A stretch of DNA of 64,000 nucleotides, from the NCBI RefSeq assembly GCF_902713615.1, contig NC_052153.1, positions 192,309,394-192,373,393 on the forward strand. Reading direction: 5' to 3'. A program made the position numbers and the translations under genes. Shown one piece after another: positions 1-64,000 of this stretch (within the stretch, counting starts at the first letter, position 1; every line of letters begins with the position of its first letter). Below the pieces are notes generated by a model, which was given only the letters and a program-made list of their open reading frames with translations, was not told the DNA's origin and ran no database searches. The DNA is from Scyliorhinus canicula (lineage: Eukaryota).

Positions 1-103
1 CAGGCCCAAAACTGCTCACAATCCTCCAAATGGGGTCTGACCAGAGCCTTTTACAGCCTCAGAAGTACATCCCTGGTCTTGTATTCTAGCCCTCTTGACA
101 TGA

Positions 104-700
104 ATTTGAATTTGTTTATTGTCACATGTACTGAGGTACAGTGAAAAGTATTTTTCTGCGAGCAGCTCAAACAGATCATTTAACAAAGAAAACAAAATAA
201 AAGTAAAAGAAAATACATAAAAGGGCAACACAAGGTCCACAATGTAAATACATAAACACCAGCATCGGATGAAACATACAGGGTGGAGTATTAATCAGGT
301 CAGTTCATAAGAGGGTCATTTAGGAGTCTGGTAACAGCGGGGAAGAAGCTGTTTTTGAGTCTGTTCGTGCGTGTTCTCAGACTTCTGTATCTCCTGCCCG
401 ATGGTAGAAGTTGGAAGTGTGAGTAAGCCGGGTGGGAGGGGGCTTTGATTATGCTGCCTGCTTTCCCCCGGCAGCGGGAGGTGTAGATGGAGTCAATGGA
501 TGGGAGGCAGGTTCGTGTGATGGGCTGGGCTGTGTTCACGACTCTCTGAAGGTGTCTTGGGCCGAGCAGTTGCTATACCAGGCTGTGATGCAGCCCGATA
601 GGATGCTTTCTATGGTGCATCTGTAAAAGACGGTAAGAGTCAGTGCGGACATGCCGAATTTCCTTAGTTTCCTGAGGAAATATAAGCGATGTTGTGCTTG
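104..700 (-). mobile_element. Rex1/Babar LINE 3' fragment
   Basis: [24 protein letters not shown] motif; tail GTGACAATAAA(CAAAT)n. Further pieces at 2560-2718 (+), 31541-31863, 35008-35055 and 38261-38634 (-). Confidence 0.85.
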
Positions 701-1985
701 AATGATAGCATTGCATTTGCCTTCCTAACTGCCAACTGAACCTGAACCTTAAGAGAATCATGAACAAGGACTCCCAAGTCCCTCTGTGCTTCTGATTTCC
801 TAAGCATTTCCCCATTTAGAAAATAGTCAATGCCTGTATTCCTCCTTCCAAAGTGCATAACCTCACACTTTTCCACATTGTATTCCATCTGCCATTTCAT
901 TGCCCACTCTCCTCGCCCGTCCAAGTCCTTCCTCAATACTACCTGTCCCTCTACAGATCTTTGTGTCATCTGCAAACTTAGCAACAGTCCTTCCTCAATA
1001 CTACCTGTCCCTCTACAGATCTTTGTGTCATCTGCAAACTTAGCAACAGTGCCTTCAGTTCCTTCTTCCAGATCATTAATGTATTTTGTGAAAAGTTGTG
1101 GTCCCAGCACCGACCCCGGAGGCACACCACTAGTCACCGGCTGCCATCCTGAAAAAGACCCCTTTATCCCCACTCTCTGCCTTCTGCCAGTCAGCCAATC
1201 CTCTATCAATGCCAGGATCTTACCCTTAACACCATGGGCTCTTAACTTATTTAACAGTCTCCTATGCGGCACCTTGTCAAAGGCCTTCTGGAAATCTAAA
1301 TAAATCACATCCACTGGTTCTCCTTTGTCTAACTTGCTTGTTACCTCCTCAAAGAACTCTAACAGATTTGTCAGACACGACCTCCCTTTGACAAAGCCGT
1401 GCTGGCTCAGTCCTATTTTACCATGCACTTCCAAGTACTCCGTGATCTCATCTTTAATAATGGACTCTAAAATCTTACCAATGACCAAAGTCAGGCTAAC
1501 CGGCCTATAATTTCCGTCTTCTGCCACCCTCCCTTCTTTTTTTCAAATAAATTTAGAGCACCCAATAATTGTTTTTCCAATTGAGGGGCAATTTAGCGTG
1601 GCCAATCTGCCTAAATTGCACATCTTTGGGTTGTGGGGGTGAAACCCACGCAGAAACAGGGAGAAGGAGGTGCGAACTCCATATGGACAGTGACCCAGAG
1701 CCGGGACCGAATCTGGGTCCACAGCGGAAGTGCTAACCATTGCGCTACTGTGCCACCCTACCCCCCTCCCTTCTTAAGCAGCGGTGTTACATTAGCCTCT
1801 TTGCAGTCCTCTGGGACCCTCCCTGCCTCCAGTGATTCCTGAACGATCACTACCAACGACTCCACAATCTCCTCAGCTATCTCCTCCAGATTCCTGGGGT
1901 GTAGTTCATCCGGTCCTGGTGTTTTATCCACCTTCATACCTTTCAGTTTCCCCTGAACCTTCTCCTTAGCGATGGCCACTATACT
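701..1985 (-). mobile_element. CR1 RT fragment with an inserted V-SINE (about 1540-1757)
   Basis: [21 protein letters not shown]; the SINE is flanked by a CCCTCCCTTCTT duplication. Confidence 0.9.
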
Positions 1986-2221
1986 TGTCAGCTGCGAACA
2001 GCGGAAGGGACACGCTGTTTGATAGAAGCCAGCGGTCTTTGGGCTGTGCAGCCTACAGACTGAGCATCACGCTGGCACTGAAATTCATACATCGCTCAGT
2101 TGTACGGTAAGCAGAACGTTTAACGGCTGCACCCTTCACGCCGAATACCACTCGTGTTGCTACTTCCCCACTCCAGCGTGACACCGCCAGCCGCGCCTCA
2201 CCTCACCTGCTGCTCAAACGT

Positions 2222-3000
2222 TTGAGATACTTTGCCCATCCAGGGTAATCTGGGCAAGACTGGGCACATTTTGGAGATGAACGTGACAGACTTGGGCCGG
2301 CCTTGAGTTTGCGTGATATACAGATCTTATCAGAGTAACCATTTTTAATAACCCGCCAGGGCCATACAGTCGAGGTGGGGGGTGATTGTTTTCTTGTGCT
2401 CCTTGAGGAGTACGGGCTCCCCAGCTAGGGGCGGGGTATCTTACTCTTACTTGTATAAAAGGCCACCCACTGTTGAGAGTGAGAGTATCTGGTGAGGTGT
2501 TACCAGTACTCATTGCAGTACCGGTATGTGCTTTGTTTGCTTCGTTTGGCCCCTTGTTCCGCACTGTAACCAATCACTGTTTGTCGATGGAGCATTTGTC
2601 AATGTTCCCTGTTGATTATTCTTCTGTCTACTATGTACGTATTGTGTATGTTCCCTCAGCCGCAGAAAGATACTTTTCACTGTACTTCGGTACATGTGAC
2701 AATAAATCAAATCAAATCATGTATATAATTGTAAAATAAATGTCATTTACTTTTGCTTACGTTGGACTCCACAAGCGTTATTAAACTGGAAACGAGAGTA
2801 AACCTGGAGTTGTTGACGGGCAAGCTCTGCAGTTTAGCCACCTCCCCACGTTGAATTATTTTCTTCTGGACATTGCTGTGAAGCTGGGGGAGTGACGATG
2901 CCTCTGTTTGGGTGCCTTTGATCCCGGTGTGGAAACCTGGAATCAGTACGCAGAGCGAATCCACTACTTCTTCACAGGCAATAATATCAGAGGAAACAAG
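2222..3000 (+). mobile_element. Truncated Gypsy/Mag-like element: LTR-like segment plus start of gag
   Basis: TATAAAA at about 2454 and AATAAA at about 2735; gag-like AFDPGVETWNQYAERIHYFF at 2908; interrupted by a Rex1 tail. Confidence 0.5.
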
Positions 3001-3222
3001 GGCTGGGATTCAAACTTGGTCCTCAGCGGCGTAGTCCCAGTGCTAACCACTGCGCCACGGGCCACCTTAGAGACCGAGCTTGACGGTTGGAAAGTTTGGG
3101 AATCATCCGGTCGGTGTGTTTCACTGACTGGGCGACGCCAGTGGTTCCAGTACTGAAGCCGGATCGGACAGTTCGCCTTTGTGGCGATTATAAGCTAACA
3201 GTGAACACGGCTTCTTTTTAAT

Positions 3223-3570
3223 GGGCAGCACGGTAGCATTGTGGATAGCAAAATCGCTTCACAGCTCCAGGGTCCCAGGTTTGATTCCCGGCTTGGGTCA
3301 CTGTCTGTGTAGAGTCTGCACATCCTCCCCGTGTGTGCGTGGGTTTCCTCCGGGTGCTCCGGTTTCCTCTCACAGTCCAAAGATGTGCAGGTTAGGTGGA
3401 TTGGCCATGATAAATTGCCCTTAGTGTCCAAAATTGCCCTTAGTGTTGGTTGGGGTTACTGGGTTATGGGGATAGGGTGGAGGTGTTAACCTTGGGTAGG
3501 GTGCTCTTTCCAAGAGCCGGGGCAGACTCGATGGGCTGAATGGCCTCCTTCTGCACTGTAAATTCTATGA
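3223..3570 (+). mobile_element. HE1/V-SINE with CR1-type tail (representative copy)
   Basis: tRNA-derived head with A/B boxes; V-domain GGGTTTCCTCCGGGTGCTCCGGTTTCCTC; tail GGGCCGAATGGCCTCCTTCTGCACTG. Others (approximate): 7345-7640-, 8000-8310-, 11790-12121-, 13712-14020+, 16005-16263-, 18510-18845+, 19585-19835-, 30235-30410+, 49005-49142-, plus their copy-B counterparts. Confidence 0.9.
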
Positions 3571-4019
3571 TTGTTAGACCATTACCCACTGCCCAGGATA
3601 GAGGATCCACATGCCACATTGGCTGGTGGATCGACCTTTACAAAACACAACATGAGTAACGCTTATTTTCAGCTAGGTTTGATAAGGACTCGGGGAAGTA
3701 TGTGACTATCAACACACACAAGGCTCTGTACGAATTGAAGGCATTTTAAATATACACATAATCATAAAAATACAGAAGCCAACCGTAGCAACAGGTAACA
3801 AAACGCGGCTTCTGTTTGGCGTGTCCCCGGCGTATGGTGTGTTTCAATATGTGCAAAAGCCAAAACCTCATGCAATCTAAATTGTTGTTTGCCCCTTATA
3901 TTGCCATTCTTGTCAAGTTCCCTGATGAGTTCAAGACAAAAGACTTCGACATGCCTCTTTTTACAGTGATTAAGATGCTGCAAAGTCATGGTGAAAGAGG
4001 AAGTAATTGACTCAGTGAG

Positions 4020-4740
4020 ACTGTTAAAGTGGAGGGATTAGAAAGGCTGGCCGTAATGTTGCGGGGAGGGGGGAGCTCCGCTAATCACGGTTCATATGTT
4101 TTGGTCCTGTCCAAAGCTGGAGGATTACTGGAAGGAGGTTTTTAGGGTAATTTCTAAAGTGGTGCATGTGAAACTGGACCCGGGCCCCCGGGAGGCCATA
4201 TTCGGGGTGTTGGACCAGCCGGTGTTGGAAACGGGTGCGGAGGCAGATGTTGTAGCCTTCGTCTCGTTGATCGCCCGAAGGCGGATCCTGATGAGAGTGG
4301 GGGGAGGCAGCCTCTCCACCCTGTGCCCTGGCGTGGCGGGGGGACCTGCTGGAATTCTTAACGCTTGAAGAGGTCAAATTTGAACTGAGGGGAAGCTCGG
4401 AGGGGTTCTACAATTCATGGGCGTCATTCATTAGGCACTTTCAAGAGCTGGATCACATCGAACATTGGTTGGGCCGGGTGGGTGGGAGGGTTGGGGGGAG
4501 GTGGGGGGCGTGCTGTAAGTGTTAATGGTGACTTTGGGTGATTCCTGATTCCTTTTTGTCTTTTGTTTGTGTGAACATGCGGGCTAATGTTTGGGGTTTG
4601 GTGGGAGGATGGGATCGTTGTTATTGATATGGGAATTGATATATTTGTTACTGATTATTGTTTATTGTTGGTGGGTGTAAATTTGGGAGAAAATGTGAAA
4701 AAGGAGGAGAATAAAAAATATTAAAAAAAAAAAAAGAAAG
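4020..4740 (+). mobile_element. L1 3' fragment with poly(A)
   Basis: HMFWSCPKLEDYW zinc-knuckle end; A-tract at about 4715-4740. Confidence 0.85.
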
Positions 4741-5593
4741 GCTGGCCATACTTAAGATCGATATGTCACTGGGACTGGATCAAATACATCCAAGGATACT
4801 GAGGTTTAATTTTCACAGGAGTCCCGAGAAGGCTTAAACAATCAGGTTTATTGTGTCAAAGGAAAACAAGGCCGCAACGCAGCGTGCAGTACACCAGACT
4901 CAGCTGGCATCATCCGGAGATGCTGCTTCCGATCCTGGCCAGCTTTTACCGCCCGTTCATCGATGCCCAGTTGTTAGGCCTCAGCCCCTCAGTGGGGGGC
5001 CTCCTATTCCATGCCTTCCCCGTGGGTCTTGTGAGGGTTATTACATGAGGAAAGTAAGGGTGGGGATGGCGGAGGAACTGGCCAACATTTTCCAATCCTC
5101 CATTGACACACGGGGTGGTGCCAAGTAGAGTTGCAAATGTTCAAAAAGGGATGTAACGATAAGCCCAACAATTTCGGGCCAGTCGATCCTGAGCTTCCAG
5201 GTCGAACAGAAGAACGCAGAGTTATTGCGATAAAAGAGAAAATGATGTTGACCGATTGGCAACTTGACTCTGATTGGCTGAGGCTTTGCCACGGAGAGAG
5301 CAATAGAGGCTCCTGAATCTCCAGGCAGTTTGTAGCCCCTCCACTCCCTCCGCTGCTGTGCACAACGCCAGCTGTACCATCCACAAGACGCACGGCAGCA
5401 ACCTGTCAACCTTCCTCTGACAGCACTTTCCAAACCATGGAACCATCGGAAGGTTACAGTGTGCAAGGAGGCCATTCGGCGCCATCTTGCCCATGCCAGC
5501 GCGAGGACACCGTGACCGTGGGCCTTCCAGAAGATCAAGGGCAGCGGACACATGGGAACACAGCCACTTCTCCGGTTTTCTCTGTTTTACTCC

Positions 5594-6187
5594 TATTATG
5601 GGCCAGGGTTTAGAGAATCCCAAAGTGTATCATGGAGTTCACCTGACCCACAACCTTTAATAGATTGTGGTATGGGACACACACGGCCCACTCTACAGGT
5701 GTGGTACAGCAGAAATGGAAAAGTATTTTTTAAAACAAAACAATGTTTATTTATGAACTCAAGTTAACCTTTTCAAAACATACAGTGAACATCTTAGCAA
5801 CCATTGATTCAAATACAACCCCCAAAGAATACAACACTAAGTAATCCTTAATAACTTCCCAAACAACATCCAGAAGACAGAAAAAACACCTTTTAACAGA
5901 AGCACATCACGTTTACATTCACCACTGAGAACATTTATAATTCTGAATTCACCAAATGGTCAAGAGATAGACTTTGCATGACAGAGAGAGCAACAGTACA
6001 CCTGCTCTGGCTGGCTTCAGCTCCAGCACTGAAAACGAAACTAAAACACACCCTGCAGCAAACAGCCTAAAACGAAAGTGAAAAGCTGGCAGACAGCCCA
6101 GCTCCACCCACACTCTGACATCACTGATAAACACCCATTTCTTAAAGGTACATTGCTTAAACACTCATTTCTTAAAGGTACATGACA
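5594..6187 (-). mobile_element. Solo LTR, 594 bp, 4-bp TSD CTCC
   Basis: Minus strand starts TGTCATG and ends CCCATAATA (CA end mutated); CTCC at 5590-5593 and 6188-6191. Confidence 0.8.
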
Positions 6188-6339
6188 CTCCACACACAAA
6201 AACTGACTGCCAGCCAATGGAGAAACAAAATGTATTAAGAACACGCTGGATTCTGACTCAAAATAAACCTTCTTGCAGTTGCTCTCATTTAGATTTTCTA
6301 CTTTGTTCACACTCTGACCTCTCTGTCCTTGATCACCAG

Positions 6340-6795
6340 CAGTTTTCTAAAGGCGCTCAATGCAAGCTGCAGGAACAGCCCCATATCTGTCGATGAGGCA
6401 CTTTGCAGCCTCCTGGACTCAACGTTGAGTTGAACTATTTCAGACCTTGAACTCTTGTCTTTTTTTTTAACACATATTTGGATTTTTCTCTGGACCACAA
6501 CTTTTTGTGATTCTGCCATTCACAGCCTCTCACACCTTCTGTTTCTTCATTACTCCCTTTTTTTCATCTCCTTTCTGGCCTTGCGCCATGAACCTTTTAC
6601 TTATTTAATTCCTCCGGGTTTCCACCCTATCACAGACCATCCCTTTTGTTGTTTCCTCTCCTCCATTCCATTTCCTATTTAATGTCTGTTTCACCTCTAA
6701 TTGTTTGTGACAAAGGATCATTCAAAAGTCTGTTTCTCCCCCTCAGCAGGGCTGTCTGACCTGCTGGGTATTCCCACTATTTGCTGTTTTTATTG
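6340..6795 (+). mobile_element. Penelope-like element 3' fragment
   Basis: KLQEQPHICR*GTLQPPGLNVELNYFR resembles the end of a PLE GIY-YIG domain; decayed tail. Similar tails at 7270-7700 and 48040-48150. Confidence 0.6.
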
Positions 6796-6879
6796 TATAT
6801 TTACGGCACCCATTATATCCTTGCTCTTGCAGAAATAGTGCCAGCTGTTGTGGAGCATTTTAAACAAACATTTACACAG

Positions 6880-7190
6880 CGGTCTGGATTCTCTGACCCC
6901 CCCCAACGGCGGAATCGCCTCCGGCGACGGGGCGGAGAATCCCCGACGGCTTCCTGACGGAGTGGGTCTCTCATGGTCTCACCCGTCGGGAACTCAACGT
7001 GGCGGCTGCTGACTTAGTCCAGCGCCGTCACAGTCAGGGGAGGGCCGATCCGCGGTCAGGCGCGGGGGAGGGGGGGGGGGGGGCTTTATTCGGGGCTGGT
7101 GGCACTGTGTGGTGGGGGTGGTCTAGGGCGCACAAGCCGAAGGGGGGGGGGGACTATTTTTGCAGTCCACATCCGCCATGAAGCACGGCG
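6880..7190. repeat. GC-rich non-coding interspersed repeat (MITE-like)
   Basis: GATTCTC..GAGAATC inverted motif, CpG-rich; no TSD established. Confidence 0.45.
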
Positions 7191-9259
7191 AGGGTCTTTC
7201 GTTCAAACATCAAACAGCCTTTATTCTCTGCGGTCCCGGCTTCCCTAATGATACAGTTTCAAAACAGCTTATATACTATTCTGATGAAGTCATCCAGACT
7301 CGAAACATCAGCTCTGTTCTCTTGCCACAGATGCGCCAGCCCATAGAACATACAGTGCAGAAGGAGGCCGTTCGGCCCATCGAGTCTGCCCCGACCCTCT
7401 TCAACCCTCACTTATACCCTATCCCTGTAACCCAATAACCCCTCCTGTCCTTTTTGGTCACTAAGGGCAATTTATCACGGCCAATCCACCTAACCTGCAC
7501 GTCTTTGGACTGTGGGAGGAAACCGGAGCACCCGGAGGAAACCCACGCAGACACGGGGAGAACATGCAGACTCCGCACAGACTGTGACCCAGCGGGGAAT
7601 CGAACCTGGGACCCTGGCGCTGTGAAGCCACTTGTGCTGCCGTGCTGCCCAGCTGAGATTGTCCAGCATTTTCTGTTTTTGAGTCAGATTCTAGCATCTG
7701 CAGTAATTTGCTTTTATATATTATTCTAGTTGTGTTGCAATCACAGTGCCTCCTGCAACATAGCTGACACCGTGACACCCCTTATTTAAATTCCACCAGC
7801 TGCCGTGGTGGGATTTGAACCGGTGTCCCCAGAGCGTTAGCTTGGGCCTAAAGGTTACTGGCCCAGTGACATTGCCACTACACCCTTGTCTCCTCCCAGA
7901 GACAGCACAGGGTCATTGTTTTCAGTTGTAGAAATAACATCAGCACTAATGTCTGTCCGGCACAGACACGCAGATTCAAAGTGGGTGCCAAGCACCAACA
8001 TTCAGAGAATTTGCAGTGTAGAAGGAGGCCATTCGGCCCATCGAGTCTGCACCTGCCCTTGGAAAGAGCACCCCACTTAAGGCCACATCTACACTTTAGC
8101 CCTGGAACCCCACCTAACCGTGACAATTTATCATGGCCAATCCACTTAACCTACACATCGTTGGACTGTGGGAGGAAACCGGAGCACCCGGAGGAAACCC
8201 ACGCAGACACGGGGAGGACGTACAGACTCCGCACAGACAGTCACCCGAGGCAGGGATTGAACCCGGGTCCCTGGCGCTGTGAGGCAGCAGTGCTAACCAC
8301 CGTGCCGCTCATTCCAGCAAGGTGTCCTCAGGAGAGGTGTTTGCCGAAACAAATTGTCTTGCTCACAGGTCTGCACTTTCTAAGCTTACGGCCTGAGAAT
8401 CATTTTAATTGCTGTCTGGCTCGGAAACCCCACTTCACCAAGCTCCATAGGAAATAGGAGCCTGGGTCGGCCATTTGGTCCTTCAAACCTGCTCCATCAT
8501 TCGACAAGGTGATGGCTGGTCTTCTACCATCACCCCACCTGCCCGTACCATCCCCATATCTTCGACAGCTCTCTGGGATAGAGAATTCCAAAGATCCAAC
8601 GAATGGCAGGAAATTTACAACAGAGAAGGAGGCCAATGGGCCCATTGAGTCTGTGGTGGTTGACCAAGAGCCCCCCAGTCTAAGCCCACCTTCTGCCCTT
8701 GCTCTGCGGCCCTGCATCGTGTATCTATGGGAACTTTAGAGAGGTCACTGAACCTGTGGATAAAGGGATAGAATTTCCATGAATTTCAGACGGCATTGGC
8801 CAAAGTTTCATGACTTGAGGCTTGCAAACCATTTCCAAGCCATGCCACGCGTGACAAATGAGGCGGTTGGCTGAAAGCCGGCTGCACAATACTGTGGAGT
8901 AAAGCGAAGGAAATAGGAAATATTCTGCAGTGAGGGTCCTGTGTTATGTTCTTCAGTTAACGCTGGGTCTTTCTGACACTTTGGAGAGTGTTCAAACAAC
9001 CCTCAAATGATCTAAAAACAAAACCCAAGCCACCCCAACCTAACCTGGGGAATATGTTTACAAATATGTTATACAGTACTCCAGCCTGTAACTCACTCCA
9101 TAATGGCCAATATCCAGGTCCAACCATCCCAATCTGATCGAATGATGTATCTATTTTCACTCTGTAACAGACTCAGTATATTGAGCCTCGCAGTTTGTTT
9201 TTGACCCACTGATGTCTGTCCCTGTGCTGTTTTAATATTCTCTCTCTCTCTCTGCACAG

Positions 9260-9655
9260 GGCTTTCACTGAATCGTTGGACAATGACCGTGGCGGATGGT
9301 GTGAGTGTGGGGGAGGGGGGAACGGCTGTCCTGCCGTGTGGTTTCACCCACCCCCCACCCCCTAATCAGAGCATCAATGGCTCCGTGATGTGGCTCACCT
9401 CTGTCTCAGGGAAAGATAACATGGTTTTCCGATGTACATATCCTGGTACAGACCCTTCACAGGATGGACCGTGTGAGAGTGGGAAGCAGCGGGATGCTGG
9501 GAGCCGATTCCGATTCGTGGGCAATCTCAGCAACAATGATGCCTCAATAATGATGGAGCGACTGAGCCGGGCGGACAGCAATGTTTATCACTGCCGTGTG
9601 GAGCTCAACATCGACAAATTTCAAGTACCGCAAGGAACCGATCTGACAGTGAATG
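9260..9655 (+). CDS. Exon: V-set Ig domain 1, Siglec-15-like
   Basis: (CT)n tract + cacAG acceptor; donor G|gtgag; 396 bp, phase 1-1. WTMTV..V....[11 protein letters not shown]...W...VFRC...C...RFRFVGN..NDASI..ERL.RAD..VYHCRVE...G..LTV follows the Siglec-15 V-set pattern as I recall it, including the extra VFRC..C cysteine pair and the F-strand Arg. Confidence 0.92.
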
Positions 9656-12600
9656 GTGAGTATCGATGTTCAGGGTGGTACCTGTCCCCTACCCTCCACA
9701 TCATGTTCAGGGTGGTAGCTGTCCCTCCACATCATGTTCAGGGCGGTAGCTGTCCCCTACCCTCCACATCATGTTCAGGGTGGTAGCTGTCCCTCCACAT
9801 CATGTTCAGGGCGGTAGCTGTCCCTCCACATCATGTTCAGGGTGGTAGCTGTCCCTCCACATCATGTTCAGGGCGGTAGCTGTCCCTCCACATCATGTTC
9901 AGGGTGGTAGCTGTCCCTCCACATCATGTTCAGGGTGGTAGCTGTCCCTCCACATCATGTTCAGGGTGGTAGCTGTCCCCTGCCCTCCACATCATGTTCA
10001 GGGTGGTAGCTGTCCCTCCACATCATGTTCAGGGTAGTAGCTGCCCCCCGTGAATTCAACGAGTACTCACCCCCTCCCTCGCCCCCAGCCTGGTGTTGGA
10101 GCTCTCCTGTTTGCCTCCTGCCCAGCCTCCAAAATCGGAAACAATGGGATCTCTCCTGTAAAGGCATTGGCTGGAACCTCTTAAGCTCTCATTGGGTGAG
10201 CACATAGCGGGATGAGGGGGGGGGGGGGGCACTTCTGGAGTAATGGGGCTGGGGGAGGTGGCGTAATCCCTGAACCAATTCAAAGAACAATTTGATTTTG
10301 CAATGGCAGTCATGATGTGGCGATGCCTGCGTTGGACTGGGGTGAGCACGGTAAGAAGTCTTACAACACCAGGTTAAAGTCCAACAGGTTTGTTTCAAAC
10401 ACTGGCTTTCGGAGCACTGCTCCACCTGATTCACCTGATGAAGGAGCAGCGCTCCGAAAGCTCGTGTTTGAAACAAACCTGTTGGACTTTAACGTGGTTT
10501 TGTAAGACTTCTTATTTTGCAATGGGGGTGGGGTTTTGGATGAATGAATTTGACTGGGTTGAATGGGCCCTTGTGATCTATCTGACACCAGGGAGTTCAG
10601 GGTGAAAGATGGGTGTGTTGGTGCAGTCTGTGAGAGAGACGAGTGGAGCCTTGGAGTATCCATTCTGTTGTGAAGTTGAAAGATACACAACAAATGGAAT
10701 CTAAACATTCTGCAGACTGAAGGATTCATTCTGTTGTTTTTCCTTTCCTCAGTTGCCGGTGGAAATGAGTCAGTGGTGAGTGGCACTGAGGGAGCTTCGG
10801 TTACATTGCCCTGTACGTTCATACCCAGGAACTCCCACACCCTGACCACTGTTAGCTGGATGAGGAAGGAGACCTATGAACGGGTGGTCACATTTACACC
10901 CCAGCCAAATGGATTGTGGACAACTGTAAACGGTGAAAATCGATACGAGCTCATCGGGAACCCAAAGGAGGGAAACGCCTCAATCAGGATAAAGCAGCTG
11001 AGCGTGAATGATAGTCACACTTACCTGTGTCTGGTAGAGTACAAGGAGGAACGGTACCATTATCAATACCTGATTCAGACTGAGACACAGCTGCAGGTCA
11101 AACATGGTAAGAAATCATTGCCGCATTCCCCAGTGAATAGAGAGTTTGTGAATGTTGATGCTTTTTGTATTGGATATAGTTTGCAGGTGCTGATCTTTTT
11201 AGGTGCATTTTGATATTTGTATTGAAAGACATCGATGCACCCGTACCATTCAGTACAATCTGCAACCCAAAGTCACTCTGACATTTAGCTGGAAGACACA
11301 ACAGTATAAATGTCTCTTTTGATTGAAATGGAACTATTTTAATCCTTCATCCAGAGTAATCCGTCCGTTACCCCCAAGTGTCCATTTGACTGGGGGAGGC
11401 ATCACAGCCATGCTGGACCTGATGTAGCCCGGCTTTCACACGTGGATTATCAACAGGGAGCGATAACATTGAGGACCTCATGTGGGTTAGCACAGGATCT
11501 GGGAACTGCTCTGATACCAATATTGGAACTGGGGCTGGTTTAGCACACTGGGCTAAATCACTGGCTTTTAAAGCAGACCAAGCAGGCCAGCAGCATGGTT
11601 CGATTCCCGTACCAGCCTCCCCGGACAGGCGCCGGAATGTGGCGACTAGGGGCTTTTCACAGTAACTTCATTGAAGCCTACTCGTGACAATAAGCGATTT
11701 TCATTTTCATTTTTCATTTCATTCTTTGGAATATTGGTCTAGATGTATAATCTTTGCCACACAGTTAACCAATTGCTTCCTTGTTATAGAACCATAGAAT
11801 TCCTACAGTGCAGAAGGAGGCCATTCGGCCCATCGAGTTTGCACCGGCTCTTGGAAAGAGCACCCTATCCAAGCCCTCACCTCCACCCAATCCCCATAAC
11901 CCAGTAACCCCATCCAACACTAAGGGTAATTTTGGACACTAAGGGCAATTTAGCATGGCCAATCCACCTAACCTGCACATCTTTGGACTGTGGGAGGAAA
12001 CCGGAGCGCCCGGAGGAAACCCACGCACACACGGGGAGAACGTGCAGACTCCACACAGACAGTGACCCAAGTCAGGAATCGAACCTGGGACCCTGGCGCT
12101 GTGAAGCAACAGTGCTAACCAGGTTCCGCAGGGACCAGTGCTAAGACCCCAGCTATTCACAATATATATTAATGAATTCGATGAGGGAACTAATTGCAAT
12201 ATTGCCAAATTTGCAGACGGTAAGTAGCTGGGTGGGAGGCCGAGCTGTGAGGAGCATGTTGAGATGCTTCTCTGTGACTTGGCCAAGTTGAGTGAGTGGG
12301 CAAATGTTTGGCAAATGCAGCTAATGTGGATAAATGTGAGCCTGGGTGCCCTCGTACACCAGTCGCTGAAGATAAGCATGAAGATGCAGCAGGCGGTAAA
12401 GAAGGCAAATGGTAAGTTGGCCTTCATTGCGAGAGGATTCGAGTTCAGGAGCAGGGATGTGTTGCTGCAATTATACAGGGCCTTGGTGAGGCCACACCTG
12501 GAGTATTGTGTGCAGCTTTGGTCTCTTTATCTGAGGAAGGATGTTCCTGCGCTAGAGAGAGTGCAGAGAAGGTTTACCAGACTGATTTCTGGGATGGTGG

Positions 12601-24900: not shown

Positions 24901-27900
24901 ATGTCCATAGATCTCTGAAAATCGCCACCGAAGTGGATAGAGCCTTGAAGAAAGCCTAGTGCGTTAGCATTTATTAACAGGGGGATTGAATTTCAGAGCC
25001 GTGAGGTTATGCTGCAACTGTGCAAGACCTTGATTGGACCACATTTGGAGTATTGTGTGCAGTTCTGGTCACCTCATTATAGGAAGAATGTGGAAGCATT
25101 GGAAAGGGTGCAAAGGAGATTTACCAGGGTGCAGCCTGGATTGGAGGGTAGGTCTTATGAGGAAAGGTTGAGGGAGCTAGGGCTTTTCTCATTGGAGCGA
25201 AGGAGGATGAGAGGTGACATAATTGAGGTGTATAAGATTATGAGAGGGATAGATAGAGTGGACGTTCAGAGATTATTTCCTCGGGTGGATGTAGCTGTTA
25301 CAAGGGGGCATAACTATAAGGTTCACGGTGGAAGGTATAGGAGGGATGTCCGAGGTAGGTTCTTTACTCAGAGAGTGGTTGGGGCGTGGAACGCACTCCC
25401 AACTATGGTAGTGGAGCCGGACACTTTAGGAACTTTCAAGCGGTTATTGGATAGGCATATGGAGTGCTTTAGAATGATTGGGAGTAGGTTGATTTGATCT
25501 TAGTTTCAGACTAGTTGGGCACAACATCGTGGGCCGAAGGGCCTGTACTGTGCTGTACAGTTCTATGTTCTATGCTGACTATGTATTTGTGTACAAGGCC
25601 CAGGGGTAGTGGATTGTTACTCACCCAAAAGGGCTCCCAGTATCTGGGGGTGGGAGAAAGGAGGGGGGGGGGGGGAGAGAGCAACATCAAACCAAAGCTC
25701 GGCACACCATCTCCTGGCTCACTTCGCAAAACCGTCTCCTACTCTACACATTCTCTGTAAACTGAGGATGCTCCATCCCTCCTTCAGCCTTCTCTTGTTA
25801 CAATCTGTACATTGATAAACTCCTGAGTTTGAAGAGATCCGGATTCGAACACACAGGGGGTTGAAAGTGGGCTCTGTGGGTGTACTGAATGAGGGAAAGG
25901 GGTGGACAAGCCAGCACCAGAGAGACATATTCAGAACCACATTGTGCTGGAAAGGTGAACGGGATTGATGGAATTCACCAGAGAATAATCGAATGGGATG
26001 AGGGAAAGAGTTGAAAGGTATTTCAGACATTAATCATCGTTTTCCAAAGACTTATCCTTTACTTTTAATGTTTCTCCCAGTTGAATCCCAGCCTCCCGGA
26101 CTCCTGAACCATTTAACATTCCACCCAGTCTAGTCCCACTTGTGGCGATATGTGTGTAGGTATATCTATGCATAATTGTACATAGTTGTACCAATGTATA
26201 TATTTGTATATAATAGTGGCACTTAAATAGCCACTGACCAATACATGAAGGGACAGCTATGACCTCCTGCCAGCAGGTGGAACCAGACACCGACACAGAC
26301 ATAAAGATATCGGGGGACGGACAGGAGGCGAGTACCTGGTAATAGGACGAAGAAGAGGACAGACATCCCCCTCCAAGGTCCCACAGTAACGGAGACGGAA
26401 TCGCTTACACATAGAAATGCATAGTTACCATCAAGAATAAATACTTGTAGCAATCATATTTTCGTGTTCTATGTGTACCTACATGATCAAGGAAGCAACT
26501 GACCACAACACCACTCTCCCCCTGACTCCCCCTCATTTAATATCCCAACCAGTCTTTCCTTTTTAAAAAATTAATTTACGGGATGTGGGTGTCACTGCAT
26601 AGGCCCAGCATTTGTTGCCCATCCCTAGTTGCTCTTGAGAAGGTGGGGGTGAGCTGCCTTCTTGAACTGCTGCAGTCCCTGAGGTGTAGGTATACCCACA
26701 GTGCTGTTAGAGAGGGAGTTCCAGGGTTTTGACCCAGCAACTGTGAACGAACGGCGATATATTCCCACATCAGAATGGTGAGTGGCTTGGAGGGGAACCT
26801 CCAGGCGGTGGGGTTCCCAGGTATCTGCTGCCTTTGTCCTTCTAGATGGTAGTGCTCATAGACACAGAGATACATAGAAGATAGGAGGAGACCTTTTCGC
26901 CCATCGAGCCTGCTCCGCCATTCATCACGATCATGGCTGATCATCCAACTCGATAGCCTAATCCTGTTTTCTCCACATAGCCTTTCATCCCATTCTACCC
27001 AAGTGCTATATGGAGCTGTCTGTTGAATATATTCAATGATTTAGCCTCAACTACTTCCTATGGTAATAAATTCCACAGGCTCACCACTGTTTTGGTGAAG
27101 AAATGTCTCCTTATCTCTGTCTGAAATGGTTCACCCTGAATCCTCAGGCTGTGACCCCTGGTTCTGGACACACCCATCATTGGTAACATCTTCCCTGCAA
27201 CAACCTTGTCTAGTCCTGTTAGAATTTTATAAGCCTCTATGAGATCCCCACTCATTCTTCTGAACTCCAGCGAGAACAATCCCAACCTCGTCAATCTCTC
27301 CTCATATGACAGTCCTGCCATCCCTGGAATCAGTCTGGTAAACCTTCGCTGCACTCCCTCCATAGCAAGAACATCCTTCCTCAGAGAAGGAAACCAAAAC
27401 TGCGCACAATACTCCAGGTGTGGCCTCACCAAGGCCCAGTACAATTGCAGCAACACATCCCTGCTTCTATACTCAAACCTCTCGCAATGAAGGCCAACAT
27501 ACCATTAGCCTTCTTTGCCGCCTGCTGCACCTGCATGCTTACCTTCAGCGAATGGTGCACAAGGACACCCAGGTCCCGCTGCACACTCCCCTCTCCCAAT
27601 TTACAACCATTCAGGTAGTAATCTGCCTTCCTGTTTTTGCTTCCAAAGTGAATAACTTCACACTTATCCAAATTATACTGCATCTGCCATTGATTTGCCC
27701 ACTCGCCCAACCTGTCCAGATCTTGCTGTAGGATCCCTGCATCCTCGTCACAGTTCACCCTCCTGCTTAACTTGCTATCATCTGCAAACTTTGAGATGTC
27801 ACATTTTGTTCCCTCATCCAAATCATTAATATATATTGTGAATAGCTGGGGTCCCAGCACCGATCCCTGTGGTACCCCACTAGTTACTGCCTGCCACTCT

Positions 27901-30900
27901 GAAAAGGACCCATTAATCCCGACTCTTTGTTTCCTCTCTGCCAACCAATTTTCTATCCACCTCAATACATTTCCCCCAATCCCATGCTCTTTAATTTTGC
28001 GCAATAATCTCTTATGCGGGACTTTGTCAAACGCCTTCTGAAAGTCCAAATATACCACATCGACTGGCTCCCCCTTGTCAACTGTACTGGTTACATCTTC
28101 AAAGAATTCCAACAGGTTTGTCAAGCATGATTTTCCCTTCATCAATCCATGCTGACTCTGATGGATCCTGCCACTGCTTTCTAAATGTTCCGCTATAAAG
28201 TCCTTGATAATGGATCCAAGCATTTTCCCCACTACCGATGTTAGGCTTACTGGTCTATAATTCCCTGCTTTCTCTCTACCTCCCTTTTTGAATATTGGAG
28301 TGACATTAGCTACCCTCCAATCTGCAAGGACAATTCCAGAATCTATAGAATCACGGAAGATGATCACCAATGCATCCACTATTTCCAGAGCCACCTCCTT
28401 AAGCATTCTGGGATGCAGATTCTCCTTCTTCATCAATCCCTTCGTCCTTCTTTGCTGAATTCTAAACTGCTCCCAAGCCTCAGACCTATTATTTCTCTTG
28501 GCCAATCTGTATGCTTCTTCCTTGTATCGGATACTATTTCTAATTTCCTTTGCAAGCCATGGATTGGCTCTCTTACCTCCTTTGCTTTTGTGCCAGACAG
28601 GAATGAACAGTTGCTGTAGTTCCTCCATGCGTTCCTTGAACATTTGCCATTGCCAACCACTGTCATCCCTTTAAGTAACTATCCCCAATCTATCAAGGCC
28701 AACTCACACCTCATATCCTCATAGTTCCCTTTATTAAGATTCAGCACCCTAGTCTCCGAATCAACTACTTCACTCTCCATCTTGATAAACAATTCTACCA
28801 TGTTATGGTCGCTCATCCCCAAGGGGTCTCATACAGCCAGATTGGCAATGATTCCCTTCTCATTACACAGTACCCAGTCTAAGATGGCCTGCTCTCTAGT
28901 TGGTTCCTCCACATATTGGTCAAGAAAACCATCCCGTACACACTCCAGGAATTCCTCCTCTACGGCATTGTGGCTAATTTGATTTGCCCAATCTATGTGA
29001 AGGTTAAAATCGCCCATGATCACCGATATTCCCTTATTACATGCATCTCTAATTCCTTGTTTAATGCCATTCCCAACCTCACCAGTGCAGTTTGGGGGTC
29101 TATATATGACACCCAATGATGTTTTTTGCCCCTTGGTATTTCTCAACTCTACCCATACAGATTCCACATTGTCAGAGCTAATATCCTTTCTCACTATTGT
29201 GTTAACTTCCTCTTTAACCAGCAGTGCCACGTCACCACCTTTTCTTCTATGCCTGTCCTTCCTAAATACTGAGAACCCTGGAACATTCAGTTCCCATCCC
29301 TGTTCACCCTGCAACCATGTCTCTGTAATCCCAATTATATCATACCCATTTATATCTATCTGCGTGATTAGTTCATCCACTTTATTGCAAATACTCCGTG
29401 TATTAAGGCACAGAGCCTTTAAGTTTGTTTTATTCACATGGGTTTGTCACGGCTTTGGAAGCTGCTGCCTTCATCTTGTGGTGTGGGAAATGTAGCAGCC
29501 AATTTGCACACAGCGAAGTGCCACAAACAGCAATGGGTCCAGACCGGTTAACCTGGTTCATTCAGTGATTTTGGCTGAGGGGTGGCCAAGGTGCCAGGGA
29601 GGAAGCCTCTGTTCTCGGTTGAAATAGTGACATAGCGACCATGGAATTTTTCACATCATCTATCAGACTACCTAAGTTTAATGTCGCACTGGAAAGATAG
29701 CTCCTCTGGCAGTGCTTGCACTGCATCAGTGCCACACTAAAGCGTCAGCCTAGGTTTTGTGTTTGAAGTCTCTGGAGTGGGGGGGGGGGAGGGGAGGTTT
29801 GAAACCACCACCTTCCGACTTGGGGAGCAGCGGGGGGTGCGTACTACCCACTGAGCCACTGCTGAAATCTGAGGATAAATATGTCCGATCGCTGGCACTG
29901 TTTCACAGCTGTTTGTCTTACAGAACAAGGCGACTCCTGTACCTATGCTGAGATCGACAGGAGAACAGGTACGCTGCCCCTAATGGTTTTGTGCTGTTAT
30001 CTATTTTGTAACCCGAATTCCATCTCCAACCAACAGATCTTTTTGTTTTTGTTAAAGATGACAAGAGGTTCACAATCAATGCGTCAGAAGACCGTGAGTG
30101 AATGTTTCCTTTCACGTTGATTAAAAGTTGTAGTTTCAAATCTCTCCCGCTCCCCCCTATCTTTAAGAGCTGATTCCTTTGTTAGCCTGCCTCCCTGAGA
30201 AGGGAGCACTTGATCCCTCAATAGGCCACCATTTGGGGCGGTACGGTGGCGCAGTAGTTAGCACTGCTGCCTCACGGGCGCCGAGGACCCGGTTCGATCC
30301 CGTGTGGAGTTTGCGCATTCTCCCCGTGTTTGCGTGGGTCTCACCCCCTACGACCCAAAGATGTGCCGGGTAGCTAGATTGGCCACGCTAAATTGCGCCT
30401 TTATTGGGAAAAAAAAATAATAGACGACCATTCTACTCCCAGGTTTCATGCCTGTCCCACCGTCGGAAATTCTTCCCAAATGAAAATTCCCGATTCAGTT
30501 TTGAGTCGCCACGGACTCTCCCCGAAGGAGCTGCTTCACCGAGTGGATCCCAACCGACCCCACACCCTCAGCATGGACTTGTGAAGGGGAAGGTGATGTC
30601 TGATCAGCTTGAGTTAAAGCTTTGAGGAAGTAGCAAGGAGGGTCAATGGGGGTGGGGGGGGGTGGGGGGTGGTGGTATTTGTGGTTACGGGGATAGGGCG
30701 GGAGGGGGAGCTTGCTCGGGTGCTCAGTAAGGGGTATGGTGCAGCCTCAATGGGCTGAATAATAATAATAATCCTAATTGTCACAAGTAGGCTTACATTG
30801 ACACTGCAATGAAGTTACTGTGAAAATCCCCTCAGCGCCACATTCCGGCGCCTGTTCAGGTACACAGAGGGAGAATTCACAATGTCCAATTCACCCAACA

Positions 30901-33900
30901 AGCACGTCTTCTGGGACTTGCGGGAGGAAACCGGAGCACCCGGAGGAAACCCACGCAGACACGGGGAGAACGCGCAGACTCCGAACAGACAGCGACCCAA
31001 GCCGGGAATCGTACCCGACACCCTGACGCTGTGAAGCCACAGCGCTAACCACTGTGCCGCCAATGGCCTCCATCTGCACTGTAGGGGTTCTATGGATTCT
31101 CTGGAAAGTTGGATCCAAAATTGGTTTGGTGGCAGGAAGCAAAGTGTTCTGGTTGATGGGTGATTTTGGGGTGATTGGAAGGCTGTTTCTCAGCAGGGTT
31201 CCCAATGGCTCAGCACTGGGTGGCTCGCTGTTTTGTGTTAGAATCTATCTGTGTTCGGAACTGACACAGAGGGGAAAGGATTAAGAATTTTACCGCAGAT
31301 GCAAAAATTGGCCGCGTGGTTGATAGAGAAAGAAAGCTCCAGTCTGCAGAAAGATATCTATGGACTGATGAGAAAACTGGTAAATGTAACCGAAAATGGA
31401 GAAGTATGAAGTAATGCACTCGGGGAAGAAGAAACCGGGGAAAGGGTTGCACACTTAATGGTAAGGATTCTGAAAAATGAGAAGTAACAGGAGAATATTT
31501 GTCTCTAGATCCCTCACGGCAGCACAGCGTCTAGATAAACTGGATTGGATTTGGATTTGTTTATTGTCACGTGTATCGAGGTACAGTGAAAAATATTTTT
31601 CTGCGAGCAGCTCAATCAGATCATTTAGTACAGGAAAATAAAATAAAATAAAAAGATAATTCATACTCCAGGGCAACACAAGGTCCATAATGTAAAATAC
31701 ATAGACACCGACATCGGGTGGAGCATACAGGGTGTAGTATTAATCAGGTCAGTCCATAAGGAGTTTAGGAGTCTGGTGACAGTGGGGAAGAAGCTGTTTT
31801 TGAGTCTGTTCGTGCGTGTTCTCAGACTTCTGTATCTCCTGCCCGATGGAAGAAGTTGGAAGAACAAAGAACAAAGAACAAAGAAAATTACAGCACAGGA
31901 ACAGGCCCTTCGGCCCTCCCAGCCTGCGCCGATCCAGATCCTTTATCTAAACCTGTCCCCTATTTTCCAAGGTCTACTTCCCTCTGTTCCCCGCCCATTC
32001 ATATACCTGTCTCGATGCTTCTTAAATGATGCTATCGTGCCCGCCTCTACCACCTCCGCTGGTAAAGTGTTCCAGGCACCCACCACCCTCTGCGTAAAAA
32101 ACTTTCCACGCACATCTCCCTTAAACTTTCCCCCTCTCACCTTGAAATCGTGACCCCTTGTAACTGACACCCCCACTCTTGGGAAAAGCCTGTTGCTGTC
32201 CACCCTGTCCATACCTCTCATACTTTTGTAGACCTCAATCAGGTCCCCCCTCAACCCCCGTCTTTCCAACGAAAACAATCCTAATCTACTCAACCTTTCT
32301 TCATAGCTAGCACCCTCCATACCAGGCAACATCCTGGTGAACCTCCTCTGCACCCTCTCCAAGGCATCCACATCCTTCTGGTAAAGTGGCGACCAGAACT
32401 GCACGCAGTATTCCAAATGTGGCCGAACCAAAGTCCTATACAACTGTAACATGACCTGCCAACTCTTGTACTCAATACCCCGTCCAATGAAGGCAAGCAT
32501 GCTGTATGCCTTCTTGACCACTCTATCCACCTGCGTTGCCACCTTCAGGGTACAATGGACCTGAACTCCCAGATCTCTCTGTACATCAATTTTCCCCAAG
32601 ACCCTTCCATTGACCATATAGTCCGCTCTTGAATTTGATCTTCCAAAATGCATCACCTCGCATTTGCCTGGATTGAACTCCATCTGCCATTTCTCTGCCC
32701 AACTCTCCAATCTATCTACATTTTGTTGTATTCTCTGACAGTCCTCCTCGCTATCTGCAACTCCACCAATCTTGGTATCATCTGCAAACTTGCTAATCAG
32801 ACCACCTATACCTTCCTCCAGGTCATTTATGTAGATCACAAACAACAGTGGTCCGAGCACGGATCCCTGTGGAACACCACTAGTCACCCTTCTCCATTTT
32901 GAGACACTCCCTTCCACCACTACTCTCTGTCTCCTGTTGCCCAGCCAGTTCTTTATCCATCTAGCTGGTACACCCTGAACCCCATACGACTTCACTTTTT
33001 CCGTCAACCTGCCATGGGAAACCTTATCAAACGCCTTACTAAAGTCCACGTATACGACATCTACAGCCCTTCCCTCATCAATTAACTTTGTCACTTCCTC
33101 AAAGAATTCTATTAGGTTTGTAAGACATGACCTTCCCTGCACAAAACCATGCTGCCTATCACTGATAAGTCTATTTTCTTCCAGATGTGAATAGATCCTA
33201 TCCCTCAGTATCTTCTCCAACAGTTTGCCTACCACTGACGTCAAGCTCACAGGTCTATAATTCCCTGGATTATCCCTGCTACCCTTCTTAAACAAAGGGA
33301 CAACATTAGCAATTCTCCAGTCCTCCGGGACCTCACCCGTGCTCAAGGATGCTGCAAAGATATCTGTTAAGGCCCCAGCTATTTCGACCCTCGCTTCCCT
33401 CAGTAACCTGGGATAGATCCCATCCGGTCCTGGGGACTTGTCCACCTTAATGTCTTTTAGAATACCCAAAACTTCCCCCTTCCGTATGACAACTTGACCG
33501 AGAGTATTTAAACATCCATCCCTAGCCTCAACATCCGTCTTGTCCCTCTCCTTTGTGAATACCGATGCAAAGTACTCATTAAGAATCTCACCCATTTCCT
33601 CTGAGTCCACGCATAAATTTCCTCTTTTGTCTTTAAGTGAGCCAATCCTTTCTCTAGTTACCCTCTTGCTCCTTACATACGAATAAAAGGCTTTGGGATT
33701 TTCCTTAACCCTGTTAGCCAAAGATATTTCATGACCCCTTTTAGCCCTCTTTATTGCGCGTTTGAGATTCGTCCTACTTTCCCGATATTCCTCCAAAGCT
33801 TCATCAGTTTTGAGTTGCCTCGATCCTATGTATGCTTCCTTTTTCATCTTAGCTAGTCTCACAATTTCACCCGTCATCCATGGTTCCCTAATCTTGCCAT

Positions 33901-36900
33901 TTCTATCTTTCATTTTCACAGGAACATGTCTGTCCTGTACTTTAATCAACCTTTCCTTAAAAGACTTCCACATTTCAAATGTGGATTTACCCTTAAACAG
34001 CTGCTCCCAATCCACATTCCCTTGCTCCTGCCGAATTTTGTTATACTCTGCCTTTCCCCAATTTAGTACTCTTCCTTTCGGACCCCTCCTGTCCTTGTCC
34101 ATGAGTATTCTAAAACTTACGGAATTGTGATCGCTATTTCCAAAGTAATCACCGACTGAAACATCAACCACCTGGCCGGGATCATTCCCCAATACCAGGT
34201 CCAGTATGGCCCCTTCCCGAGTTGGACTATTTACATACTGCTCTAAAAAAAACTCTCCTGGATGCTCCTTACAAACTCTGCTCCATCTACGCCTCCAACA
34301 CTACACGAGTCCCATTCAATGTTGGGGAAGTTAAAATCTCCCATCACAACCACCCTATTGCTCCTACATTCTTCTATAATCTGTCTGCATATTTGTACCT
34401 CTACTTCATGCTCGCTTTTGGGAGGCCTGTAGTAAAGTCCCAACAATGTTGCTGCACCCTTCCTATTTCTCAGCTCCACCCATATTTCCTCATTGCTCGA
34501 ATCCTCCATCATGCCCTCCTTAATCACAGCTGTGATATCATCTCTGACGAGTAATGCAACTCCTTCCACCCCTTCTACCTCCCTCTCTATCCCTCCTGAA
34601 GCATCTATACCCTGGGATATTCAGTTGCCAGTCCTTCCCTTCCGTCAACCAAGACTCAGTAATACCAATAACATCACATTCCCAGGTACTAATCCAAGCC
34701 CTAAATTCATCTGCCTTACCTGCTACACTTCTCGCATTAAAACAAATGCACCTCAGACCACCTTTGCGTTCATCATCTCTTCCCTGTCTACTCTTCCCCT
34801 TAGTCACATTGAGTTTATTATCTCGTACCTTACTGGCTTTAGTTGCTGCTTCTTTACTGACCTCTAACTTCCTAATCTGGTTCCCATCCCCCTGTCACAT
34901 TAGTTTAAAACCTCCCCAACAGTGTTAGCAAAAGCACCCCCTAGGACATTGGTTCCAGTCCTGCCCAGGTGTAGACCATCCGGTTTGTAATGGGCCCACC
35001 GCCCCCAGAAGAGTGAGTAAGCCGGGTGGGAGGGATCCTTGATTATGCTGCCCGCACTTCCGGTGGCGGCCATGGAGGAGTAGGTCTCACATTTGATAGC
35101 TCCCGCCTGTAACGGACTTTTGGATCTTTATCTCCCGTTTTTATCCTGGATTTTATGGGATAAATGGGTGAAGAGAGAGACAGTAAGGAGAAATCCCCCT
35201 CCGGTGTAGGGAGAATTGGACCAGACGTGGCTGGGTGAGAAGACAAAGTCCGATAACGAAGACGCGAGCAGAGCTGGTAACACGGGACAGCATGGCGGAG
35301 AGCAAGGGCCGCGAGGAGACGGCACAGTGGTCGACGGAGCAGCTGGTGAAGTTTTTCGAGGATTGCTTCGCCAAACTGAAGAAGGACACGCTGGACCCGA
35401 TTAAGGCTTCGATTGATCAAGTGGTTCAGAATCAGGAAACCCACGGGAGAGCGATCCAGGAGGTAGAACAAAAGTTGTCCGAGCACCAGGAGTATATAAC
35501 CGTGCTGGAAAGCGAGGTGGGGATGATGAACAACCGCCAGGAAAGAATGCAGGAGAAGCTGGAGGATCTGGAGAATAAGTCCAGGAGGCAGAATCTCAGA
35601 ATTGTCGGCCTCCCTGAAGGCAGTGAGGGATCGGATGCGAGGGCCTATGTAACGGACATGTTGGAGAAGTTGATGAGGGCTGGGGCGTTCCCTCGGCCCC
35701 TCGAATTGGACAGAGCGCACAGAGCCCTCGCGAGGAAGCCCAGAGCCAACGAGCCGCCGAGGGCCATGGTGGTACATTTTGGACAAGGAACACGTTTTGC
35801 GGTGGACCAAGAAAGAACGGAGCAGCAAGTAGGAGAACTGTGAGCTGCGCATCTATCAAGACCTGGGAGCGGATTTGGCCAAGAGGCGAGCTGGGTTCAA
35901 TCGGGCAAAATCGGCCCTCTTTAAGAAGGGGGTGAAGTTCGGGATGCTGTACCCAGCCCATCTGTGGGTCACACATGAGGAACGGGACTTCTACTCTGAA
36001 ACGGCAGACAAAGTATAGACCTTCATTAAAGAAATGAAGTTGGAGGCGAATTAAAAGACACTTAAGCCTTGGAGAAGTACTGTGGTGGAAAAGTACTGTG
36101 GCAGCAATTTGTGGTGCTGGATTGTAAAAGTTTAAGTAGGTCTATGTGAAATAATGGGCTGTGTGGATGGTTAAAGGTTGATCTGTCTTTCAGGGACTTT
36201 GTTAGGGGGTGGTGGGCTTTGAATTTAGTTCTGCTTTTTGGGTGACAATTTTTCTAAAGTGATTGTTTCTTCACTGTTTTTTTCTGTTGTTTGTTTACTG
36301 GAAAATGTAATGCTTTTAAAATGTTTCTTCATGTGGGGGGGTGGGAGAGAGGAGAGTACAATAGGGAGACAGACTGCTTGGTGCCGGGGCGGGAGCTATC
36401 GAGTCAGCATGGGTCAGTTAACGCTCGGAAGCGCAGTGGGGGGTGGACAGGTATTAAGCTGGAGCTTGACTTGGGGGATTGGGTTTTTAGTTGTTGCTCG
36501 GTGGGGGGGGGGGGGGGGGAGCTGCTTTGCTGACAGGGGTGGAACTGTTACTAGGGGACAAATGGGAGGTCGGGAACGGCGACTGCCCGAGTGGGGACTC
36601 GAGGGCGTGTGCTCGAGGTTGGCCTAAAAAGGGTGATGGCTAGATGGCCGGGGGGGGGGGGGGGGGGGGGGGGGTGTTGGTTGGAAGCCCCCCCGTCCAG
36701 GCTGATCACATGGAACATAAGAGAACTGAATGGGTCAGTCAAGAGGGCTCGCGTGTTTGCGCATTTGAGGGAACTGAAGGCGGACGAGGCAATGCTACAA
36801 GAGACACACCGAAAGGTTACAGATCGGACGAGATTGAGAAAGGGGTGGGTCAGGCAAGTATTCCACTCAGGGCTGGACTCAAAGACCAGGGGGGTAGCGA

Positions 36901-39900
36901 TATTGATCAGCAAACAAGTGGCATTCGAGGCAGGGAGAATCGTGTCAGACAAGGGGGGTAGGTACATAATGGTGAGTGGGAAGCTGGAGGGGGTGCGGGT
37001 GGTACTTGTGAACATAGATGCTCTGAATTGGGACAATGTGGAATTTATGAGGCAGGTGTTAGGTAAGATCCCAGACTTAGAGTCACATAACCTGATCATG
37101 GGAGGAGACTTCAACACAGTCATTGATCCGGAATTGGACCGGTCAAAATCCAGGACAGGGAGGAGGCCGGCAGCGGCAAAGGAATTGAAGGGGTTTATGG
37201 AACAGATGGGGGAAGTAGACCCAGGGAGGTTTGCACGGCCGAGGACGAAGGAGTTTTCCTTTTTTTCACATGTCCACAAGGTATATTCCCGTATCGACCT
37301 TTTTGTTCTGAGCAGGGCGCTAATACCGAAGGATACTGAGTACTCGGCAATCGCAGTGTCGGATCATGCCCCACATTGGGTGGATCTACGGGTTAGTATG
37401 GAGAGAGGGTAACGCCTGCTGTGGAGACTGGATGTGGGGTTGCTAGCGGACGAGGCGGTCTGTGGGCGGGTTAACAAGTCCATCCAGAACTCCTGGAAAC
37501 AAATGATACGGGGGAGGTCTCTGCAGCAACGGTTTGGGAAGCTTTGAAGGCAGTAGTCAGAGGGGAATTAATCTCGATACGGGCCCACAGAGAAAAGGCA
37601 GAACGGGCTGAGAGGGATAGATTAGTGGAGGAGATACTCCAGGTGGACAGGAGATACTCGGAGGCCCCGGACGCGGGGCTACTGAGGGAGCGGCGGAGGT
37701 TACAGGCGGAGTTTGGGCTGTTGACCCCAGGGAAAGCGGTGGAACAGTTGAGGAAGGCAAGGGGGGCGATCTATGAGTACGGGGAAAAGGCAAGCAGAAT
37801 GTTGGCACACCAGCTCAGGAAAAGAGAGGCGGCCAGGGAGATAGGTAAAGTAAAGAGTAGAGACGGTAACACTGTCCTGGACCCAGAGGGGGTGAACGAG
37901 GTGTTCAATGACTTTTTACAGTAAATTATATGAGTCGGAACCCCCGGCTGGGGTGGAGGGGATGAGGCAGTTTCTGGATCAGTTGAGGTTCCCGAGGGTG
38001 GAGGAGGACCTGGTGGAGGGGCTGGGAGCCCCAATTGAGATTGAGGAAATAATCAAGGGGCTGGAGGGCATGCAGTCGGGCAAGGCCCCGGGGCCTGACA
38101 GCTACCCGGTGGAATTCTACAAGACGTTTTCAGAGATATTGAGCCCACTGCTGGTGAGGACATTTAACGAAGCAAGAGAGAAGGGTGTCCTCCCCCAAAC
38201 AATGTCGCGGGCCTCAATTTCATTGATCCTGAAATGGGAGAAGGATCCGGAGCAATGCGGGCATCGGGTGAAGCATACAGGGTGTAGTGTTAATGAGGTC
38301 AGTCCATAAGAGGGTCATTTAGGAGTCTGGTGACAGTGAGGAAGAAGCTGTTTTTGAGTCTGTTCGTGCGTGTTCTCAGACTTCTGTATCTCCTGCCCGA
38401 TGGAAGAAGTTGGAAGAGTGAGTAAGCCGGGTGGGAGGGATCCTTGATTATGCTGCCCGCTTTCCCCCGGCAGCGGGAGGTGTAGATGGAGTCAATGGAT
38501 GGGAGGCAGGTTTGTGTGATGGACTGGGCGGTGTTCACGACTCTCTGAAGTTCCTTGTGGTCCTGGGCCGAGCAGTTGCCATACCAGGCTGTGATGCAGC
38601 CCGATAGGATGCTCTCTATGGTGCATCTGTAAAATGCAGGGGAGTTGAGGAGTAAATTTGTCCGCTCTGCTAGAGGAGGTCTCCGACTCACTGCCTGATA
38701 GGGTGCTCGAGGCGGAAACAATCCCATCAGCCCATTTACAAAGAAACATTTTGAGCGGCATTTGAAGAACCCAATCCTCAAGGGTTCCGGGCCAAAAGAT
38801 GGAAGGTGGGAGTAAACTGTGGTGTGTTGGGTAAGCTGGGTCTGCGAGGACTGTGTTTACTGCAGTGGTGAGAGAGACAGGCTTCCAACACTTGAAGAAA
38901 TGCAACTCGATTTTATTGAACTCTTAACTATCATACATACTTTAACTGTGGGTTGACACTATGCTGAGTTGACTGGAGACCTGAGGCTAACCTGACCAGA
39001 CTATCTTACTACCACATGGTGTTTGTTCTAGTTGCTGCTCACGAGCTCTGACTGTCTCAGAGGCTGGATCCCGAGAGAGCGGGAAAACTAGTGCCCTCTG
39101 GCTTTATAGTGGCCATGTCCTGTCTGGTGATTGGCTGCTGTGTTCTGTGTGTTCATTGGTCATCCTGTGTGTCAATCACTGCCTGTATGTGCACCATCGT
39201 ATACCTGGATGTATATTATAACATCCCCTCCCTCTTCTTTTTTACTTTAAAAGATAATGTATATAGGTCAATAAATAGTGAGTGTGTGTACAGGAGCCTG
39301 ACTATATACAAAGTACGTGAGCGTATTTACATGGGAAGGTGTCTGGTGCAGATAGAGGGCAGACAACAACTTAGGAAGAAACAATATGTACAGATGTATA
39401 AACGAATCACAAGGCAATGCAACATTCAGTCTATAAATTCAGTCTCTGTGGCGGGTGACGAATTCTGGTTGACCACCTCAAGGGTGGATCAGGGGCCGCC
39501 TGCACTGGAACGGGCGGAGCTGCCTCCAATGTAGAGGGCGGTAAAAGAACTGGCAGATCGGTGACCTCATGGAAGGGCGCGTCCTGAGAAACCAGTAGGC
39601 GAGGCCGAGGAAAGGAGCCATCAGGCATGTGAACGAGGAACGATCTCGGGGCCACTGGCTTAACCACCACAGCTGTGGCAGACCAGCCACCGTCAGGTAG
39701 CTGAACACGAGCTCGGTCAGCAGGGACCAGAGCAGGGAGATCTGTGGAGTGGGCACCGTACGCCGACTTGCATTGTACCCAAGACTGTTGCATCCTTTGC
39801 AGGACCGGAAAGTTGTCAAGGTCCGGGATGTGGATAGCCGGCACCGTCATCCGTAGTGTGCGGTTCATTGGGAGCTGTGCAGGGGACAGGCCAGCGGACA

Positions 39901-42900
39901 AAGGAGTCGCCCTGTAGGCTAACAGCGCCAGGTTGAAATCCGAACCCGAGTCAGTAGCTTTGCACAACAGTCTTTTAACAATGTGGACCCCTTTTCAGCC
40001 TTCCCATTCGACTGGGGGTAACGGGGCCTTGAAGTGACGTGCGTAAAATTGTACTGCCGGGCAAAATCCGTCCACTCCAGACTGAAGAAGCACGGGCAAT
40101 TATCAGTCATGACTGTAAGTGAAATGCCATGATGGGCAAAGTTCTCTTTGCACGCCTTGGTGACTGTTGCTGATGTGAGGCCAGTCAGTCTGACCACCTC
40201 GGGGTAGTTAGAAAAATAGTCCACGAGTAGGACATAGTCTTGGCCCTTTGCATGAAAGAGATCAATGCCAACCTTGGTCCATGGGGACGATACCAGTTCA
40301 TGCGGCTGCAAAGCCTCTTTCGGCTGAGCCGGCTGGAACCGTTGGCACGTTGGGCAATTGAGGACCGTGTTGGCGATATCCTGGCTGATGCCTGGCCAAT
40401 ATACTGCCTCTCGGGCTCGACGGCGACACTTTTCGACCCCCAGGTGACCTTTGTGGATTTGGCCGAGGACCAGCTCTCGCGTGCTCTGTGGGATTACTAT
40501 CCTGTCCAGCTTCATTAGTATGCTGTCCACTACCGCCAGATCGTCTTTTATATTATAGAACTGTGGGCACTGCCCCTTTTGCCAACCATCCGTGAGATGG
40601 CGCATGACCCACTGGAGTAAAGGATCCCTGGCCGTCTCCTGACGAATCTGCACGAACCTTTCATCAGTGGCCGGAAAGTTGGATGCACAAAACTTCACCT
40701 GAGCGTCGATCTGAGAGATGAAGTCCGACTGCTCACACGGCGCGGTGATGGGTCTAGAGAGGGCGTCGGCCACAATGAGCTCCTTGCCCGGGGTGTAGAC
40801 CAGGTCGATATCGTAGCAGCGGAGTTTGAGGAGGATACGTTGTAGGCGTGGCATCATATAGAACATAGAACATAGAACACTACAGCGCAGTACGGGCCCT
40901 TCGGCCCTCGATGTTGCGCCGACCTGTGAAACCATCTGAAGCCTATCTGACCTACACTATTCCATTTTCATTCATATGTCTATCCAGTGACCACTTAAAT
41001 GCCCTTAAAGTTGGCGAGTCTACTACTATTGCAGGCAGGTCGTTCCACACCCCTACTACTCTCTAAGTAAAGAAACTGCCTCTGATATCTGTCCTATATC
41101 TATCACCCCTCAATTTAAAGCTATGTCCCCTCGTGTTGGTCATCACCATCCGAGGAAAAAGACTCTCACTGTCCACCCTATCTAACCCTCTGACTATCTT
41201 ATATGTCTCTATTAAGTCACCTCTCAGCCTTCTCCTCTCTAACGAAAACAACCTCAATTCCCTGAGCCTTTCCTCGTAAGACCTTCCCTCCATACCAGGC
41301 AACATCCTAGTAAATCTCCTCTGAACCCTTTCCAAAGCTTCCACATCCTTCCTATAATGTGGTGACCAGAACTGCACGCAGTACTCCAGGTGTGGCCGCA
41401 CCAGAGTTATGTACAGCTGCAGCATGACCTTGTGGTTCCGAAACTCAATCCCCCTGCTTATAAAGGCTAGCACACCATATGCCTTCTTAACAGCCCTATT
41501 AACCTGGGTGGCAACTTTCAGGGATTTATGTACCTGGATGCCGAGATCTCTCTGTTCATCTACACTACCAAGAATCTTGCCATTAGCCCAGTACTCTGCA
41601 TTCCTGTTACTCCTTCCAAAGTGAACCACCTCACACTTTTCCGCATTAAACTCCATCTGCCACCTCTCAGCCCAGCTCTGCAGCTTATCTATGTCCCTCT
41701 GTATCCTATAACATCCTTCAGCACTATCCACAACTCCACCGACCTTCGTGTCATCTGCAAATTTACTAACCCATCCTTCTACACCCTCTTCCAGGTCATT
41801 CCCGTAACAGCCTCCCCGAACAGGCGCCGGAATGTGGCGACTAGGGGCTTTTCACAGTAACTTCATTTGAAGCCTACTTGTGACAATAAGCGATTTTCAT
41901 TTCATTTTTCATTTTCATTTCATTTATAAAAATGACAAACAGCAGTGGCCCCAAAACAGATCCTTGCGGTACACCACTAGTAACTGAACTCCAGGATGAA
42001 CATTTGCCATCAACCACCACCCTCTGTCTTCTTTCAGCTCGCCAATTACTGATCCAAACCGCTAAATCACCTTCAATTCCATACTTCCTTATTTTATGCA
42101 ATAGCCTACCATTGAGGTCTTTCTAGATGATGTGAACCAATGGCCTGTGGTCCGTCTCGACCGTGAATTTAGGGAGTCCATGCACGTAATCATGGAATTT
42201 GTCAATCCCTGTGAGAAAGCCCAGGCATTCTTTTTCCATCTGAGCGTATTGTTGCTCAGTGGGTGTCATGGCTCTTGATGCATATGCGACTGGGGCCCAG
42301 GAGGAGGATCTGTCCCGCTGGAGACCCCAATGCCAGCCTGGCTCACGTCGGTGGAGATCTTTGTGTCCTTGGCAGGGTCGAAAAATGCCAGTACCGGGGC
42401 CTTGGTGAGTTTCGCCCTGAGCTCACGCCACTCTCGCTCATGAGCGGGGAGCCACTGGACGTCGGTAGTCTTTTTAAAAGATGGCGGAGAGCTGTGGTGT
42501 GTGATGCAAGGTTGGGGATAAACTTCCCAAGGACGTTGACCATCCCTAGGAAGCGGAGGACGGCCATCTTGTCCTCCGGGGTCTTCATGGCGTTGATCGC
42601 CGACACCATGTCTGCATCTGGCTGCACACCGAACTGCGAAATATGGTCGCTGAGGAACTTTAGTTCTGATTGACCGAACGAGCATTTGGCTCTGTTGAGT
42701 CGGAGGCCATGCTCGTGGATCTTATGGAACACTTGTTTGAGGCGATCGACGTGCACCTGAGGAGTTGTGGACCAAATAATGATATCATCAACGAACACCC
42801 GCATCCCCTCGATGCCCTCCATCACTTGCTCCATTATGTGGTGGAACACCTCCGAGGCGGAGATGATGCCAAAGGGCATTCGGTTGTAACAGTAACGACC

Positions 42901-45900
42901 AAATGTGGTGTTAAATTTGCACAACTTTCGATTGGATGCGTCCAGCTGTATTTGCCAAAACCCCTTGAAGGCATCCAGCTTCGTGAAAAACTTGGCATGA
43001 GCCATCTCGCTGGTTCGCTCTTCTCGTTTAGGGGTAGGGTAGTGTTCCCTCATGATGTTACGGTTCAAATCTTTGGGGTCGATACAAATGAGAAGTTCCC
43101 CTGACGGTTTCTTGACACAAACCATGGAGCTAACCCAGTCCGTGGGTTCCGTGACCTAAGAAATGACGATCTGGTCCTGGAGGTCTTGCAGCTGCTGCTT
43201 GAGGCGGTCCTTAAGGGGCGCCGGCACCCGACGTGGTGCATGGACCACAGGGGTGGCTTTCAGCTTCAACAGGATCTTGTATCGGTAAGGGAGTGTGCCC
43301 ATACCTTCGAAGACGCTGTGGTATTGTGCTATGATGTCATCGAGTTGGGTTTGGAAATTGACATCTGGCGAGGCCGTTGCCTCAGCGGGCGACACGGAGT
43401 GAACCCGCTGCACAAGATTCAGGAGTTTGAGGGCCTGAGCACCGAGCAGGGAAGCTCTGTTGGGCCTGAGCACCGAGCAGGGAAGCTCTGTTGGGCCTGA
43501 GCACCGAGCAGGGAAGCTCTGTTGGGCCTGAGCACCGAGCAGGGAAGCTCTGTTGGACCCGACAATTTCAAAACGCAGGGTTGCTTTTGAAGTACGATGG
43601 GACACGGCAAGCTGGCATGAGCCACTGGCAGCAATGGCATTGCCATTGTAGTTGAGGAGCTGGCAGGCCGGTGGAAGAATGCTTGCCTTGACACGGATGG
43701 TGTCAGACTTTGAAATGAGGTTTGCTGAAGCGCCGGTGTCCAGCCTGAAGCGTATGCGAGCCTTGTTGACCATAAGGGTGGCACACCACTCATCGTCCGG
43801 ATCAATGCTCATCACTGGGAGTTGTTTCGCCTTCTTGGCGGAAAGCATCGTATGCTTGGTGATGATGCCCACCCGGAATGGGGATGTGAGATCCTCGGTG
43901 TCGGGATCTGGAGCCATGTCGGAGTCGGAGTCTGCAACGGGTATCTGTACTGACCGGACGCTCCTGCGCTGCGGCTGGGATCGCTGTGTGTTGGGCAGTT
44001 GAGCAGATCTCCACAGGGCTGCGTAGTGGCCAAGCTTGCTACACTGGAGACAGCGTCGAGATTTCGCGGGACATTGGCGCTTAAGTGGGCGGAGCCACAG
44101 TTGTTGCATGTCATGGCGCCGAGGTCAGGACGCTCCATGCGCCAACGTGCATGCGCAGTGCGGTCAAACGATGTGCACACCTGCGCAGTTTGGTCGTCGG
44201 CCTCGCCGTCCCCTTGATCATTGCGCACATGCGCAGGAGCCCGGGAAAAGAGCGCAAAATGGCCGCCATCATCCAGACTCAGGCCCTCTTCGCATCGTGG
44301 GGGCCTTGCCGCGCCGTCTCTGCCGCCTTGATATGGGAGTATCGGTTAGTAGCGTGCTCGTGGAGGATGCAGGTCTCGATGGCAATGGTAAGGGTGAGCT
44401 GCTTAACTTTAAGGAGCTGCTGGCGAAGGGGATCGGAGTGGACCCCAAAAACAATCTGGTCCTGGATCATGGAATCGGAAGTGGAGCGTAGTTGCAGGAC
44501 TGCGCGAGGATACGGAGATGGGTTAAGAAGGACTGAAAAGGTTCATCCTTACCCTGAAGCCTCTGCTGGAACACATAGCGTTCAAAGCTCTCATTGACTT
44601 TGATGTCACAGTGGCTGTCAAACTTCAGCAGGACTGTTTTAAACTTTGTCTTGTCCTCGCCTTCAGCAAAGGTGAGGGAATTAAAGGTGTGGATAGCGTG
44701 GTCCCCGGCTGTAGAGAGGAAGAGAGCGATCTTCCTGGCATCCGATGCGGCTTCGAGGTCAGTGGCTTCCAGATATAGCTGGAACTTCTGCTTGAAAATC
44801 TTCCAGTTAGCACTGAGGTTGCCGGCGATGCGGAGCTGCGGGAGGGCGGACGCTGTCCATGTTACCGGATGGCTGATCGCTGGTCAAAGGCAGATTATCT
44901 CAAGGTAGGTCCGTCAAACTCGAGCATGACTCACTGGTACCATGATGTGTTGGGTAAGCTGGGTCTGCGAGGACTGTGTTTACTGCAGCAGTGAGAGAGA
45001 CAGGCTTCCAACACTTGAAGAAATGCAACTCGGTTTTATTGAACTCTTAACTATCATACATACTTTAACTGTGGGTTGACACTATGCTGACTTGACTGGA
45101 GACCTGAGGCTAACCTGACCAGACTATCTGACTACTACATGGTGTATGTTCTAGTTGTTGCTCACGAGCTCTGACTGTCCCAGAGGCTGCATCCCAAGAG
45201 AGCGGGAAAACTAGTGCCCTCTGGCTTTATAGTGGCTGTGTCCTGTCTGGTGATTGGCTGCTGTGTTCTGTGTGTTCACTGGTCATCCTGTGTGTCAATC
45301 GCTGCCTGTCTGTGCACCATCATATACCTGTGTGTATATTATGACAGACTGCATCGCTGTTTTTCGGTCAGAGGACAGAGAGTGGGCCGAATGGCCCCCT
45401 CTGTGCTGTTAATCGTTCTGTGTTTCTACGTACAGCTCCCCCTGCAGTGTCTCATCAATACTACAAGGGCAGGTGCAGCAGGTGCTGAACCAAGAAGATA
45501 GCTCCCTATGTATTAGGCTGCACGACTCATTAACACACGCTGTTTCTCTGGTGGTTTAATGTTTCTGGGATTTAAACAGTCCCTGCTGTTGCAGAGAAAC
45601 ATGTGCTATATAAAGGAATGGACGTGTCAGGGTTTTAGACCAAATTGAGATTTATGATTATGTGGTGATGAAGTTGGTTAACGCCAGTAAGCAGAGAGTG
45701 GTGGTGAGTGGTTGTATTTCCGCTGGAGGGAAATGCGCATCACTGTTGAAGCTGCTGGTTTTATTCTACGTCAGTGACCTGGACTCGAGCGCCCAGGGAA
45801 TCATTTCAAAGTTTGCAGAAGACACAAAACTCCAAAATCTAGAAAACAGCGAGGCCTAGGGGGGCATGGACTGGCGAAATGGGCAGCAGGGTAGGGCGGC

Positions 45901-46136
45901 ACGGTAGCACAGTTGCTTCACAGCGCCAGGGTCCCAGGTTCAATTCCCGGCTTGGGTCACTGTCTGTGCGGAGTCTGCACGTTCTCCCCGTGCCTGCCTG
46001 GGTTTCCTCCGGATGCTGCGGTTTCCTCCCACAGGTCCCGAAAGACGTGCTTGTTAGGTGGATTAGACATTCTGAATTCCCTCTCTGTGTACCCGAACAG
46101 GCTTTGTTGAGAACCTTGGACACAATGCCAGCAGAG

Positions 46137-46171
<35 letters not shown>

Positions 46172-49100
46172 AGCGTTAACTATCTGCATACTTCAGAGGC
46201 TGGAAGGGGTTATTGATGGCCTCAGAGAATCATTTATGCTCACCAAGCTTTTTGCTAGTCGGGGTGGGGGGTGGGGGGGGGGGGGGGGGGGGGGGGATGG
46301 CGTCACAAAACACCCAGCAAGGTTACATTTGATCTCTTGCAGTTCACAATCAGTAAGCTGCAGTTGTCAAAAACAGAACTACTGAAATGTGTGTGGAGGC
46401 AGCGCCGGCCCTAGGGTTGCTGGCGCCCCGGGCCAGCTGAACTTCGGCGCCCTTGGGGGGGGGGGGGGGGGGCCGAGAGGGGGGGAGGCCGAGAGGGGGG
46501 GGGGGCCGAGAGGGGGGGGGGGGGCACGATTGAGGGGGGGGGACCAGGAAGAGAAGGCGTGAGGGCGAGGAGAGGGGGGGGGGGGGCCCAGGAGAGGGGG
46601 GGGGGGGGTGCCGAGAGGTGGGGACCGCGGAGGGGGGGGGACCGAGGAGGGGGAGGGGGGGCGGCGCGTCGAGGGGCGGGGGAGGCCGAGAGGTGGGGGG
46701 GACCGAGAGGCGGGGTGCGAGGGGAGGGGGGGGGGCGGTGGGCGGGCGAGCGGAGGGGGAGGGGGGCTGCGAGGGGGGGAGGTTGGCCCAAGAGGGGGGG
46801 GGGGTGGGGGGAGGGATGGGGGCGGGGCCTGAGGGGGAGGGCGGGCGGACGGAAGGGGGACGGAGGAGGGGCGGGGTGACGAAGGGGACGGATGGGGCGG
46901 AAAGGGCCCGACTGGGCCGCAGGGAGGGCCACCGCGAAGCGCTGGTTGGCACCGGCCCAACTGCGCATGCGCGGGAGACTACCGAGTCTCTGGCGCCCCC
47001 TAGCACATGGCCGCCAAGGGAGCATTGACCGAGTGCGGTTACCTTGGGCGGCCCTGTGTGGAGGGGAAAGGTCCAGATATGTATCACTTTGGGAGGACAG
47101 GGGAAACACCCAAACCCCCAGTCCAGTGTCTTGTCCATGACGGGCAAGCTTGTGTAGAATCGAGCCTGATGGATGCTTCTTAGCCATTTGTGAGGTTGCT
47201 GCCGGAGGAGGTGGTGGAAGCAGGGACCATAGTGACGTTTTCAGGGGCAGTTTGCAGTTGTACAAAACTCTGGTGCGGCCGCATTTGGAGTATTGCGTGC
47301 AGTTCTGGTCGCCACATTATAGGAAGGATGTGGAAGCATTGGAAAGGGTACAGAGGAGATTTACAAGGATGTTGCCTGGTATGGAGGGAAGATCATATGA
47401 GGAAAGGCTGAAGGACATGAGGCTGTTTTCGTTAGAGAGAAGACGGTTAAGACGGTGACTTAATGAGGCATACAAGGTGATCAGAGGATTAGATAGGGTG
47501 GACAGTGAGAGCCTTTTTCTCGGATGGTGATGTCTAGCACGAGGGGGACATAGCTTTAAATTAAGGGGAGATAGATATAGGACAGATGTCAGAGGTAGGT
47601 TCTTTACTCAGAGAGTAGTAAGGGCGTTGGAATGCCCTGCCTGCAACAGTAGTGGACTCGCCAACCCTAACGCATTCAAATGGTCATTGGATAGGCATAT
47701 GGACGATAAGGGAATAGTGTAGAGGGACTTTAGAGGGGTTTCACAGGACGGCGCAACATCGAGGGCCCGAAGGGCCTGTACTGCGCTGTAATGTTCTATG
47801 TTCTATGTTCTTTGTTCTATCTTAACAAATACATGAATAGGATGGGAATAGAGGGATATGGACCAGGAAGTGTAGAAGATTTCTGTTTAGATGGGCAGCA
47901 TGGTCGGCACAGGCTTGGAGGGCCGAAGGGCCTGTTCCTGTGCTGTACTTTTCTTTGTTCCTTGTTCATAAAGTGTCCAATTACATTTTTCACGGACATT
48001 TGATGAGCAGACAAATGTCTCGAACTGATGTCTCGCGAGTCATGAAAGTCCAGTTAACTCTGAGGGAGACCCCTATTCGACTCTCGATGTTTAACTTTGT
48101 TTCTGCCCCCACAGATCCTGCCAGATGCCTGTGTTCCTCCAGCATTTTTCTTTGTTTAAAATCAAACCCTTCCTTTTCCAGGAAGGTGTATTCATTTCTG
48201 CGGCCGATTGACCCATTGCCAGCTGCCGAGAGGGAACCATGGGTATTTGAGGAACAACTACACCTCAGGCCACCTCCTTCGTGCCAATATTTACTGAATT
48301 GGCAGCACCAGTGCACCTGGGCTGTGAATTCCAGTTCGTTCACACCTCCATCCCCCCTCCCCCCCCCCACCACCTCCTACATAACCTCCATGTCCTAGTC
48401 CCCCGCCCAGATATTCCCTTATTTATCTCCTTAACCCTATTCCCCCTCCTTGCCCCTACCCCCCCTTTACACCAATCTCTCCTCCTTCACTCCATCCCCC
48501 ATCCCCCCTCCTTCACCCCATCCTCCTCCCCTCATCCTTCATCCCATTCTTCCTCCATTCACCCCATCCCCCTCCTTCACCCCATCCCCCCCCCCTCCTT
48601 CATCCCACCCTCCTCCCTCACACCCCCATTCCCTCATCCTTCACACCCACCCCCACCTCCCCTTCACCCCCATCCCCCCTCCTTTCACCAATCCCCCCTA
48701 CTTACCCAATGCCCCCTTCCCTCCACCACCCCATCCCCATTTTTTTTTTTTTTTCATCTTCCATCCCCATCACCCCTACTTGAGGCCCCCTTCCCCCTCC
48801 TTTACCCCTCCCCCACCCTTCCTTTACCCCATCACCCCTTCCTTACACCACATCCCCCCTCCTTCACCCCGATCTCCCCTCCTTTACTCCCATCCCCCCT
48901 CCTTCCCCTCCATATCCCTCTCCTGCATCCCTCCCTCCCCCCCCCCCCCCCTTTACCTCCACGTCCCCATCACCCCCGACTATCACCCCCTCCTTCACCA
49001 CCAGCCCGGAGCACCCGGAGGAAACCCACGCAGACACGGGGAGAAGGTGCAAACTCCCCACAGGCAGTCACCCGCGGCCGGAAATGAACCCGGGTGCCTG

Positions 49101-49724
49101 GCGCTGAGAGGCAGCAGTGCTAAGCACTGTGCTGCCGTGCCGCCCGAGAATTCTTCATTCCTCCAGTTCCGGTCTCTTGTGTACCCCCCTGCCCTGATCC
49201 CCATCGCAACACCATTGACGGCCGCACCCGTAGGCTGGGAACTCCGGGATCTTTCCCGAAAGCCCTCCTCCTCCTGGCCTCTCTTCACCCCCAATCACCA
49301 CGACCTGATCAGCTTGACCAAGTGTTTGATCACCTGCCCTAACATCACCTTCTGTGGCTTGGTGTTGAATTCTGTCCGATCTTGTGGCAGTGATGATTCA
49401 CAACGCTGAAGGTGTGATATAAATACAAAGGTGCTGTTGTGCTGAAAGATTATTGGAATCTCGAGTCAGCAGGCCGGAGGAGCAAAACAGTTTCAGAGTC
49501 GATACCGTTTGTGTTACAGCTCAGCCGGATTCCTGTATGTATGCCAGCGTGGTGATTGGCAGCAACAGAAAAGGTAACCCCTTATAAACCGGTCTTCAAC
49601 ATATTTCAGATATTTTTCCATTTATTGATATTTGGCAATGTTTTGAATTCATCCTCCCGTCTAACGGAAGCTTCTCCTTCAGACCAGGGTGGCAAGCATC
49701 TCCGCACCGCTGATTCGGAAGAGA
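9260..49724 (+). CDS. Gene A (partial, spliced): Siglec-15-like V-V-TM immunoglobulin-superfamily receptor with two cytoplasmic ITIM-like motifs; exons 9260-9655, 10753-11106, 14840-14944, 19975-20014, 21306-21367, 29924-29968, 30058-30093, 49520-49573, 49683-49724
   Basis: All nine exons have AG acceptors with pyrimidine-rich tracts and GT donors. Phases chain without a stop (1-1,1-1,1-1,1-2,2-1,1-1,1-1,1-1,1-1), giving 378 codons: V1-V2[128 protein letters not shown]. Leader and terminal exons not found; no transcript evidence. Confidence 0.75.
9665..10045 (+). repeat. Intronic minisatellite, 31-bp core CCCTCCACATCATGTTCAGGGTGGTAGCTGT (about 11 units)
   Basis: Direct tandem units with 31/36/37-bp variants, starting about 10 bp after the V1 donor. 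Confidence 0.97.
10352..10514. repeat. About 163-bp inverted-repeat hairpin, probably Penelope-like-element derived
   Basis: Arms TAAGAAGTCTTACAA..GCTCC and GGAGC..TGTAAGACTTCTTA are about 70 bp with about 5 mismatches; second copy at 52627-52787. Confidence 0.85.
10432..10466 (+). ncRNA. Minimal type I hammerhead ribozyme motif
   Basis: CAC-CUGAUGA-A-GGAGC-AGC-GCUCC-GAA-AGCU-C-GUG: stem I CAC/GUG, core CUGANGA, 5-bp stem II, GAAA, palindromic stem III AGCU, UC cleavage site. Activity untested. Confidence 0.6.
10753..11106 (+). CDS. Exon: V-set Ig domain 2
   Basis: ttcctttcctcAG acceptor; G|gtaag donor; 354 bp, phase 1-1. [24 protein letters not shown]...DSHTYLC..TQLQV is a canonical V-set C-W-DxxxYxC framework. 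Confidence 0.93.
11531..11723 (+). mobile_element. Short tRNA-derived SINE without V-domain, sharing the GTGACAATAA tail (representative copy)
   Basis: GGGGCTGGTTTAGCAC..GGTTCGATTCCC head; (TTTCA)n end. Others at about 16525-16683, 41800-41905, 53803-53995, 58658-58815. Confidence 0.85.
12130..13680 (+). mobile_element. CR1 3' fragment interrupted by a GC-rich non-coding repeat (about 12860-13510)
   Basis: [18 protein letters not shown]; CR1 3' UTR resumes at about 13510; counterpart at about 54400-55950. Confidence 0.75.
14420..14722 (+). mobile_element. V-SINE with alternative tail (..GGCGACTAGGGG..GTGACAATAAAG), representative copy
   Basis: Same head and V-domain, different 3' half. Others at about 17550-17855-, 20515-20810-, 30760-31060-, 45895-46100+, 56700-57005+, 59682-59990-. 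Confidence 0.88.
14840..14944 (+). CDS. Exon: transmembrane segment (not in ORF track)
   Basis: gttttacAG acceptor; G|gtgggt donor; 105 bp, phase 1-1. [22 protein letters not shown] followed by an RKK stop-transfer motif; no charged residue in the core. Confidence 0.9.
15415..17365 (-). mobile_element. Degenerate CR1 with SINE insertions (copy B counterpart at about 57695-59495)
   Basis: RT and C-terminal motifs in several frames. Confidence 0.85.
19975..20014 (+). CDS. Exon: cytoplasmic 1 ([13 protein letters not shown])
   Basis: ttttatctctttAG acceptor; AAG|gtagga donor; 40 bp, phase 1-2; open in frame; conserved in copy B. Confidence 0.7.
21306..21367 (+). CDS. Exon: cytoplasmic 2 ([21 protein letters not shown])
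   Basis: gtatttctcAG acceptor; CAG|gtaatg donor; 62 bp, phase 2-1, which restores the phase needed between its neighbours. Confidence 0.68.
21480..25574 (+). mobile_element. Near full-length CR1 LINE, frameshifted
   Basis: ORF1 zinc finger/coiled coil ([16 protein letters not shown]) and SGNH esterase (GDSIVRG..HIGTND); ORF2 APE (VAITETW, GDFN) and RT (QGSVLGP); ttctatgttctatg tail. Confidence 0.95.
26141..26510 (+). mobile_element. Solo LTR, 370 bp, 5-bp TSD CCACT
   Basis: TGTGG...CAACA ends; CCACT at 26136-26140 and 26511-26515; TATA-like TTAAATA at about 26224; AATAAA at about 26436. Confidence 0.82.
26860..29440 (-). mobile_element. CR1 LINE ORF2 (APE+RT), degenerate
   Basis: [12 protein letters not shown] in 28829-29437; 405-aa RT frame with [20 protein letters not shown]. 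Confidence 0.94.
29924..29968 (+). CDS. Exon: tyrosine-motif exon 1 ([15 protein letters not shown])
   Basis: gtttgtcttacAG acceptor; CAG|gtacgc donor; 45 bp, phase 1-1; contains YAEI. Confidence 0.75.
30058..30093 (+). CDS. Exon: spacer exon 1 ([12 protein letters not shown])
   Basis: tttttgtttttgttaaAG acceptor; |gtgagt donor; 36 bp, phase 1-1; 89-bp intron after the Tyr exon; resembles 49683-49724. Confidence 0.68.
31864..35007 (-). mobile_element. CR1 LINE with 749-aa uninterrupted RT frame; TSD GAAGA; inserted in a Rex1 fragment
   Basis: ORF 31943-34192; APE in 34243-34807; GAAGA at 31859-31863 and 35008-35012; the Rex1 sequence is contiguous across the insertion. Confidence 0.95.
35056..38260 (+). 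mobile_element. L1-clade LINE, 5' part (ORF1, APE, start of RT), 3'-truncated
   Basis: ORF1 coiled coil + [21 protein letters not shown]; APE ITWNI..LQETH..GGDFN..SRID..SDH; [14 protein letters not shown]. Confidence 0.92.
38261..38634 (-). mobile_element. Rex1/Babar LINE fragment
   Basis: [36 protein letters not shown]. Confidence 0.88.
38820..39223 (-). repeat. Gypsy 3' LTR
   Basis: 404 bp; preceded on the minus strand by a polypurine tract at about 39224-39243. Confidence 0.93.
40858..42110 (-). mobile_element. 5'-truncated CR1 LINE nested in Gypsy pol, itself interrupted by a SINE 3' half (about 41800-41905)
   Basis: RT C-terminus [26 protein letters not shown]; (TTCTATG)n tail at about 40860; Gypsy reading resumes on both sides. 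Confidence 0.92.
44934..44942 (-). promoter_or_regulatory. Primer-binding site TGGTACCAG (tRNA-Leu(UAA)-like)
   Basis: Abuts the 5' LTR; complementary to a tRNA 3' end ...CUGGUACCA. The tRNA assignment is from memory. Confidence 0.65.
44943..45346 (-). repeat. Gypsy 5' LTR
   Basis: TG...CA on the minus strand, 404 bp; about 21 substitutions versus the other LTR by my count. Confidence 0.93.
46139..46169. repeat. (GT)n microsatellite
   Basis: About 15 units. Confidence 0.95.
46400..47056. mobile_element. GC-rich non-autonomous hAT-type DNA transposon (MITE), 8-bp TSD TGTGGAGG
   Basis: Imperfect TIRs CAGCGCCGGCCC / GGGCGGCCCTG; TGTGGAGG at 46392-46399 and 47057-47064; poly-G interior. Partial copies at about 49927-50210 (3' half) and 62762-63070 (5' half). 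Confidence 0.88.
47230..47960 (+). mobile_element. CR1 3' fragments (two tails)
   Basis: [28 protein letters not shown]; ttctatg and ttctttg tails. Confidence 0.88.
48350..49000. repeat. C/T-rich low-complexity tract
   Basis: About 650 bp of CCCCATCC/CCTCCTTCA-like units, almost free of G. Confidence 0.9.
49520..49573 (+). CDS. Exon: tyrosine-motif exon 2 ([18 protein letters not shown])
   Basis: gtttgtgttacAG acceptor (nearly identical to that of 29924); AAG|gtaacc donor; 54 bp, phase 1-1; contains YASV. Confidence 0.75.
49683..49724 (+). CDS. Exon: spacer exon 2 ([14 protein letters not shown])
   Basis: cttctccttcAG acceptor; |gtaagt donor; 42 bp, phase 1-1; 109-bp intron after Tyr exon 2. 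Confidence 0.7.
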
Positions 49725-50449
49725 GTAAGTCAGATTTTCAATTCACAACGCTATTCCTGATATTCCCATCTTTCCCGAGGCCCCCAAGGCCATTCTCCTC
49801 GGGGCTGGGCCATCCATCTCACTGTTATTGGGCTTCGCTTGTTTGTTGGTGCCACCCCCCCCCAGAAGGTTGGATGGCATGTATCTCCATCTCTGACTGT
49901 CCTGTTGCCCTTCCACAGCCCGCATAGGGGGGGGCCGAGAGGGGGGGGCGAGGGAGGGGGGCGGGGCCGAGGGAATGGGGCGGCACGAGGGAAGGGGCCG
50001 GGCGGACGGAAGTGGGGACGGAGGGGGGGGTGGACGGAAGGGGGACGGAGGGGGCGGAAGGGGCCGCCCTGGGGGAGGGCGGCCACCGCGCATGCGCTGG
50101 TTGGCACCGGCCCAACTGCGCATGCACGGGACCCGAGTCTCTGGCGCCCCCCAGCACATGGCGCCCAGGGCGACTGCCCGAGTTTGCCGGTACCATTGGG
50201 CCGGCCCTAGTGGGGGGAAAGGTCCAGATATGTATCACTTTGGGAGGACAGGGGAAAACACCCAACCCAGTCAAGTGTCTGGTCCCTGACGGCGGCAGCT
50301 TGTGTTAGAATCGAGCCTGATGGATGCTTCTTAGCCGTTGTGAGGTTGCTGCCGGAGGAGGTGGTGGAAGCAGGGACCATAGTGACGGTTCAGGGGCAGC
50401 TGCATTGTACAAAAACTCTGGTGCGGCCGCATTTGGAGTATTGCGTGCA

Positions 50450-50549
50450 NNNNNNNNNNNNNNNNNNNNNNNNNNNNNNNNNNNNNNNNNNNNNNNNNNN
50501 NNNNNNNNNNNNNNNNNNNNNNNNNNNNNNNNNNNNNNNNNNNNNNNNN
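50450..50549. other. Assembly gap (100 N)
   Basis: Exactly 100 Ns, typical of an unsized scaffold join. Confidence 0.99.
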
Positions 50550-52325
50550 ATGTTCAGGGTGGTAGCTGTCCCCTGCCCTCCACATCATGTTCAGGGTGGT
50601 AGCTGTCCCTCCACATCATGTTCAGGGTGGGAGCTGTCCCTCCACATCATGTTCAGGGTGGTAGCTGTCCCCTGCCCTCCACATCATGTTCAGGGTGGTA
50701 GCTGTCCCTCCACATCATGTTCAGGGTGGTAGCTGTCCCTCCACATCATGTTCAGGGTGGTAGCTGTCCCCTGCCCTCCACATCATGTTCAGGGTGGTAT
50801 CTGTCCCTACCCTCCACATCATGTTCAGGGTGGTAGCTGTCCCCTGCCCTCCACATCATGTTCAGGGTGGTAGCTGTCCCTCCACATCATGTTCAGGGTG
50901 GTATCTGTCCCCTACCCTCCACATCATGTTCAGGGTGGGAGCTGTCCCCTACCCTCCACATCATGTTCAGGGTGGGAGCTGTCCCTCCACATCATGTTCA
51001 GGGTGGTAGCTGTCCCTCCACATCATGTTCAGGGTGGTAGCTGTCCCTCCACATCATGTTCAGGGTAGTAGCTGTCCCTCCACATCATGTTCAGGGTGGG
51101 AGCTGTCCCTCCACATCATGTTCAGGGTGGGAGCTGTCCCTCCACATCATGTTCAGGGTGGTAGCTGTCCCCTACCCTCCACATCACGTTCAGGGTGGTA
51201 GCTGTCCCTCCACATCATGTTCAGGGTGGTAGCTGACCCTCCACATCATGTTCAGGGTGGTAGCTGTCCCCTACCCTCCACATCACGTTCAGGGTGGTAG
51301 CTGCCCCTCCACATCATGTTCAGGGTGGTAGCTGTCCCCTACCCTCCACATCATGTTCAGGGTGGTAGCTGTCCCCTGCCCTCCACATCATGTTCAGGGT
51401 GGGAGCTGTCCCCTGCCCACATCATGTTCAGGGTGGAAGCTGTCCCCTGCCCTCCACATCATGTTCAGGGTGGTAGCTGTCCCTCCACATCATGTTCAGG
51501 GTGGTAGCTGTCGCTCCACATCATGTTCAGGGTGGTAGCTGTCCCCTGCCCTCCACATCATGTTCAGGGTGGTAGCTGTCCCTCCACATCATGTTCAGGG
51601 TGGTAGCTGTCCCCTGCCCTCCACATCATGTTCAGGGTGGTAGCTGTCCCTCCACATCATGTTCAGGGTGGTAGCTGTCCCCTACCCTCCACATCATGTT
51701 CAGGGTGGTAGCTGTCCCCTGCCCTCCACATCATGTTCAGGGTGGTAGCTGTCCCTCCACATCATGTTCAGGGTGGTAGCTGTCCCTCCACATCATGTTC
51801 AGGGTGGTAGCTGTCCCCTGCCCTCCACATCATGTTCAGGGTGGTAGCTGTCCCTACCCTCCACATCATGTTCAGGGTGGTAGCTGTCCCCTGCCCACAT
51901 CATGTTCAGGGTGGTAGCTGTCCCCTGCCCTCCACATCATGTTCAGGGTGGTAGCTGTCCCCTACCCTCCACATCATGTTCAGGGTGGTAGCTGTCCCTC
52001 CACATCATGTTCAGGGTGGTAGCTGTCCCCTACCCTCCACATCATGTTCAGGGTGGTAGCTGTCCCTCCACATCATGTTCAGGGTGGTAGCTGTCCCTCC
52101 ACATCATGTTCAGGGTGGTAGCTGTTCCTCCACATCATGTTCAGGGTGGTAGCTGTCCCTCCACATCATGTTCAGGGCGGTAGCTGTCCCTCCACATCAT
52201 GTTCAGGGTGGTAGCTGTCCCCTACCCTCCACATCATGTACAGGGTGGTAGCTGTCCCTCCACATCATGTTCAGGGTGGTAGCTGTCCCTGCCCTCCACA
52301 TCATGTTCAGGGTGGTAGCTGTCCC
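50550..52325 (+). repeat. Same minisatellite, expanded (more than 50 units, cut by the gap)
   Basis: Same core and variants over about 1.78 kb. Confidence 0.97.
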
Positions 52326-53025
52326 CCGTGAATTCAACAAGTACACACCCCCTCCCTCGCCCCCAGCCTGGTGTTGGAGCTCTCCTGTTTGCCTCCTGCC
52401 CAGCCTCCAAAATCGGAAACAATGGGCTCTCTCCTGTAAAGGCATTGGCTGGAACCTCTTAAACTCTCATTGGGTGAGCACATAGCGGGATGAGGGGAGG
52501 GGGGGACTTCTGGAGTAATGGGGCTGGGGGAGGTGGGGTAATCCCTGAACCAATTCAAAGAACAATTTGATTTTGCAATTGCAGCCATGATGTGGAGATG
52601 CCGACGTTGGACTGGGGTGAGCACAGTAAGAAGTCTTACAGCACCAGGTTAAAGTCCAAGGTTTGTTTCAAACAGTGGCTTTCGGAGCGCAGCTCCACCT
52701 GATTCACCCGAGGAAGGAGCAGTGCTCCGAAAGCTCGTGTTTGAAACAGACCTGTTGGACTTTAACCTGGTGTTGTAAGACTTCTTATTTTGCAATGGGG
52801 GTGGGGTTTTGGATGAATGAATTTGACTGGATTGAATGGGCCCTTGTGATCTATCTGACACCAGGGAGTTCAGGGTGAAAGATGGGTGTGTTGGTGCAGT
52901 CTGTGAGAGAGACGAGTGGAGCCTTGGAGTATCCATTCTGTTGTGAAGTTGAAAGATACACAACAAATGGAATCTAAACATTCTGCAGACTGAAGGATTC
53001 ATTATGTTGTTTTTCCTTTCCTCAG

Positions 53026-53379
53026 TTGCCGGTGGAAATGAGTCAGTGGTGAGTGGCACTGAGGGAGCTTCGGTTACATTACCCTGTACGTTCATACCCA
53101 GGAACTCCCACACCCTGACCACTGTTAGCTGGATGAGGAAGGAGACCTATGAACGGGTGGTCACATTTACACCCCAGCCAAATGGATTGTGGACAACTGT
53201 AAACGGTGAAAATCGATACGAGCTCATCGGGAACCCAAAGGAGGGAAACGCCTCAATCAGGATAAAGCAGCTGAGCATGAATGATAGTCACACTTACCTG
53301 TGTCTGGTAGAGTACAAGGAGGAACGGGACCATTATCAATACCTGATCCAGACTGAGACACAGCTGCAGGTCAAACATG
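53026..53379 (+). CDS. Copy B exon: V-set Ig domain 2
   Basis: Same splice sites and length as 10753-11106; 4 substitutions seen (two synonymous; V to M in LSVND; Y to D in EERYH). Confidence 0.9.
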
Positions 53380-56300
53380 GTAAGGAATCATTGCCGCATT
53401 CCCCAGTGAATAGAGAGTTTGTGAATGTTGATGCTTTTTGTATTGGATATAGTTTGCAGGTGCTGATCTTTTTAGGTGCATTTTGATATTTGTATTAAAA
53501 GACATCGATGCACCCGTACCATTCAGTACAATCTGCAACCCAAAGTCACTCTGACATTTAGCTGGAAGACACAACAGTATAAATGTCTCTTTTGATTGAA
53601 ATGGAACTATTTTAATCCTTCATCCAGAGTAATCCGTCCGTTACCCCCAAGTGTCCATTTGACTGGGGGAGGCATCACAGCCATGCTGGACCTGATGTAG
53701 CCCGGCTTTCACACGTGGATTATCAACAGGGAGCGATAACATTGAGGCCCTCATGTGGGTTAGCACAGGATCTGGGAACTGCTCTGATACCAATATTGGA
53801 ACTGGGGCTGGTTTAGCACACTGGGCTAAATCACTGGCTTTTAAAGCAGACCAAGCAGGCCAGCAGCATGGTTCGATTCCCGTACCAGCCTCCCCGGACA
53901 GGCGCCGGAATGTGGCGACTAGGGGCTTTTCACAGTAACTTCATTGAAGCCTACTCGTGACAATAAGCGATTTTCATTTTCATTTTTCATTTCATTCTTT
54001 GGAATATTGGTCTAGATGTATAATCTTTGCCACACAGTTAACCAATTGCTTCCTTGTTATAGAACCATAGAATTCCTACAGTGCAGAAGGAGGCCATTCG
54101 GCCCATCGAGTTTGCACCGGCTCTTGGAAAGAGCATCCTATCCAAGCCCTCACCTCCACCCAATCCCCATAACCCAGTAACCCCATCCAACACTAAGGGT
54201 AATTTTGGACCCTAAGGGCAATTTAGCATGGCCAATCCACCTAACCTGCACATCTTTGGACTGTGGGAGGAAACCGGAGCACCCGGAGGAAACCCACGCA
54301 CACACGGGGAGAACGTGCAGACTCCACACAGACAGTGACCCAAGTCAGGAATCGAACCTGGGACCCTGGCGCTGTGAAGCAACAGTGCTAACCAGGTTCC
54401 GCAGGGACCAGTGCTAAGACCCCAGCTATTCACAATATATATTAATGAATTCGATGAGGGAACTAATTGCAATATTGCCAAATTTGCAGACGGTACGTAG
54501 CTGGGTGGGAGGCCGAGCTGTGAGGAGCATGTTGAGGTGCTTCTCTGTGACTTGGCCAAGTTGAGTGAGTGGGCAAATGTTTGGCAAATGCAGCTAATGT
54601 GGATAAATGTGAGCCTGGGTGCCCTCGTACACCAGTCGCTGAAGATAAGCATGAAGATGCAGCAGGCGGTAAAGAAGGCAAATGGTAAGTTGGCCTTCAT
54701 TGCGAGAGGATTCGAGTTCAGGAGCAGGGATGTGTTGCTGCAATTATACAGGGCCTTGGTGAGGCCACACCTGGAGTATTGTGTGCAGCTTTGGTCTCTT
54801 TATCTGAGGAAGGATGTTCCTGCGCTAGAGAGAGTGCAGAGAAGGTTTACCAGACTGATTTCTGGGATGGTGGGACTAACGGCTGGGGAGAGACTGAGTC
54901 GGTTAGGATTGTTTTCGCTGGAGTTCACCATCATAGAAACCTAGAAAATTCTATCAGGACTGGACAGGGTAGATGCAGGAAGGATGCTGCCAATGGTGGG
55001 TGGGTCCAGAACCAGGGGTCACAGTCTGAGGATACGGGGGAGACCATTTAGGACAGAGATGAGGAGAAATTTCTTCACCCAGACAGTGGTTGGCCTGACT
55101 ACAGGAAGTAGTTGAAACTGCTGTTGGATCGGTTTTGTTGATCTCACCATCAGGAATGGCTGTTCGTGTTTTGATCGGCAGCCCCGACCCCCCCCCCCCC
55201 CCCCCCCCCGCCCCTGCACACTTTATCAACCCCCCCACCCCCTCATCCTGAGGCCCCTGTGAACCCCCCTTCACTTCCCCCTCTAATTGGCAAGGCCCAC
55301 CATGGAGCAAAGCGTGGCAGTGCCAACCTAGCACCCAAACACCCTGGGCATTGCCAGCCCGCACCCTAGTAATGCCAGAGTGGCATTGACAGGTTGCCAG
55401 GCCAGCAGTGCCAGGGTGTCCAGGTGCCAGGGGGAGTGCTGGGGTACCACACTGCCCTGTCCCCGACCACCCGGGGTCTCCACTGATCTGCGGGACTCCC
55501 CGAGATGCCGGTACGCCCGATCCACGTTTGTGGGGATCTGTAGTTAATGGCGACCTAGTGAGATTTCACAGGGACAATCGTTGAATGGGTGAGCTCGGGT
55601 GAATTAGGCTAATTTAAATATGCAGACCTGGATCTCGCCCAGTGAGGGAAAGATACTGATTGCGCCGGGCGGAACGAGTCGGATGACACCCGGCATTTGT
55701 GCTCGGTCTGGGGCTCTTGCGTGATTTCCCGTTTTGCCCGGATCTGCACCGGACGCAACGGGGTCGCTGAACTGCGTCCTGATGTTCCAGGGAGTTAGAT
55801 GTAGCACTTAGGGCTAAAGGGATCAAAGGATGGGGAGGAATGGATGAACAGGTTAGCGAGTTGGATAATCAGCCATGTTCATATTGAATGGCGAAGCAGG
55901 CTCGAAGGACCTAATGGCCTCCTCCTGCTCCCGTTTTCTATGTTTCCATCTTTTTCTGGATAACTATTTCTGGGTAAATACTGGGTAGCACGGTAGCACT
56001 ATGGCTTCACAGCGCCAGGGTCCCAGGTTCGATTCCCCGCTGGGTCACTGTCTGTGTGGAGTCTGCACGTTCTCCCCGTGTGTGCGTGGGTTTCCTCCGG
56101 GTGCTCCAGTTTCCTCCCACAGTCCAAAGACGTGCAGGCTAGGTGGATTGGCCATGCTAAATTGCCCCTTAGTGACCAAAAATCTTCGATGGGGTTATTG
56201 GGTTACAGGGATAGGGTGGAAGTGAGGGCTTCAGTGGGTCGGTCCAGGCTCAGTGGGCCGAATGGCCCCCTTCTGCATTGTATGTTCTATGTTCTATTTG

Positions 56301-57123
56301 TGTAACACAAGCTGGAACCATCCGAAATTTGCGATTTAAATTGCATTTTCGCAGTATTCCCGGAGTAGGGCAATTTCCCAGAGGGAGTTCGCACTTTCGG
56401 GCCGCTGCTGTGCAGCTCTTACCAAGGAATTCCGAGAAGCATTCCCTAACACGTCTTTGAGGATCCCCTCGCAAATCTGACGCTTGGGAGGTCTACAGGT
56501 ACAGCCCGTGGTATCTGGCGGGAACATACTGTAACTTTCTGATTGCCGCGTGGCCACACACTCGGGTGACTTAGCGGGAACGTTGGCATGACACTAACGG
56601 AATTCCTTTGGAAAGTGCCACGAGGTCTTTAGCATCCGCCTCGGATCAGGCAGTCGGGAGCTTGGTTTAATGTCTCACTCAGAAGAAGACACTGCAATAG
56701 GGCAGCACGGTTGCACAGTGGTTAGCACTGTGGCTTCACAGCGGCAGGGTCACAGGCTCGATTCCTGGCTTGGGTCACTGTCTGTGTGGAGTCTGCACGT
56801 CCTCCCCGTGTCTGCGTGGGTTTCCTCCGGGTGCTCCGGTTTCCTCCCACAAGTCCTGAAAGACGTGCTTGTTAGGTAATTTGGACGTGCTGAATTCTCC
56901 CTCCGTGTACCCGAACAGGCGCCGGAATATGGCGACGAGGGGATTTTCACAGTAACTTCATTGCAGTGTTAATGTTAGCCTACTTGTGACAATAAAGTTG
57001 ATTATTAAATTCATGACAGTATTGGCCTGTGGGTATCACAAACTGAAATAAGTGGACATTCGCTCGCGTGAACGTACTGATTTTCAGCTGTTGCTTTTCA
57101 ATGTTGCTCTTGCTGTTTTACAG

Positions 57124-57228
57124 AGGCACCATATAATTCCAACTTTAAAATATATCTGCTGATCATTCCACTGCTGATTCTCCTGCTCTTCCTCCTCGTC
57201 AGCTTCATCATCTTCAGGAAGAAAGGAG
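57124..57228 (+). CDS. Copy B exon: transmembrane segment
   Basis: Identical by eye to 14840-14944, with intact splice sites. Confidence 0.88.
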
Positions 57229-60200
57229 GTGGGTTCTGTACAGGATGAGGTCGAATATAGCAAAACGGTTCTGTGTTTGAAACAACAGCGGACAGTTATG
57301 CGGAAAATTTTTCTCCTCACCAATTTTCTCATCTTCTGAAGACACCAACTTTGCCTTTGGCCAACAGGCTGTGGGGTCGGCGCTGGCCTGTCCGCTGAGC
57401 CCCAACCGCACTCCAGCACCCGACTCAAGCATGAGCTTTCATGGTGTCAGAATGAATTTAGAATTTCAGGCAGTTCACTGACAATCTCTTTCCAACGCAT
57501 TATAGAATCCCGTTCGACCAATCACTTTCCATTGGCGCCCACTGTACAGAACCCCAAAGGAATAGAAAGGAAGCTGTAATCCGATATAAGAGATTTATTC
57601 CCTTTCATGGTTTTAGCCTTTAAACAAATACACAAAGAAGCTAGACATAGTGACAATGGTCACCTTGGTGAGAGAGAAATGTATTGGGATCTCACAGAAA
57701 CATAGAAACTGGAGCAGGAAGAGGCCGTTCGGCCCTTCTAGCCAGCTCTGCCATTCATTCTGATCATGGCTGATCATCCAACTCAATAGCCTAATCCAGC
57801 CCCCCATATATCCCTTGATCCCCTTCGCCCTCAGTGCGATATCTAACTGCTTCTTGAAAACATACAATGTTTTGGCCTCAACTACTTCCTGTGGTTACGA
57901 ATTCCACAGGCCGACCACTCTCTGGGTGAAGACATTTCTCCTCATCTCTGTCCTAAATGGTCTACCCTTTATCATCAGACTGTGACCCCTGGTTCTGGAC
58001 ACCCCCACCATCAGGGATATCCTTCCTGCATCTCCCCTGTCCAGTCCTGTTAGAATTTTATAGGTCTCTATGAGATCCCCCCTCATTCTGAACTCCAGCG
58101 TATACAATCCTTACAGATTCAATCTCTCCTCATGTGCCAGTTCCGCCATCCCAGAAATCAGTCTGGTAAACCTTCACTGCACTCCCCCCAGAGCAAGAAC
58201 ATCCTTCCTCAGAGAAGGAGACCAAAACTGTACAAAGTACTCCAGGTGTGACCTCACCAAGAACCTGTATAATTGCAGCAAGACATCCCTGCACTCAAAT
58301 CCTCTCGCAATGAAGGCCAACATACCATTTGCCTCCTTTACCGCCTGCTGTACCTGCACGCTTACCTTCAGCGAATGGTGCACAAGGGCACCCAGGTCCC
58401 GTTGCACATTCCGCTATACTAATTTATGGCCATTCAGATAATAGTCTGTCTTCTTGTTTTTGCTACCAAAATGGATAGCCTCACATTTATCCAAATTATA
58501 CTGCATCTGCCATTCATTTGCCCACTCACTCAACTTGTCCAAATCACACTGTAGGATCTCTGCATCCTCCTCACAGCTCACCCTCCCACACAACTTGGTG
58601 TCACCTGCAAATTTAGAGATATTACATTTTTCCCTCATCTAAATCACTAATGTATATTAGCACACTGGGCTAAATCGCTGGCTTTTAAAGCAGACCAAGC
58701 AGGCAAGCAGCACGGTTCAATTCCTGTGACAGCCTCCCTGAACATGTGGCGACTAGGGGCTTTTCACAGTAACTTCATTGAAGTCTACTCGTGACAATAA
58801 GCGATTTTAATTTCATATTGTGAATAGCTGGGGTCCCAGCACCGACCCCTGCGGGACCCCACTAGTCAATACCTGCCAATCTAAAAAAGACCCATTCATT
58901 CCTACTCTTTGTTTCCTGTCTGCCAACCAGTTTTCTACCCACCTCAATACACTCCCCCAATCCCATGCTCTTTAATTTTACACACTAATCTCTTATGAGG
59001 AACTTTGTCAAAAGCATTCTGAAAGTCCAAATACACCACATCCACTGGCTCCCCCTCATCAACTCTACTATTTATATCCTCGAAGACTTCCAGTAGATTT
59101 ATCAAGCATGATTTCTCCTCCATTAATCCATGCTGACTCTGTCTGATCCTGCCATTGTTTTCTAAATACTCTGCTACAAAACCTTTGATAATGGATTTCA
59201 GAATTTCTCCCACTTCCGATGTCAGGCTACTGGTCTCTAATTCCCTGTTTTCTCTCTTCCTCCCTTTTTAAATAGCTACCTTCCAATCTGCAGGGACAGT
59301 TCCAGAGTCTATAGAATCCCGGAAGATGACCACCGATGCAGCCACTATTTCCAGAGCCACTTCCTTAAGCACTCTGGGCTGCAGATTCTCAGGCCCTGGA
59401 GATTTATCCGCCTTCAATCCCATCAGTTTTCCCAGCACCATTTCTCTACTAATATTGATCTTGTTCAGTTCATCCCTCTCACTAAACCCCACATTCTCTA
59501 TCATGGTTGTATTTTTTAAATACCGATGTCTCCTTCAGGCACTCACCTGTATTGGGATAACCCCTTTTTGTTCTTCACACTGCTCGATTTGGACTTGCAA
59601 GATGCCTTGGGTACATTGTCACTGCTGTAATGTGTCTTTCAGGATAGCAGAGGGCTATCACTTTATGGGAAGTATGTCATGATAATAATCTTTATTAGTC
59701 TCACAAGTAGGCTTACATTAACACACTGCAATGAAGTTACTGTGAAAAGCCCCTAGTCACCACACTCCGGCGCCTGTTCGGGTACACAGAGGGACAATTC
59801 AGATGTCCAATTCAGCTAACAAGCACGTCTTTCAGGACTTGTGGGAGGAAACCGGAGCACCCGGAGGAAACCTGCGCAGACACGGTGAGAACATTCCGAC
59901 TCCGCACAGTCACTCAAGCCGGGAATCGAACCCGGGCCCCAGGCGCTGTGAAGCCACAGTGCTAACCGCTGTGCTACCGTGCCGCCCCATGTGACCCAGC
60001 CTCAGTTTTACTTTGGCCTGGAGCAGAGCACAATCACTCAGCTCTGCAGCTCTGATGTCCTCAAATTTTCTGTCCACGAATATCTGTTCACATGTGCCTG
60101 GAATCAATAAATGAAGCCACAGAGTGTTTGCACGAGCCCTTATGAGCGATCGGTGCTTTTACATCATTACGACACACACGGCCGTGGTAAGCTGCTCAGT

Positions 60201-62144
60201 TCAATGATGATATTGTTGATGATCTTGAATATTTGAAATTCTCACCCTTACATTCATGGACTCTCCCTCCCTATCATCACAACCTTTTCGAGCCCGGGGA
60301 ATTCTCCACAAGCTCTCTTCGTCCAACTCTGACCTCTTGTACATCTCCCTTTCCTTTCCATTGTCAGCCATTTTCTGCTGTCTCGACTCTAAGCTCTGGA
60401 ATTCCCTCCCGAAGACATTCCATTTCTAAGTGTCTTATGTTCAAGGTGCCATAAGTTGTTGTTTTTGAGTGTATTGGGCCAACGTCATCCAACTAGAGGC
60501 AGCTGACGCTGATCAATTAAGGAAAACGTTATTGAGACATACAGCCTCACGGAAGGGCGATAAACCGCCCAGTCTTGTGACTGATGTTACGACTCTTGTC
60601 ATTCGTGTTACCAAATGACAATTTGTGTTTCAGCAATTCCTGTATTGGGCGGCACGGTAGCACAGTGGTTAGCACTGCTGCTTCACAGCTCCAGGGTCCC
60701 GGGTTCAATGCCGGCCTCGGGTGACTGTCTGTGCGGAGTCTGCACGCTCACCCCGTGTCTGCGTGAGTTTCATCCGGCTGCTCCGGTTTCCTCCCACAGT
60801 CCAAAGCTGTGCTGATCAGGTGGATTTGCCATGCTGAATTGCCCCTTAGTGTCCAAAAAGGTTAGGTGGATTTGCCATGCTGAATTGCCCCTTAGTGTCC
60901 AAAAAGGTTAGGTGGTGTTACAGGGATAGGGTGGAGGCATGGGCTTAAGTAGAGTGCTCTTCCCAAGGGCCGGCGCAGACTCGATGGGCCAAATGGCCTC
61001 CTTCTGCACTATAAACTCCGTGATTCATTGTTACAGTCCCATCGATGGGGCTCCGATTATTCTACCTTCTCTCCCGTCAACTCTGATTTCCTCCAGCACT
61101 TCCAGCAGCTTCTGTCAGTTCATCTGGCGAAACCCCCCCCCCCCCCCCCCCCCGTTGGCTTGTTTTGGTCTCCCATTTACACCACCTTGGATGCTTTGGT
61201 AATCAAACATTACGGTGCCATGCTTCTCATGTGTTGTGGTATTTGTCTTCTTTTCCAATGGGACCATTGTGCTCCTCAAAAAATCTTCTCTCCACTCTCC
61301 ATCCGAATCCATCTCTTTGCCGAAGTTAATTCAATTCTCCTGCCGCCTTCCCTCTGGGCCTTTTGATTGTTCCTGCGGGAATTCCATCACATCCTTCTGC
61401 TTCTCCTGGTTGCTGTTCTTTGACAGATTTTAAATATTTCACACTCCAGAAAAACAGGCCCTGAACCATCCTGAGAAATGCCTTTGCTGTCTCTGCTTCT
61501 GCATTGGCTGGCTTGACCTTCCTTGACCTATCGGTCTCTGATGTACTTTTTTCCATCTATCCTTTCTTACCAGCAATTTCCGTGAGCAGGAATCAGGAAC
61601 GCGGCAGCTGGAATGAGGCTGATTCACGGACCGCTTTCAAAAGGAAGTCGGATAACTTTTGAAAAATTAGAATTTACCAGGTTGTCGGGAAAGTCCGTGG
61701 GAATGGGACTAACTAGGAAGCACTTCTAAAGAGTTAACACAGGAACCTTGGCCCAAAAGGCCTCCTTCTGTGCTGTCAGACTCCCCATCTAACCTGCACA
61801 TCCCTGGACACTTTTGGGATAATTTTATCATGGCCAGTCACCTAACCTGTACATCTTTGGACAGTGGGTGGAAACGGGAGCACCCGGAGGAAACCCACGC
61901 ACACACGGGGAGAAAGTGCAATCTCCACACAGACAGTGACCCAAGGCCGGAATTGAACCCGGGACCCTGGAGCTGTGAGGCAGCAGTGCTAACCACTGTG
62001 CCACCCAGATATCCATACTCAACTAGGTGATATATGTATATTGATGAGCGAGATGGTTTCTGTCTGATATCCTTGCACTGGCAGAGTGTTGCATTTTTGT
62101 CAATAAATAACCAAAATATTTACAAATCATTTTTATCTCTTTAG

Positions 62145-62184
62145 GGTTTTCATGGCTAATGGGGTGCACCAGATCTTCAGAAAG
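62145..62184 (+). CDS. Copy B exon: cytoplasmic 1 ([13 protein letters not shown])
   Basis: Matches 19975-20014 except tgt to ttt (Cys to Phe); splice sites intact. Confidence 0.68.
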
Positions 62185-62761
62185 GTAGGATGATTGGTTA
62201 TTGATCCAGACATTGTAGCATAAATGTTCTGGTTCAGGGTTGTTCGATCGAGGCATTCAAAAGGGCATGAGGTGATTATTTGAATCGAAGCAATGTGCAG
62301 GGGTGACGCACTAAGCCGTAAAGTTCACTTGGAGGGCCGCCGCAGACACGATGGGCCGAATGGCCTCCTTCTGCACCATTGCAGTTGTGTGATTGTGTGA
62401 TAATCGCTGACATGGTTTGTCCATTTAAGGCAGCTCCACAGACACCTGCTGGAAAGTGATGGAAATAGACCCAGCCACACAAGACAGGTTAATTGTTACC
62501 AAAATTTACCAAATTCCAACTTGTTCTAAAACCAGAATCCAGTTTCACCTCCCTTCCCCAAATTAAGCTGCAGTTCAGCCCAGTGTAAAAATAAAGCCCT
62601 TCCTCATTTCTAGCATTCTGGACACTGAGCTGCAGTACGTGCTTTCTGAAAGGAGAGACTTTCCTAATTAAAATGTTATGGATGCTCATCTTTATTAGTG
62701 TCACAAGTCGGCGTACATTAACACTGTAATGACGTTACTGTGAAAAGCCCCTAGTTGCCAC

Positions 62762-63070
62762 CAGCGCCGGCTCTAGGGTTGCTGGCGCCCCGGGCAAGCT
62801 GAACTTCGGCGCCCTTGGGGGGGGCGGGGCCGGGGCCGGGGGGGGGGCGGGGCCGGGGCCGAGGGGGGGCGGGGCTGGGGCCGAGGGGGGGGGGGGGGCG
62901 CGCGGGGGGGCGGGGCCGAGGGGGGCGGGGCCGGGGCCGAGGGGGGGGGGCGCGGGGGGGGGGGGGGGGGAGGGAGGGGGCGAGGCCGAGGAGGGGCGGG
63001 GGGGCGAGGCCGAGGAGGGGCGGGGGGGGCGAGGCCGAGGAGGGGCGGGGGTGGCGGACCCGAGGGGGGT
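62762..63070. mobile_element. hAT MITE 5' half at the end of duplication copy B
   Basis: CAGCGCCGGCTCTAGGGTTGCTGGCGCCCCGG matches the start at 46400; 3' TIR not seen. Confidence 0.85.
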
Positions 63071-63153
63071 CATCCAAATAATCTGCTATTGTGGGGGGAG
63101 AAAACAGCAAACTACCCTTCTTTGAACCATCTAGTTCTAACCCTGTTTCACAG

Positions 63154-63211
63154 GTATGGAAATTCCAGGATTCCAGATGATGGTCCCACTCCCAGACCAG
63201 AGAATACATAG
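63154..63211 (+). CDS. Candidate terminal exon of copy B (RYGNSRIPDDGPTPRPENT*)
   Basis: Acceptor ttCTAACcctgtttcacAG with a branch-point-like CTAAC; open in the required phase 2; TAG at 63209-63211; AATAAA at 63545-63550. No homologue in copy A, so speculative. Confidence 0.35.
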
Positions 63212-63910
63212 ACAGGAGTTGACACTGAATGTTTCACTGTCTTTCACGTATAAATTATAACAACCAACTCTTGGACTAAGATCTCACAGGTTGTTCCCCT
63301 GGCAATGAAGGAAATTACTGAGAGTAAATAACTGCAAATGGAAATAGTCAACTCCCACCATTCACGGGAATTCCACTCCCACTAGATCTCAAGGTTAAAT
63401 TGCAAATGGTGAACACAGTTTATAATGGGACGGAATTGAAAAGGCTCAAGGCAAAGTAAGCACAGGGTGGAGAAGCACGCAGTCAAGGGTAAGAGCAAAT
63501 ACCTTCAGATGGGAGGGGGGTGGGAAGAGAGATGTGAAAGAGAGAATAAACAGGACTTCTTTCCTCAGTGAACTGGGTCGTGCACAAATCCAAGAGACAA
63601 CCAATGTGGTTTGAATTAGCACAAAACCATTGCAGTTAATTGTTCCCTGTTGCATTCTCCATGTCGTCACATTCTCACAATCCTGTTGTTCTACGGTCTA
63701 TCATTCCTGTTTACGAACCACCATGTGATTCCTCCGCACTCCATCATTCACTGATCTGATCATCGTAGCAGTGAAAAGGAGACAAATATTGACAGGATAA
63801 ATTAGGTTACTTTCTTTTACTTCATGCCTGCAACTGCCTGACTCCAGGAAATATCCACAGTACACATCAAAATGTTATTATTACTGCATGCTTTCGGCAC
63901 ATTTAATGTG

Positions 63911-64000
63911 GGTTACACATTATCTGACCTCACTGGCTCCATCCTCCCCGGGTTACACACTGTCTGATCTCACTGGCTCCATCCTCCCCGGGTTACACAC
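63911..64000 (+). repeat. 40-bp minisatellite running off the window end
   Basis: GGTTACACACTGTCTGATCTCACTGGCTCCATCCTCCCCG repeated 2.25 times. Confidence 0.85.

Follow-up and report, generated by a model that had tools for sequence, protein, structure and literature searches.

In the genome of Scyliorhinus canicula, a stretch of 64,000 nucleotides (hereafter, the window) carries, at positions 9260-49724, nine of the at least 12 coding exons of LOC119970771. We consider it probable, at roughly 0.6, that this gene is a transcribed type I receptor and the inhibitory-type member of an elasmobranch paired-receptor family in the Siglec-15 lineage, in which sialic-acid recognition and phosphatase recruitment are predicted steps. 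The gene is already registered in RefSeq as an "uncharacterized protein" (models XP_038661853-55), while its function we infer. About 90 relatives have likewise been deposited, so that "hidden", the word used in the original prediction, does not apply. The family exists only as automatic annotation under about 10 inconsistent names and appears to be unstudied.

The SIGLEC15 of bony vertebrates consists of a V-set and a C2-set domain, binds sialic acid through an Arg in the F strand (YxCRVE), and signals through DAP12 via a Lys in its transmembrane (TM) helix. The shark gene was predicted to keep the first of these domains and to invert the signalling, with a V-V ectodomain, a neutral TM, and two ITIM-like motifs.

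Gene structure and the duplicated locus

All nine exons lie on the + strand. The Siglec-15-like V-set domain V1 (9260..9655; phase 1-1), with the motifs RFRFVGN and YHCRVE, is followed by a second V-set exon, V2 (10753..11106; phase 1-1), which has neither the F-strand Arg nor the extra Cys pair, and by the TM exon (14840..14944), which encodes a short stalk, an uncharged transmembrane helix, and an RKKG stop-transfer sequence and matches the TM of the relatives P0011, P0012, and P0164. Next come two juxtamembrane exons, JM1 (19975..20014), aligned to P0011 and P0012 and identical in RefSeq, and JM2 (21306..21367), then a first Tyr-motif exon (29924..29968; YAEI, with Cys at -2) and a spacer exon (30058..30093); JM2 and the latter two were placed by alignment to relatives, splice sites, and RefSeq. 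The second Tyr-motif exon (49520..49573; YASV, again with Cys at -2) is supported by its splice sites and RefSeq, and the last in-window spacer exon (49683..49724) ends at the donor A/gtaagt without a stop codon. The Mustelus model P0011 was discarded as the sole exon guide because it spans 967 kb.

Every exon is flanked by a polypyrimidine-AG acceptor and a GT donor, the phases are compatible, and the joined frame of 377 aa contains no stop; both Ig exons pass the Pfam V-set model (V1 1e-11, V2 3e-17). The joined protein is 100% identical to XP_038661855.1 across the eight exons used by that isoform. The TM exon is omitted from RefSeq isoform X3 and is additionally included in XP_038661853/54 (441 aa; isoforms X1/X2). 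The nine predicted exons thus stand as drawn, and they are spread among transposons as described, with LINE and LTR retrotransposon ORFs in the introns.

Within the window the model lacks a leader and a start codon at one end and a stop codon at the other. The RefSeq leader MDVLCILLSAALLPVTAWGYR was searched for in the window and is absent; the sole phase-compatible leader candidate there (9142-9196; MMYLFSLCNRLSILSLAV) has a weak donor and no RNA support and was rejected. RefSeq adds a third Tyr cassette (CTYASV) and a terminal canonical ITIM (VVYAAV) from exons beyond the window, neither of which was found in 49725-50449 or elsewhere on the + strand. Neither an alternative Lys-TM exon nor a C2 exon occurs in the window. 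Read-through past V2 (11107-11210) was considered as a decayed Lys-TM and dismissed, since RNA depth is zero there and the top match of a Lys-TM query is the neutral TM exon. A weak V-like match on the minus strand (4742-5107; E 0.016) has no intact Ig frame.

Transcription is shown for the V1, V2, and TM exons. RNA contigs cover the V1 and V2 exons exclusively, with a break at the 9260 acceptor, and in four runs position 9655 is joined to 10753/4; the contigs depart from the genome exactly at 11106, the V2 donor. All seven sampled words of the TM exon occur in at least nine RNA runs. In other words, of the eight junctions for which RNA confirmation had been proposed, V1-V2 is seen in RNA and the V2 donor is used, while the junctions from the TM to the Tyr exons are predicted from RefSeq and from an identical exon order in more than 40 relatives.

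The original prediction overlooked a 42-kb duplication and an assembly gap, which make the 3' end of the gene provisional. A gap of 100 N (50450..50549) lies at the junction of duplication units A and B, which are 97.5-98% identical over 11 kb. In unit A, a minisatellite in intron 1 (9692..10047; 31 bp, 11 copies; TRF and self-BLAST) starts about 7-37 nt after the V1 donor; in copy B it is expanded to at least 57 copies and runs straight from the gap (50550..52325). There follow on the + strand a copy B V2 exon (53026..53379) that departs from its copy A counterpart by 4 nt and 2 aa and has intact splice sites, a TM exon (57124..57228) identical to that of copy A, and a JM1 exon (62145..62184) with a single nucleotide difference that changes Cys to Phe; the similarity between A and B stops at 62761. 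It should be mentioned that the canonical-ITIM exons of RefSeq may belong to unit B.

It is possible, though we do not favour it, that the locus is partly artefactual, reflecting a collapsed or expanded haplotype or else wrongly joined sequence at the gap, and that the 441-aa, three-cassette RefSeq protein is a chimera of two copies; in that case the real protein would carry only two cassettes, followed by a terminal exon of its own that falls within the gap. The near identity of A and B and the start of B at the gap agree with this, as do the 112 kb spanned by the RefSeq gene, against 40.5 kb from V1 to ADSEE, and the third cassette, which is one residue apart from the second of A, a divergence like that between A and B. 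Relatives, moreover, have two cassette-like motifs and a terminal ITIM, and the 967-kb Mustelus model indicates that such chimeric models occur. On the contrary, splicing from 49724 to a YASV-type exon is phase-compatible and gives exactly the Thr codon of RefSeq, so that an internal duplication within one gene fits equally well, and the RNA carries more than two sequence variants, so that real paralogues exist.

Ectodomain and the elasmobranch family

The Siglec-15 likeness of V1 was borne out by sequence and by fold. Its best PDB sequence match is 7ZOZ, human Siglec-15 (8e-13; the next match is at 2e-7), and a Foldseek search with an AF2 model (pLDDT 82) again returns 7ZOZ first (E 4e-10, TM 0.76/0.79), ranks 2-24 being occupied entirely by chains of sialoadhesin, CD33, Siglec-7, or Siglec-10. 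In the alignment with human Siglec-15 (Q6ZMC9), YHCRVE of V1 falls on YFC-R143-VE, and the cysteines of both disulfides are kept: the B-F pair C64-C142 and the unusual C95-C104 pair that ties the C'-C'' loop to C' (FRC...GPC in V1, FRC95...LC104 in human). Among the ligand-contact residues described for human Siglec-15 (W44, Y154, Y87, and R143; PMC10264397), the A-strand Trp W44 is also kept (NRWTM), a Phe stands at the position of Y154 as the G-strand aromatic, and a Gly at that of Y87. The C'-C'' loop is longer than in human and is modelled at low confidence.

Domain 2 is V-type, as predicted: in addition to the Pfam result, its PDB alignments are to V domains, and it forms a separate V lineage in the tree. 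LOC119970771 therefore differs from SIGLEC15, whose second domain is C2-set. It differs likewise from the CD33-related Siglecs, which are V-C2(n), whereas the shark ectodomain is V-V by both Pfam and the two-domain model, its V lineage is Siglec-15-like, and its motifs are unlike LHYASL/TEYSEV; this part of the original prediction holds. The two-domain model (V1-V2) matches V-V proteins by structure, and its top Foldseek match is JAML, which is also a tandem V-V protein and the second-best PDB sequence match for V1. JAML, however, has no ITIM tail, its V1 is without the Arg and Trp of the Siglec pocket, and it is only 16-17% identical to the shark model in the structural alignment.

The V-V arrangement is not peculiar to LOC119970771; it is the norm throughout the family, which comprises about 90 annotated proteins from sharks and rays, each of them V-V. 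The TM is neutral in 48 of the members retrieved, and 22 combine a Lys TM with a short tail. In the same genome, the partner genes LOC119970764/65 carry the TM Lys, and LOC119970764 (P0179) is 81% identical to our gene over leader-V1-V2, with the TM ...CIPLGVKLLPLLVMW. The family is thus paired, and the predicted inversion of signalling is not a simple reversal. In both the V1 and V2 subtrees, ectodomains group by species and not by signalling type (this clustering is seen for Scyliorhinus, Heterodontus, Hemiscyllium, Leucoraja, and Hypanus), and the V1 tree implies at least 12 changes of TM type. In these respects the family resembles the CD33-related pairs Siglec-5/14 and Siglec-11/16, in which near-identical ectodomains are joined to an ITIM tail in one member and to a charged, adaptor-coupled TM in the other; in such pairs and other paired receptors, too, ectodomains cluster by species and the lectin Arg is often lost in some members.

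A further cartilaginous-fish comparison is the MDIR receptors of skates, likewise activating and inhibitory IgSF receptors that form a multigene family and vary in their number of domains, which have been described as CD300/TREM/pIgR-like (PMC3031540). No MDIR-named or Raja eglanteria protein occurs among 90 hits of a shark query and 88 of a skate query, in a collection whose MDIR content is unconfirmed. MDIR identity thus finds no support in these matches, and the skate receptors are probably a different family.

Across the family, each Cys of the extra disulfide is at least 97% conserved, and the F-strand Arg is present in 73 of 91 V1 domains. Of 41 neutral-TM members from sharks and rays, 39 retain the Arg, whereas 11 of 23 Lys-TM relatives have lost it; the Trp and the G-strand aromatic are retained as well. 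The association of Arg loss with TM type (Fisher p = 9e-5) is a lead only, the independent-pairs test being underpowered (5 pairs, median p 0.5).

These counts bear on whether V1 might have the Siglec fold and a ligand other than sialic acid, either a protein or another glycan, in which case the inhibitory-receptor part of our reading would stand. Y87 is not conserved, the long C'-C'' loop is poorly modelled, and the losses among Lys-TM relatives indicate that the Arg position is dispensable for folding. In a passage of PMC7226832 that cites Angata 2007, the cloned zebrafish Siglec-15 is described as showing no strong glycan binding, so the Arg alone does not guarantee lectin activity. We nevertheless regard a non-sialic ligand as unlikely, because the Arg, Trp, and aromatic residue persist in neutral-TM members and the best structural neighbours of V1 are all sialic-acid-binding V domains.

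Transmembrane segment, tail, and relatives outside the sharks

The TM of LOC119970771 has no charged residue, as predicted, and therefore no Lys for DAP10/DAP12; SIGLEC15, by comparison, has a short tail and couples to DAP12, whereas the shark tail is long and carries Tyr motifs. Both predicted motifs, YAEI and YASV, are present in that tail. Their full forms, CTYAEI and CMYASV, have Cys at -2 and fall outside [ILVS]xYxx[ILV], so that they are ITIM-like without being canonical. In most of the neutral-TM members retrieved, the tail shows CTYA[ED]I and CTYAS[ILV] and closes with V[IT]YAAV, and the canonical C-terminal ITIM of RefSeq and relatives strengthens the inhibitory reading. Some Siglecs, CD22 among them, are partly endocytic, and the Tyr motifs here might likewise serve mainly as sorting or endocytosis signals of an endocytic or scavenging lectin-like receptor and not as docking sites for SHP phosphatases: YAEI, YASV, and YAAV each conform to YxxPhi, those in the window are without the ITIM residue at -2, and the motifs recur as cassettes. 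This is improbable, however, given a canonical terminal ITIM conserved in sharks, rays, and caecilians, canonical proximal motifs in some members (ILYAEI, SFYVEI, LTYASI), and the coexistence of ITIM and Lys-TM forms, a hallmark of inhibitory/activating pairs.

Teleosts ("siglec15, like"), paddlefish, and caecilians have ITIM-tailed relatives of Siglec-15 too, so that the "inverted logic" is old and not exclusive to sharks. These relatives, seemingly unstudied and represented by database models only, share with the shark family a Siglec-15-type V domain with Y-x-C-R-V-E, a neutral TM, an R-K-K/E-G juxtamembrane sequence, CTYADI/CMYTEI-type motifs, and a VTYAAV-type terminal ITIM; the tail of the caecilian "Siglec-15 X2" aligns with the shark tail, and the layout is common to both. 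They differ in having a single V followed by C2 (in the caecilian and coelacanth examples examined) and in forming a clade apart from the shark family.

The V-domain tree gave a divided answer. A constrained tree that groups the family V1 with the Siglec-15 V is 6.8 lnL better (p-AU 0.77), while in the free tree the family V1 clade takes no firm place with respect to Siglec-15. Domain 1 of the V-V-C2 proteins of the sawfish (Pristis), Mobula, and Heptranchias, which carry a Siglec-15-type C2, is sister to Siglec-15 (support 83). Orthology of LOC119970771 to SIGLEC15 is not established, these chondrichthyan proteins sitting closer in the tree.

Proposed signalling and its meaning

As an inhibitory-type paired receptor, LOC119970771 would carry, after its leader, the two V domains V1 and V2, an uncharged TM, and a tail with Tyr motifs. 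V1 would engage sialylated glycans through its F-strand Arg. Once the ligand is engaged, Src-family kinases would phosphorylate the tail tyrosines (CTYAEI and CMYASV, with CTYASV and VVYAAV in RefSeq), and the phosphorylated tail would bring in SHP-1/2-type phosphatases, which would dampen activation. Their Lys-TM counterparts would signal through a DAP12-like adaptor in response to the same or similar ligands.

Siglec-15, at present a target of immunotherapy, is regarded as an activating lectin that couples to DAP12 and is conserved throughout the vertebrates. The Lys-TM of the shark family (PLGVKLLPLLVMW) resembles the TM of a bird Siglec-15 (PLGIKLLILLVMV). I­t may be speculated, with some reserve, that Siglec-15 did not start out as a solitary activating lectin but is the one remaining member of an old inhibitory/activating pair of the gnathostomes. 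A V-V branch of that pair would have expanded in elasmobranchs into a large set of paired receptors, and mammals would have retained the Lys-TM gene alone. If so, the ancestral ectodomain was possibly V-V-C2, as in the sawfish, Mobula, and Heptranchias, and the ITIM members would keep the sialic-acid Arg, reading "self", as their Lys-TM partners repeatedly lose it.

Cartilaginous fish thus possess, in the Siglec-15 lineage, a large inhibitory/activating paired family whose V-V ectodomain is unusual. With this family and the shared ITIM tails, the question of how Siglec-15 signalling arose can be put to the test, and comparative immunology gains a candidate for a sialic-acid "self" checkpoint that may have operated at the base of the jawed vertebrates.

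Gene structure, annotation and transcription

On the plus strand, the open frames at 9283-9786 and 10734-11213 pass the V-set threshold of Pfam (1e-11 and 3e-17, respectively). With relatives as guides and splice sites read in the sequence, nine plus-strand exons were placed: the first and second immunoglobulin V-set exons, V1 (9260-9655) and V2 (10753-11106); a transmembrane (TM) exon of 105 nt, or 35 codons (14840-14944); the JM1 (19975-20014) and JM2 (21306-21367) exons; the YAEI exon (29924-29968) and a first spacer (30058-30093); and the YASV exon (49520-49573) and a second spacer (49683-49724). A pyrimidine tract and AG precede every exon, all the donors begin with GT (in exon order gtgagt, gtaaga, gtgggt, gtagga, gtaatg, gtacgc, gtgagt, gtaacc, and gtaagt), and the joined exons agree in phase and encode 377 residues with no stop. 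The nine phase-compatible exons of the original prediction are therefore correct in detail, but the model is incomplete: within the window it lacks both a leader and a start codon, and after ...ADSEE it runs into a donor before any stop codon. The introns hold LINE-type open reading frames (endonuclease and reverse transcriptase) and LTR-type ones (integrase and reverse transcriptase).

The protein encoded by the nine exons shows 100% identity to RefSeq XP_038661855.1 apart from the TM exon, which this isoform, X3, skips and which XP_038661853/54 (isoforms X1/X2, 441 aa) contain. The gene, LOC119970771, is therefore already annotated, and the receptor is not "hidden", as had been proposed. RefSeq adds a leader (MDVLCILLSAALLPVTAWGYR) and, after ADSEE, a third cassette (32 residues), and its protein ends in NVVYAAVAGRV*, a canonical ITIM; the leader, the third cassette, and the terminal ITIM were not found in the window. 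The RefSeq gene spans 112 kb in GCA_902713615.2, whereas the stretch between V1 and ADSEE in the window covers 40.5 kb. The TM skipping in isoform X3 (105 nt, 14840-14944) is in frame and retains the leader and both V domains with no membrane anchor, so that this isoform would possibly be soluble; likewise, the models of several relatives have no TM.

Transcription of V1 and V2 was assessed with Logan contigs from four RNA runs aligned to 9001-12024. The RNA depth is confined to 9260-9655 and 10754-11106 and is zero in intron 1 and directly after 11106, and the splice joint from 9655 to 10753/4 is present in 4/4 runs. The V2 donor is used, because the contigs leave the genome exactly at 11106 and continue for another 173-318 letters; similarly, two contigs break at 9260 with ~28 upstream letters unaligned, which indicates that the acceptor at 9260 is used and that the leader exon is at another location. 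Each of the seven words sampled from the TM exon occurs in nine or more RNA runs, drawn from five studies, and the linkage of the TM to the tail rests on RefSeq and conservation. LOC119970771 is confirmed as a real, expressed, and already annotated gene.

Several other stretches should be mentioned. At the 3' end of the leader intron, 46 nt (9214-9259) read in the V1 frame give 16 residues that align with signal peptides from related ray and shark proteins, and a weaker match of this kind lies at 8703-8759. A TGA stands at 9202, the stretch has no ATG, and the RNA enters at 9260 from a leader outside the window; 9214-9259 may be the remnant of a leader that was once contiguous. Upstream of the gene, the minus strand at 4742-5107 gives a weak V2-like tblastn match (E 0.016), with no intact Ig reading frame visible there. 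The last two tail exons are flanked by similar copies of a GC-rich, low-complexity stretch (46350-47265 and 49740-50290) with long open reading frames, Pro-rich on the minus strand or Gly/Arg-rich on the plus strand, which is probably a repeat element.

Tandem duplication and the 3' end

Self-comparison of the window revealed a duplication that the original prediction did not cover: unit A (9662-20591) and unit B (51936-62761) are 97.5-98% identical, with a period of ~42.27 kb. The V2, TM, and JM1 exons of unit B are intact, with four, zero, and one nucleotide differences from unit A, respectively, and no counterpart of V1 is seen for unit B in the window. Unit B starts at a 100-N gap (50450-50549), within a 31-bp minisatellite; this repeat comprises 11 copies in unit A, directly after the V1 donor (9692-10047), and no fewer than 57 in unit B (50550-52325), where it adjoins the gap and is probably the reason for the assembly break.

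The RefSeq third cassette is one residue (Met to Thr) from the YASV cassette of unit A, which on its sequence is an A/B-like divergence, and splicing from 49724 to a YASV-type acceptor yields exactly the Thr codon of RefSeq. Two readings can be offered: the whole gene was duplicated in tandem, with the junction hidden in the gap and RefSeq fusing A with the tail of B, or the duplication is internal to a single 112-kb gene. On the first reading, the gap would contain the terminal exon of A together with the leader and V1 of B; on the second, the duplicated part would extend from V2 to the second spacer.

In V2, the contigs of RNA runs X1, X2, and X6 (names distinct from those of the RefSeq isoforms) combine letters of copies A and B in a mosaic. 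The RNA also contains one or more additional variants: a 1043-nt contig of run X2 (9285-11106) differs from the window at 29 positions; two of its 11 V2 differences are copy-B letters, and 15 of its 17 V1 differences change an amino acid and cluster from the B-C loop to the C' strand, with YHCRVE retained. This contig is a transcribed third paralogue or a divergent allele.

V domains and an elasmobranch paired-receptor family

Among proteins of solved structure, the best relative of V1 by sequence is human Siglec-15 (7ZOZ, 8e-13), followed by JAML (2e-7) and CD33 (6e-6). V1 modelled by itself with AlphaFold (pLDDT 82) has the same top match in Foldseek (E 4e-10, TM 0.76/0.79, 34% identity), and the next 23 matches (ranks 2 to 24) are without exception V-domain chains of Siglecs, namely sialoadhesin, CD33, Siglec-7, and Siglec-10. 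The structure of Siglec-15 has a C64-C142 bridge, an unusual C95-C104 bridge, R143, and the contacts W44, Y87, and Y154 (PMC10264397). V1 shares the four cysteines of these bridges, R143 (YHCRVE), and W44 (NRWTM), so that the predicted F-strand Arg and extra cysteine pair are indeed kept, whereas it differs at Y154 (Phe) and Y87 (Gly). Domain 2 is V-type, as had also been predicted: V2 is a generic V-set domain, with TIM-2, pIgR, CD276, and Siglec-15 D1 all at ~1e-8, it lacks the F-strand Arg and the extra cysteine pair, and a two-domain model (pLDDT 87) is closest to the tandem V-V proteins JAML, scFvs, and pIgR. No C2 exon was found in the window.

Searches returned ~90 shark and ray relatives, whose names include "uncharacterized", "Siglec-15", "Siglec-12", "Siglec-10", "pIgR-like", "JAML-like", "A33 antigen-like", "sialoadhesin-like", "HAVCR1-like", and "CD33-like". 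All are built from V-V units, some as V-V-V-V. A neutral TM (FKIY..LLILLL..RKKGG) is present in 48 of the 95 proteins tabulated, and the tail of most of these bears CTYA[ED]I, CTYAS[ILV], and, at its end, V[IT]YAAV; a Lys TM (CIPLG[LV]K..LLVMW) with a short tail is present in 22. These counts include a few neutral-TM proteins and one Lys-TM protein from outside the family, which are Siglec-15 relatives of bony vertebrates or sawfish. The window has no Lys-TM exon, and the top window match of a Lys-TM query is the neutral TM exon (52% identity), so the two look like versions of one exon. In S. canicula itself, LOC119970764, which has a Lys TM, is 81% identical to LOC119970771 over the leader, V1, and V2. 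It should be mentioned that the model of one relative, P0011 (Mustelus asterias LOC144495190), extends over 967 kb, overlaps seven other called genes, and was almost certainly stitched from several paralogues; gene models of this family therefore need caution.

In a tree of 110 V domains, V1-type and V2-type domains split with support of 96, and each family clade has support of 99. Within both clades, inhibitory and activating members cluster by species and not by signalling type, which is the pattern of paired receptors. The F-strand Arg is retained in 39/41 neutral-TM and 12/23 Lys-TM members (Fisher p = 9e-5), with replacements that vary by lineage (C, H/Y, S, G, and K). This apparent loss is a lead rather than a result, because a phylogenetically independent test, although in the same direction, has only five usable pairs and is underpowered.

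Proposed function and place in the Siglec-15 lineage

From the observed architecture, expression, fold, key residues, and paired family, we infer, with a probability of roughly 0.6, an inhibitory receptor: V1 would bind sialylated ligands through the F-strand Arg, the tail tyrosines, chiefly the canonical terminal ITIM, would recruit SHP-type phosphatases, and the Lys-TM partners would signal via a DAP12-like adaptor. The observation made in the original prediction thus stands, and its interpretation is partly supported. Against the inhibitory reading, both in-window Tyr motifs have Cys at -2, and the canonical ITIM lies outside the window and may be that of unit B; a rival view gives the Tyr motifs an endocytic YxxPhi role. 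Against the sialic-acid reading, Y87 is lost in V1 and zebrafish Siglec-15 showed no strong glycan binding (PMC7226832), and the V1 ligand may instead be non-sialic. A third rival is that the 3' end is partly an assembly or annotation artefact.

The family V1-V2 pair also occurs with the C2 domain of bony-vertebrate Siglec-15. The "Siglec-15/12" proteins of sawfish, Mobula, and Heptranchias (P0225, P0045, and P0029) are V-V-C2, and the C2 of the sawfish protein clearly corresponds to that of coelacanth and bird Siglec-15. Their membrane and tail parts are of Lys, neutral, or ITIM type (a Lys TM in Mobula, ITIM-like motifs in Heptranchias), and they may represent an ancestral architecture. Their domain 1 is sister to the bony-vertebrate Siglec-15 V domain (support 83). 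Forcing these two and the family V1 into one clade changes the likelihood by +6.8 (p-AU 0.77), and the free tree gives the family no firm position.

The TM of a bird Siglec-15 (PLGIKLLILLVMV) resembles the family Lys TM, the caecilian "Siglec-15 isoform X2" proteins have a juxtamembrane and tail layout in common with the family (RRKEGSLLCW ... DSCTYADI ... EVTYAAV), and the teleost "siglec15, like" and paddlefish "Siglec-15 X2" have neutral TMs and ITIM-like tails. The proposed inversion of signalling logic is therefore real relative to mammalian Siglec-15, but it is no shark novelty. A study of fish Siglecs dealt with teleosts only and treated Siglec-15 as activating (PMC7226832), and the skate MDIRs, described as CD300/TREM/pIgR-like (PMC3031540), were absent among the family-search matches; we found no literature on an elasmobranch V-V family or an ITIM-tailed Siglec-15 branch. 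The V-V paired receptors of elasmobranchs, to which LOC119970771 belongs, form a hitherto unstudied family within the Siglec-15 lineage, and the ITIM-tailed relatives in caecilians, teleosts, and paddlefish indicate that an ITIM-tailed branch of this lineage is widespread outside the amniotes.

What the first reader, a model, noticed from the sequence alone, without database searches (positions are those of the whole stretch)
29924..49724. Cytoplasmic tail built by duplicating a two-exon [Tyr motif + acidic spacer] cassette
Seen: 29924-30093 and 49520-49724 share one layout: near-identical acceptors (gtttgt[c/g]ttacag), a phase 1-1 exon xQxDSCxYAx(I/V), a short intron (89 vs 109 bp), then a phase 1-1 exon starting with D and ending ASED/DSEE. 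Inference: the tyrosine motifs were multiplied as symmetric cassettes, so each can be added or skipped without a frameshift, which would let splicing tune inhibitory strength. The last spacer ends on an open donor, implying at least one more exon, perhaps a third motif in the gap.
Basis: partly seen in the sequence, partly recalled or inferred. Interest (0 to 1): 0.72.

Follow-up and report, generated by a model that had tools for sequence, protein, structure and literature searches.

The report
Shark immune receptor tail from repeated mini-exons
The two small exon pairs are real, consecutive pieces of one shark immune-receptor gene whose inner tail was built by repeating a "tyrosine signal plus spacer" unit; this is a known way of building such tails, seen here in an unstudied gene family.

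Summary
Confirmed. All four exons are phase 1-1 with AG/GT borders. They are the last readable exons of a nine-exon, 377-codon open gene for a Siglec-15-like receptor with two V-set domains, an uncharged membrane anchor and a tail of tyrosine motifs. The exon order matches RefSeq models from four other sharks.

RNA contigs from three runs splice 30093 directly to 49520 and 49573 to 49683, so the pairs belong to one transcript. Past 49724 the RNA continues into an exon reading NVVYAAV, a canonical ITIM that is absent from the window.

The same RNA also joins 49724 back to 49520. A linked one-letter variant suggests a second, near-identical copy of cassette 2 outside the readable sequence, close to the N gap. 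A circular RNA is the rival reading.

The tyrosine exons are clearly duplicates. The spacer exons are shown to be homologous only through relatives. The duplication predates the split of the four shark orders compared, and rays re-duplicated their cassettes independently.

RefSeq isoforms in relatives skip single cassette exons in frame. No skipping was seen in this species.

The scan has noted this family elsewhere in this genome. This is a new member of a known kind, of moderate interest.

The parts
9260..9655 (+). Exon for the first V-set domain (396 nt, phase 1-1). It is Siglec-15-like and keeps the CRVE arginine.
   Evidence: Pfam V-set E=5.5e-12. The best solved relative is human Siglec-15, 7zoz, E=1.2e-12, with CRVE aligned to CRVEF. 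Borders.
10753..11106 (+). Exon for the second V-set domain (354 nt, phase 1-1).
   Evidence: Pfam V-set E=1.2e-17. tblastn with P0005 gives 67% identity. Borders.
14840..14944 (+). Transmembrane exon (105 nt, phase 1-1). The hydrophobic span [22 protein letters not shown] has no charged residue and is followed by RKKG.
   Evidence: Hydrophobicity scan, sequence, tblastn.
19975..20014 (+). Cytoplasmic exon 1 (40 nt, phase 1 to 2), encoding [13 protein letters not shown].
   Evidence: tblastn, sequence, open frame.
21306..21367 (+). Cytoplasmic exon 2 (62 nt, phase 2 to 1), encoding (R)[20 protein letters not shown].
   Evidence: tblastn, sequence, open frame.
29924..29968 (+). Cassette 1, tyrosine exon (45 nt, phase 1-1), encoding (E)[14 protein letters not shown]. 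The motif is C-T-Y-A-E-I.
   Evidence: The acceptor GTTTGTCTTACAG is at 29911-29923.
29969..30057 (+). The 89-nt intron inside cassette 1. Its branch-point and 3' region are conserved with the zebra shark orthologue, whose intron is 92 nt.
30058..30093 (+). Cassette 1, spacer exon (36 nt, phase 1-1), encoding [12 protein letters not shown].
   Evidence: Its last 30 nt sit in RNA directly upstream of 49520.
30094..49519 (+). The 19.4-kb intron between the cassettes, full of retroelement reading frames. The zebra shark orthologue has about 3.6 kb here.
   Evidence: ORF lists, RNA junction, L002 coordinates.
49520..49573 (+). Cassette 2, tyrosine exon (54 nt, phase 1-1), encoding (P)[17 protein letters not shown]. 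The motif is C-M-Y-A-S-V.
   Evidence: RNA depth is 100-300 on the exon and zero in the intron after it.
49574..49682 (+). The 109-nt intron inside cassette 2, removed in RNA.
   Evidence: A joint that skips 109 nt with GT..AG ends appears in three contig runs and one raw read.
49683..49724 (+). Cassette 2, spacer exon (42 nt, phase 1-1), encoding [14 protein letters not shown]. Its donor is used in RNA.
   Evidence: Loose ends and contig pieces show two continuations: back to the start of a cassette-2 tyrosine exon, and (with one other letter) on to the terminal exon.
50450..50549 (.). Assembly gap of 100 N, 726 nt downstream of the last readable exon. It is flanked by a G-rich repeat on the left and a 31-bp minisatellite on the right. 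The terminal exon and the inferred extra cassette copy are not in the readable window. Their place was not sought.

Best explanation
The two exon pairs are consecutive coding exons in the cytoplasmic tail of one shark gene. The gene encodes a type I membrane receptor with two V-set Ig domains, the first Siglec-15-like and keeping the sugar-binding arginine. Its membrane anchor is uncharged.

The tail is made of phase-1 mini-exons. A two-exon unit, a tyrosine-motif exon (xQxDSCxYAx[I/V]) plus a mildly acidic spacer exon, was duplicated in tandem before the living shark orders split. Each unit adds 27-32 residues, so the tyrosines sit 27-32 residues apart.

The mRNA runs cassette 1, cassette 2, most likely a second near-identical copy of cassette 2, and then a terminal exon with a canonical ITIM (VVYAAV). 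Those last parts are not in the readable window.

Inferred, not shown: after ligand binding the tyrosines are phosphorylated and recruit tandem-SH2 phosphatases of the SHP-1/2 type. Cassette number and exon skipping would then set how many docking sites the receptor offers.
For: - Gene model: nine exons with AG/GT borders give a 377-codon open frame. It is collinear end to end with RefSeq proteins of Mustelus, Heptranchias, Heterodontus and Stegostoma at 51-66% identity. The codons split across the junctions reproduce the homologues' residues, for example ED-P-QPDSC.
- RNA: the 49573 to 49683 joint appears in three runs plus one raw read. The loose end before 49520 equals 30064-30093 exactly. 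The loose end after 49724 reads N-V-V-Y-A-A-V in phase.
- Duplication: Y1 against Y2 is significant in all four sharks, and b1 against b2 is significant in Heptranchias, Heterodontus and Mustelus.
- Age of the duplication: unit 1 groups with unit 1 (55-75% identity) and unit 2 with unit 2 (59-78%) across species. Unit 1 against unit 2 within a species is only 34-47%.
- Conservation: the zebra shark gene has the same exons, the same acceptor motif and the same short introns. The skate has the same two-exon cassette twice, with more than 500 nt of near-identical flanking intron.
- Extra copy: 66-nt contigs join 49689-49724 (no mismatch) to 49520-49549. Contigs that reach the terminal exon carry one other letter in those same 36 bases. 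Both sets of contigs start at 49689, the signature of a k=31 bubble at 49719. The depth ratios of 1.80-1.94 fit two copies.
- Receptor type: the V1 domain aligns to Siglec-15 and the anchor has no charged residue.
Against: - The two motifs in the window have Cys at -2 and miss the strict ITIM consensus.
- No phosphorylation or SHP-binding data exist.
- Spacer-exon homology is not significant inside the window.
- No exon-skipped form was seen in this species, although contigs drop rare forms.
- The inclusion of exon 29924-29968 in RNA was not seen directly. Only 30 letters of the loose end were shown.
- The three contig runs belong to one study and may come from one animal. Their label as RNA is a guess, supported by exon-only depth and the joints.
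- The extra cassette copy is inferred from contig linkage, not from a read that spans both copies.
- The signal-peptide exon was not located.
Confidence: 0.82

Rival explanations
1. The 49724-to-49520 junction in RNA does not reflect a further genomic cassette. It comes from back-splicing, giving a 96-nt two-exon circular RNA, or from exon repetition by trans-splicing. The gene would then have only two cassettes plus the terminal exon.
For: - The junction has the geometry of a back-splice.
- No second copy of cassette 2 exists in the readable window.
- The depth ratio fits a circle about as abundant as the mRNA just as well as it fits two copies.
Against: - In each of three runs the exact window version of 49689-49724 continues only to 49520. 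Only the one-letter variant continues to the terminal exon.
- A circle formed from the same exon would share the variant, and the window version would also have to reach the terminal exon.
- An assembly gap lies 726 nt downstream, where a near-identical tandem copy would break an assembly.
- Recent cassette duplication is documented in the skate.
Confidence: 0.15
2. Only the tyrosine exon was duplicated. The two 'spacer' exons are unrelated mini-exons that merely share size, phase and acidic ends, so there is no two-exon cassette.
For: In the window the spacer exons and the short introns are not significantly alike (83 and 93 of 500 shuffles; 455 of 2000). Heterodontus isoform X7 carries an extra tyrosine exon without a spacer.
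Against: - The Heptranchias spacers are plainly alike (0 of 2000).
- Heterodontus (10 of 2000) and Mustelus (57 of 2000) point the same way.
- The four-way DNA alignment keeps the branch-point region and GTGGCAAG...TTCAGAAGA..GTGAGT in both cassettes of two species.
- The skate duplicated both exons together.
Confidence: 0.08
3. The tyrosine motifs are not inhibitory docking sites. They act mainly as YxxPhi sorting or endocytosis signals, or bind other SH2 proteins, so cassette number tunes trafficking rather than inhibition.
For: YAEI and YASV fit YxxPhi, as read directly from the sequence. Cys at -2 departs from the ITIM consensus.
Against: - The terminal motif VVYAAV is a canonical ITIM, and it is conserved as V-[TI]-Y-A-A-V in relatives.
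- The 27-32 residue spacing resembles that of tandem ITIM receptors (my own knowledge, not tested here).
- The anchor is neutral, as in inhibitory receptors.
- The two roles do not exclude each other.
Confidence: 0.2
4. The two pairs belong to different genes or transcripts, for instance the tails of two tandem paralogues, or one pair is an unspliced relic.
For: The pairs lie 19.4 kb apart and the window holds a large segmental duplication.
Against: - The 30093-to-49520 junction is present in RNA of three runs.
- Both pairs lie inside one duplication unit, between the copy-A exons and the start of copy B.
- Homologues carry both units in one protein.
Confidence: 0.02

Closest known systems
RefSeq models of the same family in other cartilaginous fishes. 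Examples are Mustelus asterias LOC144495190 (XP_078071345), Heptranchias perlo XP_067838506, Heterodontus francisci XP_067885260, Stegostoma tigrinum 'Siglec-12' (P0182) and Leucoraja erinacea LOC129695285.
   Same: They share the V-V ectodomain, the neutral anchor ending RKKGG, and the same order of tail exons: Y1, b1, Y2, b2, then a terminal V-x-Y-A-A-V. Overall identity is 51-66%. Exon borders and the acceptor motif are the same in the zebra shark.
   Different: All are automatic models, named 'uncharacterized' or given mixed Siglec, PILR or JAM-like names. I found no paper on them. Cassette content varies among them: three tyrosine exons in Heterodontus X7, no cassette 1 in P0184, a four-exon cassette present twice in Narcine. 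The window's gene seems to carry an extra recent copy of cassette 2.
Human Siglec-15 (PDB 7zoz)
   Same: It is the closest solved relative of the first V-set domain (E=1.2e-12). RW(S/T)M, AVLPC.FTHP, the extra cysteine pair, RFR..GN..ND.S and the arginine in CRVE all align.
   Different: From my own knowledge, Siglec-15 has a V plus a C2 domain, a lysine in its anchor that pairs with DAP12, and no ITIM, so it is an activating type. The gene here has V-V domains, an uncharged anchor and a tyrosine-motif tail.
CD33-related Siglecs and PILR-alpha (inhibitory sialic-acid receptors)
   Same: They have an arginine-bearing V-set head, a neutral anchor and a tail with an ITIM plus a second ITIM-like tyrosine. 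They recruit SHP-1/2 (PMC13358205, sections 4.3.5 and 8). CD33 V domains are weaker hits (E about 1e-5).
   Different: They have two tail motifs rather than three or four. Their motifs carry L/I/V/T at -2 rather than Cys. I know of no repeated two-exon cassette in them.
PECAM-1 (CD31) and CEACAM1 cytoplasmic tails
   Same: From my own knowledge, their tails are encoded by several short exons, with the ITIMs on separate exons. Alternative splicing of tail exons changes signalling (PECAM-1 exon 14 skipping; CEACAM1 long and short tails). This is the nearest known analogue of how the feature would work.
   Different: The ectodomains are unrelated. Their tail exons are not tandem copies of one cassette, and CEACAM1 splicing shifts the frame rather than keeping it.

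Membership tests
ITIM (immunoreceptor tyrosine-based inhibitory motif) | Consensus (I/V/L/S)-x-Y-x-x-(I/V/L). | tested here: not met
   The two motifs in the window are C-T-Y-A-E-I and C-M-Y-A-S-V, with Cys at -2. The terminal motif, seen only in RNA, is V-V-Y-A-A-V and does meet the consensus. The window motifs are best called ITIM-like.
ITIM (immunoreceptor tyrosine-based inhibitory motif) | Phosphotyrosine-dependent recruitment of SHP-1, SHP-2 or SHIP, and inhibition of activation signals. | not testable with these tools
   This needs phosphopeptide binding and cell assays.
Siglec family | N-terminal V-set domain with the conserved sialic-acid-binding arginine on strand F. | tested here: met
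   Pfam V-set. The alignment to Siglec-15 (7zoz) places CRVE on CRVEF. Whether the domain binds sugar was not tested.
Siglec family | One or more C2-set domains following the V-set domain. | tested here: not met
   The second domain scores as V-set (E=1.2e-17), above every other Ig model. No C2-type exon lies between 11106 and 14840.
Siglec-15 orthologue | A charged lysine in the transmembrane segment for DAP12 pairing, and a short tail without an ITIM. | tested here: not met
   The anchor [22 protein letters not shown] has no charged residue. The tail carries tyrosine motifs.
Tandemly duplicated exon cassette | The copies share phase and layout and can each be removed without a frameshift. 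| tested here: met
   The exons are 45, 36, 54 and 42 nt, all phase 1-1.
Tandemly duplicated exon cassette | Sequence homology of both exons of the unit. | tested here: inconclusive
   The tyrosine exon plus its acceptor are significantly alike. The spacer exon is not significant in the window, but is significant in Heptranchias, Heterodontus and Mustelus and visible in the four-way DNA alignment.
Tandemly duplicated exon cassette | Both copies are spliced into one mRNA. | tested here: met
   The 30093-to-49520 and 49573-to-49683 junctions are present in RNA contigs.
Alternatively spliced cassette exons | Isoforms that lack single cassette exons. | tested here: inconclusive
   None was seen among the contigs of this species. 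They are present in RefSeq isoform sets of Mustelus (minus Y1), Leucoraja (minus spacer, or minus a whole cassette), Heptranchias (minus b1), Rhincodon (minus Y1) and Narcine (14 forms). Whether RNA supports those models could not be checked.

The most novel reading that the evidence does not exclude
Cassette number in this receptor family is evolving fast and may vary between individuals. The catshark gene would carry a very recent, near-identical extra copy of cassette 2 that the assembly could not resolve. Together with in-frame skipping, this would give a graded series of receptors with one to four docking tyrosines. The docking tyrosines would belong to a distinct, 450-million-year-old C-x-Y-A-x-(I/V/L) motif class whose Cys at -2 has a function of its own.
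Probability: 0.25. Interest if true: 0.6.

Novelty: new member of a known kind. Interest (0 to 1): 0.4.

Why it matters
It gives a checked gene model and transcript evidence for a shark receptor that automatic annotation seems to have missed. The receptor has a Siglec-15-like head joined to an inhibitory-type tail. This supports the idea that Siglec-15 is the activating survivor of an old family that also had inhibitory members.

The tail is a clean natural example of signalling valency built and rebuilt from in-frame mini-exon cassettes, and it happened independently in sharks and in rays. The conserved Cys-x-Tyr-Ala motif and the fixed spacing of about 27-32 residues can be tested directly with phosphopeptides.

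It also marks a place where the assembly probably lacks coding exons. For immunology in general the principle is already familiar from PECAM-1, CEACAM1 and other Ig-superfamily receptors.

Tried and rejected
- Terminal exon: I searched for it in 49725-50449 and across the whole window, by motif and with the 30-letter RNA loose end. It was not found.
- Signal-peptide exon: a pattern search found nothing, so the 5' end of the gene stays open.
- Further cassette copies or relics in the 19.4-kb intron: none found by motif or tblastn.
- Genomic loci of relatives: the Mustelus gene range was too long to fetch. Heterodontus X7 and Heptranchias P0183 are not on record. Only the skate and zebra shark loci could be read.
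- Length-limited protein search with the V1 exon: it returned only two fragments. The unrestricted search was needed.
- Literature searches for a description of this family or of ITIM exon cassettes in sharks found nothing specific.
- The idea that the pairs are tails of two tandem genes was rejected on the RNA junction.
- A tree of the cassette peptides was not built, because 27-32 residues are too few. An identity matrix was used instead.
- One sequencing-run search failed because the service was busy, and I repeated it.
- The third protein-database search was not spent. Contigs cannot span two identical cassettes, so it could not settle the open point.
Full report
**Observation**

The coordinates and every detail of the description hold. 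Exon a1 is 29924-29968 (45 nt) and is followed by an 89-nt intron and exon b1 at 30058-30093 (36 nt). Exon a2 is 49520-49573 (54 nt) and is followed by a 109-nt intron and exon b2 at 49683-49724 (42 nt). All four exons have AG/GT borders, are phase 1-1, and have lengths that are multiples of three.

The peptides are (E)[14 protein letters not shown] / [12 protein letters not shown] and (P)[17 protein letters not shown] / [14 protein letters not shown].

The resemblance is not chance:
- DSCxYAx[IVL] occurs exactly twice in the six frames of the window, both times on the + strand directly after an acceptor.
- The 13-mer acceptor GTTTGTSTTACAG occurs only at these two places, even with one mismatch allowed, against 0.15 expected.
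- Acceptor plus tyrosine exon align with score 18, against 6.6 +/- 1.2 for shuffles (0 of 500).
- Within the window the short introns (93 of 500) and the spacer exons (83 of 500) are not significantly alike.

**What the gene is**

The window is shark DNA full of retroelement reading frames. Earlier notes of this scan call the species the small-spotted catshark. I did not verify that.

Two open stretches at 9260-9655 and 10753-11106 are V-set Ig domains. An exhaustive protein search with the first one found RefSeq models from sharks, rays and amphibians. Several of these carry both tyrosine units in one tail.

A tblastn of those proteins on the window places nine exons in order on the + strand:
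- V1 9260-9655
- V2 10753-11106
- transmembrane exon 14840-14944
- two cytoplasmic exons, 19975-20014 and 21306-21367
- the four exons of the finding

Joined, they give a 377-codon open frame with canonical splice sites throughout. The frame is collinear with proteins of Mustelus, Heptranchias, Heterodontus and Stegostoma at 51-66% identity. The codons split by the introns reproduce the relatives' residues, for example ...SED-P-QPDSC.

The closest solved relative of V1 is human Siglec-15 (7zoz, E=1.2e-12), with the arginine of CRVE aligned. The membrane anchor has no charged residue. The protein is therefore a Siglec-15-like head on an inhibitory-type body. It is not a Siglec-15 orthologue, and it lacks the C2 domains of canonical Siglecs.

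**One transcript**

I laid three contig runs of one study and one raw oligo-dT run on 49300-49900. Depth is 100-300 on the two exons and zero in the 109-nt intron. The GT..AG joint that skips 109 nt appears in all three contig runs and in one raw read.

The contigs that enter exon a2 carry, directly before 49520, the letters AGAGGTTCACAATCAATGCGTCAGAAGACC. This is 30064-30093 exactly and is unique in the window.

Behind 49724 the contigs continue with ATGTAGTGTATGCAGCTGTTGCGGGCAGGG. In phase this reads N-V-V-Y-A-A-V-A-G-R, a canonical ITIM that matches the terminal exon of all relatives (N-V-[TI]-Y-A-A-V-V). These letters are not in the window. No such exon lies in 49725-50449. In the zebra shark the terminal exon lies about 0.5 kb after b2. 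In the window that distance falls in a G-rich repeat and the N gap at 50450-50549. By instruction I did not try to recover what the gap holds.

**An unexpected extra junction**

In each contig run a 66-nt contig joins 49689-49724, without mismatch, to 49520-49549. That is b2 followed again by the start of a2.

The contigs that go from b2 to the terminal exon carry one other letter within those same 36 bases. Both sets of contigs begin at 49689, which is 49719 minus 30. This is the signature of a one-letter bubble at 49719 in a 31-mer graph. So the window's version of b2 is followed only by another a2, and only the variant version is followed by the terminal exon.

The simplest reading is a second, near-identical copy of cassette 2 between 49724 and the terminal exon, outside the readable sequence. 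Such a copy would also explain why the assembly breaks there. The depth of the a2-b2 contig is 1.94, 1.80 and 1.82 times that of the back junction. This fits two copies (expected 2.0) better than three (expected 1.5).

A circular RNA about as abundant as the mRNA would give the same ratio. Only the variant linkage argues against it, and the three runs may come from one animal. I give the extra copy about 0.75 to 0.8.

With it the tail would carry CTYAEI, CMYASV, CMYASV and VVYAAV, spaced 27, 32 and 28 residues apart.

**Duplication history**

Y1 against Y2 is significant in all four sharks compared (0 of 2000 shuffles each). For b1 against b2 the counts are:
- window: 455 of 2000
- Mustelus: 57 of 2000
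- Heterodontus: 10 of 2000
- Heptranchias: 0 of 2000 (GGKRFTISAAED against GGKGLTVAASEE)

A four-way DNA alignment with the zebra shark keeps several features in both cassettes of both species: the acceptor TGTTTGTnTTACAG, the tyrosine codon block, the branch-point region and the b-exon core.

Units group by position rather than by species. Unit 1 against unit 1 is 55-75% identical and unit 2 against unit 2 is 59-78%. Unit 1 against unit 2 within a species is 34-47%. The duplication is therefore older than the split of Hexanchiformes, Heterodontiformes, Orectolobiformes and Carcharhiniformes.

Rays repeated the process:
- The skate has a 78-nt tyrosine exon plus a 30-nt spacer exon, twice, with more than 500 nt of near-identical intron around the spacer.
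- An electric-ray paralogue has a four-exon cassette, twice.
- Heterodontus isoform X7 has a third tyrosine exon, and another Heterodontus gene lacks cassette 1.

**Skipping**

RefSeq isoform sets in relatives drop single cassette exons in frame:
- Mustelus X3 lacks Y1.
- Leucoraja X2 lacks one spacer and X3 lacks a whole cassette.
- A Heptranchias form lacks b1, and the Rhincodon forms lack Y1.
- Narcine has 14 forms.

These are automatic models and I could not check their RNA support. In this species the only contig predecessors of a2 are its intron, b1 and b2, and its only successor is b2. No abundant skipped form is seen, but contigs lose rare forms.

**Mechanism**

Shown: the gene structure, the splicing, the duplication and the motif content.

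Inferred from what is known of ITIM receptors:
- phosphorylation by Src-family kinases
- bivalent docking of tandem-SH2 phosphatases on tyrosines about 27-32 residues apart
- valency set by cassette number

The Cys at -2 departs from the ITIM consensus. It is kept from sharks and rays to salamanders and caecilians (C-T-Y-A-D/S-I), so it is probably functional.

**Novelty**

Tails made of short exons in the same phase, with tyrosine motifs on separate exons and splice variants that change signalling, are familiar from other Ig-superfamily receptors. PECAM-1 and CEACAM1 are examples, from my own knowledge.

The family itself appears only as automatic models under mixed names. I found no paper on it. 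Other notes of this scan describe Siglec-15-like genes nearby on the same chromosome.

I rate this a new member of a known kind, with interest about 0.4.

Noticed in passing
window 9662-20591 and 51936-62761: This is a segmental duplication at 97.5-98% identity. Copy B holds V2 (53028-53378), the transmembrane exon (57123-57230) and cytoplasmic exon 1 (about 62145-62185). It has no V1 exon in readable sequence. It departs from copy A at 62761, at a G-rich repeat like the one at 46400-46900. Its tail cannot be judged because the window ends at 64000.
   Followed up: partly
window 9692-10047 and 50550-52327: A 31-bp minisatellite sits in the V1-V2 intron. Copy A has 11 units. Copy B has at least 53 units, directly abutting the N gap.
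   Followed up: partly
window 29911-29923 and 49507-49519; L002 about 27675-27689 and 31439-31451: The GU-rich acceptor TGTTTGT[C/G/A]TTACAG precedes both tyrosine exons in this shark and in the zebra shark. The skate has a looser form (GTG[C/A]TTTACAG). It may be a conserved splicing-control element, but this was not tested.
   Followed up: partly
window 49689-49724 joined to 49520-49549 in RNA: RNA shows a junction from the spacer exon of cassette 2 back to the start of its tyrosine exon, at depth 59-89. It is linked to a one-letter difference at about 49719, the second base of a Glu codon. This points to an extra cassette copy or to a circular RNA.
   Followed up: partly
proteins P0174, P0171, P0179, P0015 and others (Narcine bancroftii): An electric-ray paralogue has a four-exon tail cassette present twice (DNDRTYETL / DTCTYASL / NCSTYDN / DSSYENL) and 14 RefSeq isoforms that drop single exons in frame. 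Its 3' end reads into a retroelement-like sequence, so the model's end is probably wrong.
   Followed up: no
window 22054-25494, 35187-38306 (+) and 667-1542 (-): Long reverse-transcriptase and endonuclease reading frames of LINE-type elements sit inside the introns. They account for much of the growth of the cassette 1 to cassette 2 intron from about 3.6 kb in the zebra shark to 19.4 kb here.
   Followed up: no
proteins P0022, P0025, P0135, P0113: Salamander, caecilian and sawfish relatives are named Siglec-12, Siglec-15 or PILR-alpha by automatic annotation. They keep a C-[TV]-Y-A-D-I motif. All but the sawfish (P0113) also have a V-T-Y-A-[AV]-V motif downstream of it. The tail motif pair is therefore older than the split of cartilaginous and bony vertebrates.
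   Followed up: partly
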